A stretch of 64,000 nucleotides of DNA from Candidatus Omnitrophota bacterium (lineage in GTDB: Bacteria; Omnitrophota; Gorgyraeia; Zapsychrales; Zapsychraceae), in assembly GCA_020429915.1 (NCBI GenBank), contig JAGQKV010000018.1, positions 133,770-197,769 on the forward strand. The letters run 5' to 3'. This document shows positions 1-64,000 of this stretch, in pieces. Below the pieces are notes generated by a model, which saw only the letters and a list, made by a program, of their open reading frames with translations, was not told the origin of the DNA and made no database searches. Every line of letters starts with the position of its first letter. Within the stretch, counting starts at the first letter, position 1. The translations under genes and the position numbers were made by a program.

Positions 1-881
1 GTCTCCGGAATAAGAATAGCGTTTTCCTTGATGTCCAAGATCAACTCCAGGTTGGCGAACATCCCGGCGCGCAGTTCCCCCTGCGGATTCGGGATCCTCG
101 CCTTGACCAGCGCGGTACGGGTTGTCTCATCGATATTGGGAGAAATAAAATAGACTTTTCCTTCGTAAGACTTATCCTTGAAAGCCGCCACTTTCGTCGA
201 GATAGTTTGACCCGTGCGGATTTCGCCGACATAGCGTTCCGGCACGTGAAAGGTCACCTTCATCGGGTTTTGATTATAGAGCGATCCAAGCGGCGTGCCC
301 TGGGTGACAAACTGCCCTTCGCTGACCAGACGTTCTCCCATAACCCCTTCAAACGGGGCGACGATCGTCGCGTCGGCCAATTGCTCCTTGGCCAGAGCCA
401 AGGTGGCCCGGTTGGATTCGAGGGTGGCCACGGTCTGGTCGTACTCCTGCTGGGATACCGCTTTGTTCTGGACCAAATTTTTATAACGGGTGGCCGTTGT
501 CTCGGCGAGTTTCAGATTGGCAAGCGCCTGATCGTAGGAGGCCTTCAGCTTTTCCTTATCGATCTCGAAAAGAAGTTCACCGGCCTTAATGGGCTGGCCT
601 TCCTCAAACCGGATGCTTTCGATGGTACCGCTAATCTCGCTTTGGATATTAACCTGCTCGTTGGATTCCATTGATCCCACAATCGAAATCTTGTCGGTCA
701 GCGCGGTCCGTTGCGATTTAAATGCCACGACGTTCACCGTCGGCGGACCACCGGGCTCATTTGCTTTCGACGGTTGCTCAGCGGTGCTCTCACTGGAACA
801 CCCGCTGGAGGTCAGCACGGCGGCCGCTATGACCGCCAGCAGGACCCCGCCCTGTTTATCGGATCTGATGCCGTATCTCAT
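1..881 (-). CDS. Efflux RND transporter periplasmic adaptor (membrane fusion protein, HlyD family); 3' end truncated by the window edge
   Basis: Minus-strand translation from the ATG at 879-881 gives MRYGIRSDKQGGVLLAVIAAAVLTSSGCSS..., a lipoprotein signal with lipobox LTSSGC. It is followed by coiled-coil and beta-barrel MFP motifs (...ATIVAPFEGVMGERLVSEGQFV..., ...MKVTFHVPERYVGEIRTGQ...). The ORF runs off the window start, so it is absent from the ORF track. Its start overlaps the stop of the MarR gene. Confidence 0.8.
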   Translation of the reverse strand, partial: MRYGIRSDKQGGVLLAVIAAAVLTSSGCSSESTAEQPSKANEPGGPPTVNVVAFKSQRTALTDKISIVGSMESNEQVNIQSEISGTIESIRFEEGQPIKAGELLFEIDKEKLKASYDQALANLKLAETTATRYKNLVQNKAVSQQEYDQTVATLESNRATLALAKEQLADATIVAPFEGVMGERLVSEGQFVTQGTPLGSLYNQNPMKVTFHVPERYVGEIRTGQTISTKVAAFKDKSYEGKVYFISPNIDETTRTALVKARIPNPQGELRAGMFANLELILDIKENAILIPE

Positions 882-1333
882 GAATGTCCTCCCTTGGCCG
901 ATGACAGGCTGCTGACGAGCTTCTGCAGAATGTCGAGATAGTTTTGACGTTCCTGGGCGTTAAGACGCTTGAACAACTGGATGATCCCGTGCTTCTTCTG
1001 GGAATATACTTCACTAATAATGTCCCGACCTTTGGTCGTAATCATGACCAAGACGGTACGCCGGTCTTCCTTTCCCCGGCGCCGGCGGACGAGACCGTGC
1101 TTGACCAAGCGGTCGATCATGCCCGTCGCGGACGAAAATTTCATATCCGTGGATCGGACGAACTCCTGCATGGTCCACTCTTTTTTACGGGAAAGTTGGT
1201 CAAGAACCAGAAACTGCTGACAGGTGATTTTTCCGCTCGTCACATAGTTATTTTCGTAACGCGAGATTTCCTGCATCAACTGCGGCAGGAGTTCGACCAA
1301 GCGGTCGCCGAATTTGACGGGACTGATCCCCAT
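878..1333 (-). CDS. MarR family transcriptional regulator
   Basis: 151 aa. The winged-helix signature (...QQFLVLDQL..., DRRTVLVMITTKGRDI) is typical of MarR. Its stop overlaps the MFP start by 4 nt (atga coupling), so the regulator heads an efflux operon. Confidence 0.8.
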   Translation of the reverse strand: MGISPVKFGDRLVELLPQLMQEISRYENNYVTSGKITCQQFLVLDQLSRKKEWTMQEFVRSTDMKFSSATGMIDRLVKHGLVRRRRGKEDRRTVLVMITTKGRDIISEVYSQKKHGIIQLFKRLNAQERQNYLDILQKLVSSLSSAKGGHS

Positions 1334-1337
1334 ATCG

Positions 1338-1400
1338 CTGCTCCGGAAGTATTTCGTGATACGAAATTTTCTTCCTACGAAATATATACCATGGCAGCGG
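1338..1400. promoter_or_regulatory. Palindromic element in the marR leader: ATTTCG-N5-CGAAAT, then a second TACGAAAT half-site
   Basis: Read directly from the sequence: gtATTTCGtgataCGAAATtttcttccTACGAAATatata, immediately upstream of the marR start at 1333. MarR-family operators are typically palindromic. Confidence 0.3.
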
Positions 1401-1474
1401 ATGATGCAAGTTATTTTATATGGCGGAAATCCCCGCGCGGGGCGGGTGCGGAACCGGATTTGTTATCCGGCGAC

Positions 1475-1993
1475 TTACGTCATCTGGTACACGGCCCTCA
1501 CGGCATACATGATCAGCCACAGACCGGCGATCATGACCAGCGGATAGGTCACCGCGTACGGTGTCAGCTGATAGAATGGCTCTCCGCTGGTCTTGAGGTC
1601 TTTGAGCTTGTCCTCGAAGAAACGGCCCGAAAACGCCGCGATGAGGATATTCAGGACAATCATAAAGAACACGATTTCCGGGATGGTTTCCCAGGAGATC
1701 GTCTTGATACTGAGCCGGTGTTTCAGCGCCCAAAAGATACCGAGATTCAGAAACAGCGTCGATAACAGGCCCCGAACGAAGTAGTGCAGCCGGTCGAACA
1801 TGCAGGTGGACACGCCAAAAATCCAGGCCAGATACACACCGATACTCATCATCAACATAAACGTCATATTGCGGTGTTCCACGCCCACATGTTTCGCAAT
1901 ACCGTCCAGGACGTCCAGCACAAACATGCCCAAAAACATCCCGGCATACCCGAGCACCACGCAGCTGACGATCTGCGACCAGCGATTGTCCAT
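1475..1993 (-). CDS. Hypothetical polytopic membrane protein (~5 TM)
   Basis: 172 aa ORF with several hydrophobic helices (LGYAGMFLGMFVL, IGVYLAWIFGV, IVFFMIVLNILIAAF, YPLVMIAGLWLIMYAV). I recognise no family. Confidence 0.45.
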   Translation of the reverse strand: MDNRWSQIVSCVVLGYAGMFLGMFVLDVLDGIAKHVGVEHRNMTFMLMMSIGVYLAWIFGVSTCMFDRLHYFVRGLLSTLFLNLGIFWALKHRLSIKTISWETIPEIVFFMIVLNILIAAFSGRFFEDKLKDLKTSGEPFYQLTPYAVTYPLVMIAGLWLIMYAVRAVYQMT

Positions 1994-2110
1994 TTCCCGC
2001 CCTCCCGGAAGTGAGTCCGTTGACGCGACTTTCCCGTTCCCGTGAATTTATAGGAATTATACCATCCACAGGCGAACCTGCACAGGTCAGGAGACACAAA
2101 TCTCTGATGT

Positions 2111-3067
2111 TCAGGTGTTTAAGGACGCCAAATGACGGATGCGCTTAAGCATGTTCGGGTGGGTGCTGAGGACCTCGAGCATCTTGTCCTGGGAGGATAG
2201 GTTCAGCCGCTGCTGGCGAAAATGGGCCAGTTCCGCGGCATCGATATCACCGGACCGGTCCAAATCCAGCTGGGCCAGCTCGCGAATTTCTTCCGCAGCA
2301 CGCGAGGGATCGTTCATAAAAAATGCCTTGAACCCCTCCACCTCCTTGATGCCCCGCTTGCCGGCGCGGGCGGAACCGTACACCAGCTTGTATAACGCGC
2401 TGGCCAGGGCCTCAGGCCGGTTACCGAGCTCCACTGACCCCTTGTCCGCGAAATACTCGCGAATCCGTGAGGCGTACAAGACCAGCAGATTGGTGATGAA
2501 GTAGAAAAGAAAGGCGACCAGGCCGATAAGCATGGTGTTGCCGCGGTCCCGGTCGCGTCCGCCGAAAAAAAGCATATGAAAGGCCACGCGGTACATGATC
2601 AGCGGGATGACCGACAAGATGGTGATCGTCACCACGTCACGGTTCCTGATGTGACTGATTTCATGACCGATCACCGCCTTCAATTCCTCGTCGTTAAGAA
2701 GTTGCATGATTCCCTGCGTCACACAAACACGGCCGTCGGCCTGACCGCGCCCGAAAGCAAAGGCATTGGGGACACTCAACGGTGAGACGCAGACCTTGGG
2801 CATCGGGATCCCGGCGCGGCGGGCCTGGTCTTCGACCATGGCATAGAGCTTGGGGAACTGCTCGCGGGTGACGTATTTGATCCGCATGGACCATTCCACG
2901 ATCTTGGGGCCGATCAGGAACTGAATAATCATGAAAACCCCGGCGATGACCGCATACGTGAGAAATGTGCCCGTCCCGGAGGCGGCTCCGAGCATGACGA
3001 CAATCGCATAAATGATGGCGAACAGGGCGCCAAGCAGCATGTACATCCGTAAGTGCAATGAAATCAT
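2111..3067 (-). CDS. htpX: Zinc metalloprotease HtpX homolog (peptidase M48)
   Basis: HEISH (HExxH) motif with flanking TM helices; overall HtpX-like layout. I chose the start at MISLHL (3067) because an AAAGGA SD sits 8 nt upstream. The longer MKQRIEA N-extension in the ORF track would be translated from the SD itself. Confidence 0.8.
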   Translation of the reverse strand: MISLHLRMYMLLGALFAIIYAIVVMLGAASGTGTFLTYAVIAGVFMIIQFLIGPKIVEWSMRIKYVTREQFPKLYAMVEDQARRAGIPMPKVCVSPLSVPNAFAFGRGQADGRVCVTQGIMQLLNDEELKAVIGHEISHIRNRDVVTITILSVIPLIMYRVAFHMLFFGGRDRDRGNTMLIGLVAFLFYFITNLLVLYASRIREYFADKGSVELGNRPEALASALYKLVYGSARAGKRGIKEVEGFKAFFMNDPSRAAEEIRELAQLDLDRSGDIDAAELAHFRQQRLNLSSQDKMLEVLSTHPNMLKRIRHLASLNT

Positions 3068-3243
3068 GGCTTCTATCCTTTGTTTCAATGGTTATTAAGG
3101 GAAATCGCCCGCGGCGCCGGCAATGCCCTTAACACAAAAGCGCGGTCCGGATATTCAGTGTCCGTCCGCTGCCAAACATTGTACACAATTCATAGGGAAA
3201 TTTTAAGACCCGATTTTGTAAGGCACCGGCGTCCGGCTCCCGG

Positions 3244-5055
3244 TCACCGGTAATTCTTGATGACTTGTATGAATATGTCGGCGAACTTTTTCAGCTTGCG
3301 TTCGCCCACGCCGAAGATCTGTGCGAATTCTTCGTGGGTAACGGGTTTGCGCTGGCTCATGTCGATCAGCGACTTGTCCGGGAAGATCACATACGGCGGC
3401 ACACCGCTCTTGTCGGCCAGTTCCTTGCGTTTAATCTTCAGCAAGGTGAACAGATTATCATCCGCAGCTGTCGCCGCCACCGGCGTCCGCTCACGGGCAC
3501 CGGCCCGGGATTTGGGCCGGTCCGCCGGCGGCTTGATCCCGTGAAAAACTGCCTCGCCGTTGAGGAGCGCGTAGGAGCGGCGGTTGAGTGAGATCACACC
3601 GTACTGCGGCTCCTTGTCGATCAGTTTCTGCACAACCAACTGCCGGACCAGATGCTGCCACTGCCGCTGCGACCAGCCGCTGCCCTTGCCGTAGACCGCA
3701 CATTCATCGTGGTGATAGCTCAGCACCTTCTCCGCCTGACTGCCGCGCAAAACATTTATGACGTGCACCGCGCCGAACATCTCCCCCGTCTCGTGCAGGG
3801 CCTTGAAAAACAGGGCGGCCTGCGACGTCAGGTCGACGCTCTCCCGCTGGGGATTCTTGCAATTGTCGCACATGTCACAACGCGGTTGCGCGTAGTTTTC
3901 CCCGAAGTACGTTATCAAGGGGATCCGCCGGCATACCGTGCTTTCGGCAAAACCGATCATCGCATTGAGGTGATCGCGGGCCACGCGTACTTGCTGCTCG
4001 TCGGTCTTTTGGTCGATAAAGTAATTGATCTTGCCGATGTCCCCCGGACTGAACAGCAGCAGGCAATGCGCGGGTAATCCGTCACGCCCGGCGCGGCCGG
4101 TCTCCTGATAGTAGGACTCGATGTTTTTCGGCAGGTCATGATGAATCACGAAGCGTACGTTGGGTTTGTTGATCCCCATACCGAAGGCGATCGTCGCCAC
4201 CATAATCGGCACGTCATCACGGATGAACCGTTCCTGGTTCCGGCGCCGCTCATCAGGCGTCAAACCGGCATGATAGGGCAAGCAGCTAAATCCGTAGCGG
4301 TTGAGGTCCGCCGCGAGGGTGTCGACGGCCTTGCGCGAAAAACAGTAGATGATCCCGCTTTGATCTTTAAAGCGTTGCAGGAAGTCCACCACCTGATCGG
4401 TAGCGCGCGCCTTTTCGATCACTTCATAAAAGAGATTCGACCGGTTAAAGCTGGCCTGCAATACGGCGGGCTGCTGCAATCCGAGATTGGAAATGATATC
4501 CTGACGGACCCGCTCGGTGGCCGTTGCCGTGACCGCCAGGTATACGGCCCGCGGAAAATATTCGCGCAAAGTCCTGATTTGCCGGTACTCAGGCCGAAAA
4601 TCATGGCCCCATTCCGAAATACAATGCGCCTCGTCGATGGCGATGCAGTCGACGGCGCGTTCCTGCAGAAAAGTGATCGTCTCGGTCTTGAACAGGGTCT
4701 CCGGTGCCAAGAATAACAGTTTGGTTAAACCGGTCTGAATCCGCTCCCGGTTGTGCAGATACTCGCCGTAGCTGAGCGAACTGTTGAGCACGTCCGCCTC
4801 CACCCCCAACTCCTGGAGCTGGTTGACCTGGTCTTTCATCAACGAGATCAGCGGGGAGATGACCACGGTCAGTCCGTCAAACATGAGCGCCGGGATTTGA
4901 TAGCACAGCGACTTGCCGCCACCGGTCGGCATGATCATAACGGTGTCGCGCTTGGCCATCACACCGTCGATACACTCGGCCTGCAATGGCCGGAACTCTT
5001 CGTAGCCGAAAATGGATTTGAGCAGGGCGTGTTTGTCGGTTTTTATGACAGTCAT
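3244..5055 (-). CDS. recQ: ATP-dependent DNA helicase RecQ
   Basis: 603 aa with helicase motifs I (MPTGGGKSLCYQIPAL) and II (DEAH: IAIDEAHCISEWGHDFRPEY), the RecQ Zn-binding Cys cluster (CRRIPLITYFGE...CDMCDNC), and a C-terminal HRDC-like region. Confidence 0.9.
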   Translation of the reverse strand: MTVIKTDKHALLKSIFGYEEFRPLQAECIDGVMAKRDTVMIMPTGGGKSLCYQIPALMFDGLTVVISPLISLMKDQVNQLQELGVEADVLNSSLSYGEYLHNRERIQTGLTKLLFLAPETLFKTETITFLQERAVDCIAIDEAHCISEWGHDFRPEYRQIRTLREYFPRAVYLAVTATATERVRQDIISNLGLQQPAVLQASFNRSNLFYEVIEKARATDQVVDFLQRFKDQSGIIYCFSRKAVDTLAADLNRYGFSCLPYHAGLTPDERRRNQERFIRDDVPIMVATIAFGMGINKPNVRFVIHHDLPKNIESYYQETGRAGRDGLPAHCLLLFSPGDIGKINYFIDQKTDEQQVRVARDHLNAMIGFAESTVCRRIPLITYFGENYAQPRCDMCDNCKNPQRESVDLTSQAALFFKALHETGEMFGAVHVINVLRGSQAEKVLSYHHDECAVYGKGSGWSQRQWQHLVRQLVVQKLIDKEPQYGVISLNRRSYALLNGEAVFHGIKPPADRPKSRAGARERTPVAATAADDNLFTLLKIKRKELADKSGVPPYVIFPDKSLIDMSQRKPVTHEEFAQIFGVGERKLKKFADIFIQVIKNYR

Positions 5056-5086
5056 AAGGGATTACAAAATGAGCGGGATTGTGCAA

Positions 5087-5115
5087 TTAACATGCACGTC
5101 CGCGGACGATATACT
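5087..5115 (+). promoter_or_regulatory. Sigma70-like promoter TTAACA-17 nt-TATACT
   Basis: TTAACA at 5087-5092 and TATACT at 5110-5115 with exact 17 nt spacing. It lies ~45 nt upstream of a small ORF with a strong SD and is divergent from recQ. Confidence 0.35.
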
Positions 5116-5159
5116 AAGACGCCTTCCGAAAAAAACAACTTCCAAAAAAGGGGGAAATC

Positions 5160-5327
5160 ATGCGAATCATATTCATGCTGGCATTCACGATCGGTTTGGT
5201 CATCTGCTTCCTTTATATGCAGGAGCAGGAGAAAAAAGCCCAACAACAACCGGTTCATGAACCTCAGGCCGTGTATCAGCAAACGCGCGACGGGATGAGC
5301 GGCCTCGGGGGAAATTCGAGTTCCTGA
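5160..5327 (+). CDS. Small membrane protein (55 aa); too short for the supplied ORF track
   Basis: ATG at 5160 is preceded by AAAAGGGGGAAATC (SD GGGGG, 6-7 nt spacer). Translation: MRIIFMLAFTIGLVICFLYMQEQEKKAQQQPVHEPQAVYQQTRDGMSGLGGNSSS, one TM helix then a polar tail. A candidate promoter lies upstream. Confidence 0.45.
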   Translation: MRIIFMLAFTIGLVICFLYMQEQEKKAQQQPVHEPQAVYQQTRDGMSGLGGNSSS

Positions 5328-5417
5328 TTATAACACGGTCGCCTCGACAATCAAGACGGGATATGAACTCGGGCGCGGCGCCGCAGCGCGTCCGCCCCGT
5401 CTTCCGCCAACTTTTGT

Positions 5418-6182
5418 TTGACAAAGATCGACTGGTTATCAATAATGAGGCGAATTCAATGGTTTCAGCCCCCGGACGGTCCGGCCCGTATGCATATCCT
5501 CATTCTCGTCATATCCCTTGTCCTCGGCTTTCTCACAGCCGGTCTGCTGGCAGGGATACCACCGGTCGTCCTGATCTCAGACATCTTCGGCACGGTGTTT
5601 GCACCGGATAAAAACTCCGGCGCCCTGGAAACCATCTCCGGCGCCAACTTTCTCCTTCCCTATTATTTCATGTTACTGTTTGCCCTGCTCGGTGTGGCCG
5701 GTGTCACCCTGTCGGGCAAAGTCTCCGCCTTTAATCGGCAGCGTCTGCGGTCACATATGGTTATTCAAACCGTCCTGGTCCTGTGCGTACTACTATTGTC
5801 GCAAACGCTCAGCCAGGCCCGCTATTTTGCAGAGGAACTGACCAAATTCACCGGAAAATCGCTGGACGAAAAGATGGCGTACAATTTCGCCAAGTCCTAC
5901 GGCTTTGCCCGCTACTGCCGGGAACATCTTCCCGGCCGGCACTACTGTGGCGTGATTTCGGATATTGACAAGCAGCCGCAGAAGAACCTGATCACCTACC
6001 TGGCCGTCCGCTACTACGTTTATCCGCTGGACATCGTCACACCGACCGATCCCTCCGAACAGGAATGCCAGATCGTTTTCTTAAAACAGCATCCGCGGGA
6101 AGCCGTCCCGCCGGGATACGTTATCAAGCCGCCGTTTGACAGCCGCAGCCTGATCGCGGTACGGGAGGATTCCGCGCCATGA
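5418..6182 (+). CDS. Hypothetical membrane protein, translationally coupled to the downstream membrane protein
   Basis: 254 aa with N-terminal TM helices (ILILVISLVLGFLTAGLLAGIPPVVLI; FLLPYYFMLLFALLGVAGVTL; VIQTVLVLCVLLL). Its stop overlaps the next ATG (ATGA at 6179-6182). The start is uncertain; in-frame Met candidates are at 5445 and 5490. Confidence 0.45.
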   Translation: MTKIDWLSIMRRIQWFQPPDGPARMHILILVISLVLGFLTAGLLAGIPPVVLISDIFGTVFAPDKNSGALETISGANFLLPYYFMLLFALLGVAGVTLSGKVSAFNRQRLRSHMVIQTVLVLCVLLLSQTLSQARYFAEELTKFTGKSLDEKMAYNFAKSYGFARYCREHLPGRHYCGVISDIDKQPQKNLITYLAVRYYVYPLDIVTPTDPSEQECQIVFLKQHPREAVPPGYVIKPPFDSRSLIAVREDSAP

Positions 6183-7579
6183 CCATTGTCAGACTCCTCA
6201 TTGCGCTGGGCTTTCCGGTTATCCTGGGACTGGCGTTGATGCGTCGTTTGCACGCGGACCGGTTGTTATCACTCGGCGCGCGCGTTCCCTGCGCGTTCGC
6301 CCTCGGGATGGGCATGGTGAGCCACTGGATGCTGCTGATGACCATAGCGGGCGTGGGCTATTCGGTGGTGAGCCTGCATCTGCCCCTGGCGGTTATCGCT
6401 GCCGCCTTGTGGCTTACGGCCGGTGGCAGCCATACGGACACGCCGGCGCCGAGGCAAGGCACCGCCGCCGGCGGTTGGCGCACGGCGGCATTGGTCGTGA
6501 TTTACGCCTTTATCGCATATATGACGGTGTTCATCGGCGTACGCGCGCTGATGGTCCCGATCATGGAGTGGGACGCGATATCCTGGATCGCGCTGAAGGC
6601 GAAAATCCTTTTTTATGAAAGCGGCGCGATCCCCATCGCCAAGCTTCCAAATTCCGCCTACCCGCTGCATGTGCCATTGAGCCTGGCGTGGATCGCCTTC
6701 CATCTCGGCGAGTGGAGCGAGACCCTGATCAAGGTCCTGTTTCCCACGTACTACCTCTTGTTCGCCCTTTTTCTGTACGCCACGGCGCGGCTATACGTCG
6801 ACCGTCTCTGGGCCGCCCTGTGCGCAGCCTTGTTCCTTTCGGTCCTCTTCGCTCCCTATCACGCGACCATCGCGTACCGCGATACGGTGATGATGAACTA
6901 TTTCTGCGGTGGCATGCTGGTGCTGGTTTACTGGCTGAAAAATACACGCCCGCCGTTGTTATGGATCACGGCGATCCTGTTAGGTCTCGGAAGCTTTGTC
7001 AAACTGGAAGGGGCTTTGTATATGGGACTGGGATTGATGCTCCTTGCCGCGGCGGTCTTGTTGTACGGTCCGCGGGAGCGCTTCGCCAAGATCCGCGCAA
7101 CCGGGATCAGCGCCGCCATTAGCGCGGGGATCTTTGCGATCTATTTCATCTATAAAAATCTGATTGGGGCAACCCACGCCACTCAGGACACCACGGTCCA
7201 CGCCGCCGGCGGGACAGGTTCCCGGCTGTGGGAAGTGCTGACGGCCGTCGGCCGGGAGCTTTTCTTAAGCGGTAATTGGCATATTTTGTGGGCGCTCTTC
7301 GCGCTGAGCATCTGGCTGCCGGTGGACCGGCAACGACAGGCGGCGCGTCTCGTTACCGCGGTCACCGTCATCGCGTTTATCACCGTGTATGTTGGCCTGG
7401 GGACGTTGACGGGCATCTACAAGTCGGTGCTTGGCCTGGGATCGTCCGGGGTCCTTCCCCGTATCTTCATACATGTGTATCCGTTGGCGGTGTTGAGCAT
7501 CTGCCTGGCGGCGGCTGAGCGGCCCGACAGCGTCGGAACCGGTCGTCCCCAGCAGGAGGGGAATGTCGGTGAGCGGTGA
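6179..7579 (+). CDS. Polytopic integral membrane protein (~12 TM), possibly GT-C-fold (ArnT/PMT-like) glycosyltransferase
   Basis: 466 aa, almost entirely hydrophobic helices with short loops. It pairs with the upstream membrane ORF. The family call rests on architecture only, with no motif match. Its last 315 nt overlap the 3' end of the giant minus-strand ORF (see findings). Confidence 0.4.
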   Translation: MTIVRLLIALGFPVILGLALMRRLHADRLLSLGARVPCAFALGMGMVSHWMLLMTIAGVGYSVVSLHLPLAVIAAALWLTAGGSHTDTPAPRQGTAAGGWRTAALVVIYAFIAYMTVFIGVRALMVPIMEWDAISWIALKAKILFYESGAIPIAKLPNSAYPLHVPLSLAWIAFHLGEWSETLIKVLFPTYYLLFALFLYATARLYVDRLWAALCAALFLSVLFAPYHATIAYRDTVMMNYFCGGMLVLVYWLKNTRPPLLWITAILLGLGSFVKLEGALYMGLGLMLLAAAVLLYGPRERFAKIRATGISAAISAGIFAIYFIYKNLIGATHATQDTTVHAAGGTGSRLWEVLTAVGRELFLSGNWHILWALFALSIWLPVDRQRQAARLVTAVTVIAFITVYVGLGTLTGIYKSVLGLGSSGVLPRIFIHVYPLAVLSICLAAAERPDSVGTGRPQQEGNVGER

Positions 7580-10500
7580 GATGTTGATGATAACGGGCAC
7601 AAAGCCGTTGATGTTGATGTTGTGCAGTTCCTGCGGCGTGAAATAAGTCGGCGTGAATACCCACTCTCCCTGAGTCCGCAATTCGTAGTTGGCCGGATTC
7701 AGGTCGATCCCCCCTTTGGTATCTTCGGTCAACAAGGCATTGTCGAGGATCTCCTGCATTAAGTCGCGGGCATTAAATAGCCAACTATCTCCCATGGTGA
7801 CCATCCTACTACCGGGCCGATTCATCCTTTCGATGCGCTCCTGGATAATCCGGTTAAAGGCCCGGATAATGTCGCGGTCGGCGTCCGACAACAAGGCCTT
7901 GTTGCGACTGAAGCGCATCAACGGATAAAGGCCCAAATCCCAATAGTCGTATCCGGAATTGCCGCTGGCCATCCAAGCCGTCAGGCGCGCAATCTTATTC
8001 AAATTGGCCTGCTTATGTCCGTCAAATACATGCGCAAAGTCCGGGCGGACGTCCTTGACACCCAGCTCCCAGAGCATATCGATAGCAACCTTACGCACTA
8101 GGAGATCGGTTGAACTCAGTGCCAGCTCAAGGGACGGGATTACCTGTTCCCGATCCACCGTTTCCAGCAAAAACTCTGACACGCGCAGGTGACGCGTGGC
8201 GTAATACTGGATGCGGGTCAGCGCCAATGCGGCGAGGACTCGCGATGAACGCTGCGGCGAATTCAATAACGGCGCCAGGTCCGCGAGTCCGTTGACATAT
8301 GTCTGTAATATCGCATCCGGCAAAACAGGATGCGTCGCGTACATTGGCCGATAGGTCCCGCGGGCGTTTAAGTCAATACGCGGTTGGATAAACAATAGGT
8401 CGGGCAAGACCAGACGGACCATGGAACCCAACACCCGCGCCGACTCGACGGCCACAGGCAGCGGATAATCTTTGCTACGATCCCTAAGACCGAGATTCGA
8501 TAGTAGTGTTTCTAACGAAGTACCGCCGGACCGCCGGGATAGCTCCGCAGGGTCGAGTCGATACAGCTGACGGTATTCTTCAATCATTGGACCAAAAACT
8601 TCTCTCCGACGGGTGTCGGCGTTGTATGCCGCGATATCCATGTAAATCTCTTGAATCTCCGCAACTGTCAAATCCTCATAACGGTTACTGGGGACCGACT
8701 GCGGGACTCCGGCGGTCCTCCGGGCGGTCAAACCGGGCGCGGTGCAGGCGGAACAGAGACCGACGACAGCCAACCCCAGGAAGGATCGGCGTGACATCTT
8801 GACGGCCTCTTCCGGACGAAAGCCTGAGTGCAGGGCGTTTCCGAAGGCGGCCGCCAACTGATCAAACAGTGTTGCCAAGTCCTCATCATCCGCAGAAACG
8901 ATGACCGCCTGGTCCGGAGTCTGCAGGGCGACAATGGCCTCAAGGAAATTGGTGATCACCACCGTCAGGCGCTCGCGGCGCACCTCGTCCCCCTTCAACA
9001 CACGCCGGGCTTCGGCCAGGATATCGTCGAATTCTTCCTTAAGCTTCCGACGCAAAGCACTCCGCTTTTCCTCTCCGGTGACGACCTTCCAATCTCCGTC
9101 TCTCACCCGGCCGTCGTCGATACGCGGCTGCAAGGTCTTATCACGCAGAAGACGGCCGTCTTCCCCGTTGTCCTCGATGACCTCACCGGTTTGTGGATTG
9201 CGTTCCCGCAGCAGAACATAACCCTGCTCGTAGCCGCCGGCCTTATCAAAACGGGCGCGGCGGATCGCATGGATCTTCTGAATACCGAACATATCCGCCA
9301 CCGCCCGGGCGTTCTTGGACATAGTGATCAACGCTCGGGCGTCGAATTGTCGGTTAACGTACAATGTTCGAAAAACGAGATCCGCCGTCGACAGGAACTT
9401 ATCGGCGTCCCGGACCACCAGGCTATCGGCGGCCGCACTGCCCGGCGCTTCCGGTTGCATCGGCCGATCACGCGTTGTGTCGATCTGCGTGTGGCGGACC
9501 GGATCCGGATAGACCGCCATGGCCGGATTGCCGTTCGGCGCAATCAGGATCCGGTCGCGGGCCGTGACTTCCTGGTCCATGGCGCGGGCCGAAATATTGT
9601 TGATAAACAAATGCGCCCGCGCGAAATCAAATTCTCCGTCACGGGTGAACAGCCGCGACCGGAGATCCTGCAGTCGAATCAGCCGGCGGTCCAGCGCCTC
9701 GCGATCTTCCGAACCAAGTCCCTCCTCCAGCTTGTCCCGCTCCAGTTTATAAATCCCGACATCCATCGCCAGGCGAAGAGCATCAATGAGCTGCGCCACG
9801 GTGTTGCCCGTGACATAGGGCCGGGACAACGGACCGGCCAGGTCGGCCAGCTCGTCGGCGATGACGACATCCAGCGTATTGCCCGGCAGTACAGAGCCGA
9901 GGGCATGCTTGATCACGGCGGCGGCGTCCCGGTTCATGATAAAGCGATCCCGTCCGTTGGCCAGAAAGGCCACGAATTCATCGGTGGTCAACGGCACGCC
10001 GACATACCCGAGGGCCTCGGCAAAGTTTTCATCAGCCAGTATCGCGTCGACCGCGCCGCGGTCGAATATCAAATAACTTTCCATCCCGTAGGGAGATTCC
10101 GTAGACGTCACCTTGACCCGGCCCAATCCGCGGTGATACGCTTCTTCCAAGATCATCTCCCGCCGCCGGGAACCGACTATCGCAAACGGCAACACGGCGA
10201 TGGGCGTTTCCCGACCGACCCGGCTCAAGTCCCGCGCTGATCGTACCAGCAGCGCGGCATCGGACTCATCCATAGCCTGCAGGGCATAAACGGCATCCAT
10301 GAAATTAGTCATCACGACCGTCATTCTCTCCCGGCGATGTTCCTCGCCATCCATGACGCGTTGCGCTTCGCTCATGACATCCTCAAACTCCTCCTGCAAT
10401 TTGGCATGCAGGGCCTCGCGCAACGCGCTTCCGGCGACGGTTATCCAGTCGCCTTCGCGAACCCGGCCGTTGTCGATGCGCGGCTGCAATGTGTTGTCGC

Positions 10501-12925
10501 GCAGCAGACGCCCCACCGGGCTGTTATCCTCGGTAATTTCGCCGGTGGCCGGATCACGCTCCCTTAAAAGGACAAACCCCTTCTCATAACCGCCGGACAT
10601 TTCCAATCGAGCTGCTCGTTGACCTTCGAAATTCGCAACGTTCATGGCATCCGCAATCGATTCGATTTGAGAGAGCATGATCCGCAACGAGTCCCGGTCA
10701 TATTTCTTATTAAGGTACAAAGCGCGGACGCTGGTGTTCGCCCGCTCCACAACCACCCGGACATTCCCCGCCAGTCGCACGCGGGCCGGTAGATACAGAC
10801 GCAGCAGATTCATGGTTTTTAGACCTACATCGCTCTTGCCCGGGACTCCAATCACGTTGGGGAAGGCCGTCATGACAAAGTTGCTCAACCGTGTCGGAAA
10901 CCAGTGGCCGTTGCCCAACTGATTGTCGCGGACAATCACCGGCAGGTCGGGATATGTCTCCCCCAATGCACGGGTGAATTGGATCCCGTTCATATCCGGC
11001 ATACTCACGTCAGTGATCACCATATCCGGACGGCGCTGTCCCACACTGGACAGTCCGGCGAGACCGCTGTCGGCCACGGTCACTTCGTAGCCCTCCTCTT
11101 CAATGCGGGCAATCAATTTTTCAACCTCACTGAAATTATCGTCCACCACGAGGACCAGCGGCTTACGGCCGTCGGCTTCACGGGGTTCGAAATGACGGCC
11201 GTTTCTCTCCGGCCAGTTTCGGGGATGACTGGTCAATTTCCGGGCCAATCCGGTGATGGTCTCATCGTCCGCAATGATCCCATACCCGATCACATTGTTC
11301 AGCAACACCAGTGTTCGGGTAGCCCGGCCGGTCTCGGTGACCGCATCCAGGACGGCGAGCAACAATTCCGCCGGCCGCATGCCCCGGAAGTTGTCCGTAT
11401 TACTTTCGTAAAGAAATGTGTAAAGCATGATTTGTTCGTACAGCGATTCTTTTTGCTCGGGAGCGGCGTCGATCAGGGCGTCGAGTCTGTTAACAATGGC
11501 CACCAGCTGCGCGGCGGTTTCATAACGCTTGCGCGGACGCAGCGGGCCGCGCTGCAGATCCCCGGGCAGACGGTCACGCGCTTCATCCCACAGATTGTAC
11601 CGGGGAAGCGCGGCCAACAATTCTTCTTTGAATCCCAGCGAGCGGACGGCGCGCCATTCCACTTCTTCAGTGACGCGGCCGAGCCTCCGGTCGAATTCGT
11701 CTTTGGACAGCATGGCTCCGTCACGCGCCTCCGTCACGCCGGCCCCGTCGGACAGGCGTTCTCCCTGAAACCGGTCCAGTATCACCGCGACGGTGCGGGC
11801 CCCTTCCAGGGTGTCACGCAGACGCTGCCGGCTCAACATCGATTCGTCAGTGGCGACTTGCACCTGTGCCTGCACGCCGCCGGAGAAATACTTGCGCGGC
11901 ACGGTGTGACGGGTCACGGGATCATAGTCTTCACGGATGTAGTCGTACACGCCCTTTTCAAACGCCGCGACATACTGCCGGTAGATCTTGCGGTTGATGT
12001 CGGCATCGGCCGTATCGACGCCGTCCGTCCTGGCCCGGTCGACATACACCTGACCGAGAAAACTTTCGCGCAAATTCTGTTTGTACCAACTCGCCAGAAT
12101 AACCGCGCTGAAGATCTGCCGCAGCGGCGCAAAGGTCCGGCCCGTATTCACCTCACGTTCGATTTCCGGAATAAGTACCTCACGCACGATATCGGCGGTG
12201 ATCCCGTTGTCACCATCGACGGCGCCGCTTTCGGCGTGATGTTCCGCCAGGCTGAGGTAATCCGATTCCAGCATGACCCGCAAATGAGAGTCAACCACAA
12301 ACACGGCTCCGTCATGCACATACACGGTGGCCGTCTGTGGAACGATCCAAACCTTATTGAAGGTGTTCATCGGGATGGCGGTGGTCCCGAAGCGCGCCTG
12401 CGCCTTTCGATACACACGCTCCCAAAACTCACGGCCGAGCTCCTCCTCCGGATACATGAGTGAGGCGGTGAGTTGCTTCAGGAGATAATCCTGGGCCAGC
12501 ATGTCACGGCCGAGACGTGTCCTGCCGAAGTCTGCGGGAATGATGCGGTCGGCTTCATAGGGTGACAAATTGACCCAGAGTTGATCTTCGGGCGTTGTCA
12601 ATGCGGCGAGAAAGTATTTGATGAGTTTATCGGATTCGTCCCGGAAGGCGGCATCATCCGCGGAAGCGTCGCCGGGATGGATCACGAATTCGAGCTTGAG
12701 CGGATTGCCTTCATCCAGCCGCATCCCGCGCATCAATGCCGGCTCGAAGCGGCCGGCCGGCTGCACCCGGGTCCCGGGCGCGGGCAGATCGAGTACGGTG
12801 GCGGGCTGAGCGGCACGGGCAGGAACCGGAGGCACAATCGTTCCCCAGACAAAGACCGCCGTGATCAACACGGACAAAATCTTGCGGCCACAGGAATCCC
12901 GCAATGTTCGTTCGAAAAGGGACAT
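7265..12925 (-). CDS. Giant multidomain secreted/membrane protein P1 (1886 aa): signal peptide, unknown N-terminal domain X shared with P2, REC domain, 2x repeated domain Y, internal Tat/lipobox-like segment, HEAT-like C-terminal region
   Basis: One uninterrupted frame of 5.66 kb. A random GC-rich frame would carry dozens of stops, so the open frame implies selection. The N-terminus is a signal peptide (KILSVLITAVFVWGTIVPPVPARAAQ). Residues ~45-350 are paralogous to the N-terminal domain of ORF 26102..29485, with shared blocks LWVNLSPYE..RIIP, DYLLKQLTASLMYPE, FNKVWI.P, LIPEIERE.N.G..FAPLRQI, SFLGQ.YVD, PR.YFSGG. The last ~100 aa are RQ-rich and low-complexity, antisense to the 6179..7579 gene, so the true 3' end is uncertain. 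Confidence 0.75.
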   Translation of the reverse strand: MSLFERTLRDSCGRKILSVLITAVFVWGTIVPPVPARAAQPATVLDLPAPGTRVQPAGRFEPALMRGMRLDEGNPLKLEFVIHPGDASADDAAFRDESDKLIKYFLAALTTPEDQLWVNLSPYEADRIIPADFGRTRLGRDMLAQDYLLKQLTASLMYPEEELGREFWERVYRKAQARFGTTAIPMNTFNKVWIVPQTATVYVHDGAVFVVDSHLRVMLESDYLSLAEHHAESGAVDGDNGITADIVREVLIPEIEREVNTGRTFAPLRQIFSAVILASWYKQNLRESFLGQVYVDRARTDGVDTADADINRKIYRQYVAAFEKGVYDYIREDYDPVTRHTVPRKYFSGGVQAQVQVATDESMLSRQRLRDTLEGARTVAVILDRFQGERLSDGAGVTEARDGAMLSKDEFDRRLGRVTEEVEWRAVRSLGFKEELLAALPRYNLWDEARDRLPGDLQRGPLRPRKRYETAAQLVAIVNRLDALIDAAPEQKESLYEQIMLYTFLYESNTDNFRGMRPAELLLAVLDAVTETGRATRTLVLLNNVIGYGIIADDETITGLARKLTSHPRNWPERNGRHFEPREADGRKPLVLVVDDNFSEVEKLIARIEEEGYEVTVADSGLAGLSSVGQRRPDMVITDVSMPDMNGIQFTRALGETYPDLPVIVRDNQLGNGHWFPTRLSNFVMTAFPNVIGVPGKSDVGLKTMNLLRLYLPARVRLAGNVRVVVERANTSVRALYLNKKYDRDSLRIMLSQIESIADAMNVANFEGQRAARLEMSGGYEKGFVLLRERDPATGEITEDNSPVGRLLRDNTLQPRIDNGRVREGDWITVAGSALREALHAKLQEEFEDVMSEAQRVMDGEEHRRERMTVVMTNFMDAVYALQAMDESDAALLVRSARDLSRVGRETPIAVLPFAIVGSRRREMILEEAYHRGLGRVKVTSTESPYGMESYLIFDRGAVDAILADENFAEALGYVGVPLTTDEFVAFLANGRDRFIMNRDAAAVIKHALGSVLPGNTLDVVIADELADLAGPLSRPYVTGNTVAQLIDALRLAMDVGIYKLERDKLEEGLGSEDREALDRRLIRLQDLRSRLFTRDGEFDFARAHLFINNISARAMDQEVTARDRILIAPNGNPAMAVYPDPVRHTQIDTTRDRPMQPEAPGSAAADSLVVRDADKFLSTADLVFRTLYVNRQFDARALITMSKNARAVADMFGIQKIHAIRRARFDKAGGYEQGYVLLRERNPQTGEVIEDNGEDGRLLRDKTLQPRIDDGRVRDGDWKVVTGEEKRSALRRKLKEEFDDILAEARRVLKGDEVRRERLTVVITNFLEAIVALQTPDQAVIVSADDEDLATLFDQLAAAFGNALHSGFRPEEAVKMSRRSFLGLAVVGLCSACTAPGLTARRTAGVPQSVPSNRYEDLTVAEIQEIYMDIAAYNADTRRREVFGPMIEEYRQLYRLDPAELSRRSGGTSLETLLSNLGLRDRSKDYPLPVAVESARVLGSMVRLVLPDLLFIQPRIDLNARGTYRPMYATHPVLPDAILQTYVNGLADLAPLLNSPQRSSRVLAALALTRIQYYATRHLRVSEFLLETVDREQVIPSLELALSSTDLLVRKVAIDMLWELGVKDVRPDFAHVFDGHKQANLNKIARLTAWMASGNSGYDYWDLGLYPLMRFSRNKALLSDADRDIIRAFNRIIQERIERMNRPGSRMVTMGDSWLFNARDLMQEILDNALLTEDTKGGIDLNPANYELRTQGEWVFTPTYFTPQELHNININGFVPVIINISPLTDIPLLLGTTGSDAVGPLSRRQADAQHRQRIHMYEDTGKDPGRSQAKHRLVDARQRPQANIHGDKRDDGDRGNETRRLSLPVHRQPDAQREERPQNMPITA
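8743..8797 (-). other. Internal Tat/lipoprotein-signal-like segment in P1 (MSRRSFLGLAVVGLCSAC) with an upstream SD-like sequence
   Basis: In-frame ATG at 8795-8797, preceded by GGAAGAGG with an ~8 nt spacer. It encodes a twin-arginine consensus S-R-R-x-F-L-G, a hydrophobic core and a lipobox L-C-S-A-C. The ~500 aa that follow are HEAT-like. Confidence 0.4.
8890..9405 (-). repeat. Internal duplication in P1, copy 2 of domain Y
   Basis: RTLYVNRQFDARALITMSK...RRARFDKAGGYEQGYVLLRERNPQTGEVIEDN..GRLLRDKTLQPRIDDGRVRDGDW...KLKEEFDDI..EARRVLKGDEVRRERLTVVITNF..A.VALQ. I estimate ~45-50% identity to copy 1 by eye. The copies are ~1.35 kb apart. Confidence 0.6.
10240..10755 (-). repeat. Internal protein-level tandem duplication in P1, copy 1 of a ~170 aa domain Y
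   Basis: Residues ~725-895 (RALYLNKKYDRDSLRIMLSQ...RAARLEMSGGYEKGFVLLRERDPATGEITEDN..GRLLRDNTLQPRIDNGRVREGDW...KLQEEFEDV..EAQRVMDGEEHRRERMTVVMTNF..A.YALQ) align with residues ~1175-1345. The duplication is also visible as two similar antisense ORFs in the track (10299..10589 and 8901..9221). Confidence 0.6.
10820..11170 (-). other. Embedded receiver (REC, CheY-like) domain inside P1, about aa 588-700
   Basis: KPLVLVVDDNFSEVEKLIARIEEEGYEVTVADSGLAGL...RPDMVITDVSMPDMNGIQF...LPVIV. It has the acidic pair (DD), the phospho-acceptor Asp (ITDVSMP) and the DMNG motif. The conserved Lys after beta5 is not obvious, so it may be degenerate. Confidence 0.6.
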
Positions 12926-12987
12926 AGTTTATGGCTTACATGCTCGCGCACGGAAGCGTATCTGATTCAGAATCTAAAGATTGGATA

Positions 12988-13030
12988 TGATTGGGGAATG
13001 GGTTGGTGTATTACTATGATTAATAGTATA
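12988..13030. promoter_or_regulatory. Upstream motif pair before P1: TGATTGGGGAAT (12988-12999) and ATGATTAATAGT (13016-13027)
   Basis: The same 12-mer TGATTGGGGAAT and a near-identical ATGATTAATA(T/G)T box recur upstream of paralog P2 at 29505-29516 and 29549-29560. Both are in the same orientation relative to the genes. This P1 intergenic region is noticeably AT-richer than its surroundings. Confidence 0.45.
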
Positions 13031-13125
13031 AGTCATTCAACCGCCGGAATCAACCGCGCGGAAGCGATCCGGACAGAACGTCATTACCTCTTTACTCGGA
13101 ACAATTTATGATGCGTAATCGGCCC

Positions 13126-13518
13126 TTACTCGGCTTCTTCCAGAGCGCATACCCCTCCATCACAAACTGGTTTCGGCACGGCGGCCGCGGGCCGGGCACA
13201 ATCCAGAATGGCGCCGTACTGAACCGCCGCCTTGTCATAGCACTGCCGGAACTCCTGATTGACCGGGGTAAATTGTCCGCACGGGACCATAACCACGGCG
13301 CAGTCTTCATCCTGTTCGCAATGGCGCACCGTTTCTTCCGTTAAGTCCAGGACGGCCTTGGCCATCGTGGTGTCCATACCCTGCAGCGACAGAAAGTCCG
13401 TGCAGACCTGATCGGCATTGTCGGCCTCCTGGGCGCCGGTTTTTCCACCATTGGCAATAAGCATGCCTGCGGCCGCGATAGCTGGTAACGTCGCGACGAT
13501 TACCCAACGTGATCTCAT
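13126..13518 (-). CDS. Small secreted Cys-rich protein (130 aa)
   Basis: The ATG at 13516-13518 has AAGGAG 6 nt upstream. A signal peptide (MRSRWVIVATLPAIAAAGMLIANG) is followed by a mature domain with 8 Cys (CTDF..HCEQDEDCAVVMVPCGQF..QCYD..LDCARP..PVCDGGVCALEE). It sits directly upstream of P1 on the same strand. Confidence 0.55.
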   Translation of the reverse strand: MRSRWVIVATLPAIAAAGMLIANGGKTGAQEADNADQVCTDFLSLQGMDTTMAKAVLDLTEETVRHCEQDEDCAVVMVPCGQFTPVNQEFRQCYDKAAVQYGAILDCARPAAAVPKPVCDGGVCALEEAE

Positions 13519-13564
13519 GGCATCTCCTTGTGAATCGGTTGCGTCTCCGGGCAGACAGTAAAAA

Positions 13565-14038
13565 CTAGGCCCGATATCCGTCAAGGTTAATTTCGAGGTA
13601 CGGTTCCTGTTCCGGCCAGTCGGTTTCAATCGTATCTTCGTCGATAATCTCCGGCATTTTGACCGGCTTCTCCGTCGTAGGCACGTCAGTCACCGTATCG
13701 GCGTACGCGGTATCCGTATCGAAAATCCGGTCGCGGGTCTCCACCATACGCTGCCCCACATACGTGGCGGGCAGCAGAAAAAACATCAGCACCAACCACG
13801 TGGTCCACAACAGCCAGAAATACTCCGCAAAACCGCGGCCGGTAATGGCGCGGTAGAAGGTCACAAACGGGATCGTCCCGTTGGCGCTGATAAAGGTGAT
13901 ACCCAGCGCCCACCCGATGTAAAACGTCAAATTCAGCGAAAAACCGGCATGCTCCATCAGCGCACCGATCGCCCCGAGACTGATCAGGCAAATCAACAAA
14001 CAATGCCAAGTCAGATTGCGGATGAAAGATTGTTTCAC
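13565..14038 (-). CDS. Hypothetical membrane protein (4 TM) with an acidic C-terminal tail; GTG start
   Basis: 157 aa with helices LTWHCLLICLISLGAIGAL, LTFYIGWALGITFI and YFWLLWTTWLVLMFFLL, then a D/E-rich tail. The start codon is GTG at 14036-14038. Confidence 0.45.
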   Translation of the reverse strand: MKQSFIRNLTWHCLLICLISLGAIGALMEHAGFSLNLTFYIGWALGITFISANGTIPFVTFYRAITGRGFAEYFWLLWTTWLVLMFFLLPATYVGQRMVETRDRIFDTDTAYADTVTDVPTTEKPVKMPEIIDEDTIETDWPEQEPYLEINLDGYRA

Positions 14039-14173
14039 GAAAGCTTTCCCAATTTACAGAATTGGCTCGGCAGGAAGTACGCTCCCCCGCCATGTCAGGA
14101 CCGCTGAGCGGATCCCTGTTTGAGATCTACTATAGCATACTTTTCCTACCCGGCTGGTCCCGGACATAACCCC

Positions 14174-14531
14174 TTAGTTGTCCACAACCGCCTGCTTTAA
14201 ACCGACGCGAGCGTCGGACAGGTCGGGCTTGTGGCGCAGGGCCGCGTCGATTTTCTCACGGCGTTCCTGCTGCTGGGCCAGCGAGATCAACGCCAGGTGA
14301 TTGCCGGGACTGACCGCCAGCCAGCGGGTACTGTAGCGCTCCTCATCCTGCCAGAACGCGACTTCTCGAGTATCTCCAGTCCCATCTCCAGTACCTCGCT
14401 GTCGGCGCATGCAGCGGAATGTTTTTCACATAGACGGGATCCCAGGGGATAATCAACCGGAAAACGGCCCAGCCGGTGAGGGTCAACCAATTGTCCAGAT
14501 AAGTCGTATAGCCGTAACCCAGTATGGTCAA
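14174..14531 (-). pseudogene. Possible frameshifted small gene (two overlapping minus-strand ORFs, 14343..14531 and 14174..14410)
   Basis: The N-part (MTILGYGYTTYLDNWLTLTGWAVFRLIIPWDPVYVK...) and C-part (...EVAFWQDEERYSTRWLAVSPGNHLALISLAQQQERREKIDAALRHKPDL...) are in different frames. The overlap lies at a short direct repeat tctccagtcccatctccagt (14372-14392), a slippage-prone site. Confidence 0.25.
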
Positions 14532-14534
14532 AGG

Positions 14535-15137
14535 TTATTCGATGGTCCGCCGCGCGTTAAGGGACATCGTCAAGGTGGACAGATCGGCGAACTCGAGGCT
14601 GCCGCCGACCGGGATGCCGAGGCCGATGCGGCTAACCCTGACGCCGAGCGGCTTGAGCTGTTTGGTGAGATACAGCGCGGTCATCTCGCCGTCGCTGTCG
14701 GGATCGGTGGCGAGCACCACTTCCTGCGTGCCTTCCTGGCCGACGCGGTCGAGCAGGTGCTGGACCTTCAGCTGCTCCGGCCCGCGGCCGTCGCCGGGCG
14801 AGATCGTCCCGAGCAACACATGGTACACTCCGCGGTAGGCGCCGGACTTTTCAATGGCCAGCACGTCTTTCGGGTCTTCGACCACACAGATCGTCTTCTG
14901 ATCACGGCCGGAGTCGTTGCAAACGGCGCACAGTTCCTGGTCACTTAAATGATTACAGCGCCGGCAGCAACGCAGGCCCGCCTTGAGCTGCACCAGATCA
15001 TCGGCGATGTGCCGCACTTCGGCGGCGTCCTGATCGAGCAGCCAAAAGGCCATGCGCTCGGCGCTGCGCCGGCCCACGCCGGGGAGTTTGCTGAGTTGGA
15101 AAATGACGTTCTCGAGGAGACGCGGGTAAGTACTCAT
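14535..15137 (-). CDS. recR: Recombination protein RecR
   Basis: 200 aa with a helix-hairpin-helix N-terminus (LSKLPGVGRRSAERMAFWLL), a C4 zinc finger (CRRCNHLSDQELCAVCN) and a Toprim domain. It overlaps the dnaX stop (ATGA). Confidence 0.9.
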   Translation of the reverse strand: MSTYPRLLENVIFQLSKLPGVGRRSAERMAFWLLDQDAAEVRHIADDLVQLKAGLRCCRRCNHLSDQELCAVCNDSGRDQKTICVVEDPKDVLAIEKSGAYRGVYHVLLGTISPGDGRGPEQLKVQHLLDRVGQEGTQEVVLATDPDSDGEMTALYLTKQLKPLGVRVSRIGLGIPVGGSLEFADLSTLTMSLNARRTIE

Positions 15138-16789
15138 GATTCGTTGTGCCAGCGGTTGACGACCTTGCCGCCGAAGGAGTCGAGGGTCTTTTGGACCTTC
15201 TCCTCGACCGGAATATCCTGCTGTTCTTCCACGGTCTCGAGTTTAATTTTAACGGGTTGGCGCAGCTTGTCGGCGAAGATGCGTTCCACCATCTGGGTAT
15301 TCTTCTGATCGCCCACGGCATCCATCTGAAAGGAACAGTGCGGCGGGAATCCGATCACCAGAAAATCCTTCTCATAGCGCTGCGGATAACCTTCCTGCAG
15401 GTAGGTGGCCACCGACATCTTCTCCTTGCTCACCGCCGAGGTCAGCACATCCCAGACCTTCTGCACGTGCTGGATATCCTGTTCGACCGGATCGGGCATC
15501 TCGATCTCCGGCGGGAGGTCCTCTTCGCCCTCATCGTCCACCGGCGGGGGATCTGCCGGAGGCGGCGACGCTTTCGGCGCCGGGACCACGGCCGCAGAAC
15601 CGGTCTTTTCATTTAACCGGGGCTTGGCCGCGGGACGCGGCTTCGACGGCGCGGGCTGCGCACGCGACGTCTTGACCGACGGAACGGCCGCGTCAAGATT
15701 CTCGCTGAAGGTGAGCTTGGCCAACGCGACTTCGAGCGGCATGCGCAGTGACTCGGTGATGCGCGCGTCTTCCTGCGCCTTGATCAGTGTGTCGATCGCC
15801 TTCAGGATCATGGGCAGATCGAACTCCTGCGATTGCTTCCATAATCGCTCCTTGATGCTGCCCGGATAATCGACAAGATGTTTGAGATCGGTGCCGCCGA
15901 TATGCACGACCATCAGATGTCGAAAGTGCTCGGTCAGGTCTTTGAGCAGCTGCTTGACGTCTTTTCCCTTGCCGATCAGCGTGTCCAGGTCCTGCAGGGC
16001 CGCGGCGCAGTTCTGTTGGGCGATATGATCGACCAGCGCAAAAAGCAGCTCGACCTCGACCAGCCCGAGCATGCCGTAGACATCGTCTTCCTTGATACCG
16101 TCGTCGCTCAACGCGCTCAGCTGGTCCAGGATGCTCAACGCGTCGCGCAGGCTGCCTTGGGCGGCCTTGGCGATCGAAAACAGCGCGCTTTCGTCGATCT
16201 TGTATTTCTCTTTCTTGCTGACCGCCTTCAGCCCGTCGACGATCCGGTTCATGGCGATGCGTTTGAAATCAAACCGCTGGCAGCGGGAAATGATCGTCTG
16301 CGGCAGCTTGTTAGGTTCGGTGGTGGCAAAGATGAATTTGACGTGCGCGGGCGGCTCCTCCAGCGTCTTCAACAACGCGTTGAAGGCCTCGGTAGTGAGC
16401 ATGTGGACCTCGTCCACGATATAGATCTTGAACTTGGCGACCGTCGGCGCGAAGCTGATGTTTTCCCGCAGCATGCGAATCTCATCGATCCCGCGGTTCG
16501 AGGCCCCGTCGATCTCCAGGACATCGAAGCTGCGGCCCTCGGCGATCTCACGACAGATGATGCTGTCCGCCGGCGGCGTCGCCTGGGGACCGTCTTCACA
16601 ATTCAGGCACATCGCCAGGATGCGCGCGCAGGTGGTCTTGCCGACCCCGCGCGGCCCGCTGAACAAATACGCGTGCGCCAGGTGACCGGTTTCGATGCCT
16701 TTGATCAGCAGATTGGTGATATGCTCCTGACCGATCACATCGTCAAATGTTTGCGGCCGGTGTTTACGGGCGAGTACCAGATAGCTCAT
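15134..16789 (-). CDS. dnaX: DNA polymerase III subunit gamma/tau
   Basis: MSYLVLARKHRPQTFDDVIGQEHI..., Walker A GPRGVGKTT, a clamp-loader box and a Pro/Ala-rich linker. There is no ybaB between dnaX and recR here. Confidence 0.9.
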   Translation of the reverse strand: MSYLVLARKHRPQTFDDVIGQEHITNLLIKGIETGHLAHAYLFSGPRGVGKTTCARILAMCLNCEDGPQATPPADSIICREIAEGRSFDVLEIDGASNRGIDEIRMLRENISFAPTVAKFKIYIVDEVHMLTTEAFNALLKTLEEPPAHVKFIFATTEPNKLPQTIISRCQRFDFKRIAMNRIVDGLKAVSKKEKYKIDESALFSIAKAAQGSLRDALSILDQLSALSDDGIKEDDVYGMLGLVEVELLFALVDHIAQQNCAAALQDLDTLIGKGKDVKQLLKDLTEHFRHLMVVHIGGTDLKHLVDYPGSIKERLWKQSQEFDLPMILKAIDTLIKAQEDARITESLRMPLEVALAKLTFSENLDAAVPSVKTSRAQPAPSKPRPAAKPRLNEKTGSAAVVPAPKASPPPADPPPVDDEGEEDLPPEIEMPDPVEQDIQHVQKVWDVLTSAVSKEKMSVATYLQEGYPQRYEKDFLVIGFPPHCSFQMDAVGDQKNTQMVERIFADKLRQPVKIKLETVEEQQDIPVEEKVQKTLDSFGGKVVNRWHNES

Positions 16790-16792
16790 AGG

Positions 16793-17092
16793 TTAGAGTT
16801 CCTCGATGTCGGTTTCGCAGATCTCACACAACCCGAAGCGTTCCATAAACGTAATGACGTTTTGTAACGAGGCGTGTATGCGGCGGTTGTCGTTGCCAAC
16901 CATAGCGATGCCGAGCGTGGCGACCTGCCACTTGTCCTGCTGCCCGATTTCGGCCACGGTGACGTTGAATTTATGTCGCATCCGCTCCTTGAGGCTCTTG
17001 ATGACCATCCTCTTTTCCTTGAGCGACTGGGCGTGCGGAATATGCAGCCGGACGGTCAACAGTTGCAGATGCGTGGTGGTATTCTCGAACAT
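16793..17092 (-). CDS. DUF503 (YlxP-like) protein
   Basis: 99 aa: LTVRLHIPHAQSLKEKRMVIKSLKERMRHKFNVTVAEIGQQDKWQVATLGIAMVGNDNRRIHASLQNVITFMER matches the DUF503/COG1550 pattern (L...SLKEKR.V.KSL..R.R.KFNVSVAE....W..A..G). Confidence 0.65.
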   Translation of the reverse strand: MFENTTTHLQLLTVRLHIPHAQSLKEKRMVIKSLKERMRHKFNVTVAEIGQQDKWQVATLGIAMVGNDNRRIHASLQNVITFMERFGLCEICETDIEEL

Positions 17093-17096
17093 TGTA

Positions 17097-18005
17097 TCAC
17101 GACTTCAGACTGACGGCTAAGGCGGAGTCGATATCGGGATATTGAAAAGCGTACCCGGCTTCCAGCAGTTTCTTGGGCATGACCCGGGCCCCCTCCAGCA
17201 GGATGGCGTCGGCCATTTCACCGAACAGCAGTCGCGCGCCGAAGGCCGGCACCGGAAAGATCGTCGGCCGCTTGATGGCCCTGCCGAAGGCCTTGGTAAA
17301 CTCCGCGTTGGTGACGGGTTGCGGACTGGTGACGTTGACCGGTCCCATCACATTGTCATTGGTGATCAGAAAATCCATAATCGGAGGTATTTCCTCCAGC
17401 GCGATCCAGCTAAACATCTGCCAGCCGTGCCCGAGGTTCCCGCCCATGCCGAGCTGAAAAGGGATCCACATCTTTTGAATGGCCCCGCCTTTTTTACTCA
17501 GCACCGCGCCGAGGCGCATGTTAACGGTGCGGATGCCCTTCTCTTTCGCCGGCTGGCTGGCGGCCTCCCATTGATGACACACGTCGGACAGAAACCCTCT
17601 CCCTAACGGCGACTGCTCCTCAAAGGTCACGCCGCTGTCCGGGTCGGTGTTGCCGTAATAGCCGGTCGCCGAGGCGCATAAAAATACCTTCGGCGGATTT
17701 GCGAGTTTGCTCAGGGCGCCGGCGAGGATGCGGGTCGTCTCAACCCGGCTGAGCAAAATCTGCGATTTGTAATCATCGTTCCAGCGCTTGCCCGCGATGT
17801 TGGCCCCGGCGAGATGAATCACAGCGTCGACGCCTTCGAATTTCTTGCCGTCGATCATATTCTTCTTCACATCCATCACGACGGCCCCGGACGGATCGGC
17901 TCCTTCGGCCCGGGCAATACGGATGATCTCATGCCCCTTGGCAGTAAAATATTTGGTCGCGGCGGTTCCGACCATCCCCGTTGCTCCGGAAACAGCAATC
18001 TTCAT
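17097..18005 (-). CDS. TIGR01777/YfcH-family NAD-dependent epimerase (SDR39U1-like, with DUF1731 C-domain)
   Basis: The ATG at 18003-18005 has AGGAG 10 nt upstream. MKIAVSGATGMVGTAATKYF is the Rossmann GxxGxxG motif. The C-terminal half (VNVTSPQPVTNAEFTKAFGRAIKRPTIFPVPAFGARLLFGEMADAILLEGARVMPKKLLEAGYAFQYPDIDSAL) is the characteristic DUF1731 tail. Confidence 0.75.
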   Translation of the reverse strand: MKIAVSGATGMVGTAATKYFTAKGHEIIRIARAEGADPSGAVVMDVKKNMIDGKKFEGVDAVIHLAGANIAGKRWNDDYKSQILLSRVETTRILAGALSKLANPPKVFLCASATGYYGNTDPDSGVTFEEQSPLGRGFLSDVCHQWEAASQPAKEKGIRTVNMRLGAVLSKKGGAIQKMWIPFQLGMGGNLGHGWQMFSWIALEEIPPIMDFLITNDNVMGPVNVTSPQPVTNAEFTKAFGRAIKRPTIFPVPAFGARLLFGEMADAILLEGARVMPKKLLEAGYAFQYPDIDSALAVSLKS

Positions 18006-18012
18006 GAACGTA

Positions 18013-19008
18013 TCACTCCTTAACGATACGGTAGGTTGGATAGGCAAAATTAACGTCGGGGTGCTTGTCGAAATCCTCCAGGATCGCGCGGCACAGCTGG
18101 TCCTGGGTAAAGCGTCTTTTTTTGGCTTCGGTGAGATAACGCAGAGTCAGTTCCACTCCGCTGTCCTTGATATTGACGTAAACGATGGGCGTTAACTTCC
18201 CGTAGTAAATCATATACCGGTTACGCATCGCGTCGATTTTGCGGCGGACGTTATCCTCCTGGCCTTCGGCCAAGCGCATGGCGTGGCTGATGATGATATC
18301 ACGGCCCTTCTGCCAGTCGCTCTCAAAAGTGACCAATATCGGAATCTCGTTCCAGATGAACTCGAATCCGCGGCTGTAATTGTAGTTCTCCGTCTTAAAA
18401 ACGAAGCTGTTGGGGATGTTAACGATCCGCCCGGTGCTTTGGTCGGCGTCGACCCAGTTGCCTATCTCCAGCATCGACGTCTGGAACAGCCTGATATCGA
18501 TGATGTCTCCCTTGATGCCGTTGATCTCGATACGGTCGCCGACCTCAAACGGCCGCCGGATCAGGATCAACAACCACCCGGCCACCCCGAGGATGACCTC
18601 CTGCAACGCCAGTGTCAGACCGGCACCCGCCACCCCGATGAAGAGTGACAAATACGTGATGTTTTGCATCCAGATCACCAGGATCATCATGATGACCGTA
18701 AAGGTGATCGCATAAGCGGTATTTTTGCGCACGACGTGGCGCGCCTTGATATCCTTGACTCGGTTGTTGATGAACTTGATTATAACGAACAACAGGATAT
18801 AGCTGGTCACCAGCAGGATGATGGTCTGCAGGATTTTCTTGTGAATAAATTCTTTTCGCAGTGCCGCGTCGGGATGGGACGCCGCGGCCGGATTTTGGGC
18901 GGCGAGTTCCATCGGCGGCTGCGCCACCGCGGGTGTCTGCGCCAAACACACTCCCGGCCATGCACTTAAGATTGCCGAACAGATCAGCAGGATGAGAATA
19001 TGACGCAC
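18013..19008 (-). CDS. Mechanosensitive ion channel family protein (MscS-like) with an N-terminal signal peptide
   Basis: GTG start at 19006-19008 with AAGGA 7 nt upstream. Signal peptide, TM helices, then the MscS beta-domain (GDRIEINGIKGDIIDIRLFQTSMLEIGNWVDADQSTGRIVNIPNSFVFKTENYNYSRGFEFIWNEI). Confidence 0.8.
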   Translation of the reverse strand: MRHILILLICSAILSAWPGVCLAQTPAVAQPPMELAAQNPAAASHPDAALRKEFIHKKILQTIILLVTSYILLFVIIKFINNRVKDIKARHVVRKNTAYAITFTVIMMILVIWMQNITYLSLFIGVAGAGLTLALQEVILGVAGWLLILIRRPFEVGDRIEINGIKGDIIDIRLFQTSMLEIGNWVDADQSTGRIVNIPNSFVFKTENYNYSRGFEFIWNEIPILVTFESDWQKGRDIIISHAMRLAEGQEDNVRRKIDAMRNRYMIYYGKLTPIVYVNIKDSGVELTLRYLTEAKKRRFTQDQLCRAILEDFDKHPDVNFAYPTYRIVKE

Positions 19009-19149
19009 GTAAGGTCCTTGACTGGTGGGGTTTTCGCTGCCACAACACTCTTGCTGCGGGGACAAATTATGTTACAGGCTGCCAAAATGCTTGTCAATAT
19101 AATAGCGAGGCAAATGTTGAAGGATCCGGCCGGCGCGGTACAATAACTC

Positions 19150-19536
19150 ATGGAGACCGCCACGCCCCTCACTATCATGCTCATCGATGACGACCAGGAG
19201 ATTTCAGACGCGACCGCGGCGCTGCTGAGCAAACGCGGTTACCGGGTGTTACACGCGGGCACCGGCGAAGAAGGCCTGGAACTACTGCGCAGTCTCAGGC
19301 CGGATGTGATCATTCTGGATTACCGGCTGCCGGGAAAGAACGGGGATGTAATCACCGATATCATCAAGTCGGACGTGTCCACCGCCGGCATCCCGATTTT
19401 GATGTGTACGGCCCAAGCGACCCTGGCCCAGCCGTTGGGCGGGAATCCGCGCCTGCGCAAACCCGACGCCTACCTCATCAAACCTTTTACGTCCGCGCAG
19501 CTGCTGGAACAGGTCCGTTTATTGACGGGCGGATAA
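19150..19536 (+). CDS. Single-domain response regulator (REC only)
   Basis: 128 aa: LTIMLIDDDQE...DVIILDYRLPGKNGDV...ILMCTA...IKPF, the canonical CheY-like receiver. Its 3' end overlaps the convergent tex gene by 18 nt. Confidence 0.75.
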   Translation: METATPLTIMLIDDDQEISDATAALLSKRGYRVLHAGTGEEGLELLRSLRPDVIILDYRLPGKNGDVITDIIKSDVSTAGIPILMCTAQATLAQPLGGNPRLRKPDAYLIKPFTSAQLLEQVRLLTGG

Positions 19537-21774
19537 GGCAATACGCATCCGCTCTTTATCCACCTGCATCACCGTGACATTGACCTTTTGATGCAGCTTG
19601 ACGACTTCATGCGGATCGCGGATATAGCGGTCCGATAGTTCACTGATATGAATCAGGGCGTCGTGATGAACGCCGATATCGACAAACGCGCCGAAGGCCG
19701 TGATATTGGTGACCACGCCGGTGAGTTTCATACCTTCCCGCAAGTCGTCGATCGTTTCCACCCCTTCCTTGAAGGTAAATACCTCAAACGGATCACGCGG
19801 ATCGCGGCCCGGTTTGGCCAATTCTTCCTTGATGTCACGCAACGTCGGCAGACCGACCGCCTTACTGACGTACTTGTGCAGGTCGATTTTGTCGCGTTTC
19901 ACTTCGTCGGCCATCAGTTCCTGGATCGTACACTTGGCGTCCTTGGCCATCTTGTCGACGATATGGTAGCTCTCGGGGTGGACCGCACTGGTGTCGAGCG
20001 GATTCTCCGCGCCGCGGATCCGCAGAAAACCGGCCGCCTGTTCGAAGGCCTTGCCTCCCAGCCCCGGCACTTCCTCCAACTGGGTCCGTGATTGAAACGG
20101 ACCATGCTGATTGCGGTAATCGATGAGCTGCTGGGCACGGGCCGGACCGAGTCCCGAGACGTACATCAGCAATTGCTTGCTGGCGGTGTTGATCTCCACG
20201 CCGACCTGGTTCACACAGCTGATAACCACGTCGTCCAAGCTCTTCTTGAGCAGGTTCTGATCGACGTCATGCTGGTACTGGCCGACGCCGATGTTCTTGG
20301 GCTCGATCTTGACCAGCTCTGCCAGCGGGTCCATCAGCCGGCGGCCGATGGAGACGGCCCCGCGCACCGTGACGTCCTGGTCCGGGAATTCTTCCCGGGC
20401 GACATCCGAGGCGGAATAGATCGAGGCCCCCGACTCAGAGACCATCATAATCGGGATCTCATTGGGGAGCCGGATTTCCTTAAGAAACTGCAGTGTTTCG
20501 CGCGAAGCGGTCCCGTTGCCCACCACGATGATATAAGGGTTATATTCCTGAACCAGGCCCTTGACGATATCCTCAGCCTTGGTCTTTTGTTTGGCATTGC
20601 CGAAAAGGTAGATCGCCTTGAATGTTTTGAGGTTGCCCTGCCCGTCCAGGCAGACCACCTTGCTTCCCGTGCGCGCCCCGGGGTCGACGGCCATCACACG
20701 TTTCTCGCCCAGCGGCGCGGCCATCAGCAGTTCCCGCAGATTGCTGGCAAAGACTTCGATGGCGGCTTCGTCCGCTTCCTTCTTGAGAGCGACCTTCAAT
20801 TCGTTTTCCAGCGACGGGGCCAACAGGCGTTTGAAACTGTCATCGATGGCGATCTCCACCTGGCGGGAGTCTGCCTGTTTGCCTTCCACGAAAAGGGAAT
20901 TTAAGATGGCGATCGCTTTTTCCTCGGTAATCTGAAATTTGACCGTGAGGATCTTTTCCTTTTCTCCGCGGCGCACCGCCAGCATACGGTGTGAAGGCAT
21001 AGTCCGGGCCTGTTCGTCGAAATTGAAGTAATCGCGGAACTTGACTCCTTCCTTTTCCTTCCCCTTGGCGACCTTGGAAATCAATCGGGCTTCTTCTTCA
21101 TAAACCTTGCGCAGATGACCGCGGGCCGAGGAATTCTCACTCACCCATTCGGCAATGATGTCGCGGGCACCGGCGAGAGCCTCATCGGTATCCTTGACCT
21201 GCTTGGCCTGGACTTCTTTCTCCAGATGCTCCAGTTCTTTCTTCGTGAGCTTTTTCGGTTCTTCCCCGGCCTCCTTGGCCTTCTCCTTGGCGAGCTTTTC
21301 CGCGGCGGCGGCGGTGTCGACTTTTCCGGTCACGAATTTCTTCGCCTCGGCCTCCAGCTCCTCGGCGGTCATACCGTGCTGATCCCAGATGAGTTGGGCC
21401 AGCGGTTCCAATCCCTTCTCCTTGGCCACGGTCGCGCGCGTCCGGCGTTTGGGTTTGAACGGCAAATAAATATCTTCGAGCACGGTCAGCGATTCGGCGG
21501 CATCGATTTTGGCCTTGAGTTCAGGCGTAAGCTTGCCTTGTTGCCGTATCGAGGCCAGGATCGTGGCGCGGCGTTTATCGATCTCGCGCAATTGATGAAT
21601 GCGGTCGCGGATCTTGGTGATCTGGACCTCGTCCAAATTGCCGGTCACTTCCTTGCGGTAGCGCGAGAGGAACGGAACGGTGGCGCCGTCGTCCAACAAT
21701 TCTACGGTGACCTTGATCTTGTCGCTGGGGATCTTTAATTCGGCGGTGATTTTTTGGATGTGTTTTTCATTCAT
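19519..21774 (-). CDS. tex: Transcription accessory protein Tex (S1 RNA-binding domain protein)
   Basis: 751 aa. The N-terminus (IQKITAELKIPSDKIKVTVELLDDGATVPFLSRYRKE) is the Tex HTH. YqgF/HhH domains follow, and a C-terminal S1 domain (GMKLTGVVTNITAFGAFVDIGVHHDALIHISEL). Confidence 0.9.
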   Translation of the reverse strand: MNEKHIQKITAELKIPSDKIKVTVELLDDGATVPFLSRYRKEVTGNLDEVQITKIRDRIHQLREIDKRRATILASIRQQGKLTPELKAKIDAAESLTVLEDIYLPFKPKRRTRATVAKEKGLEPLAQLIWDQHGMTAEELEAEAKKFVTGKVDTAAAAEKLAKEKAKEAGEEPKKLTKKELEHLEKEVQAKQVKDTDEALAGARDIIAEWVSENSSARGHLRKVYEEEARLISKVAKGKEKEGVKFRDYFNFDEQARTMPSHRMLAVRRGEKEKILTVKFQITEEKAIAILNSLFVEGKQADSRQVEIAIDDSFKRLLAPSLENELKVALKKEADEAAIEVFASNLRELLMAAPLGEKRVMAVDPGARTGSKVVCLDGQGNLKTFKAIYLFGNAKQKTKAEDIVKGLVQEYNPYIIVVGNGTASRETLQFLKEIRLPNEIPIMMVSESGASIYSASDVAREEFPDQDVTVRGAVSIGRRLMDPLAELVKIEPKNIGVGQYQHDVDQNLLKKSLDDVVISCVNQVGVEINTASKQLLMYVSGLGPARAQQLIDYRNQHGPFQSRTQLEEVPGLGGKAFEQAAGFLRIRGAENPLDTSAVHPESYHIVDKMAKDAKCTIQELMADEVKRDKIDLHKYVSKAVGLPTLRDIKEELAKPGRDPRDPFEVFTFKEGVETIDDLREGMKLTGVVTNITAFGAFVDIGVHHDALIHISELSDRYIRDPHEVVKLHQKVNVTVMQVDKERMRIALSARQ

Positions 21775-23905
21775 GGTCGGTCGCTTTGCCTCGCTGTTTT
21801 ATGAGTGATTGGATTTGCTGGATGTAAACCTCATGGACGTCCTTGCCCAACTCACGCGCCTTGCGGACATCGGCCAGGGCGCGCTCGTAGTCGCCGGTCT
21901 GCATATACACCAGTGACCGGTTGAAATACGCTGACGAATAATCAGGGTCATAGTCGATCGCTTTATTGAAATCTTCCAGGGCCAGCTCGCGGCGGCCGCG
22001 GCCGCCGTAGATAATTCCCCGGTTGTTGTAGACCTGAGAGTAATTATAACGTATTTTCAGCGCCGCGGCATAATCCTTCATCGCCGCCTCAATATTGTGC
22101 ATATCCCGGTATACGTTGCCCCGATTGTACAGGGCGTCGGCATAATCGGCCTTGCGTTGCAGGGCTTCGTCAAAATCGGCCAGGGCCAGTGGAAAAAGCC
22201 CTTTTTGCTGATACACGATGCCCCGGTTATTGTAAGGTTCATACAGCGTGGGATTTAGTGTAATCGCCCGGGTAAAATCCGCCAGGGCCAGCTCCGATTG
22301 CCCGCTCTGCCCGTACAGGACGCCCCGGTTTACATAAGCCTGGGCGTAGGCCGGCCGCAGGGAAATCGCCCGGTCATAGTCCTGCAGGGCCAAATCATCC
22401 TTGCCCAGCCGGCGGTACAGATCGCCCCGGTTATTGAAAGTGATCGCGCTCCCGGGCTTCAGGGCCAGGGCGCGGTTATAGTCCCGCAGGGCCTCATCCA
22501 AGCGTCCCAGCTTGGTCAGGGCCAGCCCCCGGTTGCCGACGGCCTTGTAGGCCTGCGGATTCAGGCTGATGGCCGTGTCCAAATAATCAAGTGCTTCGGC
22601 CGGCTGATCGCGCTGCAGGTACGCGATCCCCAGACTCGTATAGGGCCGCGATTTGTGAGGCGACTTGCGGAGCACATCGGTCCACAGGCTGATCCCGTCC
22701 CGCCAGACCAGGTTGCGCTGGACCGTCAGAACCGACAGCACCGCCACCCAGATCAGGACCGCCGCCCTGACCGCCCCCGGCCGGCGCGTGCCCGTCCACA
22801 GCGCGGTAACAACGGCCAGGGTCAGCCCCGCCATCGGCAGGTACATCCGGTGTTCGAAAATGACATTTTTGATGGTGATAAATGTCGACTCCACACTGAT
22901 CGTGATAAAAAACCACAGGATACCGAAGCCAACTAACGGATGCCGGCGGAGCGCCCGGCAGCCGGTGACAAACAGTAGGGTCAAACCGACGAATCCGGCG
23001 ATCACCGGCGGATCAAAAAAGTGATAGAACGTCGGGAAATCATAGTCCAGGTTCTGTCCGTACGGCAGGAAGAAAAGCCGGATGTAAGTCCACAGCACCG
23101 GCATCTGGGTGAAAAAATAGCTGAGCGGTGTTAACGGGTCCCCCTCATGCGATTCGGAGACGTGCTGAATATTGAGGATGCCGGGCTTAAATGAAAATAT
23201 GCCCGGTACGACCAACAGGAACAGGGCAATGACGCCGATGGTGCGCCAGCGGGTCCGTTCCTCCCGCAGAAATGCCGTCTCCATCAGGATCAGCGTCAAC
23301 GGCAGAGTAAAAGTGATCTGCTTGGTAAACATTCCCAACAAGGCGGAGACCGCCGCCGCGATGAAACAAACCGCCGCCGGCACCGCCCGGGCCCGTCGTC
23401 CCAACAGATAAAGTACCGCGGTCAGCAGATAAAAAAGCGTCGCCAAGCTGGCAAAACGTTGGCTGATGTAGGTGACCGCCTGCGTCTGCAGCGGATGCGC
23501 GACGAACACCAGGGACGTCAATAAAGCAAGCCAGCGGGCATGCTCCCCGAGCGGATGCCCGCGCATCCGCGGCGTCGAAAACAGCAGCATCACCATCCCC
23601 CACACCAGCAAGCCGTTGATCACATGCACGACCGTGTTGAAGATATGGTAGCCGACGACATCATAGCGGTGCCAATGGTAATTCAGGGCGAAGGTGTAAA
23701 AGGCCACAAAGCGGGCCGGATGGGAGTGCGCATGCCAGATGGCTGTGGTATCCTTGATATCACGGATTTCGGGCTTTTCCACGATAAAGAACATATCGTC
23801 GAAATGGAAGGCGTTGTGCAGGGAATTCGCGTATATGGCCGTGCCCAGGCCGGCGATCAGGCAGAGGGATAGCAGACAAAACGTTTGAGCTTTAGCGGGA
23901 ACCAT
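21767..23905 (-). CDS. Membrane protein with an N-terminal PMT_2/GT39-like polytopic domain and a C-terminal TPR array
   Basis: 712 aa. The first ~400 aa are TM helices, as in dolichyl-phosphate-mannose-protein mannosyltransferase-like (DUF1736) proteins. Then come ~9 TPR repeats (AYLQRDQPAEALDYLDTAISLNPQAYKAVGNRGLA..., repeated). Confidence 0.8.
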   Translation of the reverse strand: MVPAKAQTFCLLSLCLIAGLGTAIYANSLHNAFHFDDMFFIVEKPEIRDIKDTTAIWHAHSHPARFVAFYTFALNYHWHRYDVVGYHIFNTVVHVINGLLVWGMVMLLFSTPRMRGHPLGEHARWLALLTSLVFVAHPLQTQAVTYISQRFASLATLFYLLTAVLYLLGRRARAVPAAVCFIAAAVSALLGMFTKQITFTLPLTLILMETAFLREERTRWRTIGVIALFLLVVPGIFSFKPGILNIQHVSESHEGDPLTPLSYFFTQMPVLWTYIRLFFLPYGQNLDYDFPTFYHFFDPPVIAGFVGLTLLFVTGCRALRRHPLVGFGILWFFITISVESTFITIKNVIFEHRMYLPMAGLTLAVVTALWTGTRRPGAVRAAVLIWVAVLSVLTVQRNLVWRDGISLWTDVLRKSPHKSRPYTSLGIAYLQRDQPAEALDYLDTAISLNPQAYKAVGNRGLALTKLGRLDEALRDYNRALALKPGSAITFNNRGDLYRRLGKDDLALQDYDRAISLRPAYAQAYVNRGVLYGQSGQSELALADFTRAITLNPTLYEPYNNRGIVYQQKGLFPLALADFDEALQRKADYADALYNRGNVYRDMHNIEAAMKDYAAALKIRYNYSQVYNNRGIIYGGRGRRELALEDFNKAIDYDPDYSSAYFNRSLVYMQTGDYERALADVRKARELGKDVHEVYIQQIQSLIKQRGKATDHE

Positions 23906-23983
23906 GAATAATAGTACGTAGTCAACGGGCTATTATCTTAACGAAGCGGGCTCATTCTTTCAATCAAAAACAACGGAGGCCGG

Positions 23984-24418
23984 ATGGACTCGGTGATGGA
24001 AGAGATTAAAAAGTGGCTGACCAGATTCGCGGTGTGCGTGCGCGAACGGAATTTTGCCGGCGGCCGCGAGATGTTCTACGAAGACGTGGTCTGTTTCGGG
24101 AGCCGGGCCGAGATCCTCATCGGGTTGGATGATCTCATCGAGCGGCAATGGAAAGCGATCTGGCCGAACATCACGGGGTTCCATTTCCTCACCGATCGCT
24201 TTCACTGCGAGATGAGCGCTGACGGGCGCACAGCCTGTGTAATCGTCCCCTGGATCTCAACCGGATATCATGAAGACGGAACCTCCTTTCCCCGTCCGGG
24301 GCGCGTCACCATCCTGCTCGTTCGGGACAATGAACAGGGCGCCTGGCTGGCCAAACACACCCACTACTCGCTTTATCCGGGAACACCTAATCAAACATTC
24401 GGACGGACCGGCGGCTGA
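23984..24418 (+). CDS. SnoaL-like / NTF2-fold (DUF4440-type) small protein
   Basis: 144 aa; EEIKKWLTRFAVCVRERNFAGGREMFYEDVVCFGS...W...TACVIVPWISTGYHEDGTSFPRPGRVTILLVRDNEQGAWLAKHTHYS fits an NTF2-like alpha+beta cone. Its stop lies 3 nt before the next ATG. Confidence 0.45.
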   Translation: MDSVMEEIKKWLTRFAVCVRERNFAGGREMFYEDVVCFGSRAEILIGLDDLIERQWKAIWPNITGFHFLTDRFHCEMSADGRTACVIVPWISTGYHEDGTSFPRPGRVTILLVRDNEQGAWLAKHTHYSLYPGTPNQTFGRTGG

Positions 24419-24420
24419 TC

Positions 24421-25482
24421 ATGCAGATTTTCTACCTGTACTGCGGGACGAATCCCAATCCGATCCGCCAGTATCTGACCCTCAGCGGACGTGTGCACGC
24501 GGGTTCCGTTCTGCCGGTGACCTACCGGTCGCTGCTCAAGAAGAAAAACTTCCCCCCCGGACTGTATATCTTCACGGACATCGAACTGCTGGACGGTGAA
24601 CGGCGGCGGAGGCTGGTCGAGCTGTATGAAAGGCTGGCCGATCAGCCGCAGCGCTACCGGCTGTTCAACCATCCGGGGCGCACCTTAACACGTTTCCCGC
24701 TGCTGCGCACCTTACATGAAAAGGGTTTCAATGACTTCAATGTCTTCCGGGCCGCCGACGACCTTTCCTCCCTCAGCTTTCCGGTGTTTCTGCGCCGGAC
24801 GGATGACCATCGCGGACCGCAGACCGGATTATTGACGGATCGCCACGCCCTGAACAAAGAACTGGAACGGCTCGCGCACAACGGCGAGGATTTGCGGAAG
24901 TGGCTGGTCACCGAATTTTGTAATGTGATCGACCGGCACGGCATTTACCGCAAATATTCGTCGTTTGTCTTCGGCACCACCATCATCCCGCGGCATTTGT
25001 TCTTCAGCAAGGAGTGGATCCAGAAATTCGACATGAACCTGCCCGAACTTGATCAGGGCCGCGAGGAACTTGATTTCCATCACCACAATCATTTCACCGA
25101 ACAATTGACGGCGATTTTTACCCGAGCCGATGTGCAATTCGGACGGATCGACTTCGGCGTGCTCAACGGTCGTGTGCAGACATGGGAAATCAATACCAAT
25201 CCGATGATCATCGCCCACAGTCACGTGGGCAACGTCCCGCGACGTAACATTCACGAGTTGTTTTTTGAAAACTTCCGGCGGGCCGTAGACCGGATGATTC
25301 AGGAACCACCGCACCACCGTCCCGGACCGGCGTACTGGCCTGACCGTGTGGCGATGACCGCGGGGACTTTGTGCGAGCGGCAACGGCATACGCCTGTCGG
25401 AGAATTATGTTCGCGGATCAAATGGAAATGGGATCGACTGACGCGCAAAGGCGGGCCTTGTGTTGACGGACGGACTGCGTGA
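24421..25482 (+). CDS. Hypothetical protein (353 aa), possibly ATP-grasp-like; family not recognised
   Basis: Plausible globular ORF (no TM), translationally coupled to the SnoaL-like gene. I cannot assign a family from sequence alone. Confidence 0.45.
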   Translation: MQIFYLYCGTNPNPIRQYLTLSGRVHAGSVLPVTYRSLLKKKNFPPGLYIFTDIELLDGERRRRLVELYERLADQPQRYRLFNHPGRTLTRFPLLRTLHEKGFNDFNVFRAADDLSSLSFPVFLRRTDDHRGPQTGLLTDRHALNKELERLAHNGEDLRKWLVTEFCNVIDRHGIYRKYSSFVFGTTIIPRHLFFSKEWIQKFDMNLPELDQGREELDFHHHNHFTEQLTAIFTRADVQFGRIDFGVLNGRVQTWEINTNPMIIAHSHVGNVPRRNIHELFFENFRRAVDRMIQEPPHHRPGPAYWPDRVAMTAGTLCERQRHTPVGELCSRIKWKWDRLTRKGGPCVDGRTA

Positions 25483-25826
25483 GTTCGTGCTTTACAGGGA
25501 TTGGAAAGTTTGGTATAAAGGAAACTTGAATTTCGCACAGCATCAGCCTCCTCTTCCCGGCCTCTTTGGCGGGAATTTATGTATTCCAGGCACATCTTGA
25601 TAAGCTGCTGCAGAAAAAAGGTTTATGTCGATTGCTGAAACATCCCGGGCAACGGCTGCGGAAACATCATCCCGGGAAGGCCAGTTCAAGCCGGGTGAAT
25701 CGACCAACCCCTTTTTTGATCATTGAACTGTCTGTATTTAGTCTGTGTAATTCCGGAGAGTCCGCCAAACTTGCAGAACAAATTTGACGAGACGGCTCCA
25801 CAGGAAATTACGCAGCTACCCCTTTT

Positions 25827-25915
25827 GGAGAGGTGCCAGAGTGGCCGAATGGAGCTGACTGCTAATCAGTTGTCTCCCGCAAGGGGGACCCAGGGTTCGA
25901 ATCCCTGCCTCTCCG
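25827..25915 (+). tRNA. tRNA-Ser (anticodon GCU), type II with a long variable arm
   Basis: GGAGAGGtgCCAGAGTGGCCGAATGGagCTGACTGCTAATCAGTTGTCTCCCGCAAGGGGGACCCAGGGTTCGAATCCCTGCCTCTCCg. The acceptor stem 7 bp is GGAGAGG/CCTCTCC; anticodon loop CTGCTAA; T-loop GTTCGAATC; extra arm 18 nt. Confidence 0.85.
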
Positions 25916-26031
25916 TTCTTCTTCTCCAAATCCCGTCTGAGAAACTCAAACAAGATTTCTGAGAACCCGCGTAGCGTCAATCAATGATTGATCCGCTGAC
26001 GTCATTGAATCCATTGATTAATTCGCGCCTA

Positions 26032-26075
26032 TCGGGCCGCCGAATATCCCTTCGGCGGATTTTTTATTTATAATC
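26032..26075 (+). terminator. Rho-independent terminator downstream of tRNA-Ser
   Basis: GGCCGCCGAAtatcccTTCGGCGGattttttattt: a 9-10 bp GC stem with a 6 nt loop, followed by a T-tract on the plus strand only. Confidence 0.5.
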
Positions 26076-26101
26076 AAGGGGGGTGCGTCGGGGAGGCGGG
26101 A

Positions 26102-29100
26102 CTATTCCCGACCGGAAAAGATGAGGGCCTCGGAAACCGGTGTCAGTTCGACAATCACGGGACGGAGTCCGTTAATTAAAACTCCCGCCCTCTCCCCCGC
26201 GCCGGGGCTAGGGGAAAGACCATCCAGGCGACCACCGCGGTCGATGACAATTTCGTTCATGTCGATACCGCCGACCTCCGACAGTTGCGCGTTGTCCTGG
26301 GACCTGTTACGCCGGATATACCCGTAGAAAGCGAGCAGGGCCAGCAAGCCGCCGGCCGTCAGGCTCCAATTGCGAATCACCGGCCAGCGCTTCTCCTTGA
26401 ATATTCTCCACTCGAGTCCGTCAAAGTATTCCGGATCGACGGCCGCCAGTAAATCCAAATCATCGGCGTACACTTCCAGAAAATCTTCCCTGTCATAGGC
26501 GTCGAGCAAGCGCGTCTTCAGAATCGCGGCTAAGACCTCGCGGTCCGTTTCATTGTAGAGAATAGCATTAATATCTCTGTTCCTATTGTATCTTAGCGTT
26601 AGCTGCGGCGATGCATTGACCCGGGCCCGTACATCCAATAGTGTGACCGGATCCATGGCCAATACCTTCAGACTGGACACATAATCCACGGCGTTGGGGG
26701 ATCGGGCACTGTAGAAATGCCGTTCCACGATCGGCATCACTCCTTCCGTGTAACCGATACTGACCAGCGTGTCGGCAATGGCGGGATAATCTTCGTAGAG
26801 GTTGGAATTACCAAAAAGGCGTTCCACATCTATGATATCCCTCAAATACGGCCCGGCGGCCGCGGCCTCCGGCCCCATCCGGCGCATCCCTTCCAATGTC
26901 ACCAGGAACAGGCTGTTAAGACCCACGATCTTGGCTCTATGTAACCAGTATTTCTCCAGGACATCAATATATATGGGCAGGAGAGCTTCCTCGGGGACCT
27001 CCAGCCTATGCAACTGCTGCAGGGCCGCGATCCGGGCAGGTCCGTTGAGGTCTCTGGTATAAAGGTACGCCGAACTGCCCGGCATACTGGTGGGTGTGAA
27101 AATGTCCTCCGTGCGGGCAATCCTCAGCAAATCCTCCACCAATTCCGCCGGGACCGTCGCAAGGGCGCCGACAGAGCGAGCGGCATGCGTCCGCAATTCC
27201 GGTTGGGCTGAGTCCAGGTCCCGTCGAATACGCCTGATCCTCTCTGATTCCGGAACCTCTGACAGATATACAGCGCGCACCGAATCAGGCAAGCGTTCCG
27301 CAATCCGGTAAGCGAGCAATCGCATCCGCCATTCCTCACTATCCCGGTATTTCCTGATAGCCGGCAAAAGAGAGTTGGACTGCGCCTGGAGCCTTAAATA
27401 AATTTCGGTAAGGGCGGAGATGACGTTAGTGACTTCATACGGTATTGATTCTTCACTAATAATCCGCAACTGTCGAAGTCGTTCTTCGAGGACAGGTACG
27501 GCGGATTCATCGCCGATACGCTGCAAATCTCTGATCGCCACCACATGATTGCTACGGTCCGGGTACAATCCTCGGTTGCCGACGACCCGCCTGTCGGCGG
27601 CACGCAGCGCACGGGCATAGATCGGTATCGCCGCCTTGACCCCCTCGTTTTGAAATCTGGTCAATGCCTGGCTCAGCCCGTCATTGAGACGTCCGTCCGC
27701 TGTCATGAGCCGGCGGATTAAAAACGGAATCGCTCGCGGATCGCCGAACTCTAACAAACCTTCCGCCGCGCGGCCCTGCACATAGGGATCGGGACTTTCA
27801 AGCAGCCCCAGTAGGGCATTGTACGCCGGTTCGCCGAAACGTGTCAGAAGTCTGTAAGCGGACTTCGGCACGACTGTGTTGCCGGCGACATCCTGAAAGA
27901 CGGCCGATTGGGGATTTCCCAATTCCTGAATGAGGCGGTCCATAGCCCTGGGTCCCAGGGCCAGGAACTGATCTTCGTATCCCTTGGGAAAACCGAAATT
28001 GTCGCTGTCGCGGTAGATCGCTATCAACAAATCCTCAAGGCGATCCGCCTCGAACAACTGGATCACGGTCGTGTCCTGTTTGCCCTGGCCTCCGGCCTGA
28101 TCCCGTTCGCATGCCGTGCACACACCGAGGACAATGAGGCCGCTGAGAATAAGCCGTAAAGGCACGGATGTGCTGCGGAATTTCCCCTTAAACGGGACCT
28201 TGAGAATGTGTCCCAACTGCGTCAATATGGCTTGGTCCGAGGGGTAGGGAGAATTCCACTCAGGGTGGACTTGCAGGTTCACTTTATACAAATCACCCGT
28301 AAGGTTCCGGGCAAACATCGCCCGGTCGGGGCTGTGCCCGAGCGTAATGTCCGTACCGGTAAATCCTCCGGAGAAATAATGCCGGGGAATCGCATGAGCC
28401 GAGAGCAAATCCCGGTCTTCTTTGATGTAGTTGAAAACTCCGATCTTGTAAGCGGCCATATACTGATCGTAGATGCGACCTTGCATACTGGCGTCAACGT
28501 CGTCTATTCCACGGACCTTGTTGAGGTCAACGTAGGCCTGCCCCAAAAAGCTGTCCCGCAGGGTTTCTTTATACCATTGTGCCAAAATCAACGCGTTGTA
28601 GATTTGCCGTAAAGGCGCAAAATTCTCACCTTCATTAATCTCCCGTTCAATCTCCGGCAAAATTAAATCGCGCACAATCTCGGCACTGAGAGGAAGTTCC
28701 GCGGGGGCATGTGCGCGGGCGGCGAAATCATCGGCCTGCCGCAACGCCTGATAGTCATGATCCAGCATGACTTTCAAGCGCGATTGGACGATATATACCG
28801 TCGATTGATCCTCGTAAACCCGCGCATAATCCGGCAGGATCCAGACCTTGTTGAACGTTTCCAGCGGAATATCCGTTGTCCCGTACCGGGCGCGGGCCTT
28901 GTTATAAATACGCTCCCAGAAGGTTTTCCCCAATTCCTGCTCGGGGTACATCAAACTCGCCGTCAGCTGCTTAAGCAGATAATCTTGTTTAAGTAAGTCC
29001 CGACCCATCTGCGTGCGGGCCAAATCCGGCGGAATGATCCGCTCTGACTCATAAGGTGATAAATTAACCCATAAATCTCCCTGGGGAACCGTCAAAGACG

Positions 29101-29485
29101 TCAGAAAATATTTCGCCATCTTTTGAGCCTCGTGACGAATGCCCTCGCGGGAGATGCTGGCGTCTCCGCTTTCCATAATAAACTCGAAATGGAAAGGCTC
29201 GTCCGGATAGACCGTCATTCCCTTGACCAGAACCGGGTGATAAGCGGGACTCGGAGCGACTCGAACACCGGGCACGGGCAACCCCTCAGCTCCGGCACCG
29301 GGATCGGCACCATAGACCGGGGCCGGCAGCATCACGTTGCCGGTGATAAAGCAAACCATCAGGGCAACGGTAACGATCCGGCGAAAGATTCCATTCCTGG
29401 GTTGATGTTGTTCGATAAACATGGGACTCCCCGAATACGAAAAACGGCCGGCCATGCCGATCATGGCCAAACGGTATTCGCTCAA
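26102..29485 (-). CDS. Giant secreted/membrane protein P2 (1127 aa): signal peptide, domain X (paralog of the P1 N-domain), internal hydrophobic lipobox-like segment, HEAT/PBS-lyase-like repeats, C-terminal TM helix
   Basis: Signal peptide RRIVTVALMVCFITGNVMLPAPVYGA; the real start may be the in-frame Met at 29422 (MFIEQHQ...). Residues ~65-400 align with P1 residues ~45-350. An internal hydrophobic segment LRLILSGLIVLGVCTAC (28108-28159) parallels LAVVGLCSAC in P1. Then come HEAT-like repeats (YVQGRAAEGLLEFGDPRAIPFLIRRL...) and a C-terminal TM (WSLTAGGLLALLAFYGYIRR). Confidence 0.75.
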   Translation of the reverse strand: MSEYRLAMIGMAGRFSYSGSPMFIEQHQPRNGIFRRIVTVALMVCFITGNVMLPAPVYGADPGAGAEGLPVPGVRVAPSPAYHPVLVKGMTVYPDEPFHFEFIMESGDASISREGIRHEAQKMAKYFLTSLTVPQGDLWVNLSPYESERIIPPDLARTQMGRDLLKQDYLLKQLTASLMYPEQELGKTFWERIYNKARARYGTTDIPLETFNKVWILPDYARVYEDQSTVYIVQSRLKVMLDHDYQALRQADDFAARAHAPAELPLSAEIVRDLILPEIEREINEGENFAPLRQIYNALILAQWYKETLRDSFLGQAYVDLNKVRGIDDVDASMQGRIYDQYMAAYKIGVFNYIKEDRDLLSAHAIPRHYFSGGFTGTDITLGHSPDRAMFARNLTGDLYKVNLQVHPEWNSPYPSDQAILTQLGHILKVPFKGKFRSTSVPLRLILSGLIVLGVCTACERDQAGGQGKQDTTVIQLFEADRLEDLLIAIYRDSDNFGFPKGYEDQFLALGPRAMDRLIQELGNPQSAVFQDVAGNTVVPKSAYRLLTRFGEPAYNALLGLLESPDPYVQGRAAEGLLEFGDPRAIPFLIRRLMTADGRLNDGLSQALTRFQNEGVKAAIPIYARALRAADRRVVGNRGLYPDRSNHVVAIRDLQRIGDESAVPVLEERLRQLRIISEESIPYEVTNVISALTEIYLRLQAQSNSLLPAIRKYRDSEEWRMRLLAYRIAERLPDSVRAVYLSEVPESERIRRIRRDLDSAQPELRTHAARSVGALATVPAELVEDLLRIARTEDIFTPTSMPGSSAYLYTRDLNGPARIAALQQLHRLEVPEEALLPIYIDVLEKYWLHRAKIVGLNSLFLVTLEGMRRMGPEAAAAGPYLRDIIDVERLFGNSNLYEDYPAIADTLVSIGYTEGVMPIVERHFYSARSPNAVDYVSSLKVLAMDPVTLLDVRARVNASPQLTLRYNRNRDINAILYNETDREVLAAILKTRLLDAYDREDFLEVYADDLDLLAAVDPEYFDGLEWRIFKEKRWPVIRNWSLTAGGLLALLAFYGYIRRNRSQDNAQLSEVGGIDMNEIVIDRGGRLDGLSPSPGAGERAGVLINGLRPVIVELTPVSEALIFSGRE

Positions 29486-29504
29486 TATTAATTGGCAATG
29501 TTAT

Positions 29505-29560
29505 GTGATTGGGGAATCGCGTGCGGGAGTATCGCTGCGGTGCTACAAGATGATTAATAT
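29505..29560. promoter_or_regulatory. Upstream motif pair before P2: TGATTGGGGAAT (29505-29516) and ATGATTAATATT (29549-29560)
   Basis: Identical 12-mer and near-identical AT box to those upstream of P1 (12988-13027), in the same orientation relative to the gene. Spacing between the boxes differs (44 nt here, 28 nt at P1). Confidence 0.45.
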
Positions 29561-29634
29561 TAACACATTTTTCCTATTTCCGGCAAATTATTAAATTTTG
29601 GAAATAACCGCTGAAAACCGTGCTCTGTGGGGGT

Positions 29635-31128
29635 TTATTGCGAGAGAGAGGACAATTTGGCCTGCGACGCGCGGGATTCCGGCGTTTGAAATTGAGCCAA
29701 CGTTCTGCCCCGCTTGGGACGCAAGAGGTGGATGGTCCGTTTTACGCACTGCCAGGCCTTGCGCGGCAGGTAGGCTTTGTTGGGATACCGCCGGATGAGT
29801 TTAATGGCTCTGATGGGGTGGGCATAAAACAAGATGTAACAGATCTGTTTGCCCAGCGCAATCTGCCAATCGGGAACCGGCGACAATCCGGTGTAGCTGC
29901 GGTGGTAGGTGTCCATATCAAAGTCCTGCTCCGGGCCGGAGGTGCTGCCCCGGTCTTCTTCATACAATTCCGTGCCTTCAAACGGCGTCACGGTGTGCAT
30001 CACCGCCAGATTCAGCCGCGATGTCACCATATAGCGGAAGGTCTTCAGCATTTGGCTGAACGTCTCCCCTCTAAATCCGATCATGAAGAATCCCATGGTC
30101 AACAAACCCACCCGGTCGGCGATTGCGATATTCTCTTTGATCTTCTCCAGCTTGTTATTCTTTTTGATCTGTTTTTGAATCCCCTTATCCGCCGATTCCA
30201 CGGCGATGCACATAAAGACGCAGCCGGCCTGTTTAAGCAGCGTGATGATGTGCTCATCCATGATGTCCATACGGATCCCATTGGGAAAGTGAAAGGATAT
30301 GGCGAGCTTCCGGGCGATCACGAGCTCGCAAAACCGGATCACGCGCTTGCGGTCGAGATTCCAGATATCGTCGATAAACTCAAAGTCACGGATCCCGTAC
30401 TCGGCGATGTAATGCTCAATCAACTCCACCATGCGCTCGGCGCTCATCGCCCGAAAGGTCTTGCCGAAAATATCGTGACAATACGTACACCGGTAGGGAC
30501 AGGCCCGCGAGCTGAAGATTGCGATATACGGCCGGCAGCCGATCGGGGCCATCGATTCGGTCCGGGCGTAATATTTCAGATCGACCAGATCGTAAGCCGG
30601 TGCCGGCAGGGAATCCAGATCCATGATCGGCAGCCGTGGAGGTCCTTGCGTGACAAGCCCGTCGTCGCCGGCTACGGCCGTTCCGGCAATACCGTCCAGA
30701 GACTCGCCGTCGAAACGGCGATCAAGGATCTCGCGAAAGGTCTCCTCTCCCTCTCCGATGACAACCAGATCAATATTCGGATCCGCCACCACCGACCGCC
30801 AGGAGGCCGACGCATACGGACCGCCGCACACCACCAGGCAGTCCGGATTCCAGCGCTTGACCCGTTCCGCCGTCTGTCGGATGCATTCGCGATCAATGGT
30901 CAGACCGGTTAATCCGACAACATCCGGTTGCGTCTGTCGGAGGACCGACTCCAGCTCCCGGTACTTGCCGGGTATGTTGAAATCGAGCAAATCAATAGCC
31001 GTATGTCCTTCCCGGCGCAAATAGGACGCCAACGATAAAAGGCCAACCGGGTAACACCGGTTGGCCGTGTATTCCTGTATGGTGAGGATACAGGTATTAA
31101 TGAGCAATATATTGCGGTTGGGCGGCAT
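29635..31128 (-). CDS. B12-binding domain-containing radical SAM protein (class B rSAM)
   Basis: 497 aa. An N-terminal cobalamin-binding Rossmann region (ILLINTCILT...DVVGLTGLT...LVVCGGPYAS) is followed by an rSAM core with CxxxCxxC (SSRACPYRCTYCHD). Confidence 0.85.
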   Translation of the reverse strand: MPPNRNILLINTCILTIQEYTANRCYPVGLLSLASYLRREGHTAIDLLDFNIPGKYRELESVLRQTQPDVVGLTGLTIDRECIRQTAERVKRWNPDCLVVCGGPYASASWRSVVADPNIDLVVIGEGEETFREILDRRFDGESLDGIAGTAVAGDDGLVTQGPPRLPIMDLDSLPAPAYDLVDLKYYARTESMAPIGCRPYIAIFSSRACPYRCTYCHDIFGKTFRAMSAERMVELIEHYIAEYGIRDFEFIDDIWNLDRKRVIRFCELVIARKLAISFHFPNGIRMDIMDEHIITLLKQAGCVFMCIAVESADKGIQKQIKKNNKLEKIKENIAIADRVGLLTMGFFMIGFRGETFSQMLKTFRYMVTSRLNLAVMHTVTPFEGTELYEEDRGSTSGPEQDFDMDTYHRSYTGLSPVPDWQIALGKQICYILFYAHPIRAIKLIRRYPNKAYLPRKAWQCVKRTIHLLRPKRGRTLAQFQTPESRASQAKLSSLSQ

Positions 31129-31188
31129 GCTTCAATTATAACCAACTCCCGCGGGGGAGGCAAGGAGGATCCCGACGGGGAGCGCGGG

Positions 31189-33612
31189 TCATCCCTCCTG
31201 TTTTTTTGTCACCGTAGTAAGGGGTTGATTAATAATTTTGGTAATCGCCTCGAAATCGACCGGCCGCGAAAAGAGATAACCCTGCGCCTGGTCACAATGG
31301 TTGCCGCGCAGAAAACGCAGCTGCGTCTCGGTTTCGACTCCTTCCCCGACCACTTCATAGCCGAGCTTATGCGCCATCACGATAATCGCCTCGATGATAG
31401 CGGTCCGGTCGGGTTCGGCTTCCAGGGAATGAATGAAATGCCGGTCGATCTTCAAATGATCCACCGGAAACAGCTTCAAACTGTTCAGCGAAGAATAACC
31501 CATGCCGAAGTCATCGATGGATATCGTTATTCCCATCGCGTGCAGTTGATTGAGCAGCGCAATATTCATTGCGACATCACTCATGGCGACCGTTTCGGTG
31601 ATCTCAATCCCCAACCATTTCGGGGACACCTGATTATCGCTCAACGCCTCCCTGATCTGCTTGATCAATCCCCGCTGTTCGAACTGCTTTGCCGAAAAAT
31701 TGACGTTGAACCGCACCGGCGGCAGTTTTAAGTCGAACCAGCGCCGGATATCCTGGCAAACCTGTCGCAGGACCCAACGGTCAATCTCCACGATCATGCC
31801 GGTTTCCTCGGCATTATGGATAAACTCGTCCGGCTGAACAAAACCGCGCTCGGGATGCTGCCAGCGGATCAAGGCCTCTAACCGCACAATACGCATCTGC
31901 TTGAGACAGACAATGGGTTGATAATACATGACGAATTGCCCCTGTTCGAGAGCCGAACGCAGGTCCATCTCCAATTGCATCGTCGACATGACCGACGACC
32001 GCATAGTCTCGTCAAACATCTTGTACTTGGTCGCGTGCGACGACTTGGCATAGTACATCGCGGTATCGGCATCCCTCAAATAATCCGAAGGCTGTTCGTA
32101 GCCGGGCTGGCTGATGATAATCCCGACACTGCAGCTGACATAAATTTCCTGCCCGCTGAGTTTAAACGGCCGATCTAACTCGAGCTGGAGCCGCTCCGCC
32201 AGGATCTCGGGATCCCGTTCCGTGGCGATTTGGTCCATCAAAATGACGAACTCATCACCCCCCAGCCGGCCGACAGTATCGACGTCGCGTACGATCCGGC
32301 TCAGCCGTTGGCTGATCTGCTGCAGCAATTTGTCTCCGGCATGATGCCCCATGCTGTCATTGACCAACTTGAACCGGTCGAGATCGATAAAGAGCAACGC
32401 GAAGCGGCTACGGGAATCGCGACGGTAGCGGCGGATCAGCATATCGAGGCGGTCGATCAACAGGGCTCGGTTCGGCAAATCGGTCAGCACATCATGGCAG
32501 GCCTCATACGTTAAGCGGTCATTAGACTGCTTGAGGTTGCGGACCATGCTGTTAAACTGGTCCGTCAACAGGCCGATCTCATCATTCGATCCGACCTGAA
32601 TAAAGGTCGACAGGTCACCGTTGGAAATCCGCTTTGTCCCCTCGACCAATTGATTGATCGGACGGGAAATGAACCGTGACAGCACATAGGCGGCGAGCGC
32701 TACCAGCGCCATCATGAAGCAGGCTATCAGCAGGAAATCGATCAGCTCCTGATGAATTTCTTTGGAAAAAATCGACAACGGTATCATCGACTTAACGACA
32801 AACAACGGACGCTGATCGCTTCCGGACTGAATCAGATTCGCGGACACAATATAGCGGCTTTCGTCTTCACGCTCATACGGCGCGCCGCCGGGATAGGCAT
32901 CGAAAATCTTCTCACCGTCCAGAGTGTACGACTTGATAATCGGGTAACCGTCGACCTCTACGGCTGAGATGTAATCGTAAAAGTCGCTGAGCGAGATATG
33001 AAGCACCACCGCCCCGCCGAAACCGAGGACCTCCGGATCCTCCTTGGCGATCGCCGCCACGAGGGTGTACTCGTTTTCATGAATGAACGGTTTGGAGACG
33101 ATCACACCGACACTTTGATCCGCACTCAATTCTTCATACAGGTGATAAATCTCGGCGTAAAGCCGGTCACGGGAGTGGTCGCGCAATTGATCATAGGAGA
33201 TGTATTCACGGATGCGGCGGTTGCCTTCGGTGATCACCTGTTCTTCCCCTTTGGCATCGATGAACCGCAGCGACAGGTACTTATGCGCATCATTGCGGGT
33301 GAAATGCAGAAAGAGTTTCTCGACATTCGGCCGGGTGACCAGCGCCTCATTGCGCTGTGAGGTCAGCATATTGTCGAGTGACGGCGACTCCGCGATGAGC
33401 TGCAAATCGCGGATCATCCGCAGATTGTAGACTTCCTGGAAGTAATCCACCGCGGCGTTGAGGAATTGCTGTCCCTGAGAGCGGAAACTGTTTTCGATGT
33501 ACGCCTTGCGGCTGTTGTACTGGATGATGTTGGTGACCGAGATCGTCACGACCCCGATCAAAACGTAGGCGAGAAAAATCTTGTGGAATATCTTAATGCC
33601 CTTGGCGCGCAT
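31189..33612 (-). CDS. Sensor diguanylate cyclase/phosphodiesterase (periplasmic sensor-TM-HAMP-GGDEF-EAL)
   Basis: 807 aa: an N-terminal TM (IFLAYVLIGVVTISV), a ~270 aa extracytoplasmic region, a second TM, HAMP, GGDEF (RLGGDEFVILM) and EAL (EALIRW...; DDFGMGYSSL). Confidence 0.85.
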   Translation of the reverse strand: MRAKGIKIFHKIFLAYVLIGVVTISVTNIIQYNSRKAYIENSFRSQGQQFLNAAVDYFQEVYNLRMIRDLQLIAESPSLDNMLTSQRNEALVTRPNVEKLFLHFTRNDAHKYLSLRFIDAKGEEQVITEGNRRIREYISYDQLRDHSRDRLYAEIYHLYEELSADQSVGVIVSKPFIHENEYTLVAAIAKEDPEVLGFGGAVVLHISLSDFYDYISAVEVDGYPIIKSYTLDGEKIFDAYPGGAPYEREDESRYIVSANLIQSGSDQRPLFVVKSMIPLSIFSKEIHQELIDFLLIACFMMALVALAAYVLSRFISRPINQLVEGTKRISNGDLSTFIQVGSNDEIGLLTDQFNSMVRNLKQSNDRLTYEACHDVLTDLPNRALLIDRLDMLIRRYRRDSRSRFALLFIDLDRFKLVNDSMGHHAGDKLLQQISQRLSRIVRDVDTVGRLGGDEFVILMDQIATERDPEILAERLQLELDRPFKLSGQEIYVSCSVGIIISQPGYEQPSDYLRDADTAMYYAKSSHATKYKMFDETMRSSVMSTMQLEMDLRSALEQGQFVMYYQPIVCLKQMRIVRLEALIRWQHPERGFVQPDEFIHNAEETGMIVEIDRWVLRQVCQDIRRWFDLKLPPVRFNVNFSAKQFEQRGLIKQIREALSDNQVSPKWLGIEITETVAMSDVAMNIALLNQLHAMGITISIDDFGMGYSSLNSLKLFPVDHLKIDRHFIHSLEAEPDRTAIIEAIIVMAHKLGYEVVGEGVETETQLRFLRGNHCDQAQGYLFSRPVDFEAITKIINQPLTTVTKKQEG

Positions 33613-33630
33613 GCACGACAGCTCCCCGGT

Positions 33631-34746
33631 TTATGGCTGCAAGGCCATGGCTTCGTCAATGTACTGCTCGATAAAATCGATGCCCGAAATATCCAGACCG
33701 AGCATCTCGGCGCGCCGGCGATTAATGATAACCGGACCGCGCGTAGGCGCCGTGACGGAAATCAACGCCGGGTCCTGTCCCTTCAACAGGATGTCCAAGG
33801 CGATTTTCATGGCGTCGAATCCCTGTTTGAATCCGGAATCGTCGACGACCAGGAGTATTCCTTCCTGGGCAAACTGCTTCTCCTGGGCGCAATCCGGTTT
33901 GCGAATATTTTCCAGGTACCAGCGGCCGGCCTCCAGCTGATCGACGGCACTGCCGTTCACGTCCTTAAGGGTGTTGTGGTTCAGGACAAAGAAGGAATCC
34001 ACCTTTTTGCTCATGCGCAGGGCCCGCTCCTTCCATTCCTCATAGGCATTAGTCACGACGCTGCCGATGATCTTTACCGGAAGATCTTCGGTTTCGGCCA
34101 ACCGTTCGATCGCCTTGACCTTAGACCGGCCGGTCGGCGAATCATCCGACAAAATCGCCATGGTCCGAATATCGGGGACCAGCTTCTTCAGGAATACGAT
34201 GTTTTCCTGAAGGTAACCCGCCTGGTATACACCGGTCACGTTATGGCCGGGCCGTTCTACGGAATCGATCAAACCGTAACGAACAGGCAGGCCGTTGACC
34301 CCCCAGAACACAACAGGGATCGGCGTATCAATGTACTGGTTGCCCACATAATTCGACGCGTTATCGTCGCCCAACAGGATGATATCCGGCCGGAACTCTT
34401 CGACCTCTTTGACGATTTGCGCCACAGCGTCGGCGATTTGCCTCCGGCTGTTCTTGCGCTTGGTATCCATCCACACCTTGCGCAGTACAACCCGTTCGTT
34501 TTCCAGGACATCCTTCTCGGTAAATTCATTTTGCTCTTCGATACTGCTAAGCAGCCCGGCTTCCAACAGGGCGGCGCACAATCCGGACTGAACATCCTGC
34601 GACCACAAATAAGTCCGATGATAACTGCTGACGATAAAAATACGAAATTGCCGGTAGTATCCGGTCCCGGCCTGCGCCCGCGGCACGATCACCGCGCACA
34701 ACAATACGGCCAGGACCGTCAATAAAGGGCGAGCGGTTCGGCTCAC
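33631..34746 (-). CDS. ABC-transporter-type substrate-binding protein of the PF04392 (ABC_sub_bind) family, a likely sensor partner
   Basis: 371 aa with a signal peptide. Blocks ILLGDDNASNY, VVFWGVNG and NVTGV resemble PF04392, which is commonly encoded next to signalling proteins. It sits directly upstream of the GGDEF-EAL gene (19 nt gap). Confidence 0.65.
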   Translation of the reverse strand: MSRTARPLLTVLAVLLCAVIVPRAQAGTGYYRQFRIFIVSSYHRTYLWSQDVQSGLCAALLEAGLLSSIEEQNEFTEKDVLENERVVLRKVWMDTKRKNSRRQIADAVAQIVKEVEEFRPDIILLGDDNASNYVGNQYIDTPIPVVFWGVNGLPVRYGLIDSVERPGHNVTGVYQAGYLQENIVFLKKLVPDIRTMAILSDDSPTGRSKVKAIERLAETEDLPVKIIGSVVTNAYEEWKERALRMSKKVDSFFVLNHNTLKDVNGSAVDQLEAGRWYLENIRKPDCAQEKQFAQEGILLVVDDSGFKQGFDAMKIALDILLKGQDPALISVTAPTRGPVIINRRRAEMLGLDISGIDFIEQYIDEAMALQP

Positions 34747-34882
34747 TGACGTCCTTTCCGTTTATCTTGTTTTTGAAGGGATTTTCGCGTACCCACGATA
34801 CTTTTGATTGTAGGTGCTGGCGGCGGTTCGCTCAAGCCGAATCCGGGATATTTGAAGAGCCGGATAACACAACCGGTTTGCC

Positions 34883-35881
34883 TCAGGCGCGGGGTTTCAC
34901 CAGATTGGCGGGGTCGACGTGGCCGGCGGCAAAGCCGGTGAGATTGGCGATGGTGGTCTCGGCGATATTATTCAAGGCCACATCCGTAAAAAAGGCTTGA
35001 TGGCCCGTGATGATCACATTGGGAAAAGTCAGCAGACGCGCGAAGACATCATCCTGGATGACACTGTCCGACAAATCCTCAAAGAAGAGGTCCGCTTCCT
35101 CTTCATAGACGTCCAGGCCGAGGTAGCCGATCCGCCCCGACTTCAACCCGTCGATAACGCTCTGGGTCTTAATCAGGCCGCCACGACTCGTATTGATGAT
35201 CATCACGCCGTCCTTCATACGGCCGACCGCTTCATCATCGATCAGATGATGCGTTGCCGGCAGCAGTGGCACATGCAAGGAAATGATATCGCATGTCGCG
35301 TACAGTTCATCCAGGCTCAGATAGGTCATGCCCATCGCCTCGCAAGCGGGATTGGGCCGGGTATCGTATCCGAAGAGGCGCATGGAGAATCCTTTAAGAA
35401 TACCGGCGGTCAGCTCGCCGATCTTCCCCGTTCCGATAATGCCGGCGCACTTTCCGTGCATCTCAAAACCCATCAACCCTTCCAGGGAGAAGTTTCCGTC
35501 CCGGATACGGTTATGGGCGCGGTAAATCTTGCGATTCAGGGCGAGCATCAGGGCCACGGCATGTTCGGCCACCCCGTGCGGTGAATAGGCCGGCACCCGG
35601 GCCACGGTAATCCCCAGTTCGGCGGCCGCCGGGATATCCACATTATTGAATCCGGCGCAGCGCAGCGCCAACAGGCGTATCCCGTTCTTTGCGAGTTGCT
35701 CCAGTATGACCCGGTCGGCCCGATCATTCACAAATACACACACGGCCTCGAAGTCGTGAAGGAGTTTCACGGTATGGGTGTTCAACGGCCATTCGAAAAA
35801 AGTAAGATCATGCCGGTGATCGTTGGCCTCTTTTAAAAACCGCCGGTCATAGGACTTGGTGCTGAATACGGCTGTCCGCAT
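34883..35881 (-). CDS. ldhA: D-isomer-specific 2-hydroxyacid dehydrogenase (D-lactate dehydrogenase-like)
   Basis: 332 aa; NAD motif GIIGTGKIG, catalytic R/E/H context ([24 protein letters not shown]), global LdhA-like. Confidence 0.85.
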
Positions 35882-35913
35882 CTCTGATTCCTTTGCGTCA
35901 GGGTCCCGGGTCG

Positions 35914-37596
35914 TCAGGGTGACGGGGAATGAATAAATTTCCTGGTGACTTCGTCAATATGCGGCATGGTGTCCAGGTGTCCGTATTTATCCAGCAATCC
36001 CTGCAGTAATTCATGCGTGGTATAAAAGCGGCCGTACTCCGTGTACAGAATCTGCTGCGTCTCCACAATCAGGTTGGACACCTGGTACGGGCTGATGATC
36101 TCGGTATCCACCAGCCGGTCGATCATGGCCTCCATTTCCTTCACCAGCGGATGATCGCCGGGGAGCAGTTCCTCCTCGTCAATCACTGCCAATTGATAGG
36201 GCGCCGCGAAAAACTTACCCACGCTGCGGGGATAGATCCGGGTACTGGGTTGGTTCAGTCCCGTCGGATTAATCAATATCGGATAATACGGGCCGATCTC
36301 AGCGTGCGCGATGTTGAGTTCGGGATTGATGAATAGCGAAAACGGACGGCCGTTGGTGGAGGCGAACGAATTAACGCTGACCAACGGCGCATAAATTCCC
36401 TTGGCGGTGTAACGCTCGCGGATGTAGTTCGCGTACTCCAGGATCATGTCCGGGTGGTGATTCATGATCAGGTAGCTCCCGGGGTTAATTCCGGACAGCC
36501 GGGGCACCTCTTCGGTCTTTCCGGTGATGATGTCCGTGACAAAAAAATCGATATGTCCGACGTTGACCTGGGAAAGAATCCGCCAGCTGAAACGTTCACC
36601 CAGCATGTTCCATTGCACCGGTCCCGGGATGAGAAAATGCCGAAGCGGGATCATCACCTGCAGAAATAAATACACACAGAAAAAGGCCCACGCCGGGCCG
36701 GGCACCCGCGCATCCTTGGCCGGCGCCGGAGGCGTATACGCGGCCCTCCCGCCTTTCGCTCCCCCCAGGTGTCGAATCCAGACGGGATTGACAAACAGGG
36801 CGGCCGTACTGATCATCAAAAACGGTAATATCGTCATGTCCAGATAATACTTGATGCCGATGTTAAAGGCGATGAGAATAATGAGCGCCAGGGGCCGCAA
36901 CGCGCGGATTGTCAACATGACCGCCAAGCACATGTCCGCCAGCAGGCCGATCACAACCGTCGCAAACACAAAGGCGTCTCCGGCCCCGGTGAAAAGCGAC
37001 TGGGCGACACGGCCGCTGAGCCATTCCCCGTTGATGCGATTCAATGCGCTGAAAAAATAAACGATGACCACCTGAGACCGGAAGAGAAACAGCGTCCAGC
37101 CGGGCAATACCGGCGCCGAGCCCTTGCGAAACAGAAGCCGGTCGGCGGCCCAAAAAGGCCCGGGCCCGGTCACCGTAAACAGCAGCAGAAACAACAAAAT
37201 GAGATAGTCATGATGCGCGTAGACCGCTTTCTCCAGCAAGAAAAGGTATCCCGAAGTGAATAACAGGACAGCGGCGGCCGCTCGCGTGAACAGTCCGATC
37301 ACCAGCAAACCGGCACCCGCCAGCATGATCCGGTGAATGACCAGCAACATCCCTGCGGTCGGCACCGGCAGGTGCAGCCACTGTCGCAAAGGAAAGGAAA
37401 AATGAAAATCGGAAGACAGGTAAAAAAGATTGAGGATCGCCGGTGTCCGGTAAAAGCTGAAATAGCCGATGAGGACCAATCCGAATAAAATGCGGAACAG
37501 CCCCAAATTCAGCGGATCCACCGGAGTCATTAAGCGGCGGCGGAGGTCGCTCAGAAATTCGCTGAGTCCTTCTTCCCGGTTTACCGTTTGGCCCAT
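35914..37596 (-). CDS. HTTM domain (vitamin K-dependent gamma-carboxylase-like) membrane protein with an additional C-terminal domain
   Basis: 560 aa. The N-terminus ([20 protein letters not shown]) is the hallmark start of HTTM (horizontally transferred transmembrane) domains. Multiple TM helices are followed by a ~250 aa soluble C-domain. Confidence 0.65.
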
Positions 37597-37994
37597 AATC
37601 CCCTCTTGTGCTCCACCGCGTCGCGGTACAGCATTTCGAAAAGCTCATCATGCATGGTATTGGGCGGCGTGGACTTGGGCACCGCGTACCCGGCGTATAC
37701 CATGGTCGCGTTCAGATTGGTTTCGATCAAAAGCACGTAGGCCTGCCAGTTTCCCTGCGCGTCCTGCCGTTGTTCGTCGAATTCCAGTTTAACGCCCTTG
37801 CCCTCCACCAAATCCCGCAGAAAGCGGTCCGATTCGGCCTGATCCGTATCAATCCCGATCAGCGAGACCGTCTTGTTATTCGACAACAGCAGCGTGTGAC
37901 CGTTAATGACTTTATCGACGCGGAAGATATCCGCAGCCGCGGCGGTTTGAGCCAGCACGCCCATGGCGAACAGCATCAGGAGCAGGCGTTTCAT
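37581..37994 (-). CDS. Secreted thermonuclease (SNase-like) family protein
   Basis: 137 aa; signal peptide (MKRLLLMLFAMGVLAQTAAA); IGIDTDQAE is equivalent to the SNase GIDTPE site; C-terminal ...YVLLIETNLNATMVYAGYA...RGLW. Confidence 0.65.
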   Translation of the reverse strand: MKRLLLMLFAMGVLAQTAAAADIFRVDKVINGHTLLLSNNKTVSLIGIDTDQAESDRFLRDLVEGKGVKLEFDEQRQDAQGNWQAYVLLIETNLNATMVYAGYAVPKSTPPNTMHDELFEMLYRDAVEHKRGLWAKR

Positions 37995-38045
37995 GTCACC
38001 ATTCTAGCCTCTGATGACGCTCTCGGCAAGGCGTATATTGGTTGT

Positions 38046-38519
38046 CTAATTGCGGATATGACGTTTGAGGCGGAAGAAATCCGAAAGGATGTGTGAACAT
38101 TCGCCGCGCAGGATGCCCTGCTCCACCGCTAGGCGGTGATTGAGGGCCTTGTGATTAACCAGGTTCATTTGCGTCCCGCAGGCCCCGGCCTTGGGATCTT
38201 CCGCGGCAAAGACCAGGCGCGCCAATCGCGCCAGGACCAGGGCACCGGCACACATCGGGCACGGCTCCAGCGTCACGTATATCGTACAATCGGTAAGCCA
38301 CTTGGTATTCAGAGTACTCACGGCCTGAGTGATCGCGATCATCTCGGCGTGCGCGGTGGGATCCTTGAGGGTTTCCACTTGATTGTGCGCACGGGCGATG
38401 ATCTGCTGCTCGTGGACGATGACCGCGCCGACCGGGACTTCATCCTGTTCGTACGCCTCGCGGGCTGCGTTCAAGGCCTGTGCCATGAAGAATTCGTCGC
38501 CGGCGTAACTGAGGCTCAT
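38046..38519 (-). CDS. tadA: tRNA-specific adenosine deaminase TadA
   Basis: 157 aa; CDA zinc motifs HAEMIAI and PCPMCAGAL; N-terminal FMAQALNAAREAYEQDEVPVGAVIV. Its start overlaps the upstream kinase stop (4 nt). Confidence 0.9.
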   Translation of the reverse strand: MSLSYAGDEFFMAQALNAAREAYEQDEVPVGAVIVHEQQIIARAHNQVETLKDPTAHAEMIAITQAVSTLNTKWLTDCTIYVTLEPCPMCAGALVLARLARLVFAAEDPKAGACGTQMNLVNHKALNHRLAVEQGILRGECSHILSDFFRLKRHIRN

Positions 38520-39685
38520 TTTTTTCCCAGCGGTTTGTCGTAGATCGGCAGCAACAGCTTGACCCGGGTCCCGGAGCGTCGGTTGCTGGTGATGGAAATG
38601 CTTCCCTGGAATGACTTGATGATCGAATAGGCGATGGCCAACCCGAGACCGGAGCTTTTCTCAAGACCGCGCTCCTTGGTCGTGAAGAACGGATCGAAGA
38701 CGCGGGCCAAATCGTCACGGGAGATGCCGATCCCGTCGTCCAGACATTCGATACGGATCTGGTTGGATTTCTTGAGGTATGAGGTCCGGACTTCAACCCG
38801 CCCTCCCTTGTTGACGGCTTGCAAGGAGTTCGTCAGGACTTTAATGATCACCTGTCCCAACTCGATCTCCCCGATGGCTGCCGGCGGCAGACGCGGGGAC
38901 AGCTTGGTATTGATCGTCCCGTCGATACGGATAATCCCGTCGCGCACCGACTGCAGGGATTCGCGGACCACCTTGTTGACGTCGCTGTAATTGCGCCGTA
39001 GGCCGATCTTGCGTTTGCTGATATTGATCAGACGGTCGGTCGTGTCGAAACAATACTGGGCTTGGTCACGCATATTCTCCAGCGTTTCGAAGATATGGAC
39101 GAACTCTTTGTACCCGATGTATTCAAACTCCCGGGCCTTGTATAGTTTGATCAGCTTGTCGATCTGTTTGACCAACCCTTCAAGTGGATAGTGGATTTCG
39201 TGAGTGGTCCCCGAGATAAAGTTCTGCACCGCGCTCATCTTGGCGGATTCGCGCGCAATGGCCTCCAGTTGCTCGCGCTCGGATATGTCGCGTACCGAGA
39301 CCAAAAACTGTACGACCTTCTTCTCGCGTGCCACCGGCGAGGCGGTGAATTCGATCGGCCGCACCCGCTTGAGCGAATCACGGATGTGAAGATTGTCGCG
39401 GATGGCCACATCACCGAGCTTGACCTTGCTGAAGTAGCGCTTGGCCCGCTGGCGGGATTCGCGGTCCAGGAAAATCATGAAGTGTTTTCCCAAAACCTGC
39501 TTGGCGGGCAGTTTCAACAGATCCCGGGCGGCCCGGTTGGCATACAAAATCTCCCCCTGGAGATTGATGGTAAATATCCCGTCCGCAGCCTGTTCGACAA
39601 GCTGTTGATAAAATCCTTCTAGTTTTCCGTTGATACGATACGACTTGGTGGGGATGATCTGCGGGTTCAGCCGGCTAACGTTCAT
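38516..39685 (-). CDS. Cytoplasmic PAS-domain sensor histidine kinase
   Basis: 389 aa with no TM. PAS (GIFTINLQGEILYANRAARDLL), an H-box region (TTHEIHYPLEGL) and HATPase_c (G1/G2 boxes: LDDGIGI..., GLGLAIAYSII). Confidence 0.8.
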   Translation of the reverse strand: MNVSRLNPQIIPTKSYRINGKLEGFYQQLVEQAADGIFTINLQGEILYANRAARDLLKLPAKQVLGKHFMIFLDRESRQRAKRYFSKVKLGDVAIRDNLHIRDSLKRVRPIEFTASPVAREKKVVQFLVSVRDISEREQLEAIARESAKMSAVQNFISGTTHEIHYPLEGLVKQIDKLIKLYKAREFEYIGYKEFVHIFETLENMRDQAQYCFDTTDRLINISKRKIGLRRNYSDVNKVVRESLQSVRDGIIRIDGTINTKLSPRLPPAAIGEIELGQVIIKVLTNSLQAVNKGGRVEVRTSYLKKSNQIRIECLDDGIGISRDDLARVFDPFFTTKERGLEKSSGLGLAIAYSIIKSFQGSISITSNRRSGTRVKLLLPIYDKPLGKK

Positions 39686-39783
39686 CGAGTCATAATTACC
39701 TTCGTCCTGTTTACGGCCCCGCTGGGGTCGGGGTCCGATGGGGAATCCAACGTCACCGCGGCGCGCCGGCCGGCGGTGTGATG

Positions 39784-39857
39784 TGCGCCCGGGAGGATTC
39801 GAACCTCCAACCTTCTGTTCCGTAGACAGATGATCTATCCAATTGATCTACGGGCGC
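39784..39857 (-). tRNA. tRNA-Arg (anticodon ACG)
   Basis: Reverse complement: GCGCCCGtaGATCaattggataGATCaTCTGTctACGgaACAGAaggttGGAGGttcgaatCCTCCCGGGCGCa, a 74 nt cloverleaf with a 7 bp acceptor stem and anticodon loop CTACGGA. Confidence 0.85.
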
Positions 39858-40010
39858 AACAAAATCTTGTCATATTCAGGCACAAAACGGGGCCGGCTCC
39901 GGTCCGAAACCGGGCGGTAAAAGTCTGCCGCCGTCTGCATATTAGCCAGTATTATATCAGCGATTATTGTTTTGGCAAGCGGCATATCAGGCATTTCCGC
40001 CGCGACCGGA

Positions 40011-43000
40011 TCACCAGAAGATCGCCTTGTTCTTGCGGTTCAAGACATGGGCGATGAGCTTCTTGCGCTGCGGTTTGACCCCGATCATGAAAATGGTGTG
40101 ATTGCGCAGCTTCAGATGCCCGAGCGTGGTCTGCTGATCCATAAAGTCGTAGCTGAGCCAATTCAACTGTTTGCGGTAACGTTGATTCTCCTCCGGCGAA
40201 TAAAATCTGAGTCCGCTGTAGCGGGCCAGGTTCAGCCCGGCCGAGGACTTTTCCCACTGCCGGCGCACAATGGTCAAAACCTTGGAGACCAGCCGCTTAT
40301 TGTGCAGTTTGGAGTGCAGGCTGACCGGACGCACCACGTATTGCCCGTCCGGGTACAACATGACGATGGTTTTCAGGTGATTGTTTCCGCCCACCGCGCG
40401 GATCGACTTGGCAAGGTCGGCGGCCCACTTCTTCTGATTGACGACGGTATCCAGGGTGGTCATATCAAAGAGAAACGCGACCTTGACTTCCTCCTCATGC
40501 ACGCGCGTGCGCACCATGGCCTCACCCGTGGTCGACCGGGCCGTAACGTTCCAGTCGATCATGCGGATGTCGTCGCCGGGGACGTATTTGTCCAGTCGGT
40601 CGAAATCACTACCCTGCTCCATTGCCTTGGCCAGCCGTGCCATGTCCATCCAGCGCCCGCCGTAGTTCAGCCGGGTATGGCCGAGTACCTTGTCAAGGAA
40701 GGCCATGACCCAGTCCTGGATCTGCTCGAAGTCAATGGCCGCCCGGTTCACCGACTCGACCACGGCGGGATCCCGCTGCTCGTACTCCTTCATGATCCGG
40801 TCCAGCTGATCGGAGAGCTTGTGCGTGGGGGTATTCGCCGGGCTTTGGGTGACCAGTTTGAGGATTTTGCGGTTATACTTCTCGCGCTCGGCAAACGGCC
40901 GCTGTTTCCAAAACAGCCATGGATGCCGGGCCAAATACGGCCCGAGAAACGGCAGATAGAACAGCAGCAGATGAAATTCGTTGCGGATCACCGATCGGTC
41001 CGGGATCGCCGGCGCCACGGCCAGTCCGGCATGGAACATAAACCGTTCGCGATTCGAAGACGTCAACCGGAACAGATCGATCTTGCGCTGGAACAATTCC
41101 CCTTTGTCGTAAGCGGAATCGTATATGGAATGGAGCAGCTCCTGTGCGGCATGCAGGTGGCGTTGTCCTCTACGCGCACCGCGGTCACTGGGCAGCGTCC
41201 GGAACATGCGGTCGATAATCTTTAAGGGCGGACGGCCCCGTGTCTTGTAGTTCCGGTACGGCGAAGCCAAGAAGTGAATCAGGACGGCTAACGCTTCAAA
41301 CAGGAAAAAGACGATGACAGCACGGATCAGGGCGGCCCGGCGCAGCGCCGCCGAATCATCGGCTGGCCCTTCCCCGTCCCGGATAAAACGCGGTCCGTCG
41401 CCGGTGGCGAACAATCCGGCCAACCCCGAAGTGACATCAATCACTTCCTTTTGCGGTGAACCGTGAACCCCGTAGACAATCTCTTCGGTATTGGTAAAGA
41501 CGGTGCGGTAACTGGCCGGTTCGGCCGTGATCAGGTATTTAGGCTGATTACGGCACATCAAGATCCCCAACTGCCGTAGTTGCTCATCGTTCAGGCCGTT
41601 CAACTGCATCCAAATCCAGTCGATCCGCTTCTTCTCGAACCGGTTGGTAATCAGCGGTTGATCAAAGCCTTTGACCTCATTCAGATAGGTAATCGTCCCG
41701 TTCAGGATCCCCTTGGCCGACTGGACATAACTGTCCCGCCGGTCCCCGTGTAGAATCAGTTTGAAAACATGCCGTTGCAAGTAATTCTTGGGATGATCGC
41801 TGAAAATCAGCGGGAATAACACGGCGTTGACCTCCACATTCGGAGGTACAGGCTGACCGGCGAATGTATACTGCATGTAATCCACGACATGTCCGAGCTC
41901 ATGCCAAGCGGTCCAGTACGGCCGGGTCGACAGCGAGGTAAACACGATCGCGAACTCCCCTTCGAAGAAACCGGCCTTACCCTTGAACGGATAATTCTCG
42001 CCGGACATGAAGTAGGCCTGCAGACGCTGATTGCTGATATCGTCGTACCAGAACGGATCCATCCCCAGCTTCTGAAGGTCTTCTTTCTTCAAGAGCATCG
42101 TCTTTTCAATCCGGTCCGGATACAGAAACACGTACGGTGTCGCCTCCCTGATCACCAGAAACAGATGCGGATAAACGTTGCCGCGTATCAAAAGCCGCCG
42201 CAGCTCCAGCATCTGCTCACGCAGGTCCGACTCCATGATATGCCGCTTCCGATACAAACCGTTGAGCGCCTCCAGCACGTTCAACATCTCCGGATCGACG
42301 AGAAAACCCGCGCGGTACATATCCCGTTGCATCTGGGGATCGGTCTGCCCCTTGGCCAGCAGGATCAAGTAATCTTTCAGGATAAAATCCGCCAGGATTT
42401 CATGCTTATTGGCACGGCGGTACAGACCGCCGTCGACAAAGTTGGCGAGTTTCTTCTGAAATTCCGGGACCGAGACATTGACGTCCGTGTTGATAATTTC
42501 ATTCTCAAAGTAAGCCATCTTTTCGTTGGCGTGCGGAATCATTTTGAAAACTTGGACGACGTCGTGCCACGCCCACTTCAGGTGGCGCATAATCACGCGG
42601 TTCCCTCCGGTAGCGTACATCGCGTTCACGAACAGGAAAGCCGCCACCGCGACCACGGTTACTGAAAGCAGCCGCCGGCGCTGTTGAATCTTTTCAAAAG
42701 AACGGACCTCGCCCAGCATGCCGCCTGCCTCTTCGCCTACTCCGTCCGGAGACCCGGATCGCAGCCTGGGCGTGTAGCCGTGCAGGATGTCACGAATGAA
42801 TTCCCGGATCTTGCGCAACAATGTACCCCTCTGGCCGGCATCAAAGTCCGCGACTTGCTTCTCGATTTCCTTGAGAGATGAGTGCGCATAAAGGATGGTG
42901 TTAAACAACTCCCGCAGGCGATGATGCTCGCGGCGGTACGTCCGTTTGATCAACCCGCGGATCCGCTCCATGTAAAGTTCCAGATAATCCAGACGCTGTT

Positions 43001-43499
43001 TGGGACTGACTTTTTGGTCCAGATACTTCAGGCGCAGGTCGAGCACGTGTCTCTGAAAGATCTCACCGGATTGCTCGTACACCGCGGCAAACGCGGCCGC
43101 CGCATGCTGTTGCAGCCGCCGTAGATACCATTTATGACGGATCTCGCGTCTGATCTCAAAGGTGGCGTCGTGATCGAGCCAGGCGCCCAGATACAGCAAC
43201 AAAATCTGGCGCGCGGCCTGATGCGTCCGGACGATTTCATCGTGGTATTCGACCAAGACATCGGGATATCCGCTGGGCAGGTTGGCGGCATGACGCTGTT
43301 GCCCGCGGACGAATCTGTCCAGGTGTCGAAAATCACGGTTAAGCCTTTTATAGAGACGCAGGGCCTCGCGAAAATCAGCGGGGTAAACGGTGAGGTGTTG
43401 TTTGTAGGCGATTTCGAGCCGGCGGATCCGCTTAATCGTCGTTAAACGGGATAGCGAGGCGCCCTGCTCGAGCACAAGATATTGGGTGGGGATCACCAT
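40011..43499 (-). CDS. Large membrane protein (1162 aa) fusing a HExxH metalloprotease-like region (WHELGHVVDY) to a C-terminal DUF58 domain
   Basis: C-terminal ~300 aa: RLDKYVPGDDIRMIDWNVTARSTTGEAMVRTRVHEEEVKVAFLFDMTT is the DUF58 signature (Y.PGDD.R.IDW..TAR). Upstream are a HELGH zincin motif flanked by hydrophobic helices (LLSVTVVAVAAFLFVNAMY; AALIRAVIVFFLFEALAVLIHFL) and a charged, probably coiled N-terminal region. Confidence 0.7.
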   Translation of the reverse strand: MVIPTQYLVLEQGASLSRLTTIKRIRRLEIAYKQHLTVYPADFREALRLYKRLNRDFRHLDRFVRGQQRHAANLPSGYPDVLVEYHDEIVRTHQAARQILLLYLGAWLDHDATFEIRREIRHKWYLRRLQQHAAAAFAAVYEQSGEIFQRHVLDLRLKYLDQKVSPKQRLDYLELYMERIRGLIKRTYRREHHRLRELFNTILYAHSSLKEIEKQVADFDAGQRGTLLRKIREFIRDILHGYTPRLRSGSPDGVGEEAGGMLGEVRSFEKIQQRRRLLSVTVVAVAAFLFVNAMYATGGNRVIMRHLKWAWHDVVQVFKMIPHANEKMAYFENEIINTDVNVSVPEFQKKLANFVDGGLYRRANKHEILADFILKDYLILLAKGQTDPQMQRDMYRAGFLVDPEMLNVLEALNGLYRKRHIMESDLREQMLELRRLLIRGNVYPHLFLVIREATPYVFLYPDRIEKTMLLKKEDLQKLGMDPFWYDDISNQRLQAYFMSGENYPFKGKAGFFEGEFAIVFTSLSTRPYWTAWHELGHVVDYMQYTFAGQPVPPNVEVNAVLFPLIFSDHPKNYLQRHVFKLILHGDRRDSYVQSAKGILNGTITYLNEVKGFDQPLITNRFEKKRIDWIWMQLNGLNDEQLRQLGILMCRNQPKYLITAEPASYRTVFTNTEEIVYGVHGSPQKEVIDVTSGLAGLFATGDGPRFIRDGEGPADDSAALRRAALIRAVIVFFLFEALAVLIHFLASPYRNYKTRGRPPLKIIDRMFRTLPSDRGARRGQRHLHAAQELLHSIYDSAYDKGELFQRKIDLFRLTSSNRERFMFHAGLAVAPAIPDRSVIRNEFHLLLFYLPFLGPYLARHPWLFWKQRPFAEREKYNRKILKLVTQSPANTPTHKLSDQLDRIMKEYEQRDPAVVESVNRAAIDFEQIQDWVMAFLDKVLGHTRLNYGGRWMDMARLAKAMEQGSDFDRLDKYVPGDDIRMIDWNVTARSTTGEAMVRTRVHEEEVKVAFLFDMTTLDTVVNQKKWAADLAKSIRAVGGNNHLKTIVMLYPDGQYVVRPVSLHSKLHNKRLVSKVLTIVRRQWEKSSAGLNLARYSGLRFYSPEENQRYRKQLNWLSYDFMDQQTTLGHLKLRNHTIFMIGVKPQRKKLIAHVLNRKNKAIFW

Positions 43500-43536
43500 G
43501 GCAGCTTTGGCCGGGGCTGCGGACCGGCGGCCGGCC

Positions 43537-44904
43537 TTAACGGTCGGCGCTCTTCAGCAGCTCGTTTCGGTCGAAGCCAAGTTGCTCGACGGCCTCATTA
43601 GGGTTCTCGGAGTAATGGCGGCAGAATGTGGAGACCTCCACCATGGTCGTCATCCCCTGCTCATCGAGATGCTTCAGCAGGAATGACCTCAGTAGATGCT
43701 CCTTCATGATATCCTTGGCCGTCAGTCCGGATTGTTGCGCCAGCCGGTCACGAAACACGGTACTCGGATTCATCTGCACCATTTTCTTGGAATCGTAGTC
43801 GAACTTGTACACTTGAGACAGCAGGATCTTAACCTGCTCCATCCCGCTGGTTTCGCTGACTTCGTCGACGACGCGAAACAGCCGGTCCCCGATGTGGTAT
43901 CGTTTCAGCACCACAAACACATCAATCAGGTTGACGAGCATCTCGGGGATGTTCATCGGTTCGTTTTGCAGACGAATAATGGCCTCGCGCGAGGTCAACG
44001 CGTGGATCGTCCCCATACAGTACTTTCCGATGTTACAGGCGGTGATCATATCGGTGGCCTCTTCCCCGCGGACCTCCCCGACGATAATCCGTTCGGGACG
44101 CATGCGCAGGCTGTTTTTAACAAGATCAGCCAGACTGATTTCATCATCACTCTCCAGGCGGGAACAGCTGTCTTCCATGAACGTATTCAGCTCCAACGTA
44201 TCCTCAATAACGACAATCCGGTGACCGTTGGGAATAAAACTCAGCAAGGCGTTCAGGATGGTCGTTTTGCCGACACCGGGACCCCCGGCGATAATCATGT
44301 TGGCCGGCCGGATATTCATCCCTTCCAGATACAGCCAAAGCTGGGCGGCGACCTCATGGCTCATCGCGCCGGTATGAATCAGGTCCATAATGCTCAGGGG
44401 CGTCACCTTGGCCTTGGTGATGGTCAGCTGCGGGCCGAACGGGGACAGCGCAATATTGACCCGACCTTCCAGATTGGGCAACTCGATATTGACGATCTTG
44501 GTCAAATGCTTCTTGTTGCAAAACATCAACAGCTTGCGTATGAACAGGTCAATCTCTTTCTGACTGCCGAACTTCTTGCCCGTGGAAACAAACCCTTTTT
44601 GACCGTGGTGTATGTAAATCGGTTTGAGGTTATTGATGACGATATCTTCCACAAAGCCGTCGCACAGCATATCGGTCAGAATTCCGTAGGATAGAAAATC
44701 CTTGATGAACGCGATCCGCTCCTCCGCCCGTTGGAGCCTTTCCTTCATATTCGGGAACTCATTGGCGTCCAGGATCCCCTGCAGCTCCTTCTCCACCAAA
44801 GCTTCCTTCTCCTCGGCAGGCTGCAACAGATTGATTTGACCCTGCAATTTCTCAACAAGGCGATACTCAAGTTCGATTCGATTGTCCCTAAATTCCGCAA
44901 GCGA
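43537..44904 (-). CDS. Secretion-superfamily ATPase, CpaF/TadA/FlaI (VirB11-like) type
   Basis: Start MSLAEFRD at 44902-44904, 10 nt after the M16 gene. Walker A IAGGPGVGKTTILNAL, Asp box / Walker B RIIVGEVRGEEA, His box GTIHAL. The first ~50 aa of the ORF track entry are antisense read-through and are excluded. Confidence 0.8.
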   Translation of the reverse strand, partial: SLAEFRDNRIELEYRLVEKLQGQINLLQPAEEKEALVEKELQGILDANEFPNMKERLQRAEERIAFIKDFLSYGILTDMLCDGFVEDIVINNLKPIYIHHGQKGFVSTGKKFGSQKEIDLFIRKLLMFCNKKHLTKIVNIELPNLEGRVNIALSPFGPQLTITKAKVTPLSIMDLIHTGAMSHEVAAQLWLYLEGMNIRPANMIIAGGPGVGKTTILNALLSFIPNGHRIVVIEDTLELNTFMEDSCSRLESDDEISLADLVKNSLRMRPERIIVGEVRGEEATDMITACNIGKYCMGTIHALTSREAIIRLQNEPMNIPEMLVNLIDVFVVLKRYHIGDRLFRVVDEVSETSGMEQVKILLSQVYKFDYDSKKMVQMNPSTVFRDRLAQQSGLTAKDIMKEHLLRSFLLKHLDEQGMTTMVEVSTFCRHYSENPNEAVEQLGFDRNELLKSADR

Positions 44905-44914
44905 CATAACGCAT

Positions 44915-47512
44915 CTACTCCTTATCCTTGGCGGGCCGGACGAACACCGACACCATGTTGTCGAAATCCAGATATTGACGGGCCATGGCCTGCACATCTT
45001 CCTGGGTAACCGCATCCACGAATTCGTCGTACCGGGTGTGGTAGTCATAACCGAGACCATAAAGCTCGTTCAGATTACTGCGCGAATTCTGCTGGGATAC
45101 GGTTTGCAGGCTGGAGGCATTGTCTCCCTTCAGATAGTGCTTGATGTCTTCAAGTTCGCCTTCCGGGACCACTTCATCCTTCATCCGTTGCAACTCCTCG
45201 CGGACCAGCTTTTCCACGTCTTCGAGACTTTCCGCGTCCGTTATCACATAAAAATAGATGTACCCGGCATCCATCGTGGCCGAGACGTTTCCGCCCAGGG
45301 TATAGGCCTTTCCGTACACATTCCTGACCTTGGTAAAGAGACGGCCGCTGAACGACGATCCGAGGATAGAGGTCATCACATCGATTTTATAGTAATCGGG
45401 ATGCATGAAACCGACCGCTCGGAAACCGAACTGAACGATAGCCTGCTCCTTTTCCAAGTTCAGGTTGATCCGCTTTTCACCGGCCGGAGGGGCCAGCTCG
45501 GTCATCGCGGGCATATACTCGCCGCCTTCCATCTTGCCGAAGTCTTTCCGGATCTTTTCCGTCACGGCCTCGGCATCGATATCACCGAACACGCTGATGA
45601 CCATGTCGCGCGGGGTCAGGATCTTGCGGTAGAAGGCTGTGACATCGTCGCGGGTGATCCGCGGCAGGGACTCGGGAGTACCGGCGCCATCGAGACGGAT
45701 CGGATTTCGAGAAAATAAATTCTGTTTCAAATGAAAGTTCGATAACCGGAATATCTCCTTATCCCGCTGCTTGAGATGCACCAGCAGATTCTGCCGCTGC
45801 AGATCAATTTCCTTTTGCGGGAAAGTGGGATTGAAAGTCACGTCGCGCAACAAGTCGAGACACAGATCCCAGTCGCGGCTCAGGCAGTCGACATAGACTC
45901 CGTTACTGGTCCGCCCGGAGCTGCCGCTCAGGCTGATTCCGCGAGAATCTTTCAGTTCCGCCAGGGCCTGCGCGGAACGGGATTTTGTCTCCTTGGCCCA
46001 CGCCGTGGCCATGATATTGGACAGACCGGAAAGTTCTTCCGGCTCTTCATTCACGCCGCCGCGAATATTCATCCGGACCGTCACGACCTCAAACTGCGGA
46101 TTCTCCAGCGTGAGCAAGGTGATACCGTTGGGCAACACTTCCCGATGGATTTGCTGCAATACGGCATCGGATTGGGTGGCGGATTTCTCCGGCCGGCTGG
46201 AATTGGGCCGCAGGATGCAAATGGATTCGGTTTGCGGCTTGAGGTATTCATTAGCCACCCGCTTGATATCGGCGGTGGTGACATCCTCAATACCCTTGAC
46301 ATAATTCGCCGTGAAGGCCGGATCTCCCGTGAAGGCCTCGTCGTAGGCCATGAACCAAGCGACCCGTTGCGTGGTCTGGTTGCCGAAAATGAAATCGCTG
46401 AGCACCTGGGTCTGGGCCTTCGCCAATTCGTCCGCGGTAATTCCCTTGGCCTTGATGCGCGCGATGTGGTCGCGAATCCCTTCTATGACCTCTTCCACGT
46501 TGTCTTCGTCTTCCAATGTGGCGGTAATATCGAAGACCCCCTTGTCCACCGGGGTATAGTTGCCGGCGCTGATCCATGAGACCAGGGTCCGATCCTTGAA
46601 CAGATCTTTGTACAACCGTGAACTTTCACCTTCACCAAGCACTTGGGCCAAGACGTCCAGCGCGTATACATCGTGGTTCAGCATGCGTACCGACGGGTAC
46701 GCGACGGTCAAACGGGTGACGTCCGTCTCGAAGTACTCCTCAACACGCCGGGGCGCGACCTGGTCGGGTTCCTGCGGCAGATTGCGGACCAAATACGGTT
46801 TACGCGGATAATCTTTCAGCTTCTCTTCTATCATCGGCATGATTTCTTCAGCCTTGACGTTTCCGGCAATCGCCAGGACCATATTGTTAATGAAGTAGCG
46901 GGACTTGTAATATTCCCACATCTCATCGCGGGAAATCTGCGCCAGCAGGTCTTTGTAACCGATGATCGGATGATAATACGGATGAACGGTAAACATGGTC
47001 TCATAAACCATGCGGGTGAGTCTGCGTTGGGGCCGGTCATTGATCAGCCTCATTTCATTGAAGACGACTTCACGTTCCTTGGCCACTTCCTCCGGATCAA
47101 GAACAGAGTTCAGGACCATATCCGTAACCACATCAAGACCGGTCTCGAACTCCGTATAGGGAACATTGATCGTATAGATCGTAAAGTCCATGCTGGTCGA
47201 GGCGTTGAGACTGCCGCCCACGGCCTGGATTTCCGCGGGAATCTGCCCGACGCCGCGCTTCTCCGTCCCCTTAAAAAGCATATGCTCCAGGAAATGCGAT
47301 AACCCGGTGCCCAGAAACTTATCTTCGGTAGCCGAACCCGCCTTGACCAGCACATAGACCGAGACCATGGGATTGTTCGGCATCTCCTGGATGACGACGG
47401 TCAAGCCGTTGCTTTTCAGGACGCGTTTGGTAATGTGGGGCTCATAGGCATCGCCGACGCGGGGAACACATAACAGGATCAGCACAGCGGCGGCGGAAAG
47501 AAATTTCTTCAT
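44915..47512 (-). CDS. Secreted tandem M16 (pitrilysin/insulinase) family zinc peptidase
   Basis: 865 aa; signal peptide MKKFLSAAAVLILLCVPRVGDA; inverted zincin motif HFLEH...E in the first M16 unit; a second, inactive-looking M16 unit follows in the same polypeptide. Confidence 0.85.
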   Translation of the reverse strand: MKKFLSAAAVLILLCVPRVGDAYEPHITKRVLKSNGLTVVIQEMPNNPMVSVYVLVKAGSATEDKFLGTGLSHFLEHMLFKGTEKRGVGQIPAEIQAVGGSLNASTSMDFTIYTINVPYTEFETGLDVVTDMVLNSVLDPEEVAKEREVVFNEMRLINDRPQRRLTRMVYETMFTVHPYYHPIIGYKDLLAQISRDEMWEYYKSRYFINNMVLAIAGNVKAEEIMPMIEEKLKDYPRKPYLVRNLPQEPDQVAPRRVEEYFETDVTRLTVAYPSVRMLNHDVYALDVLAQVLGEGESSRLYKDLFKDRTLVSWISAGNYTPVDKGVFDITATLEDEDNVEEVIEGIRDHIARIKAKGITADELAKAQTQVLSDFIFGNQTTQRVAWFMAYDEAFTGDPAFTANYVKGIEDVTTADIKRVANEYLKPQTESICILRPNSSRPEKSATQSDAVLQQIHREVLPNGITLLTLENPQFEVVTVRMNIRGGVNEEPEELSGLSNIMATAWAKETKSRSAQALAELKDSRGISLSGSSGRTSNGVYVDCLSRDWDLCLDLLRDVTFNPTFPQKEIDLQRQNLLVHLKQRDKEIFRLSNFHLKQNLFSRNPIRLDGAGTPESLPRITRDDVTAFYRKILTPRDMVISVFGDIDAEAVTEKIRKDFGKMEGGEYMPAMTELAPPAGEKRINLNLEKEQAIVQFGFRAVGFMHPDYYKIDVMTSILGSSFSGRLFTKVRNVYGKAYTLGGNVSATMDAGYIYFYVITDAESLEDVEKLVREELQRMKDEVVPEGELEDIKHYLKGDNASSLQTVSQQNSRSNLNELYGLGYDYHTRYDEFVDAVTQEDVQAMARQYLDFDNMVSVFVRPAKDKE

Positions 47513-47527
47513 GAAGGATTCCTTTGT

Positions 47528-48061
47528 TTAGGGATGGTCATCTTTGAAGCGCTCCAGCAGTTTGCGGATGTCGATGTCGGCATTGCGCGCAACCTGCGTG
47601 CAGGTAAAAATAAGGACGGAAAAAGGCCAATACTCTTCCGATCCCTTGATCAGGCCGGTCGATACATTTTCCTGCCGGCTGAGTTCATTCTGAAAATGCT
47701 TGGCGGCTTTGCTTAAATCGCCTTCGAAAACGGATATCGACTGGGTACGGTTGTCGTAACGGAATGACGGGATGCTGACCCCGCGAATCAGCAGAAAATT
47801 GACCATGGCATTCTGATTGAAGGCGTTCAGCTGATCGAATTCAAAACCCTCGAACTGGGGATTATTGGGCGGCAGGATGAGCGACGGTTTGTCGACCTTG
47901 ACTTCTCCGGTGCGAACGACGGTATCACCGACATTAATGGACGATTCAGCCAGCAGCACATACGGCACGGAAGTCGCTGTGGCCGTCGGCAATGCAGCCA
48001 CGCGGGCACGGATGATCTCGGTCTCTTTGAGAGCGGCATTCCAGGCTTTTTCCAGATCCAT
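47528..48061 (-). CDS. Hypothetical protein (~177 aa), first gene of the M16 / ATPase / DUF58 string
   Basis: ATG at 48059-48061 (MDLEKAW...) with AAAGGA upstream. No TM and no family recognised. A 15 nt gap separates it from the M16 gene. Confidence 0.45.
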   Translation of the reverse strand: MDLEKAWNAALKETEIIRARVAALPTATATSVPYVLLAESSINVGDTVVRTGEVKVDKPSLILPPNNPQFEGFEFDQLNAFNQNAMVNFLLIRGVSIPSFRYDNRTQSISVFEGDLSKAAKHFQNELSRQENVSTGLIKGSEEYWPFSVLIFTCTQVARNADIDIRKLLERFKDDHP

Positions 48062-48239
48062 ATCTTCAAATCCTTTCACCGCAAGCGGATATATTAATAT
48101 ACACGATTGGGCGGTAGTTGCAAGAATATTCCGCTACGGGGGGGAGAATATCGTTGCATTGCAGGTGCTTGTGTGATATTCTTGATTTCTTCATCGATAG
48201 CGGACTGGCTGTCCGGTCCCCATTCAAAGCTACATATCA

Positions 48240-48328
48240 GGAGAGATGGCCGAGCGGTTGAAGGCGCACGCTTGGAAAGCGTGTGGTCATTGAAAAATGG
48301 CTCCAGGGTTCGAATCCCTGTCTCTCCG
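48240..48328 (+). tRNA. tRNA-Ser (anticodon GGA), type II
   Basis: GGAGAGAtgGCCGAGCGGTTGAAGGCgcACGCTTGGAAAGCGTgtGGTCATTGAAAAATGGCTCCAGGGTTCGAATCCCTGTCTCTCCg; acceptor stem GGAGAGA/TCTCTCC; anticodon loop TTGGAAA; long extra arm. Confidence 0.85.
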
Positions 48329-48538
48329 TTCACCTTCGCTTGGACCAAAGGATTGAATCTATTTTTCACTCCTTTGGTCCAGCTTCACAGGAATTGATAC
48401 TGATCCTGCGAAGCGCCAATCCGACGTTCAAGCCATGAAGCATGGCTCTCTCCTTTCGATATAAAAACACTCTCTTCCTTGTAAAAATACGTGTGCCGGG
48501 TTCAATGTGGAATTGACCGGCGATGTCCAGGATTTCGG

Positions 48539-50044
48539 CTAAGGGTTATAGGCGGGCGAAACGGGGGCGTTGGTGCTCAAGGCCGTCCGTGCGGTATTTT
48601 CACCTGTAATAATGGTCGGGGTGAGAAATATGGCGATCTCATTCTGCGTTTCTTCGGTTTCTTCACTGCCGAACGTTCGGCCGATGACCGGGATATCACC
48701 CAAATACGGGATCTGTTTTTTGGTGTGAATAGTATCTTCTTTGATAAGTCCGCCGATGACAATCGTGACTCCGTCTTTAACCGTAACGGTAGTCTCGGCC
48801 TCCGTCGTCTCTACGACCGGAATGACATTGTTATTGCTCGTTATGAGCGACCGGGTTACAGAACTCACTTCCGGTTTGATCTGCAGAGTCACATAGTCAT
48901 CTTTATGGATCGTCGGCGTCACCAACAATTTCACGCCGACTTCGATAAACTCTACCGACTCCGATGAAGTCGTCGGTCCGGCCGAGGGCGTGGTCGTTGT
49001 GGTGGTCACGTACGGTTCGGTTGAACCCACTAAAATTTTGGCCTCCCGGTTATTAAGAGCTACGATGCTCGGGCTGGACAGAATTCGGGTATCACCGATC
49101 GTTTCCAGGGCCTCGACGGTTGCCTCGTATTCGTCACTGGAGAGCGTACCGATGCGCAGCCGGCCGCTCTTATCGTTGCTTTTGATCACGTCAAAATCGC
49201 CACTGACGGTAAGATCATGTAAATCCTGCACCAAGCCTGTCCAATCCACACCGAGTTTGAATTCATCTCCCAGATTGACCTGCACGATCTTGGCCTCGAC
49301 CAGGACCTCCCGGTCCTTTTTATCGAAGGCGGCAATAATACGCCCGGCTTCGGCGATTTTGGCCGGCATGTCGGAAACAACCAGGGTATTTGATCTCGTA
49401 TCCTTGCGGATGGTTCCAAACTCTGGAGTCAGCACCTGACTTATTTCGCTGAGAATTTTGTCGGCATCGGCATAAGCGAGCTCGAAAACTTCGGTGGCAG
49501 GCGGCTTATCAACCCCCCTGATAATCTCCTCCATTGATGCCACCGCGTCAGGGGTGTCCATTAAAATAAGACTGCGGGAACTTTCGGACGGCATGATCTT
49601 GCCTGATTCGGTTTTGACCTTCTCCAGGATCTTAACCAACTCGTCCAGGTTCATAAACTCGACCGACCGAACCTTTAATACGGTTTCGGGTCCGTACGGG
49701 TAGCCGAACTTATTGGCAAACTCCTGTTTGGTCATAACCTTAACGACGTCTTCCTCCGTGGCGTATGCCCACCCGTTGGTGTCGACAATCATGCTTAAGG
49801 CCTGCATGGCGTCGACGTCTGTGAGATAAATATTCACTTCGCCTTGCACTTCCCTGCTGGCAATAATATTGCGGCCGCTTTTCTTGGAGAGTAATTTCAG
49901 GACGTCGTGGACGCCCAAACTGCGGATGTCGAGAATTTCGATATGGCTTGGAGAAACAGGTTGACCGGATGCAGGTGCGCCCCAGACGGATCCGGCACCA
50001 CATAAACCGTTCACAATGGCAATCGTCGCAAGAAATTTCTTCAT
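48539..50044 (-). CDS. Secretin (GspD/PilQ family outer-membrane channel)
   Basis: ~500 aa with a signal peptide, N-domains and the C-terminal secretin domain (VLVEAKIVQVNLGDEFKLGVDW...; TRILSSPSIVALNNREAKILVGSTEPY...; IPYLGDIPVIGRTF). There is a Thr-rich linker. Confidence 0.85.
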   Translation of the reverse strand: MKKFLATIAIVNGLCGAGSVWGAPASGQPVSPSHIEILDIRSLGVHDVLKLLSKKSGRNIIASREVQGEVNIYLTDVDAMQALSMIVDTNGWAYATEEDVVKVMTKQEFANKFGYPYGPETVLKVRSVEFMNLDELVKILEKVKTESGKIMPSESSRSLILMDTPDAVASMEEIIRGVDKPPATEVFELAYADADKILSEISQVLTPEFGTIRKDTRSNTLVVSDMPAKIAEAGRIIAAFDKKDREVLVEAKIVQVNLGDEFKLGVDWTGLVQDLHDLTVSGDFDVIKSNDKSGRLRIGTLSSDEYEATVEALETIGDTRILSSPSIVALNNREAKILVGSTEPYVTTTTTTPSAGPTTSSESVEFIEVGVKLLVTPTIHKDDYVTLQIKPEVSSVTRSLITSNNNVIPVVETTEAETTVTVKDGVTIVIGGLIKEDTIHTKKQIPYLGDIPVIGRTFGSEETEETQNEIAIFLTPTIITGENTARTALSTNAPVSPAYNP

Positions 50045-50049
50045 GAAAA

Positions 50050-50694
50050 TCACCGGGTCAGTTCCGTGATCCGTCCGCCGCTTTCGAAAATGACCTTCTC
50101 CGGACGTATTTCCTTCACCATGATCCCGTCAATATGTTCACCCACGTGGACCGTGTATGTTTGTTTGCTGCGCCGGTCTTCCAGCACAGCGTTGGAATCA
50201 GCACCGATCATCAGACCGAGAATCCGGAAACGGTCATGGACTACGACAGGCGGTTGCGTGACACGCACGGGTGGAGTCGAAAGCCGTAATGGGAAATCCG
50301 GCACTACTTGCTCCGGCAATACAGATTCATAAGCCGGCACGCGGCTGTTTTCTTTCCGGGCCGGGGCCTCGACTGTTCGGGTGACCTTCGGTACCGGCAT
50401 GACCGCCGCCATTTCCGGCACAGGATTCGCTTCCTCCGTAGGCGCCGGAGGAGATCTGTAGGCAGATTTTTGCATATTGTAAACCAGCGTCGGCCCCGCA
50501 GCCAATGCAATGCCGAGCAATACCAGCATCATCCATGCCACAGGCCAGGATTTCTGAACCGCCGCTGCGGATTTGACCGTGAATTCCTTCACGGTTACCG
50601 GTTCTGCCACACTGCCGTGCGCATCCAAGTAGGAACGATCGCTGTTGCGGATCAGATTTAACAAGCGCTCTTCAGAAGTTTCGGCTGATAGCAT
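50050..50694 (-). CDS. GspB/ExeB-like (or GspC-like) bitopic secretion-system protein
   Basis: 214 aa: a cytoplasmic N-terminus, one TM (WMMLVLLGIALAAGPTLVY), a Pro-rich linker and a C-terminal beta domain (RILGLMIGADSNAVLEDRRSKQTYTVHVGEHIDGIMVKEIRPEKVIFESGGRITEL). It overlaps the ExeA-like gene. Confidence 0.55.
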   Translation of the reverse strand: MLSAETSEERLLNLIRNSDRSYLDAHGSVAEPVTVKEFTVKSAAAVQKSWPVAWMMLVLLGIALAAGPTLVYNMQKSAYRSPPAPTEEANPVPEMAAVMPVPKVTRTVEAPARKENSRVPAYESVLPEQVVPDFPLRLSTPPVRVTQPPVVVHDRFRILGLMIGADSNAVLEDRRSKQTYTVHVGEHIDGIMVKEIRPEKVIFESGGRITELTR

Positions 50695-51538
50695 GCTGTC
50701 CCCAAATTTTATCCTGATCGATGATCCTGTTAATCAATGTACTGGAGACGCCTTCACACCGGTTTGTCAGGACATACTCCATCACCCGGTGACACACACG
50801 GGCGATCTGCCGCGGGTAACCCTTGGTATGGCGATGAATGCGTCGCACAGCGGAGCGGTCAAACAGTTCGTGAGATGCCTGATAGCCGGCCTGCTTCAAG
50901 CGAAAGTGAATAAGCGCGCCTGTTTCGAATTCATTCAAAGGTTCGAGCAGGCAGGTGTCAACGATCCGGTCGACAAAATTCGGCATCTTGCGGACGACCG
51001 GCAGGATCTCCAATTGCGAAAGAATGACCACTTGCAACATCTTGTACTCGTTAGTCTCATAATTCAGCAGTACCCGCAGGATTTCCAACTGGCCGGCCGT
51101 GAGCTTCTGTCCTTCATCAATAATTAATATGACCGTCTTTTGTTCGTCGACAGCCTTGCGGTAAAGATAGTGAACGATTGCTTCTTTGGCTTCCTGCAGA
51201 CTGGCAAACGGGACCGACATGTTGAACAGCCGCGCCAAATAGGCGATGAATTCGCCATCGTCGGCAAATTGCGGATCAAGAATCACATGAAATATGTAAT
51301 CCCGTTCCCGGTGAAAAGAGGTCACCAGCGAACGCCACAATGTGGTTTTGCCGGTCCCGATATCTCCCAGGAGCAAGGTCAGCCCCCGCCTCAGGCGAAT
51401 GTTGATTTCCAGACGGATCTTGGCACTTAGATGGCCCGGGGAATGATAAAAAAAAGCGGGATCCGGACTTGTGGAAAACGGTTCCTTGGTCAGTTCGAGT
51501 GGGGTATAAATGTTCATTTGGGCAATGATTCCGGTCAA
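50672..51538 (-). CDS. ExeA/GspA-like AAA ATPase
   Basis: TTG start at 51538 (the ATG alternative at 51517 gives MNIYTPLEL...). N-terminal LTKEPFSTSPDP...FYHS is characteristic of ExeA; Walker A GDIGTGKTTL; Walker B VILIIDEGQ. There is no periplasmic peptidoglycan-binding extension. Confidence 0.7.
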   Translation of the reverse strand: MTGIIAQMNIYTPLELTKEPFSTSPDPAFFYHSPGHLSAKIRLEINIRLRRGLTLLLGDIGTGKTTLWRSLVTSFHRERDYIFHVILDPQFADDGEFIAYLARLFNMSVPFASLQEAKEAIVHYLYRKAVDEQKTVILIIDEGQKLTAGQLEILRVLLNYETNEYKMLQVVILSQLEILPVVRKMPNFVDRIVDTCLLEPLNEFETGALIHFRLKQAGYQASHELFDRSAVRRIHRHTKGYPRQIARVCHRVMEYVLTNRCEGVSSTLINRIIDQDKIWGQHAISRNF

Positions 51539-51627
51539 TACCGACTTGTTATTTTATTTTTATATAGCGACCGGACAGTGTCAAGACAATACCGCAATAT
51601 CTGCGATCTATCTCGGTCGAAATTTGA

Positions 51628-52089
51628 TCACAAACGAAGTTCCACCGTGCGCTGACCGTCACTGAGAAGCACCCGCTCGGGTGAGATCTCGGTAACGGCA
51701 AATCCTTCGACCTGTCCGTTGAGAACAACCTCTTCTCCGTTGATGACCGCCACAGCATTGTCCGGATTAACCATTACCGCGTTTAAGCGGAGTTCGGGCA
51801 AGGGCTTCGGCTGCGGCTCCGGAACGGGACGTCGCCGCACGACCACATCCACCGGCTGCCGAAAGGGATCTCGCCCCCATCCTCCGGACGAGTCGAGTTG
51901 CGGAGCACTGCCTTGAAGCTGTTGATAGCGGGCCATAAGATCCCGCACTCCGGTATGCTGCGCAGAAGCCTTCTTCTTGCGATCCGTACGACCGGGGGCC
52001 GTACCTGTAGAAAAATTTTGAGACCATACGTATACCGCGACAAGTATCAATACGGGAAAAATAGCCTTTAAAAGAGTCTGTCTATTCAT
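51628..52089 (-). CDS. PilP/GspC-like pilot/assembly lipoprotein-type protein
   Basis: 153 aa: N-terminal TM/signal, a Pro-rich spacer and a C-terminal beta-domain (LRLNAVMVNPDNAVAVINGEEVVLNGQVEGFAVTEISPERVLLSDGQRTVELRL), the classic PilP fold pattern. Confidence 0.55.
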   Translation of the reverse strand: MNRQTLLKAIFPVLILVAVYVWSQNFSTGTAPGRTDRKKKASAQHTGVRDLMARYQQLQGSAPQLDSSGGWGRDPFRQPVDVVVRRRPVPEPQPKPLPELRLNAVMVNPDNAVAVINGEEVVLNGQVEGFAVTEISPERVLLSDGQRTVELRL

Positions 52090-52603
52090 TCGTTTCTGTC
52101 TCTGTATAAATATGCAGAGTCACACGCGCGTTGATGGAGTTTCGTTCTTGCGGTGTCGCCGACATGCGAATTTCCTCCACGCTGATGAGGGCGCGCGGAT
52201 ACGTTTGAATCGCACCCAGGAATTCACCGGCGGCCGGAAAATCGGCGGTAAACGTCAGGACGACCGGTTTTCGTGCGTATCCCTGCGCGCGCAACGCTCC
52301 TTGGAAATCCACCGCCGACAACGCAATTTCGTTACGGACAGCCATTGCCGAGAGATCATCGACAACGGAGGATAAGGCCGAAGCCGGCAGCAGGGCGGCG
52401 ATGTGCTCCTTCAGTTTGCCATCGGCCGCGGCGGCCTTCAGGCCGGCGGTATCTGCCCGCAGCCCATGCGTTTTTTCCCGCAGTACCGTTGTCTCACGGA
52501 CGGCATTCGTCGCCATGGTCCCCAGCAACAGACAGCCGGCCATCCCGACAGCCAAGAGACCCGTCCACATGGTTTTGCCGGATGTGACGGGCGTTTGGTT
52601 CAT
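52082..52603 (-). CDS. PilO/GspM-like inner-membrane assembly protein
   Basis: 173 aa: one N-terminal TM, a coiled segment, then a ferredoxin-like C-domain; position and size are typical. Confidence 0.55.
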   Translation of the reverse strand: MNQTPVTSGKTMWTGLLAVGMAGCLLLGTMATNAVRETTVLREKTHGLRADTAGLKAAAADGKLKEHIAALLPASALSSVVDDLSAMAVRNEIALSAVDFQGALRAQGYARKPVVLTFTADFPAAGEFLGAIQTYPRALISVEEIRMSATPQERNSINARVTLHIYTETETNE

Positions 52604-54192
52604 CTTCGCGTTATCCTCCAGGGAATCTCGCAGGCGATCCGAAATTCCGTTCGTTTGTCCTCACCACGCAACCGGCGCACCTGCAAAAGCTGTGACTTGG
52701 AACAGGCCTCGCCTTCAAGCGCTGACATAAATCCTGACACTCCGGACTCACCGTCCGCTTCACCGACGACCGCCCCTTTTATGTACAGCATATTATCCTC
52801 AGTCCACATCTCGGAAAAATAAATATCCGCGGGAACGATACGGCTGATGACCTGCAGGGCCGTCCGCCAGTCCCGGCGATCCTGCGCGATCGACGCCAGC
52901 TCTACCGACATCCGCACTTCGTCGACACGCGGCTGCAGGGCGTCATATTGTCGGCGCGCCTCTTCCCACTGATTTTGTCCCCGTATGCGTTCACTCTGGG
53001 CCCAACCGTATGTCAGCGAAACGGCGGCCGCGACCGCCAGCAACACGGCATAACCGACCCGCGAAGGTCCCGGCGCGGCGGAAACGGTGGACTGTCGGCT
53101 CAGCCAATTGATCTCATCCGGCGGATGGCAAGCGGCTCCGGTCGCCTGATCAAAATCAAGGCCAAATCCGGAGTACTCGCTTGTCACGGCAGGCAGGACG
53201 GCCAGACTATTGGCCGCGACCGCTGTTGCGACGTTCAAATCCAACTGTTCCCCGAGATAATCGACTAATCCTTTGATGTGCGCTCCCGGCCCGGAGAGGA
53301 TAACGTGCCGGACCGGATACCCGGACTTTTGGGCATAAAAGTTGACCGAACGGCGGATCTCGTTGACCAGCTTTTCCAACTGCGGACGGATCAGCATATA
53401 GATCTGTTTGCCGGATATTTTTCCGTCCAGGATCTGGTCGCTATCGCGTTCGGCAATCCCGTACGCTCGCTTGAATGTTTCCGCTTCACTCAGTGAGAGC
53501 TCAATCTTGCCTTCCGGTGACACCAGGGCCTTGGTCATACTGATGGTGATATCCTTTCCGGCCAATGGTAAACGCCGGAACAATTCCAGTCCGCACTCCC
53601 GAAGAAATACCATACTGATCATATGGTCATCCATGTGCACAACCGCCACGTGTTCTGCTGCTGCCACAAGCTGATGTCGGAAGAGCTGAGTAACGGCAAG
53701 CGGTGCAGGGATGATCTTGGCCAACCGGATATTCCGGAGTTCTCGGTCAACGTTGACCAACCGGAAGGCTGAACGGATACGATCGATGGCGTCACGCGAC
53801 ACGGCCGCGGTCAGAAGGCTGAATTTCTCGCCTGTCCCTCCGCGTAGCGTCTCCGTTCGGAAATAATCGATCGCCGCCCGCTCCGATGGAAAGGTAAGGT
53901 TTTCACCGATCTCCCAACGGATCGCCTCCGCTAACTCCCGGCGCGGCATTTTTGGCGTCACGATCTTGCCGAGGTACATATCCGGCAAATTGACGGCGCA
54001 AATTACTTCCGCCCGTTTCGCGGTTATCGTGCGCAAAACCTGTCGCAGGCCTTTGGCGAGGCCCTCCGGACTAAAATCCGTCACCGGCGCTGTCGCGGCG
54101 TTCGTGATCACGCAACCGTTTTTGTCCCGCACCCCTTCCACTAACCGGAGGACATGCGGCGCGATACTCAGACCGATAACGTGTTTGGACAT
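52600..54192 (-). CDS. PilM-PilN fusion (actin-like ATPase-fold PilM N-domain, TM, PilN-like periplasmic domain; GspL-like architecture)
   Basis: Start MSKHVIGLSI at 54190-54192. The first ~350 aa have the PilM/FtsA-like pattern (VIGLSIAPHVLRLVEG...; HVILSGPGAHIKGLVDYLGEQL). A TM (VGYAVLLAVAAAVSLTYGW) and a PilN-like C-terminus follow. Confidence 0.7.
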   Translation of the reverse strand: MSKHVIGLSIAPHVLRLVEGVRDKNGCVITNAATAPVTDFSPEGLAKGLRQVLRTITAKRAEVICAVNLPDMYLGKIVTPKMPRRELAEAIRWEIGENLTFPSERAAIDYFRTETLRGGTGEKFSLLTAAVSRDAIDRIRSAFRLVNVDRELRNIRLAKIIPAPLAVTQLFRHQLVAAAEHVAVVHMDDHMISMVFLRECGLELFRRLPLAGKDITISMTKALVSPEGKIELSLSEAETFKRAYGIAERDSDQILDGKISGKQIYMLIRPQLEKLVNEIRRSVNFYAQKSGYPVRHVILSGPGAHIKGLVDYLGEQLDLNVATAVAANSLAVLPAVTSEYSGFGLDFDQATGAACHPPDEINWLSRQSTVSAAPGPSRVGYAVLLAVAAAVSLTYGWAQSERIRGQNQWEEARRQYDALQPRVDEVRMSVELASIAQDRRDWRTALQVISRIVPADIYFSEMWTEDNMLYIKGAVVGEADGESGVSGFMSALEGEACSKSQLLQVRRLRGEDKRTEFRIACEIPWRITRR

Positions 54193-54203
54193 GCAATCAC
54201 CTT

Positions 54204-54674
54204 TTATAATTCGCGCCACGTCGCGGGCACGGGATCCACTATATTGGGAGTTCCCAAGGTTAGCGTGACCACCTGCTGGACCGTTCTGTTTAACAGGCCG
54301 ACCTCACCGCGTGCGGTGATCACAACCTGACTGCCCGAACTCTCCACCCACAGAGTGTAAGTCCCGTCCGCGAGTGTTTCTTCCTGCGGATCGGTCACGC
54401 CCGGACCGGAGACCGCGGGATAAGCGGCGGTCCGCCATGATCCATCGGTGGATCCGTCGGGCGCGGCATGGATGAGGTACCACACCGCCCGGTTCACGCC
54501 GGCCTCGGCCAGGTACAGGGCCTGTTCAGAAGCATACCTGTCGCTGTTCCACCGCGTTTGCCAACGGACCATGACCAGGTACGTAGACAGAATCACTGTC
54601 AACCCTACGAGTATGATGACCGTGACCACCAACACGGCTCCTCGTTGCCGTCGGAGAGCGTCGCGCCTCATCAT
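54204..54674 (-). CDS. Minor pseudopilin, GspK/PilX-like (short)
   Basis: 156 aa; N-terminal QRGAVLVVTVIILVGLTVILS hydrophobic segment without the Glu5 typical of GspK-type pseudopilins; unusually short for GspK. Confidence 0.5.
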   Translation of the reverse strand: MMRRDALRRQRGAVLVVTVIILVGLTVILSTYLVMVRWQTRWNSDRYASEQALYLAEAGVNRAVWYLIHAAPDGSTDGSWRTAAYPAVSGPGVTDPQEETLADGTYTLWVESSGSQVVITARGEVGLLNRTVQQVVTLTLGTPNIVDPVPATWREL

Positions 54675-55195
54675 AAATTCCTCGGCCGGACTGCCGAACG
54701 CAACCGTAATGCGCGCTCGTCCACCAAGATCGACCAGTCCAGACTCACGACCGGTCCGTTCATACTAAACGGCAGTTCGCCCGGCGCTGCCACTCCGCGC
54801 ACCAGGACAGCCCCCGAACCGTAATTCGTATCCGCGACCGCCAGGCGTACTTCATATTCGCTCTGGGTGAAAGGCGGATTGGGGTCAGGGTCCAAGGGAT
54901 GATAAAGATACAAGCGGTACGTATTATCGCCGTCGCCGAGATCAGCGGTAAACGTCATGCCCCCTGCCGTCAATGCATCAATACTCTTGGCCTGTCGCAG
55001 CATCCGTGCCGCAGTATCCAAGGCCTGCGTGAGGTCCGCCCGCGCGGCGGCGATCTCCCGGTATGACGCAATCGCGTTGGTCCCGAAAAGATAAGCTGAT
55101 GTAGCCAATCCGCCCAGTATCGCCAGCACGGCAAGACTGACCATCAGTTCCACGAGCGTGAGCCCCCGCGGTGAAGAAAAACGCCTACCCGTCAT
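54671..55195 (-). CDS. Pseudopilin with prepilin-type N-terminal cleavage/methylation motif (GspJ/GspH-like)
   Basis: PRGLTLVELMVSLAVLAILGG: G|LTLVE, the class III signal peptide. Confidence 0.65.
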   Translation of the reverse strand: MTGRRFSSPRGLTLVELMVSLAVLAILGGLATSAYLFGTNAIASYREIAAARADLTQALDTAARMLRQAKSIDALTAGGMTFTADLGDGDNTYRLYLYHPLDPDPNPPFTQSEYEVRLAVADTNYGSGAVLVRGVAAPGELPFSMNGPVVSLDWSILVDERALRLRSAVRPRNL

Positions 55196-55203
55196 GCCCT
55201 CCC

Positions 55204-55590
55204 CTAAAATCCGTAGTCCGCCATTAACGTGGTCAAGGCAAGAGCCATTTCATCCCCTTTTTCATCCCAATACACGTTGACCACCACCTGTTTGGGATCG
55301 GCGACGACTGTCACTTCACGTTCAAATATGGGAAATCCACCGCCCACCGGCGCACGTACCCCGGCATAAGAATCGATGTCGCCGTAACTCGCGGCGGCCT
55401 TGATCTGCTCCATGCGTTCACGGGCAAGTTGCAATGCGATACCCCTGTTCTCGATAGAGGTATCGGCATTAATTGCCAAACTGAATAAATGAAAAATGAC
55501 CACGACGCCGATGACGAACAAGGTCATGGTCAGAATGGATTCAAGAAGGGTAAATCCGTTTTCGCGGGAACTGACAGTTACCGGTTTCAA
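55204..55590 (-). CDS. Pseudopilin GspI-like
   Basis: NGFTLLESILTMTLFVIGVVV prepilin motif; 128 aa. Confidence 0.65.
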   Translation of the reverse strand: MKPVTVSSRENGFTLLESILTMTLFVIGVVVIFHLFSLAINADTSIENRGIALQLARERMEQIKAAASYGDIDSYAGVRAPVGGGFPIFEREVTVVADPKQVVVNVYWDEKGDEMALALTTLMADYGF

Positions 55591-55598
55591 GACACAAC

Positions 55599-56063
55599 CT
55601 AAACTCCGAAATTACCGGATCCGTTGGTCACAAAAATATCATCGGTCTCGGTGTCGTCGACATCGATGTCTCCGGTAGAATCCTGGATTCTGAGAATATT
55701 GGACACTCCGTCGGGGCCATAACTATAGATAATATAAAAGTGCCCGTCGTCCGACAAAATGTATTGATATTCGGCTTCGTTGTCCGGATTAAAGGGGTCA
55801 TACAAGATCGAACTCACGATCTGGGGCGAGGCATCCAACAAGTAATCTTCCACGAGACTGGTCGCAGTATCCGGATATGCAGGCGGATTTTGGTTGGAAC
55901 GATAAGATTCCACAGCCACCTGCAGCGTCTTAAGTTCGCTTTGGGCCTTGGTGATATTTGCCTCGTCCTGCATACCTTTAAAGCGCGGAATCGCTATCCC
56001 GACCAGGATAGCAATCACGACCATGACAACCATTAACTCGATGAGGGTAAATCCCTTTTTCAA
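55599..56063 (-). CDS. Major pseudopilin / pilin GspG-like
   Basis: MKKGFTLIELMVVMVVIAILVGIAIPRF...ANITKAQSELKTLQVAVESY, the textbook GspG/T4 pilin N-terminus. Confidence 0.8.
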   Translation of the reverse strand: MKKGFTLIELMVVMVVIAILVGIAIPRFKGMQDEANITKAQSELKTLQVAVESYRSNQNPPAYPDTATSLVEDYLLDASPQIVSSILYDPFNPDNEAEYQYILSDDGHFYIIYSYGPDGVSNILRIQDSTGDIDVDDTETDDIFVTNGSGNFGV

Positions 56064-56098
56064 ATTCGACTCCTTTCCTTTGTCACATACGAGCCTAC

Positions 56099-57337
56099 TT
56101 ATCTTTGGATCGTCTTAACCATATCGAAAAGCGGCAATATCATCGATGCCATAATCAGTCCGGTGACACCACCCATGATCACGATCAAGACAGGTTCGAT
56201 AAGGAGCAACAGGCGTTTAATCGCGTGATCAATGCCTGCATCGTAAAAATCGGCAATCTTGTCCAGCATTGCCCCCAACTTGCCGGTCTCTTCACCGACA
56301 GCGATCATGTGCCGCACATCTTCGGGTATGCCTTTATGCCGTGCGAAGGCCGTCGCCAGCATTTCGCCTTTCTCGATCGACCGCCGTGCGTCTCGGATCA
56401 TCGCTGCCATGACGGTGTTGCCGGTGGCGTCGTGCGTAATGGTAAGTGATTCCAACATGGATACCCCGCTTTGCAACAAGGTGGCCAATGAACGGCAAAA
56501 GCGCGCCAACATGATTTTATTCGCAAGATCACCGACAACCGGAAGGCGCAACTGAATTCGGCTGACATGCGCCCGCCCTACTCCGGTGCGCACGTAACCT
56601 TTAAGGAACATTATAACGCCAATCAATATGATTCCAAACAGATACCAGTATTTATTTATGGCCGTTCCCAGCTGGTAAAGCAGCTGGGTAGGCAACGGGA
56701 GCGGGACTCCGGATTCGGTAAAAATAGCAATAAACTTCGGAATGATAAAGATTATCATCACTGAGAATATGATCGCGGCCGCACACAACAGGATCATCGG
56801 ATAAAACGTTGCGTTCTTGATCTTTTGCCGGATATCCTCCTGATTCTCCAGGTAAACCGCGTAGCGATGGAGTACCAACTTCAAATTTCCGCTCACTTCA
56901 CCGCTTTTAATGATACTGATAAACAGCGCAGAAAAGATTCCGGGAAGGCAGGCCAAGGCGTCCGAAAACGAGGAGCCGCCCGATACGGCCCGGCGCACAC
57001 CCTCCAGGGCCTTCGCCAGACGAGGATTGGCGGTCTGACGGACCGAAATATCCAGACAACGCAGTAACGGTATTCCTGCGTCGATCATATTTGACAATCG
57101 GACGGTAAACATGATCATCTGAACTGCGCTGACAGGACGATATCGGTCCAAATCAAACAAACTGCCTCCGCGCCTGCCGTCGTCCGCGGATTCGTTGTCA
57201 GCTACCGGTGTAATGTGTGTCGGCATGCATCCGGCATTGCGCAATTTGCGGGCCAACTCGTCCGCACTGGCGGCAGCCATTTCCCCGTGGATCAGCCTTC
57301 CGTTTTCTTCCCGCGCCTTATAGAGGTATTTGGGCAT
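56099..57337 (-). CDS. Type II secretion / type IV pilus platform protein GspF/PilC
   Basis: Start MPKYLYKARE at 57337. Two T2SSF repeats with TM segments (FYPMILLCAAAIIFSVMIIFIIPKF...; IEPVLIVIMGGVTGLIMASMILPLF). The upstream 84 codons of the ORF track entry are antisense of gspE. Confidence 0.8.
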   Translation of the reverse strand: MPKYLYKAREENGRLIHGEMAAASADELARKLRNAGCMPTHITPVADNESADDGRRGGSLFDLDRYRPVSAVQMIMFTVRLSNMIDAGIPLLRCLDISVRQTANPRLAKALEGVRRAVSGGSSFSDALACLPGIFSALFISIIKSGEVSGNLKLVLHRYAVYLENQEDIRQKIKNATFYPMILLCAAAIIFSVMIIFIIPKFIAIFTESGVPLPLPTQLLYQLGTAINKYWYLFGIILIGVIMFLKGYVRTGVGRAHVSRIQLRLPVVGDLANKIMLARFCRSLATLLQSGVSMLESLTITHDATGNTVMAAMIRDARRSIEKGEMLATAFARHKGIPEDVRHMIAVGEETGKLGAMLDKIADFYDAGIDHAIKRLLLLIEPVLIVIMGGVTGLIMASMILPLFDMVKTIQR

Positions 57338-57347
57338 CGTCGTGAAA

Positions 57348-58967
57348 TCATCCTTCCTTGATAACGCGTAGTACTTCCTCCGGACTTGTGAGACCGGCCT
57401 CCGCCTTGCCCATGCCGTCATCATGCAGGGTGCGCATCCCGCTGGCCAAGGCCGCCTGCCGGATGTCCTCGGACGAAGCCTTTCTGAGGACCAATTGCCG
57501 GATATCCTCATCGGGCAGCATGAGTTCGTAAATCCCGGTACGTCCGGCGTAACCCGATTGCAAACACCGCTCACAACCTTTGGCGTCACAATGGCGGCAC
57601 TTCAGACGGATTAAACGCTGCGCCAATACGCCGATCAGTGCGGAGGCGATCAAATACGGTTCGATTCCCATATCGGTAAGCCGGGTGACGGCCGACGGGG
57701 CATCGTTAGTGTGTAAGGTCGACAATACCAAATGCCCGGTCAACGAGGCCTGAACAGCCATTTCTGCGGTATCAAGATCACGAATTTCCCCGACCAGGAT
57801 GATGTCGGGATCCTGACGGAGAATCGAGCGCAGGCCGTTAGCAAAAGTCAGGTCGACGGACGGATTGACTTGAATCTGAGTGATCCCCTTTAACCGGTAC
57901 TCCACGGGATCCTCCAGGGTGATGACATTCTTGTCCGGAGAGTTAATCTCGTGAAGCGACGAATACAAGGTGGTTGTCTTGCCGCTCCCCGTAGGCCCGG
58001 CCACCAGTAGAATCCCGTTGGGTTGACCGAGCAGCCTGCGGTAGTCCGGCATGACGTCATCGGGAATGCCGATATCGTTCAACGGCAGCAAGACCGTCCC
58101 CAAATCCAACAGACGCATGACGATCTTCTCTCCGTAAATTGTCGGCACGCAGGAGACGCGGACATCAACAGGTTTATCTTGGACTTTAATCTGAAAACGG
58201 CCGTCTTGGGGCCGGCGGCGTTCGGAGATATCCAGATTGGCGAGGATTTTAACTCGGGATATGACGGCAGGATGAAACTTCATGGCCAGCGAGTCTTTTT
58301 CGTGGAGGAATCCATCGATCCGGAAACGAATGACGAAACGATCTTCTTGGGGCGCAAGGTGCACATCGGAAGCTCGCTGGAGCACGGCCTCGTCCAGTAT
58401 CTTGTCCACCATCCGGATAATCGGCGCTTCTTCCACCAAGCCGCGCAAGCGGTTCACTTCATCAGCACTAACCTCCTCCATCGATCCCCAGTTGCGGGCC
58501 TCGAACTCCTCGATGACCTCTCCAAAGTCGCCCTTGACGCCGTAATGCTTATCGAGAACCGTCCGGATCTCGGCTTCGGTAGCCACCGCCGGCTCGATGG
58601 TCATGCCTGTTACCGCCGCAATCTCGTCCAACGCGTCAAGGTCGAAAACGTCGGCCATCGCGCAGGTCAGACTGTCTTCAATCTTCAGAACGGGTATACA
58701 CAGATACTTACGCGCCAGCCCTTCCGGTATCAACGCGATAAGCTCCTCATGTATGTCAAAATTACCCAACTCAAGGCGGGGCACATCCATGTGCTCTGCA
58801 ATAAAATTGACCAAATCCTCTTCGGAAATGAATCCGGCCTGGATCAATGCCCGCTGCAAAGTCGATCCGTGGCGCGCCGTCGCGCGCGCCTCCTCCAGCT
58901 GCATGGCCGTGATGAGCCCCTTGGCTAACAGTAATTCGCCTAAAGTATTATTTTTGTGTGTCGACAT
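57348..58967 (-). CDS. Secretion ATPase GspE/PilB family
   Basis: 539 aa: N-terminal T2SSE_N domain; Walker A LVAGPTGSGKTTTLYS; Asp boxes; Walker B DPDIILVGEIRD; His box; tetracysteine CRHC...CERC. Confidence 0.85.
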   Translation of the reverse strand: MSTHKNNTLGELLLAKGLITAMQLEEARATARHGSTLQRALIQAGFISEEDLVNFIAEHMDVPRLELGNFDIHEELIALIPEGLARKYLCIPVLKIEDSLTCAMADVFDLDALDEIAAVTGMTIEPAVATEAEIRTVLDKHYGVKGDFGEVIEEFEARNWGSMEEVSADEVNRLRGLVEEAPIIRMVDKILDEAVLQRASDVHLAPQEDRFVIRFRIDGFLHEKDSLAMKFHPAVISRVKILANLDISERRRPQDGRFQIKVQDKPVDVRVSCVPTIYGEKIVMRLLDLGTVLLPLNDIGIPDDVMPDYRRLLGQPNGILLVAGPTGSGKTTTLYSSLHEINSPDKNVITLEDPVEYRLKGITQIQVNPSVDLTFANGLRSILRQDPDIILVGEIRDLDTAEMAVQASLTGHLVLSTLHTNDAPSAVTRLTDMGIEPYLIASALIGVLAQRLIRLKCRHCDAKGCERCLQSGYAGRTGIYELMLPDEDIRQLVLRKASSEDIRQAALASGMRTLHDDGMGKAEAGLTSPEEVLRVIKEG

Positions 58968-59013
58968 GACTTCAAGATCCGTCCGCGAACCGGACCGGCA
59001 ACCCCGTTCGGGA

Positions 59014-59376
59014 TCAGCCCGACAGCTGGCGGACTTTACTTAGCAATTCACTAAAATCCGCGGTCTTGCAAATAATGGCATCCATCCCAATATTCTTCTT
59101 GAGATCTTCCTCATCCGTGACCAACCGCGCGGTATAGATAATAACCGGGACACTCTTAAAACGCGCGTCGGCCTTGAGCAACGCACACATCTTGTACCCG
59201 TTTAGTTTGGGCATCATTTCGTCCAGAATGACCAAATCAGGCCCTTCCGATTTGACCATCGTCAAACCGGCCTGGCCGTCTTCAGCGGTTATGACTTCAT
59301 AACCTTCCGCTTCAAAGCGATATTTGATGGTCTCTAAGATATCCGGTTCGTCTTCGACGATAAGTATTTTCTTCAT
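59014..59376 (-). CDS. Single-domain CheY-like response regulator
   Basis: 120 aa: KILIVEDEPD...DLVILDEMMPKLNG...VPVIIYTA...ICKTADF. Confidence 0.75.
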   Translation of the reverse strand: MKKILIVEDEPDILETIKYRFEAEGYEVITAEDGQAGLTMVKSEGPDLVILDEMMPKLNGYKMCALLKADARFKSVPVIIYTARLVTDEEDLKKNIGMDAIICKTADFSELLSKVRQLSG

Positions 59377-59440
59377 GCTGAGATCCTATATGTTTCTACT
59401 GTTGGGAAAATTGTCCCTTACGCGACCCAAAGCGGCCAGC

Positions 59441-60226
59441 CTAAAAAACACCGTTAACGGCGGGTAGGATATCGCTGAAATCATCGGACGGAACATATTT
59501 ATCCACTCCGTCTTTATGCGCTATGGTGGATGTGATGACCGTCTTATCAACATCAGCCTCACGGCTGGAGTACAGGACGATCCTGAAATTTTGTGCAATA
59601 TTCTCGCGCACCAGTTTTCCGACCAGAATGTCTCCCGAGATATCCCGCAGCAACATATTGATAACGGCCACATCCGGCGGATCGAGCTTCATCCGTCTGA
59701 TAGCAGCCGAACCGCTGTGAGCGATCTGAACCACGTAACCGCAGCATAGAAATCCGAGCGACAGCTTTTGCATGATCTTGGGATTGTCCTCCACAATACA
59801 GATCCGACGCGCCCGCACGACACCCACTGTCGATTCGTTATGCAATACTCCCGAGTTGCTGAGGATGATTTGTTCAGCGGTTTGCAAAAGATCGTCCAGC
59901 TCAAACGGTTTGGCCATAAAGCCGTCGGCGTCGAGATCATGAAACAGGTTCTCCATGTTAGCCCGCGCGGTCAGGATCAGGACGGGGTACTTGGTGCGAT
60001 CATCGGGCCCCTTGATTCTTTGATAAAACTCCAGTCCGTTCATGCGCGGCATGTTAACGTCGAGTATGATCAAATCGGGCTCCAAATCCGCGAGTTTCTC
60101 CAACCCGTCAACGCCGTCTATGGCGGTTACGACGGTATAGCCGGCCGCTTTAAATTTATACCCAACGGTGTCGCGCAGGTCTTCCTCATCATCGATAATC
60201 AATACGGTCTTGGGGTGATGGCTCAT
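59441..60226 (-). CDS. Response regulator with an N-terminal REC and a second degenerate REC-like domain
   Basis: 261 aa. REC1: VLIIDDEEDLRD...DLIILDVNMPRMNG...VLILTARAN...KPF. A second alpha/beta unit (ICIVEDNPKI...DVAVINMLLRDISGD...) lacks a clear acceptor Asp context. Confidence 0.65.
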   Translation of the reverse strand: MSHHPKTVLIIDDEEDLRDTVGYKFKAAGYTVVTAIDGVDGLEKLADLEPDLIILDVNMPRMNGLEFYQRIKGPDDRTKYPVLILTARANMENLFHDLDADGFMAKPFELDDLLQTAEQIILSNSGVLHNESTVGVVRARRICIVEDNPKIMQKLSLGFLCCGYVVQIAHSGSAAIRRMKLDPPDVAVINMLLRDISGDILVGKLVRENIAQNFRIVLYSSREADVDKTVITSTIAHKDGVDKYVPSDDFSDILPAVNGVF

Positions 60227-60228
60227 GG

Positions 60229-61392
60229 CTATCCTTTTCTCCTTTCCTCAATGGGCAGCAGGAAGCAGAAACAACTCCCTTCCCCGACCTGTGACTCGAC
60301 CCAAATCTTTCCGCCGTGACGGTCTACGATCTCTTTGCAGATCGCCAATCCCAGGCCGGTCCCACCGGTGTGTTGATGGGGCTCTCCAAGTTGTTGAAAT
60401 TTCTGAAAAAGTTTATCTTTATCCTCCACGCTAATACCCGGACCGGTGTCGGCAACTCTCACTTCGACGTAGTTCCGCTCGACGTTGTTGGTGCACACGA
60501 CCATGACACCGCCTTGCTCGGTAAACTTGATAGCGTTACTAAGCAAGTTATTCAACACCTGGTGTATTTTATCAACAGCCATGGGGATCGCGGGCAAATT
60601 ATCGGAAATATTCGTTGTCAATGTTAATCCCTTGGCCGCAGCCGCCTCCGCGTGGTTATCGACGTCTTCGGCAATCAGTTGGGCCAGATTGTGAAAGGAT
60701 ATCTGTAGTTCTGTCTTTCCGGATTCCAACTTGGTTAAGTCCAAGATGTCATTGATCAGGCGGTTGAGCCGGTCGACATTGTTCTTGGTTTTCTGAAGAA
60801 ACTTGCTTTGATCTTCCGTTAGGGGCCCCGGAGCACCGCTGAGTACAAGGTCGACTGTGGATTTAATAGACGCCAAAGGTGTACGCAGCTCATGCGATAC
60901 CGTAGAGGTGAACTCCTTTTGCGTCTCATACATCCCTTTTAACCGACGGTTAAGAACCTCCAATTCCTCATTCTTTGCTTTGGTTGCTTCGAACAACTCC
61001 CGGTTCTGCACGACCAGATCGTGATGTTCGATAGCTTGCTTAACGGTTGCCTTCAACTCCTCTGAATTCCACGGTTTGTTGATAAAGCGGTAAACACCGC
61101 CGTAGTTGATCGCGTCTTCAGCCGCCTGAATGTCCGCGTGGCCAGTAATGAGGATGCGCACCACGTCCGGGAATTTCTCACGGACCTGTTTCAAGAACTC
61201 CACTCCGGTGATTTGAGGCATACGTTGATCGCTCAGAATCACCTTGATCGGATGCTTCTCGATAATACCGATGGCTTCTTGGGAGTCCCCCGTACTCGTT
61301 ACCGCGAAAGATTCCCGGAAGAACAAACGCTTTACCGATTCGCGTATGTTTTCCTCATCATCGAGAACCACGACATTGATTTCTTTTTCCAT
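60229..61392 (-). CDS. Hybrid response regulator-histidine kinase (REC-HisKA-HATPase_c)
   Basis: 387 aa: REC (VVVLDDEENI...VILSDQRMPQITG...ILITGHAD...NKPW); H-box TVSHELRTPLASI; N/G boxes (LNNLLSNAIKFT, DTGPGI, GGTGLGLAICKEIV). Confidence 0.8.
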   Translation of the reverse strand: MEKEINVVVLDDEENIRESVKRLFFRESFAVTSTGDSQEAIGIIEKHPIKVILSDQRMPQITGVEFLKQVREKFPDVVRILITGHADIQAAEDAINYGGVYRFINKPWNSEELKATVKQAIEHHDLVVQNRELFEATKAKNEELEVLNRRLKGMYETQKEFTSTVSHELRTPLASIKSTVDLVLSGAPGPLTEDQSKFLQKTKNNVDRLNRLINDILDLTKLESGKTELQISFHNLAQLIAEDVDNHAEAAAAKGLTLTTNISDNLPAIPMAVDKIHQVLNNLLSNAIKFTEQGGVMVVCTNNVERNYVEVRVADTGPGISVEDKDKLFQKFQQLGEPHQHTGGTGLGLAICKEIVDRHGGKIWVESQVGEGSCFCFLLPIEERRKG

Positions 61393-61419
61393 ATTGACCT
61401 CTTTCCTGCGGTGGCGACG

Positions 61420-63450
61420 CTAGGCCGCCGCGCCCTTGTGCTGTCGCTTCAGTACCGATTCGTTCAAAGGGAGACGGATGGTGAATGTCGTTCCTTGGCC
61501 AGGAACTGATTTCACTACCAGTTTTCCACCGTGACCGGTTATAATTTCATGACTGACACTTAGTCCCAATCCGGTCCCCACTCCGACCGGTTTGGTGGTA
61601 AAAAAAGGCTCGAATATATGCTCCAGATGCGTCTCATCTATTCCACAACCAGTGTCACTGATATCGATGCATGCATACGGAGCATCGACGTAGGTCCTGA
61701 TCGTTATCTCTCCTTTATCCTTAATCGCCTGGGAGGCGTTGACCAGCAACGCGATAAAAACCTGGCCCAACTTTTGCGGATTACAGCGGATGAGCGGGAG
61801 GTCCGCATAGTCTTTCTTCAACTCGGCACGGTACTTGATTTCGTTCCACACAATGTTAATAACTCCTTCGATCACGTCTTCGATACTGTGTAACTCCATC
61901 TGCCCCTCATCCTTGCGGGCAAATGTCTTCAGGTCTTGGACAATCCGTTTGATACGCTCTGTGCCGCTGATTGTCTCCCGGACCACTTTCTCACAATCCT
62001 CCCGTATATACGCCAGATTCAATTGATCTTCCAATTCCTTCAGCGCCTGGCCCTTTTGTTTCGCAGCCTCCCAATCTTCCCTTTCGATAGCAGACCGCAA
62101 TTGAGTGGCGGACTCTGTTACGTCCTGATAAGCAGCGATGTACTCGGCGATCACCGCGATATTGTTGGAAATATATCCGAGCGGGTTATTGATTTCGTGC
62201 GCGACTCCGGCCGATAATTGACCTAACGAGGCCAATTTTTCCGATTGCATCAGCTGGGCATGGGTATTCTTTAGCTCATCGTAGGTATTCTTCATATCAA
62301 ACATCATGTGTTTCAGCGCCCGTTCGTTTTTGCGCAAATCCGCATTGGTCTTTTCCAATACGGCCTCAGCCTTTTTGCGCTCGGTGACATTCTTGGCCAC
62401 TAAGATTAAATTACCCGGCCTTCCGAACTTGTCGGTAAGCACCGACCCGCTGAGTATGACCGGTATGCAGTGGCCGCCCTTTGCCACAAAGCATGTATCA
62501 TAGTCAAGGACCGCCCCCAGACGGACGAGCTTGACTAACTCCTCAGCCTTCAGGGGAGTCCCCCCGCGCAACTCTTCACTCAGTAAGGCACCAATTGATT
62601 GACCGATCAGTTCGTCATCGGCAAACCCCAAATCCAGCTCAACGGCCGAATTAACAAAAAGGATCCGGCCCTTGGGATCAAGGACAATAAGTAAGGCGGC
62701 AATATTGGCAATGATGTTGTCGAAATAATCACGTTTAATGGTAATTCGTGAAAGTTGCTCGGCCATCGTGTTAAAGGTCGCAGCCAATTCTCCGATCTCA
62801 TCTTCGGTCACATCATCTATTCGCGCATCAAAGTCCCCATCACCCAGAGCATGCGCTTTTTCTTTCAAGTGACGCAGCGGTTTTATGAGACCGTCCGTCA
62901 TCTTCCATGAGATAAAAAAGGTTAATGCCCCGACAAGCAACATCAGGAAAACCACGGATCGGTCAATCCGGGCGACTGACGAATCAATAAAGGATTTGTT
63001 GAAACCGACATTCAGGTACCCTTTCTGATGCATAAGTTCGTGCTCAATATCGTAGACCTTCGACCCGTCCGGCAGCTCAACAATAACTGTCATCGGCACA
63101 CCATCCGACGTTAACGTGTGCCGATGAGTTATGATCGATTCGGGAATTTCCGAGAAAAAAGTATGGGCCAAAATTCGGTGTTGTGAATCAAAAACCACGA
63201 TGTAAGAAATATCCTCATTGCGCAAGCTTTCGCCTACGATCAAGCCAGTCAACTTGGCCCGGTCACCGGCCAGGACCAGGTCGCTGACAGGTTCTGTATA
63301 GGCAGCTACTGTGGACTGCCCCCGACGAAGAATTTCATCACGCATATTATGACTAACTAGCCTAACGGTGCTCCATACACTGACGACCGTAATAACCCCG
63401 GACAGCACGACGAGTGAGATAACGATTTGGTGGCGTAGTGACGGCCGCAT
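61420..63450 (-). CDS. Membrane sensor histidine kinase (periplasmic sensor-TM-HAMP-PAS-HisKA-HATPase_c)
   Basis: Likely start MRPSLRHQIVISLVVLSGVI at 63450; a second TM VVFLMLLVGALTFFISW; HAMP; PAS; H-box GVAHEINNPLGYI; HATPase (LLVNASQAI, DTGCGI, GTGLGLSVSHEII). Confidence 0.8.
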   Translation of the reverse strand: MRPSLRHQIVISLVVLSGVITVVSVWSTVRLVSHNMRDEILRRGQSTVAAYTEPVSDLVLAGDRAKLTGLIVGESLRNEDISYIVVFDSQHRILAHTFFSEIPESIITHRHTLTSDGVPMTVIVELPDGSKVYDIEHELMHQKGYLNVGFNKSFIDSSVARIDRSVVFLMLLVGALTFFISWKMTDGLIKPLRHLKEKAHALGDGDFDARIDDVTEDEIGELAATFNTMAEQLSRITIKRDYFDNIIANIAALLIVLDPKGRILFVNSAVELDLGFADDELIGQSIGALLSEELRGGTPLKAEELVKLVRLGAVLDYDTCFVAKGGHCIPVILSGSVLTDKFGRPGNLILVAKNVTERKKAEAVLEKTNADLRKNERALKHMMFDMKNTYDELKNTHAQLMQSEKLASLGQLSAGVAHEINNPLGYISNNIAVIAEYIAAYQDVTESATQLRSAIEREDWEAAKQKGQALKELEDQLNLAYIREDCEKVVRETISGTERIKRIVQDLKTFARKDEGQMELHSIEDVIEGVINIVWNEIKYRAELKKDYADLPLIRCNPQKLGQVFIALLVNASQAIKDKGEITIRTYVDAPYACIDISDTGCGIDETHLEHIFEPFFTTKPVGVGTGLGLSVSHEIITGHGGKLVVKSVPGQGTTFTIRLPLNESVLKRQHKGAAA

Positions 63451-64000
63451 TACTTTGCGCCTTTCAATATTTGCCAATCGGTAAAAAAATGCCAACCGTC
63501 AGGTTGGTATTTAATAAAGTAGGTATAACTCAGCCCTTCACGATCTTCAGGACCATAACCGATCGTCTGGCCGATACCGATCTCATATTCCCATAACGAT
63601 TCAAGCGAGCTGATCAGACTCTCCCGTGTCAAATGCCGCCCCGCGCGTCGCAGCCCCTCGACCAAAACCTGGGCGTTAATGAAACCCTCCAATCCGCTGA
63701 ATGTTGGCTTCTCCTGCGGGTAATACTTAGCCAGCAGGCGACGGTATTCCCGCGGGGCCAGAAGATGGAGATTGTCCGGCGGGGGAACCGTGGCCGAAAC
63801 GATGATGTGCTGATCGGGGAAGGCCGTATAGCCGAGTCGATGCAGTTCGCTCGCCAATGTTTCCGGTCCCACAAAGGAAACCAGATAAAAAACCGGATGA
63901 TATCCGCGCCGCTGGCTAAGAGTAATAAACTTGGCGCTCGGGGCATAGAGCGCCAAGAATAACACCGCCTCGGCTCCGGAAGAAACAATCTCCTCGAGTG
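63450..64000 (-). CDS. Periplasmic substrate-binding protein (type I PBP fold, LivK-like); 5' end beyond the window
   Basis: Open minus-strand frame to the window edge: ...FPDQHIIVSATVPPPDNLHLLAPREYRRLLAKYYPQEKPTFSGLEGFINAQVLVEGLRRAG...YGPEDREGLSYTYFIKYQPDGWHFFTDWQILKGAK. Its stop abuts the sensor kinase start, so it is probably a ligand-sensing partner. Confidence 0.5.
   Translation of the reverse strand, partial: LEEIVSSGAEAVLFLALYAPSAKFITLSQRRGYHPVFYLVSFVGPETLASELHRLGYTAFPDQHIIVSATVPPPDNLHLLAPREYRRLLAKYYPQEKPTFSGLEGFINAQVLVEGLRRAGRHLTRESLISSLESLWEYEIGIGQTIGYGPEDREGLSYTYFIKYQPDGWHFFTDWQILKGAK

Follow-up and report, generated by a model that had tools for sequence, protein, structure and literature searches.

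A large family of Omnitrophota proteins with two conserved ends and interchangeable, cysteine-poor middles

Omnitrophota, a widespread and uncultured group of ultra-small bacteria, are believed to live on other cells, and the most striking trait of their genomes is their large and giant proteins. The closest described counterparts of the proteins considered here are the giant multi-enzyme proteins of this phylum, with signal peptides and transmembrane (TM) helices (Nielsen and Lui 2026, 10.64898/2026.06.07.730766; West-Roberts et al. 2023, 10.1101/2023.11.21.568195). According to the accessible text of these preprints, the published DeepTMHMM predictions for such giants mostly give a signal peptide plus TM helices. 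In the same text we found no mention of a conserved head, a C-terminal motif, junction motifs or cysteine depletion, and neither it nor the accessible part of the main phylum paper yielded a description of the head domain reported below.

Two proteins encoded in the window (the whole 64,000-nucleotide stretch of Omnitrophota DNA analysed here) belong to a family that, compared by description with the accessible accounts of the giants, shares with them the phylum, payloads (starch synthase, PGM, PPDK, receiver, HATPase, HAD, NUDIX, radical SAM and HEAT domains), predicted signal peptides and TM helices, and hypervariable sequence between members. The giants differ in reaching 10,000 aa or more and in having N-terminal regions that are described without identifiable domains. 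The two window proteins are of Omnitrophota origin, have a signal peptide and/or TM helices, and carry tiled cytoplasm-type Pfam domains; at 1886 aa (P1) and 1127 aa (P2) they fall short of the 10,000 aa or more that defines a giant.

Two proteins that share a head domain

P1 (7265..12925) and P2 (26102..29485, 1127 aa counted from a TTG) are both present on the minus strand as the preliminary description had it, and all features of P1 and P2 given below lie on that strand. The proposed homology of their N-terminal regions is borne out by BLASTP, which aligns P1 residues 1-350 with P2 residues 22-374 at 177/353 identities (50%, E 4e-113). The conserved blocks listed earlier are there, apart from trivial slips in their spelling (P2 has YESERIIP, ILPEIERE and IPRHYFSGG). 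Beyond this region, BLASTP finds two weak local matches only, at an internal G-[LV]-C-[ST]-A-C (E 0.002) and a C-terminal GGID..PVI (E 0.078).

Both proteins begin, as had been suggested, with a signal peptide: a charged n-region gives way to a hydrophobic core and then to an AXA-like site. In P1 the Sec-type signal occupies residues 1-38 (12812..12925), with predicted cleavage after A36-R37-A38, an assignment based on the sequence and on family-wide statistics. The true start of P2 is most likely the ATG at residue 22 (29422), with GGGGAG 5 nt upstream, which gives a protein of ~1106 aa; in TTG-start numbering its signal peptide spans residues 22-59 (29309..29422), with predicted cleavage after V57-Y58-G59.

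The head domain, ~310 residues long, then covers residues 43-350 of P1 (TVLDLPAPG...YFSGG, 11876..12799) and 67-374 of P2 (28364..29287), and these are the only two head domains in the window. Searches with full P1 and P2 return no Pfam or NCBIfam match at E<=1 for the head domain or the C-terminal tail; at that threshold the only matches are Response_reg in P1 and HEAT in P2, and PADLOC gives marginal matches only, to the receiver and HEAT parts. Neither a single sequence nor a profile of the head domain matches PDB sequences, and a structure search with the AlphaFold model (mixed alpha/beta, ~9 helices) finds no matching fold. The evidence supports a real domain, homologous between P1 and P2, and these searches, like the first reading, place it in no known family.

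That these are real, selected genes is also upheld: P0325 and P0326, two orthologs of P1, match it from end to end with 89% and 72% identity, and the exact P1 sequence is present in 48 blocks of public assemblies. The orthologs and relatives of P1 come from Omnitrophota MAGs.

Downstream of the head, P1 carries a junction motif, DGAML (residues 402-406, 11708..11722), that is kept in the orthologs. A partial response-regulator receiver domain follows (residues 591-665, 10931..11155; Pfam Response_reg E 3e-16, profile positions 1-75 of 111), in which DD595-596 and D639 are likewise kept. Two copies of a module of no known kind, A (residues 734-884, 10274..10726) and B (residues 1186-1336, 8918..9370), are 54% identical to each other (E 1e-60), and the module of copy A recurs in P0239. 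Next comes an internal signal-like segment, SRRSFLGLAVVGLCSAC (residues 1378-1394, 8744..8794), which starts with a twin-arginine-like SRRSFLG at residue 1378 rather than at the N terminus, continues with a hydrophobic stretch and contains a CxxC; the segment is kept in the orthologs, where the RR and both cysteines are invariant.

In P2, the junction motif DRAMF (residues 387-391, 28313..28327) precedes an internal hydrophobic segment with a terminal CTAC (residues 441-459, 28109..28165). Residues 460-1030 are free of cysteine and enclose HEAT repeats (residues 536-597, 27695..27880; Pfam HEAT_2 E 1e-11, HEAT_PBS E 3e-5). HEAT/armadillo-like repeats had been proposed for both proteins; they hold for P2 and have no such Pfam match at E<=1 in P1. 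A second hydrophobic segment, followed by RRNR, lies at residues 1036-1054 (26324..26380).

The paired internal segments do end as previously noted, in CSAC (P1 1391-1394) and CTAC (P2 456-459). Their description as lipobox-like is doubtful, because they are internal and because L or V precedes the first cysteine. A bacterial lipoprotein lipobox, [LVI][ASTVI][GAS]C, ends an N-terminal signal peptide, and P1 1391 and P2 456 are internal; the second cysteine of SAC/TAC would fit lipobox positions -2 and -1, but position -3 is a cysteine.

At the far end, each protein has a second junction motif close to a C-terminal linear motif. In P1, DNALL (residues 1728-1732, 7730..7744) stands 5 residues ahead of the C motif (GGIDLN...NGFVPVIINISPLTDIPLLLG, residues 1738-1793, 7547..7714; hmmsearch E 6.5e-22). 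In P2, DNAQL (residues 1064-1068, 26282..26296) stands 3 residues ahead of a rarer variant (GGIDMN...NGLRPVIVELTPVSEALIFSG, residues 1072-1125, 26111..26272; hmmsearch E 4.6e-08). A third tail-like match in the window, at 62431..62589, is at chance level (E 0.28) and lies inside a histidine kinase. The functional P1 protein probably ends near residue 1806. The basic 80 residues that follow (residues 1807-1886, 7268..7507) are antisense to an ORF at 6179..7579, and we regard them as read-through rather than as a genuine part of P1, because the orthologs stop earlier (after ...GPLSRR, where the window has CAG at 7505-7507) and because the codon-position GC is atypical (GC3 0.59 versus 0.69 in the remainder of P1).

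A family defined by its two ends

P1 and P2 had been presented as a pair of paralogs. They are instead two members of a very large, unnamed family that is almost entirely from Omnitrophota in the sampled records. A head-domain profile recovers ~8,400 protein clusters, 6,814 of them at E<=1e-30, and the domain always sits at residues ~1-400. At least 577 head-domain sites were confirmed in GTDB species genomes; among 80 sites listed, the majority bear an Omnitrophota or Omnitrophica title and the rest are titled ‘uncultured Planctomycetales’ or plain ‘bacterium’. Several genomes hold multiple copies, often in tandem on one strand. Observed lengths range from ~430 to 5,312 aa, some members run past the retrieved DNA, and at least 10 head-domain ORFs extend >3,300 aa beyond it.

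The order of parts is fixed, with conserved elements standing like bookends around a variable middle: a Sec-type signal peptide, the ~310-residue head, a junction motif, a swappable middle, a second junction motif and a C motif of ~55 residues. A Sec-like signal is found in 93-97% of members. Statistics over 206 members give a median n-region net charge of +3, a strongly hydrophobic core and, in 93%, an AXA-like site. The C-terminal motif, the junction motifs and the cysteine depletion described below are additions to the earlier reading of this locus.

The family form of the C motif is GGIDLN...GF.PVIINI.P...LLLG. Its hydrophobic stretch contains three prolines and is followed by an acidic tail of 6-60 residues. 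The coupling of the two ends is strict. Head and C motif occur together in 69 ORFs, and all 14 ORFs with the C motif only either start at or within ~100 nt of the start of the retrieved DNA or follow an interrupted head-domain ORF. None of the ORFs scanned has more than one C motif, which is terminal in 63 of 73 complete ORFs. Divergence of head and tail is correlated between members (Spearman 0.41), and only 1% of member pairs have middle-region similarity of any kind. Predicted alone, the C motif is coil (pTM 0.20), as would suit a signal dependent on a partner. Searched against a large protein database, its profile gives only 59 matches, all of them short C-terminal fragments.

Could the head domain itself be the functional unit, binding a ligand on the host surface or envelope or acting as an unrecognised enzyme? 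Everything else would then be accessory, and the C motif would simply anchor the protein in membrane or wall. Its conservation is very high (median identity between family members of 62%) and many polar residues are invariant (N84, D111, K115, Q116, E223, N225, R234, Q235 and K247 in model numbering). However, the alignment lacks any invariant Cys, His or Ser arrangement of the kind usual in hydrolases, the structure search offers no fold in support, and the strict one-to-one coupling to the tail and the huge variety of enzyme payloads would go unexplained. We consider this the least probable of the alternatives, and a very unlikely one.

The junction motifs, D-x-A-M-L and SSPV, flank the middle and are 10- to 49-fold enriched. 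They lie within 120 residues after the head domain in 101 of 207 cases (20% expected) and within 30 residues before the C motif in 69 of 163 (5.5% expected). Such placement would suit polyprotein precursors, in which these motifs are processing sites, the protein is cut into head, payload modules and tail, and internal signal-like segments begin separately targeted products. Both window proteins carry a motif at both junctions, a DAAM falls exactly at the end of one fused PGK domain, internal Tat-like or lipobox-like segments are present in P1 and several other members, and cleavage of giant relatives has been proposed in the accessible text of West-Roberts et al. (10.1101/2023.11.21.568195). 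Yet no protease is linked to the family across 79 loci, and the motifs, putative as cleavage sites, could be mere linkers, helix caps or modification sites. We judge processing of this kind to be improbable as the main explanation; it is compatible with either location of the payload and does not exclude export.

The superfamily that these two ends define is invisible to current domain databases. Recurring in ~8,400 clusters, the common head and tail offer a way into the whole class of large Omnitrophota proteins and, at a minimum, the two ends together with the cysteine rule are practical annotation markers for Omnitrophota genomes.

Cytoplasm-type payloads depleted of cysteine

The middles are unrelated between members. 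Their contents include PGK, PEPCK, PPDK, starch synthase, receiver domains and HEAT repeats, and further payload domains are radical SAM, DnaJ and HATPase. Fused PGK keeps its ligand motifs, and a radical SAM member keeps its CxxxCxxC. Standalone housekeeping copies, for example of PGK, exist elsewhere in the phylum, and in those cases the fused enzymes are therefore extra copies.

Cysteine makes up 0.02-0.05% of the family proteins, compared with 1.08% in neighbouring genes, a 20- to 50-fold depletion. No cysteine occurs past residue 45 in 87 of 145 members, and the depletion is significant in both window proteins (P1, p=3e-6; P2, p=2e-3). Fused PGK domains have zero cysteines, where a standalone PGK of the same phylum has two. 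Many of the remaining cysteines lie in internal signal-like segments or, beyond the tail motif, in Asp-rich C-x(7-10)-C loops. These loops resemble extracellular calcium-binding loops.

So, where do these proteins act? Our preferred reading, to which we assign a probability of roughly 45%, is that they are modular proteins exported through Sec, and that the conserved end regions are handles by which an exchangeable payload is exported, anchored or assembled. The signal peptide would carry the protein out of the cytoplasm, and the cell envelope would hold, translocate or assemble it by the head domain and tail motif as common handles. A payload purged of cysteine would tolerate passage and life outside the cytoplasm, and it may act at the surface of the cell, or else on or inside a host cell. 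The shared ends predict a common export, anchoring or assembly step, and they sharpen the paradox that enzymes of glycolysis and signalling should bear export signals and be stripped of cysteine. Should the payloads indeed function outside the cell or inside the host, metabolic enzymes would be serving a symbiont or predator in a new way.

Several observations count against export. Payload domains are of kinds that typically work in the cytoplasm and depend on ATP, SAM, Fe-S clusters or cytoplasmic partners. No conserved neighbour gene, such as a transporter or peptidase, emerged when all ORFs of 79 loci were clustered, and no fold match of the head domain backs any particular role. P1 and many members have an odd number of internal hydrophobic segments, which, if these are true TM helices, would place the two ends on opposite sides of the membrane. 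We rejected the number of internal TM helices as a guide to topology, because the counts are mixed across the family. In P1 and P2, the positive charges beside the internal segments fit no simple topology.

The same payloads have led us to weigh membrane-tethered cytoplasmic scaffolds, in which the N-terminal helix stays uncleaved as an anchor, or the head associates with the inner membrane face, and the payloads form a metabolic or signalling platform in the cell's own cytoplasm. In favour of such scaffolds are the cytoplasm-type nature of the enzymes and signalling modules, whose catalytic motifs are retained, the cluster cysteines of the radical SAM member, and the conserved acidic pocket and Asp 639 of the P1 receiver, and NCBI names a P1 ortholog ‘response regulator’. 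P1 itself does not fit a cytoplasmic response regulator with a receiver-controlled output domain: the receiver is 4% of the 1886-aa protein, a signal peptide is present, and Pfam and NCBIfam recognise no output domain. More generally, the positive n-region and AXA-like site indicate N-in orientation and cleavage, and most members have no TM helix between head and payload, so both should be on the far side of the membrane. Nor does a 20- to 50-fold loss of cysteine have an obvious cause in a cytoplasmic protein, and the fused enzymes are extra copies where standalone ones (PGK) exist in the phylum. We regard scaffolding in the cytoplasm as unlikely.

Within the export reading, a bolder proposal is that head and tail are two halves of an undescribed, nearly Omnitrophota-only sorting or assembly system that would export cysteine-free copies of central-metabolism and signalling enzymes, to work on or within host cells. 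The unstructured tail might dock into the head of the next protein, or into its own head, giving a surface coat, or a dedicated outer-membrane translocator might read both ends. We hold this proposal to be speculative and, on balance, doubtful.

Comparison with known secretion and sorting systems

Type IX cargo and the substrates of sortases and exosortases share with this family a Sec signal peptide and a conserved C-terminal element across otherwise unrelated proteins of one phylum. Neither type of system has a conserved N-terminal domain, however, and the C-terminal elements differ. The type IX C-terminal domain is a folded beta-sandwich, in contrast to the predicted coil here, and the type IX sorting-domain models of NCBIfam and Pfam have no match in the C-terminal region at E<=1. 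Sortase, exosortase and rhombosortase signals (LPXTG, PEP-CTERM, GlyGly-CTERM) consist of a motif, a TM helix and a basic tail, whereas the family has a proline-rich stretch and an acidic tail; no NCBIfam match to sortase-type sorting signals was found in the C-terminal region.

TpsA proteins (type Vb) also begin with a Sec signal peptide, directly behind which comes their secretion handle, a conserved domain of ~250-300 residues. They too have a very long, variable, cysteine-poor passenger, multiple paralogs, and short junction motifs before the variable parts. The family head, unlike that of TpsA, has no Pfam Haemagg_act match at E<=1 and is predicted to be mixed alpha/beta rather than a beta-helix, and TpsA has no conserved C-terminal motif. 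No TpsB partner (an Omp85-family protein with POTRA domains, usually encoded next to TpsA) is present among the window ORFs scanned, and none recurs as a conserved neighbour in the 79 loci; a partner gene farther away in the genome is conceivable.

LapA-like/RTX adhesins of type I secretion differ in that type I substrates lack a Sec signal peptide, against the 93-97% of family members with a Sec-like signal, and in carrying adhesin repeats where the family carries enzyme payloads. RTX repeats (HemolysinCabind) were not detected in P1 or P2 with Pfam or NCBIfam, and no ABC, MFP or TolC genes are found among the window ORFs scanned. The bookend logic is nevertheless shared: an N-terminal retention module with a protease site shortly behind it, a variable middle of huge size, an unstructured secretion signal at the C terminus beside calcium-binding loops, and very few cysteines. 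The architecture of the Omnitrophota family suggests that these host-dependent bacteria have a route of export or display that is as yet undescribed.

An unplaced head domain and its family

P1 (7265..12925, minus strand, 1886 aa) and P2 (26102..29485, minus strand, 1127 aa) are intact as given in the preliminary description, and the homology claimed for them is strong: 50% identity across 353 residues (BLASTP, E 4e-113), with the conserved blocks it listed found in both proteins, apart from trivial slips. Beyond this region, BLASTP of P1 against P2 yields only two weak local matches, at an internal G-[LV]-C-[ST]-A-C segment and at the extreme C terminus. In a tblastn search of the whole window with both conserved parts, the only two copies are P1 and P2 themselves.

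The conserved N-terminal region, here called the head domain (~310 residues), had been reported as unplaceable, and it has no match in any library searched (Pfam, NCBIfam, PDB sequences). At E ≤ 1, Pfam and NCBIfam recover nothing but a partial receiver covering residues 591-665 of P1 and, in P2, HEAT repeats (536-597, counted from its TTG start). Neither one head-domain sequence nor a 57-sequence profile found a match among PDB sequences. An AlphaFold model from the 57-sequence alignment is fair (pLDDT 77, pTM 0.79) and predicts two beta-hairpins and about nine helices. The head domain has no recognised fold.

The finding is real, and larger than first thought. A word-indexed search with the head domain returned 1,074 matches. 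Where a name is given, it is almost always that of a hypothetical protein from a Candidatus Omnitrophica or Omnitrophota MAG, and Pfam domains are all but absent from the matches. When 1.84 billion cluster representatives were searched exhaustively with a profile, 8,400 proteins were recovered (6,814 at E ≤ 1e-30). In every one of the 150 matches listed of these 8,400, the head domain begins no later than residue 64; these proteins are about 420 to 5,312 aa long. GTDB species genomes hold at least 577 confirmed head-domain sites, and a single genome carries at least nine copies. Record titles among 80 matches listed are mostly Omnitrophota or Omnitrophica, the others being ~20 ‘uncultured Planctomycetales’ and a few plain ‘bacterium’. 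Tandem same-strand arrays are common (four copies in locus L011; three each in L007, L022 and L066), and the exact P1 sequence is recorded in 48 blocks of public assemblies. The window, too, derives from an Omnitrophota genome. The family is unnamed, very large and, in the records sampled, almost entirely Omnitrophota; its hallmarks besides the head domain are a tail motif coupled to it, junction motifs, the exclusion of cysteine and enzymes as payloads.

Conserved ends and replaceable middles

Upstream of the head domain, the 206 members examined have a three-part signal: an n-region with a median net charge of +3 (≥ +1 in 97%), a strongly hydrophobic core and, in 93%, an AXA-like site, typically PP..YAQ. 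At the other end, a conserved element of ~55 residues, the C motif (GGIDLNP..L.LQIKRDG.G.PLP...Q......I.GF.PVIINI.PV.NLPLLLG), closes 63 of 73 complete ORFs and is followed by a short, mostly acidic tail. Modelled alone, it is predicted to have no fold (pTM 0.20). HMMs of both ends were run against every stop-to-stop ORF in 79 loci fetched around family genes and in the window: 69 ORFs carry head and C motif, none carries two C motifs, and each of the 14 with only a C motif either begins where the fetched DNA begins or no more than ~100 nt further in, or directly follows an interrupted head ORF.

The middles, whose lengths run from 186 to 4,835 residues with a median of 1,108, are effectively unrelated, with a BLAST match at E ≤ 1e-5 in 131 of 13,203 pairs (1%). 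Head domains have a median identity of 62% between members, and head and tail divergence are correlated (Spearman 0.41). Thus the ends stay together while the middle is replaced; that the head domain instead has a self-contained function appears very improbable. Two motifs are far more frequent in the middles than expected: enrichment is about 45-fold for SSPV and 34- to 49-fold for D.AM[LM]. Both concentrate at the junctions. Of 163 proteins, 69 have a junction motif ≤ 30 residues ahead of the C motif (5.5% expected); of 207, 101 have one ≤ 120 residues past the head (20% expected). Such motifs, together with internal signal-like segments, would allow processing, and the proteins could be polyproteins for which processing is the main point, in either cellular location; we regard this as improbable.

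In P1, a signal peptide (residues 1-38), the head domain (43-350) and the junction motif DGAML (402-406) precede ~190 residues without assignment, the partial receiver, and a ~150-residue module present twice (734-884 and 1186-1336; minus strand, in genomic order 8918..9370 and 10274..10726; copies 54% identical, E 1e-60). The module (GGYE.G.VLLRER.P.TGE..EDN...GRLLRD.TLQPRID.GRVR.GDW) is unassigned to any family and recurs in one 4,743-aa member, P0239. An internal SRRSFLGLAVVGLCSAC segment (1378-1394; 8744..8794, minus strand), ~330 residues without assignment, DNALL (1728-1732) and the C motif (1738-1793) follow. In P2, whose most likely start is the ATG at 29422, one junction motif (DRAMF, 387-391) follows the head and another (DNAQL, 1064-1068) precedes a rarer variant of the C motif (1072-1125), and internal hydrophobic segments (441-459 and 1036-1054) flank the cysteine-free HEAT region.

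Two P1 orthologs, P0325 (1803 aa, 89% identity, from a Candidatus Omnitrophica MAG) and P0326 (1786 aa, 72%), keep its whole length and every short motif, so the whole gene is under purifying selection. Both end just past the C motif; P1 continues for 80 codons (7268..7507, minus strand). The P0325 stop position is CAG in the window (7505-7507), and the extension has atypical codon-position GC and lies antisense to the 3' end of ORF 6179..7579 (plus strand); it is therefore a read-through extension outside the family design. That ORF encodes a 466-aa polytopic membrane protein with many hydrophobic helices, normal codon-position GC (GC3 0.76) and no Pfam match. Public gene calls in the P1 region omit it, probably owing to its overlap with the read-through tail.

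Cysteine exclusion, payloads and possible sites of action

Cysteine makes up 0.02% of the head domain and 0.05% of the rest of family representatives, versus 1.08% of non-family neighbours, and 87 of 145 members lack any past residue 45. Past the signal peptide, cysteine occurs twice in the 1,848 residues of P1 (p=3e-6) and twice in the 1,068 of P2 (p=2e-3), in each case as the CxxC of an internal hydrophobic segment. Proteins that pass through the outer membrane in an unfolded state (autotransporters, two-partner and type I substrates), and likewise surface layers, are typically strongly depleted in cysteine. Residual family cysteines often occupy three settings. Paired Asp-rich C-x(7-10)-C loops lie just past, occasionally inside, the tail motif (P0129 967-978; P0142 1267-1277; ORFs in L013, 1491-1500, and L040, 1445-1454) and look like extracellular (thrombospondin type 3) calcium-binding loops. 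The others are internal signal-like segments, several lipobox-like or twin-arginine-like, and the CxxxCxxC kept by one radical SAM payload. Twin-arginine-like motifs (SRRSFLG, RRNFLK, RREFLK) occur deep inside P1, P0254 (about residue 440-460) and P0090, each followed by a hydrophobic stretch, with a terminal cysteine in two of the three; these segments resemble Tat or lipoprotein signals inserted in frame, and may be TM helices, processing starts or relics.

To judge from sequence, the family may consist of Sec-exported modular proteins, a reading to which we give a probability of about 0.45. The signal peptide would send the protein out via Sec, the head and tail motif would serve as common handles for holding, translocating or assembling it in the envelope, and the middle would be a swappable payload. 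Among possible readings, this one fits best with what the sequences show: a signal peptide with the head right behind it, no TM helix separating the head from the payload in most members, hardly any cysteine, a tail motif unfolded alone and a strict one-head-one-tail rule. The roles of the ends and the payload's site of action are what we infer.

The main objection to export is the payload. Two Pfam censuses (39 and 40 members) found central-metabolism enzymes (PGK, E 2e-82; PEPCK, 9e-106; PPDK and PEP-utilising domains, phosphoglucomutase, PGI, PfkB), other enzymes (UDP-glucose pyrophosphorylase, starch synthase, HAD, metallophosphatases, NUDIX, PP2C), CofD, DRAT, proline dehydrogenase, DnaJ and B12-radical SAM, and signalling or repeat domains (HATPase, receivers, HEAT/Arm). 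PGK, PEPCK, PPDK, radical SAM, J-domains and receivers need cytoplasmic cofactors or partners. The payload could act in or on a host cell or on released host cytoplasm; West-Roberts et al. (10.1101/2023.11.21.568195) raised such host-directed action, speculatively, for sugar-processing domains. Export could instead be the wrong reading, and the proteins membrane-tethered cytoplasmic scaffolds, which we consider unlikely. Or the domains could serve binding, not catalysis. Fused PGK domains (from loci L004, L048, L056 and L034) keep the ligand-binding motifs and have no cysteine; a standalone PGK of the same phylum, 35% identical, has two. At L054 (3824..5791, plus strand), a family gene is followed immediately downstream by genes for a standalone PGK (393 aa, two cysteines) and triose-phosphate isomerase, which shows that normal cytoplasmic glycolytic genes persist in at least some of these genomes.

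Genomic setting and known systems

Across the 79 loci, no neighbour gene recurs except further family copies. P1 and P2 lie among housekeeping genes (RecQ, DnaX, Tex, an MscS-like channel, a GGDEF-EAL protein). Immediately upstream of P2 and co-directional with it is a B12-binding radical SAM gene (29635..31128, minus strand); radical SAM and B12 domains are also payloads elsewhere in the family, as in P0142. A 560-aa protein (35914..37596, minus strand) combines HTTM (E 8e-38) with a vitamin K-dependent gamma-carboxylase lumenal domain (9e-29), an unusual enzyme type for a bacterium. A type II secretion/type IV pilus cluster (48539..58967, minus strand; secretin, AAA_22 ExeA-like ATPase, PilM, GspF-like protein, GspE/MshE-like ATPase) lies ~19 kb from P2. 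Further upstream of it is a second T2SSE-like ATPase (43537..45060, minus strand), adjoined by a 1162-aa protein (40011..43499, minus strand) with a DUF58 match near its C terminus only. The linkage of the cluster to P2 is loose, but it echoes the secretion genes reported to flank Omnitrophota giant proteins.

Judged by working principle, the family is closest to TpsA proteins, LapA/RTX adhesins and cargo of the T9SS or sortase type. It shows none of their defining features that can be tested here, and therefore at most works like them and is not a member. In the available text of the papers on Omnitrophota giants there is no mention of a conserved head or tail, of junction motifs or of a bias in cysteine content. 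These giant multi-enzyme proteins with signal peptides and TM segments (Nielsen and Lui 2026, 10.64898/2026.06.07.730766; West-Roberts et al. 2023) are the closest described, having both phylum and payload repertoire in common with the family.

Follow-up and report, generated by a model that had tools for sequence, protein, structure and literature searches.

P1, a receiver-bearing modular protein of an Omnitrophota-specific family, with an internal Tat-like segment that is probably not a translation start

P1 is encoded on the reverse strand of the window, the whole 64,000-nucleotide stretch of DNA analysed here. It is probably one modular protein of a larger family, in which a segment resembling a Tat signal with a lipobox is an internal hydrophobic element and not a translation start. 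Alignments place P1 and a second protein of the window, P2, in a large and poorly understood family that appears specific to Omnitrophota and has conserved end-pieces with variable modules between them. The plan suggested by these comparisons begins with a signal-peptide-like N-terminus and domain X (together the N-cap), continues with variable cargo and ends with a C-terminal module (the C-cap), and cargo modules are often linked by a D-x-A-M-L-S junction motif. The cargo of P1 comprises an atypical receiver, two copies of domain Y, two unassigned regions, the internal hydrophobic segment and a region that weakly resembles HEAT repeats. A first-pass annotation had described P1 as a mosaic of modules, and under this family plan the description holds. 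The features referred to below are:

7265..12925, reverse strand: P1 ORF, 1886 aa
7508..12925, reverse strand: coding part of P1 conserved with orthologs, aa 1-1806, colinear over its whole length with P0002 and P0003
7265..7507, reverse strand: P1 read-through tail, 80 aa and stop codon, absent from orthologs
12806..12925, reverse strand: P1 N-terminal signal-peptide-like or signal-anchor segment, aa 1-40; basic n-region, ILSVLITAVFVWGTIVPPVP, ARA-AQ
11861..12805, reverse strand: domain X, the conserved N-terminal module of the family, aa ~41-355, ~320 aa
11831..11848, reverse strand: junction motif TDESMLS, aa 360-365
11705..11722, reverse strand: second junction motif, RDGAMLS, aa 402-407
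10826..11164, reverse strand: atypical receiver (REC) domain by sequence, aa 588-700
10262..10741, reverse strand: domain Y copy 1, aa 729-888; AF2 model, pLDDT 90.7
9386..10261, reverse strand: region between the Y copies, aa 889-1180, conserved in orthologs only
8906..9385, reverse strand: domain Y copy 2, aa 1181-1340, 52% identical to copy 1
8735..8797, reverse strand: internal hydrophobic segment, aa 1377-1397, MSRRSFLGLAVVGLCSACTAP; contains a Tat-like motif and two Cys
7751..8728, reverse strand: C-terminal region, weakly HEAT-like, aa 1400-1725, conserved in orthologs only
7541..7750, reverse strand: P1 C-terminal family module (C-cap), aa 1726-1795; DNALLTEDTKGGIDLNP...NGFVPVIINISPLTDIPLLLG
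26102..29485, reverse strand: P2, the second family paralog of the window, 1127 aa; domain X, hydrophobic CTAC segment, HEAT repeats, C-terminal module

Where does the P1 gene end? Two full-length orthologs from independent datasets were compared (n = 2; an NCBI MAG and a Logan assembly), P0002 (1803 aa, 89% identity) and P0003 (1786 aa, 72% identity), and each is a single polypeptide in which the parts follow one another as in P1. The ortholog sequences end in ...GPLSRR* and ...LGH*, and at the end position of P0002, which was compared as a protein sequence, P1 has a CAG (Gln) codon. The tail that follows in P1 is antisense to a convergent forward-strand gene (6179..7579), the product of which is 75% identical to its ortholog at locus L001 up to residue 447 (~nt 7519). 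Synteny with the window is kept at L001, with Tex, DnaX and RecR followed by P1 and a convergent membrane protein, and the P1-type gene there overlaps the convergent gene by only 7 nt. P1 is thus predicted to be a single polypeptide of 1806 residues that in this strain has been lengthened to 1886 aa through loss of the stop codon of its closest ortholog, presumably by a change from TAG/TAA to CAG. That the mosaic itself is an artefact of assembly or gene calling, such as a chimeric contig or unrelated ORFs brought together by a frameshift, is extremely improbable. Although the C-terminal 80 aa do resemble a non-functional extension, a separate ENA record holds an identical 1886-aa protein, colinear orthologs are known from both the NCBI MAG and the Logan assembly, P1 has no frame breaks, and the unusual C-terminal half of the receiver is kept in the orthologs.

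The end-pieces define the family. All 120 of the 120 best homologs align through domain X, which is 50-60% identical in 49 paralogs, and an N-terminal hydrophobic segment is present in 116 of the 121 family members. The C-cap has the consensus GGIDLN...PVIINI.P...LPLLLG (~60 aa; P1 aa 1738-1795). A GGI[DN] match followed by the module occurs in 117 of the 120 homologs listed, with a divergent form in P2; among the exceptions, two are without the C-cap and one has an internal GGI[DN] match with the module absent. Precomputed Pfam assignments for the homologs give a cargo of PGK, PGI, PGM, UGPase, PPDK, GAPDH, TIM, enolase, REC and HATPase domains. As had been remarked, the P1 receiver has an odd topology, with a signal-like N-terminus before it and a hydrophobic segment after it. 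This arrangement is the rule across the family, in which receivers and ATP-dependent enzymes normally lie behind a signal peptide.

P2 matches P1 aa 1-350 with 50% identity (E 4e-113). It had been proposed that P1 is equivalent to P2 with a long insertion between domain X and the hydrophobic segment. The extra length is confirmed, since the distance from domain X to the start of that segment is ~66 aa in P2 and ~1025 aa in P1 (~960 aa extra), but a simple insertion is not, as little is shared beyond domain X. Past this domain the two proteins detectably share only the C-terminal module and a short stretch that is hydrophobic and contains CxAC (pairwise E 0.002). A P2 scaffold with an insertion was dropped as a description of P1 because hhalign of the two C-terminal regions detected the C-cap alone (E 4e-4). 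The “insertion” is the cargo of P1.

The embedded CheY-like receiver reported earlier is genuine by its profile match. PF00072 matches aa 591-665 (nt ~10931-11155) with 60.1 bits, above the Pfam gathering cut-off of 30.2 (E 2.7e-16). The alignment spans only profile positions 1-75 of 111, and every PDB receiver match ends near receiver residue 80-85. Residues D595, D596 and D639 align with CheY D12, D13 and D57 and are kept in P1 and both orthologs. In a MAFFT alignment, which is less certain in this half of the domain, the positions of CheY T87 and K109 are occupied by D667 and V694 in all three proteins, with a Lys three residues past V694 in P1 (VIGVPGK). Receivers of the paralogs keep Lys at the K109 position, and most keep Ser/Thr. 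The P1 receiver is thus atypical as far as alignment can tell, with an intact Asp pocket and the canonical Thr/Lys switch missing, and the pocket may still bind phosphate or metal. It resembles other CheY-like receivers (PF00072) in its significant HMM match, its recognizable (beta/alpha) N-terminal three-fifths, and its acidic pocket and phospho-acceptor Asp. However, the match stops after beta4, Asp stands in place of Thr/Ser and Val in place of Lys, and the domain is embedded in a 1.8-kaa protein that begins with a signal-like N-terminus and has no recognizable output domain. The annotation of the closest P1 ortholog as a “response regulator” overstates what is an atypical receiver inside a modular protein of this size.

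The duplication of domain Y is also borne out. The two copies align over 160 aa without gaps at 52% identity (E 1e-55), far beyond chance, and each resembles the corresponding copy in the orthologs (90% and 66%) more closely than it resembles the other copy in P1, so the duplication is older than the divergence of the orthologs. Domain Y had been called unrecognized, and it stays so: structure prediction gave a confident helical bundle to which no structure matched specifically, and fold searches with domain Y, as with domain X and the C-cap, found nothing specific. In an exhaustive profile search it was present in only 9 cluster representatives of 1.84 billion, and every protein found with domain Y and the N-cap also bears the C-cap. 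A scan of genome contigs gave a single domain Y locus (L002), and a metagenome scan for such loci gave none. The exhaustive search was used after a word-index homology search with P1 aa 690-1376 (687 aa) had returned one partial protein and missed the orthologs. Domain Y is a confidently modelled, predicted helical bundle found only in the N-cap/C-cap family. Between the copies, aa 889-1180 gave no match in Pfam and PDB sequence searches, and the HEAT-like character of the C-terminal region comes from a weak Pfam HEAT_2 match at aa ~1587-1630 (E 0.025).

The segment that had drawn attention to an internal start reads MSRRSFLGLAVVGLCSAC, with Met1377 encoded at nt 8795-8797 and followed by SRRSFLGLAVVGLCSAC. 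The internal ATG, the SD-like string and the twin-arginine-like segment are all present where the first-pass annotation had placed them. SRRSFLG (P1 aa 1378-1384) fits the twin-arginine motif [ST]-R-R-x-F-L-K, and the orthologs have SRRAFLG and SRRTFLG. The ortholog segment is ISRR[AT]FLG[LV]AVVG[LF]CSACTA, in which Ile replaces Met1377 in both proteins (ATC at the codon position in L001), and the sequence on either side of SRRxFLG...CSAC is less strictly conserved. The RR pair is limited to the orthologs of P1 and to P0008. Tat-signal HMMs score the segment below their cut-offs (TIGR01409, 9.8 bits against 16.7; PF10518, 11.9 bits against 22.7). The classical lipobox pattern is [LVI][ASTVI][GAS]-C, and the fit is poor at both Cys residues, with Leu at -1 in VGL-C1391 and Cys at -3 in CSA-C1394. 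The segment shares with Tat-dependent lipoprotein signal peptides the S-R-R-x-F-L-G motif and ~12 hydrophobic residues before a Cys, but it sits 1376 residues from the N-terminus, its start codon is not conserved, its HMM scores are sub-threshold, and its lipobox misfits at -1 and -3. As a conserved hydrophobic element in the interior of P1, it most likely forms a helix that spans the membrane or is inserted into it. A transmembrane helix is what we infer here, because the segment is only moderately hydrophobic (Kyte-Doolittle 19-residue mean 1.67). Possibly the segment is the fossil of an anciently fused signal peptide, and the strict conservation of SRRxFLG, beyond what a plain transmembrane helix needs, hints at a specific role.

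Does translation begin again at Met1377? The first-pass annotation had offered two readings of this segment, and both disagree with the finding that the orthologs (n = 2) are single polypeptides. Internal initiation at ATG 8795-8797, yielding a separate Tat-exported lipoprotein of ~430-500 aa from the 3′ part of P1, is very unlikely. The ATG does lie 8 nt past the end of GGAAGAGG, and SRRSFLG, followed by a hydrophobic stretch ending in Cys, matches the twin-arginine consensus. The presence of the SD-like string and its spacing are thus confirmed, but it is not unusual, as such strings also precede other internal in-frame ATGs of P1 (4 of 47 in all). Among 18 presumed gene starts inspected in the window, many are without an SD-like string, including that of P1 itself. 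The string at Met1377 encodes a conserved Pro-Glu/Asp-Glu-Ala peptide (GFRP[ED]EAVK) just upstream of the Met, and its existence is accounted for by the conserved Glu-Glu codons. A promoter and terminator scan found no promoter-like site near 8797 and no excess over shuffled sequences. The replacement of Met1377 by Ile in both orthologs while the remainder of the segment is conserved, the sub-threshold Tat HMMs, the poor lipobox by the classical pattern, the Glu-Glu codons and the lack of a nearby promoter-like site leave conserved internal initiation unsupported. Nested proteins made by internal initiation include CheA-S, IF2-beta and ClpB-79, and their internal starts are conserved among orthologs. 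P1 resembles them in that its long ORF contains an in-frame ATG preceded by an SD-like string, whereas its Met1377 is not conserved. Low-level initiation in this strain alone is possible, given the ATG and the well-spaced SD-like string. The other reading, a recent fusion of neighbouring genes by stop-codon loss just upstream of Met1377, is highly improbable. From the Met onward the segment does resemble the N-terminus of a precursor protein, and the stop-codon difference at the 3′ end of P1 indicates that stop-loss events do happen at this locus. However, orthologs at 89% and 72% identity have the same fused architecture, which excludes a recent event of this kind, the GFRP[ED]EAVK stretch just upstream is conserved as protein, and P2, too, has a similar hydrophobic CxAC segment in its interior, at the corresponding place in the order of parts. 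The segment may have originated in an ancient fusion that brought in a precursor with a signal peptide.

A single P1 precursor could instead be processed after translation, by a signal-peptidase-type cut near CSAC and/or cuts at the DxAML motifs, giving a receiver fragment and a membrane- or lipid-anchored C-terminal product. This is unlikely, although several observations point in its direction. SRRxFLG...CSAC is conserved more strictly than its surroundings; the 121 family proteins contain 116 occurrences of the junction motif D-x-[AS]-M-[LVI]-[SGA], whereas shuffled sequences contain 15 (~8-fold enrichment); and several paralogs (P0008, P0020, P0045, P0082, P0113) have interior segments that resemble complete Tat, Sec or lipoprotein signals from the junction Met onward. 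Cleavage of Omnitrophota giant proteins has also been proposed in one preprint (bioRxiv 10.1101/2023.11.21.568195). Against processing, the RR pair is confined to the P1 orthologs and P0008, and the lipobox match is poor. Moreover, use of the N-terminal signal would make the internal segment cross the membrane from outside to inside, so that the Cys motif would be on the wrong face for lipoprotein processing. A wider proposal, and a doubtful one, is that interior signal-like segments and the Met-containing D-x-A-M-L-S junctions are functional boundaries throughout the family. Its members would be polyprotein-like precursors or nested sets of products, cut or re-initiated at these points and sorted via the end-modules, with SRRxFLG...CSAC as a working sorting or lipidation signal. 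Re-initiation at DxAM Met codons is a low-probability reading, because the four genes with DNA have no consistent SD-like sequence upstream of them. If true, the boundary proposal would explain why receivers and ATP-dependent glycolytic enzymes lie behind export signals in Omnitrophota.

On the preferred reading of P1 as one modular protein with an internal hydrophobic element, it would be a membrane-associated scaffold or regulatory protein, and its shared end-modules might localize it together with enzyme-bearing paralogs, as its architecture suggests. For P1 itself the outcome is mainly a correction, to a protein that is neither a nested Tat-lipoprotein gene nor a recent fusion. Long Omnitrophota proteins with sugar-metabolism enzymes, REC domains (105 proteins), HEAT scaffolding and signal-peptide/transmembrane topology are described in two preprints, which also raise the puzzle of where such giants are localized (bioRxiv 10.64898/2026.06.07.730766; bioRxiv 10.1101/2023.11.21.568195). 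The “Archaeovorins” and “multi-enzyme metabolic cluster” proteins, as presented there, share with P1 the phylum, HEAT-type scaffolding, a mix of enzyme and signalling domains of cytoplasmic type (REC among them), an N-terminus resembling a signal peptide, sparse internal hydrophobic segments, the localization problem and suggested processing. Archaeovorin-type giants (West-Roberts et al.) have 10 kaa or more, with lengths of tens of thousands of residues and many transmembrane helices, whereas P1 has 1806-1886 aa and one internal hydrophobic segment. One preprint states that N-terminal regions are generally without identifiable domains (bioRxiv 10.1101/2023.11.21.568195), and the parts of both that were consulted contain no mention of domain X, the GGIDLN...LPLLLG module, the DxAML motif or domain Y; a literature search for the C-cap motif strings found nothing. 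Domain X, which is highly conserved, the C-cap and the DxAML motif are handles unused in the Omnitrophota preprints consulted. Together they seem to mark out a very large group of Omnitrophota proteins in which a signal-like N-terminus precedes receivers and enzymes of central metabolism. Should the end-modules serve as signals for sorting or assembly, P1, P2 and other proteins of 1-3 kaa would be tractable models for the location and processing of giant multi-enzyme proteins.

Among modular Omnitrophota proteins, a class that is known but poorly understood, P1 is of medium size; it and P2 belong to a very large family. P1 and P2, the only two paralogs of the family within the window, share an N-terminal region of ~350 aa (50% identity, E 4e-113); beyond the conserved end-modules, or caps, they have nothing in common but a short stretch of hydrophobic/CxAC type (pairwise E 0.002) and a weak HEAT-like similarity. 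The layout is as follows.

7265..12925, minus strand: P1, a single ORF of 1886 aa enclosing the region marked by the first-pass annotation
7541-7750 and 11861-12925, minus strand: family end-modules of P1, each present once
aa 1738-1795 of P1: C-cap
11831-11848, minus strand: junction motif, P1 copy 1 (aa 360)
11705-11722, minus strand: junction motif, P1 copy 2 (aa 402)
7265-7507, minus strand: probable read-through tail of P1, overlapping the plus-strand ORF 6179-7579
26102..29485, minus strand: P2, 1127 aa, with HEAT repeats
26102-26296 and 28364-29281, minus strand: family end-modules of P2, each present once
aa 1072-1125 of P2: C-cap, divergent copy
~28100-28165, minus strand: interior segment of P2 (aa 441-462)

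Each of the best 120 non-identical matches to P1 is an Omnitrophota protein 1000-3200 aa long and aligns with it through the first ~350 residues only (45-60% identity). In total 3246 proteins scored E<=0.001 among 8000 candidates; some of the weaker of these 3246 may be receiver-only matches. In 116 of 121 members, domain X (the N-cap) follows a hydrophobic N-terminal segment that starts with a basic n-region and closes with an A-x-A/YAQ-type sequence. Domain X itself has >50 invariant columns across 50 sequences. At the other end, the C-cap GGIDLNPxxLDLQIKRDGxGVPLPxxxQPIxxMxIxGFxPVIINVTPVxNLPLLLG, followed by an acidic tail, closes 117 of these best 120 homologs. No Pfam or NCBIfam model was found for domain X, nor any such model or structural match for either end-module (domain X or the C-terminal module). 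Precomputed Pfam domains of the homologs include phosphoglycerate kinase, glucose-6-phosphate isomerase, phosphoglucomutase, UDP-glucose pyrophosphorylase, PEP-utilising enzymes, GAPDH, triose-phosphate isomerase and enolase, together with receivers, HATPase and HEAT. Both caps are thus fixed and the cargo between them varies; what the first-pass annotation called an insertion in P1 relative to P2 is P1's cargo. The observation as a whole is confirmed, with coordinates correct to within a few codons, and the most useful by-products of checking it are the caps shared across the family, along with the junction motif.

A search of a large protein collection returned an identical P1 protein, listed under a separate ENA record, together with two full-length relatives, which serve as the orthologs compared here (n=2). 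P0002 (1803 aa, 89% identity, named "response regulator") derives from an NCBI Omnitrophica MAG and P0003 (1786 aa, 72% identity) from a Logan assembly. Aligned together, the three proteins are colinear end to end; the receiver, both copies of domain Y, the hydrophobic segment and the unassigned regions are all included. The P0003 locus shows synteny with the window, with Tex, DnaX and RecR followed by the P1 ortholog and, after it, a convergent membrane-protein gene.

The embedded receiver proposed for P1 matches Pfam at aa 591-665 (60.1 bits vs a cut-off of 30.2; only profile positions 1-75 of 111). Aligned with CheY and 17 receiver modules from paralogs, it retains the Asp-Asp pair (D595, D596) and the phospho-acceptor D639, with D667 at the conserved Thr/Ser position and V694 (VIGVPGK) at the conserved Lys position. 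The two orthologs share this pattern; the paralog receivers retain the Lys and, in most, Ser or Thr. The substitutions fit the fact that the Pfam match stops after beta4, as do all 60 of the listed PDB receiver matches. The P1 domain is best called an atypical receiver, and this degenerate module might have a regulatory role. Three more receiver matches lie in the window, at 59122-59367 (minus), 59957-60205 (minus) and 19174-19344 (plus); by position only, the last may be the counterpart of a stand-alone 124-aa receiver gene adjoining Tex at the P0003 locus.

The duplication of domain Y is likewise borne out by self-comparison (aa 729-888 and 1181-1340; 52% identity over 160 ungapped residues, E 1e-55). 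The copies are 90% and 66% identical to their own ortholog counterparts and 49-52% identical to each other within one protein, and the duplication is therefore older than the divergence of these genomes. A seven-sequence profile of Y matched nine proteins among 1.84 billion cluster representatives. Those with an N-terminal domain X (P0122, P0123, P0124, P0004 and the plus-strand ORF 4974-16223 of locus L002, a family member) all carry the C-cap, and several have a receiver too. Domain Y is thus a real, family-restricted module. An AAA_18 kinase-like domain adjoins Y in two Y proteins, and in family members of 2.3-4.7 kaa (L002, P0004, P0122-P0124) Y occurs alongside GNAT, PfkB, methyltransferase and receiver modules.

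Does the internal segment of P1 begin a separate protein? The first-pass annotation offered either internal initiation of a Tat lipoprotein at Met1377 or a recent fusion by stop-codon loss. The twin-arginine motif, the ATG (8795-8797, followed by SRRSFLGLAVVGLCSAC) and an SD-like string (GGAAGAGG, 8-nt spacer) are all present. Position 1377 is, however, Ile in both orthologs (AVKISRR[AT]FLG), encoded at the P0003 locus by ATC after the same ggaagaggcc string, which codes for a conserved Pro-Glu-Glu-Ala; because the ATG is missing from both, internal initiation is not conserved. SD-like strings precede 4 of the 47 internal in-frame ATGs of P1, and of the 18 presumed gene starts inspected (long ORFs in the window) many, P1's own among them, lack a clear Shine-Dalgarno, so that an SD-like string is weak start evidence in this organism. 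No promoter-like site was found near 8797 on the minus strand, where counts were not above shuffles. The stretch SRRxFLG[LV]AVVG[LF]CSACTA is strongly conserved between P1 and its orthologs. Curated Tat-signal models did not accept the segment (TIGR01409, 9.8 bits vs 16.7; PF10518, 11.9 bits vs 22.7). Both Cys fit the lipobox pattern poorly, with Leu at -1 in one and Cys at -3 in the other. Internal Tat-lipoprotein initiation is thus not supported. A recent fusion is excluded because the single-ORF architecture is conserved at 72% identity; that both orthologs (n=2) are single polypeptides is the outcome the annotation had itself set against its proposal.

The 121 proteins contain the junction motif, D-x-[AS]-M-[LVI]-[SGA], 116 times in all, vs 15 in shuffled sequences (~8-fold enrichment). 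It marks module boundaries, lying just after domain X, ahead of each receiver module (e.g., DKAMLSGKRILVVDD) and ahead of the C-cap, and might serve as a linker, act as a cleavage site or be the fossil of a start codon. From its Met onward, the sequence of several paralogs resembles a complete signal peptide. Interior segments of paralogs are as follows.

P0008, aa ~358-395: Tat-like, from the junction-motif Met
P0020, aa ~722-755: lipoprotein-like, from the junction-motif Met
P0045 and P0082, aa ~385-415: Sec-like, from the junction-motif Met
P0113, aa ~375-410: lipoprotein-like, beginning at a Met outside the junction motif
P0053, aa ~1370-1395: interior segment

The motif does not stand upstream of P1's internal segment, and the Arg-Arg pair is found, besides P1, only in its orthologs and P0008. 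No consistent SD was seen upstream of these Met codons in the DNA of four genes. These observations leave room for an ancient fusion of signal-bearing precursors, or for processing at such sites. P1, P2, P0113 and P0053 have in common an ending of the form G-x-C-[ST]-x(1,2)-C.

It is odd, as the annotation remarked, to find a receiver placed between a signal peptide and a later membrane segment, but this is not special to P1. Paralog receivers also follow domain X, mostly with no hydrophobic segment between (four receivers in P0117, for example), and in 93 of 121 members nothing strongly hydrophobic lies between N-terminus and C-cap, their cargo nonetheless including ATP- and NAD-dependent enzymes. 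Two preprints describe giant Omnitrophota proteins with the same localisation conflict: "multi-enzyme metabolic clusters" with SP and TM predictions, and PF00072 in 105 long proteins (bioRxiv 10.64898/2026.06.07.730766), and some implausible predicted localisations, for which post-translational cleavage was proposed (bioRxiv 10.1101/2023.11.21.568195). In the text consulted, neither preprint mentions the junction motif, domains X and Y or the C-cap. P1 might associate with the membrane through its N-terminal and internal hydrophobic segments, and the two caps might confer a common localisation or assembly.

The 3' end of P1 departs from its orthologs. The last residues of P0002 are ...GPLSRR, and P0003 stops a few residues short of that. 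At the P0002 end point P1 has CAG (Gln) and continues for another 80 aa, as far as nt 7265; this stretch runs antisense to the 3' part, which is conserved, of the convergent plus-strand membrane-protein gene 6179..7579. The product of that gene is 75% identical to its ortholog at the P0003 locus up to residue 447 (about nt 7519), and there the two genes overlap by 7 nt only. The tail is most likely non-functional read-through. Opposite P1, the plus-strand ORFs 8828-10240 (470 aa) and 10904-12463 (519 aa) have translations that appear low-complexity and Arg/Gly/Pro-rich; the GC-rich coding sequence of P1 most likely gives rise to them as shadow ORFs.

Follow-up and report, generated by a model that had tools for sequence, protein, structure and literature searches.

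A 12-nucleotide element of fixed orientation in the predicted leaders of giant genes of Candidatus Omnitrophota

Two giant paralogs and their upstream regions

The window, by which we mean the whole 64-kb stretch of DNA analysed here, carries two giant paralogous genes on its minus strand, P1 and P2 (Table 1). We placed the start of P2 at the ATG at position 29422, which aligns with residue 1 of P1 and is preceded by a GGGGAG ribosome-binding site. The likeness between the two proteins is confined to an N-terminal region of about 350 aa (termed here the N-domain; 50% identity over 353 aa, E = 3e-113) and a short C-terminal block, GGID(L/M)N...PVI(I/V), and their middles differ. The N-domain corresponds to no Pfam or NCBIfam model, and its AlphaFold model (pLDDT 64) gave no PDB match at E <= 0.001. 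Its homologs number more than 1150, with named sources that are nearly all Candidatus Omnitrophota; by sequence, the domain is specific to Omnitrophota, and P1 and P2 are members of a large phylum-specific family. A scan of species-representative genomes for the N-domain yielded 547 confirmed matches, and 79 loci (0.50 Mb) were kept.

Family members follow a common plan, with a signal-peptide-like start, the N-domain, variable enzyme-like modules (receiver domain, HEAT repeats, UDPGP plus phosphoglucomutase, CofD, HpcH aldolase) and a C-terminal GGIDLN...G(F)xPVIINITP block. At L002, L016, L018, L023, L039 and L053 the C-terminal block of another family member lies just 5' of the gene, which indicates tandem arrays of family genes. 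The last ~100 aa of P1, past its C-terminal block, are of low complexity, and positions 7265-7579 overlap a convergent ORF (6179-7579) by 315 nt; the true stop of P1 may lie earlier, or there may be a frameshift. A 98% identical fragment (P0001) is uninformative for the motif described below, as its contig has just 18 nt 5' of the called gene. Elsewhere, the window holds housekeeping genes, signalling proteins and, upstream of P2, a radical-SAM enzyme. A type II secretion or type IV pilus-like cluster (43537-45060 and 48539-58967), comprising a secretin, PilM, PilO, pseudopilins, and GspF-like and GspE-like ATPases, adjoins two-component genes, in agreement with a report of secretion loci close to giant Omnitrophota genes (bioRxiv 10.1101/2023.11.21.568195).

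Table 1. Genes, motif copies, predicted promoters and hairpin discussed in the text (window coordinates where given)
Feature	Position	Strand	Description
P1, 1886 aa	7265..12925	-	signal-peptide-like N-terminus; N-domain of ~350 aa; receiver domain at residues 591-665; C-terminal GGIDLN...PVIINISP block
P2, 1106 aa	26102..29422	-	same N-domain; HEAT repeats; same C-terminal block
Leader motif ATTCCCCAATCA, P1	12988..12999	-	starts 74 nt before ATG; ~+19 to +30 from predicted start site
Leader motif ATTCCCCAATCA, P2	29506..29517	-	starts 95 nt before ATG; ~+34 to +45 from predicted start site
Box 2, P1	13016..13025	-	gene sense TATTAATCAT; begins at last base of -10 hexamer and spans predicted start site
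Box 2, P2	29550..29559	-	gene sense TATTAATCAT; overlaps -10 by two bases and spans predicted start site
Predicted promoter, P1	13025..13053	-	TTGATT (13053..13048), 17-nt spacer, TATACT (13030..13025)
Predicted promoter, P2 (weaker)	29558..29586	-	TTGCCG (29586..29581), 17-nt spacer, TTAATA (29563..29558); read by eye, below tool threshold
Terminator-like hairpin, P2 leader	29438..29470	-	9-bp stem with 5 G-C pairs, then U-run
Predicted promoter, L014			TTGACT-17-TATACT
Predicted promoter, L016			TTGACG-17-TATACT
Predicted promoter, L020			TTGACG-17-TAGTAT
Predicted promoter, L022			TTGACA-17-TATACT
Predicted promoter, L103			TTGACA-17-TATACT

As the initial annotation of this DNA had reported, one exact 12-mer, TGATTGGGGAAT, which in gene sense reads ATTCCCCAATCA, lies 5' of both paralogs; it occurs nowhere else in the window, and no third copy was found there when one mismatch was allowed. 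Around the 12-mer, the match between P1 and P2 widens to 14 of 15 bases (ATRTGATTGGGGAAT). The second box (ATGATTAATA, box 2), earlier described as differing at one position, is an identical 10-mer at the two genes and shows that single mismatch when stretched to 13 nt. The sites given earlier for P2 are real, and their coordinates, off by one, are corrected in Table 1. In gene sense, TATTAATCAT is followed after 16 nt (P1) or 32 nt (P2) by ATTCCCCAATCA, the two boxes being colinear and equally oriented 5' of both genes, just as the annotation had it, and its description of the leader as AT-rich agrees with the GC of 0.45 in both intergenic regions, against 0.55 for the window. Little else is common to the two upstream regions: gapped alignment revealed no similarity past ~15 nt. 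A GC-rich direct repeat, (T/A)(A/T)CGCTTCCG(T/C)GCG in gene sense, flanks the promoter and leader of P1 (12947-12960 and 13055-13068), and at P2 a similar GATACTCCCGCACGCGA (29517-29533) abuts the motif, on the opposite side relative to the P1 repeat.

Markov simulation of the two upstream regions put the probability of a 12-mer in common at 0.004 and that of a 10-mer in common at 0.056. Comparison of the window's 200-nt upstream regions in all 406 pairings found a 12-mer in common in two pairs, one of them an unrelated pair. Evidence from the window is thus suggestive, not strong, and it would fit a sequence of no function that arose by chance, as a duplication remnant or through gene conversion between the 5' ends of the paralogs; the case for the 12-mer is strong because independent data from other genomes were added.

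Recurrence in other Omnitrophota genomes

We searched for the gene-sense motif on both strands of the 79 homologous loci. The exact 12-mer is present 5' of the homologous ORF, and on its strand, at L014 (JBFWOS01) and at L016 and L020 (both JAUIER01), and L022 (JAGOSC01) carries ATTCCCCAATCT upstream, an 11/12 match. Four of the 79 loci, from three MAGs, therefore have the motif 5' of the gene. The fifth case outside the window is a metagenome contig, L103, whose downstream ORF opens with the N-terminal signal sequence of the family (hmmsearch E = 2e-6) and whose leader resembles that of L022, the two forming an ortholog-like pair with ~40 nt conserved around the motif. With P1 and P2, the known instances number seven, which is ~7% of the sampled family loci. 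Of the five exact copies of the 11-mer ATTCCCCAATC in the 79 loci (both strands), four lie at most 350 nt 5' of a homologous ORF on the sense strand, a zone that makes up ~2.8% of the search space (binomial p ~3e-6, for a motif fixed beforehand from independent data). The sole other exact 11-mer, at L069, is on the opposite strand and far downstream (~0.56 Mb searched on both strands, ~1 Mb in all). Unbiased 8-mer enrichment in the upstream regions of the family recovered ATTCCCCA, TCCCCAAT and CCCCAATC, and an nhmmer profile built from the seven sites found no diverged further copies in the 79 loci.

The genes that carry the motif are 47-57% identical in the N-domain, save for L014 and L016 at 72%, and are scattered over a star-like NJ tree, which rules out a single orthologous clade of carriers. 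The DNA flanking the motif cannot be aligned across carriers, whose genomes range from below 40% to 55% GC. Eleven invariant bases before proteins that are ~50% identical, set between unalignable flanks, mean that the motif itself is under selection; neutral shared ancestry cannot account for them. The presence of the motif in only a minority of family members would suit a sequence of no function; against this stands its exact recurrence in at least three other genomes, always sense, upstream and after a promoter, and we consider a lack of function very unlikely. Even less probable is an origin as a piece of a dispersed repeat or the end of a mobile element, a possibility that the initial annotation had raised: a transposase-like ORF does lie 5' of the motif in L103, but the window holds only two copies in 64 kb, no flanking inverted repeats accompany the unalignable flanks, and all exact copies in the 79 loci except that in L069 are 5' of family genes. 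Across the window and the 79 loci (~0.56 Mb), the motif is not such a repeat. By these comparisons, the 12-mer is a genuine shared, lineage-specific cis-element, as had been proposed for the two paralogs, and a new one; we found nothing on the motif in the literature.

A metagenome-wide scan for a promoter followed by the motif returned at least 120 matches. Among the matches listed, 81 are inside long ORFs, and the rest either form a heterogeneous mix or come repeatedly from the same unrelated populations; L103 is the only family instance among them, and they say little on a wider regulon. Among the chance matches, two recurrent, well-conserved promoter-plus-leader sequences containing ATTCCCCAATC came from other organisms (soil, GC 0.46-0.67), one group comprising L093, L096, L097, L101, L114, L116 and L133 and the other L095, L123, L129, L136, L144 and L168. 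Within the N-domain, codons for RIIPQ read ATTCCCCA(A/G)(G/T)C in L010 (3382), L036 (3382) and L064 (2332), in the same sense and one mismatch away from the motif. We rejected the motif as a relic of coding sequence (the IIPQ codons), since the flanks do not match and the resemblance is probably a coincidence.

Predicted promoters and the leaders downstream

Promoters were identified as matches to a sigma-70-like consensus, and start sites were predicted from them. Such a promoter lies 25-40 nt 5' of the motif in all seven instances and is the best match each time (Table 1); that of P2 can alternatively be read as TAATAT with a preceding TGT and a spacer of 18 nt. Among words enriched 5' of the family genes as a whole, TATACTT and TATGTTAT, jointly an extended -10 of the form TGtTATACTTT, stand far ahead of all others; of 78 upstream regions, 17 contain TATACTTT, where 0.5 would be expected. 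The promoter consensus of the family resembles TTGACn-17-(TG)tTATACTTT and gives a usable -10 consensus for Omnitrophota.

The gap between the -10 and the motif falls into two classes, of 25-26 nt in P1, L020 and L022 and of 36-40 nt in P2, L014, L016 and L103, so that in the predicted transcript the motif starts at ~+19 or at ~+31 to +34; the ATG lies 74 to 337 nt beyond the motif. With a promoter 25-40 nt to its 5' side in each case, the motif would occupy the transcribed leader (~+19 to +45) and not the promoter, and the earlier "promoter region" should be replaced by "early transcribed leader". The two spacing classes and the variable distance to the ATG both argue against rigid contact with an initiating polymerase. 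Nor is there, on either side of the motif, a conserved block at a constant distance of 15-20 nt, or a conserved -10-like element 3' of it. A role as a sigma-70 core element was rejected, the hexamers lying 25-40 nt upstream and the motif having no partner at promoter spacing.

The initial annotation had offered an alternative-sigma promoter as one explanation, in which the motif would be a -35 or -10, and a conserved upstream motif common to paralogs with AT-rich leaders is what such a promoter would present. This explanation did not survive the comparison across genomes: a canonical -35/17/-10 promoter precedes the motif in seven of seven cases, the motif is the one invariant block, and the second, semi-conserved block, CTTTAG, is 9-24 nt off at a variable distance, and the distance to the ATG is equally inconstant. 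Nor does the motif resemble sigma-54, sigma-28 or ECF consensus sequences, and by eye none of the IHF, sigma-54 and sigma-28 consensus sequences fitted it. An alternative-sigma promoter is accordingly an extremely improbable account of the motif. Box 2 had been regarded as a second shared element. In both window promoters it coincides with the -10 and start-site region, and the other genomes lack it. We regard it not as an independent element but as the -10-proximal stretch of two promoters that resemble each other.

A semi-conserved (A)CTTTAG(TT) follows the motif by 9-24 nt in P1, L016, L020, L022 and L103, and all seven leaders are rich in C and poor in G over the 60 nt around the motif. 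A small hairpin stands directly 5' of the motif in L014, L016, L020 and L103. Of six predicted leader folds, four leave the motif unpaired. In that of P2, the motif and the ribosome-binding site pair with each other across a terminator-like hairpin, which is situated between the motif and the Shine-Dalgarno GGGGAG, 25 nt before the ATG, and may be an attenuator particular to P2. As a common feature of the leaders a terminator was rejected, being clear in P2 only and weak in L022 and L103. Other candidates failed similarly: pairing with GGGGAGU, which would make the motif an anti-Shine-Dalgarno, is seen in P2 only; pairing with the start of the coding region is weak in P1 and absent in P2; and three-frame translations of six leaders contain no in-frame start codon before the motif, as an upstream small ORF or leader peptide would need. 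Complementarity to GGGGAAU regions of 16S rRNA was set aside, these segments presumably being base-paired within the ribosome.

L014 and L016 have 335-nt leaders, each with a second, gene-proximal promoter-like site, and a hairpin (GAUUUC-UCGACG-GAAAUC at ~2718-2735 of L014, GUUCUC-GAC-GAGAAC at ~2750-2765 of L016) in which two pair changes are compensatory; the upstream unit of these leaders could be a separate small RNA. We found no common RNA structure around the motif. Rfam 15 returned nothing at gathering score, and permissive scans of both window leaders and four related loci stayed at chance level (E > 1).

Candidate readings of a strand-specific element

The motif is non-palindromic and lies on the sense strand in seven of seven instances, conserved across genomes and always 3' of a consensus promoter. 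We tentatively favor, among the possible explanations, a strand-specific leader element that is recognised in single-stranded form once transcription has begun and controls progression into the long genes, because its sense-only orientation, lack of dyad symmetry, variable spacing and single-stranded, C-rich context all point this way. Transcription would begin at the housekeeping (sigma-70-type) promoter 25-40 nt 5', which would put the motif close to the transcript's 5' end. A conserved trans-acting factor would read it there, on the nascent RNA or, in the early elongation complex, on the non-template strand, and this factor would set how much transcription or translation proceeds into the long gene. 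P1 and P2 would thereby come under common control, the motif marking a subset of family genes. We infer here the actual start sites, the recognition of a single strand, and the existence and nature of the factor. Since the motif is invariant, it offers no covariation or wobble pattern by which to tell RNA from DNA recognition, and a protein on duplex DNA at +19 to +45 would give the same anatomy.

A duplex-DNA operator just 3' of the start, at which a DNA-binding protein would act as a roadblock repressor of promoter escape or elongation and so co-regulate the paralogs, is for this reason a serious rival to the leader reading, if in our judgement a doubtful one. The transcription-factor operator of the initial annotation is viable only in this form, as a site 3' of the start point, and its placement in the promoter region is given up. 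Downstream operators are found at positions such as +19 to +45, and 11 invariant bases would suit recognition by a protein; there is also a second CCAATC exactly 10 bp downstream in P1 and a nearby CCAA(T/G/C) in several other leaders. Against an operator, the motif is asymmetric and strictly strand-specific, with symmetry only in the ATT and AAT flanks of ATTCCCCAATCA; the promoter spacing classes differ by ~12-14 nt, which is not a whole helical turn; the distance of the second half-site is not conserved (9, 10, 17 or 25 nt, or no half-site at all); and no gene for an HTH-type regulator adjoins any instance. The orphan response regulators of the window, earlier named as candidate regulators, have receiver or kinase domains only and no DNA-binding domain in Pfam.

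The operator gains weight from a second element of the same gene family. A 12-bp palindrome, GAAAnCGTTTTC, of the form GAAA(A/G/C)CGTTTTC(C), has 26 matches in 31.6 kb of upstream sequence against 14 in 466 kb elsewhere, and occurs in ~25 of 81 other family members (within 400 nt upstream in L010, L011, L029-L031, L037, L038, L040, L041, L048, L049, L057, L062, L066, L071, L076 and others). By eye, many copies are placed ~15-30 nt after the -10, a location similar to that of the leader motif, and others ~45-60 nt before it. The palindrome is clearly of DNA type and has the look of an operator through which a dimeric regulator would control this gene family, and its position after the -10 implies that the family does use operator-like sites there. 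In the leaders of P1 and P2 themselves, PWM scores for GAAAnCGTTTTC are at background.

Several known systems resemble the favored post-initiation reading. The ops element (JUMPStart), which is read by the NusG paralog RfaH, serves long enterobacterial operons for secreted or surface products. Ops is likewise short (8-12 nt), asymmetric and orientation-dependent, lies in the leader past a housekeeping promoter with no fixed spacing to the start codon, and is identical across unrelated long operons and species. The Omnitrophota motif, too, is a short, asymmetric leader element conserved across loci, and its carrier genes encode at least 1106 aa. Unlike ops (GGCGGTAGnnTG), however, it has an unrelated sequence and no evident pause consensus, neither the window nor the loci yielded a NusG paralog, most motif-carrying genes have a normal Shine-Dalgarno, and only a subset of the family has the motif. 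In a more specific version of the favored reading, which we think unlikely, the exposed ATT-CCCC-AAT (on the non-template strand or the nascent RNA) would be an ops-like loading site that recruits a specialised elongation or antitermination factor, and this factor would carry transcription through the C-rich, Rho-prone leader and the very long genes; if true, this would be a phylum-specific way to express giant multi-domain proteins in Omnitrophota. In its working, ops/RfaH would be the closest analogue of the motif, with the cold box and boxA as further ones.

The cold box of cspA-family 5' UTRs, thought to be read after initiation, is likewise ~11 nt long, near the 5' end of long leaders and common to paralogs, but its sequence and gene family are different, and the Omnitrophota motif has no cold-shock link. 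BoxA, the 12-nt site of Nus-factor antitermination in the leaders of rRNA and long operons, similarly lies just past promoters and is read on RNA. The semi-conserved (A)CTTTAG(TT) of the Omnitrophota leaders is vaguely boxA-like, whereas the motif itself does not match the boxA consensus (TGCTCTTTAACAA) and precedes protein-coding genes of one family only. For the operator, the parallels are the downstream sites of cre/CcpA and PurR, which also lie past the start point, bind protein and control elongation into the gene; those sites are palindromic and function in either orientation, whereas the motif is asymmetric and fixed to one strand. On the plus strand, TGATTGGGGAAT has an ATTGG core and resembles the Y-box or inverted CCAAT CTGATTGGCCAA of cold-shock-domain proteins, a lead only and a resemblance that may be coincidental.

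Among the window ORFs scanned, representing 64 kb of the genome, none has a Pfam match to an HTH DNA-binding or a NusG/KOW domain, and our literature search found no report on NusG in Omnitrophota.

Omnitrophota are uncultured and ultra-small bacteria that probably live as predators or parasites. They are noted for very long genes, and to our knowledge almost nothing is known of their gene regulation. The motif supplies a phylum-specific cis-element that can be scanned for in the complete Omnitrophota genomes that now exist, along with a working promoter consensus, TTGACn-17-TGtTATACTTT, and a second, palindromic element of the same family; together, these make it possible to define a regulon and to search for the regulator by phylogenetic profiling. 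Should the element prove an ordinary operator, it would be a routine regulatory site; if instead its role is to recruit an elongation factor, it would matter to how giant genes can be expressed at all.
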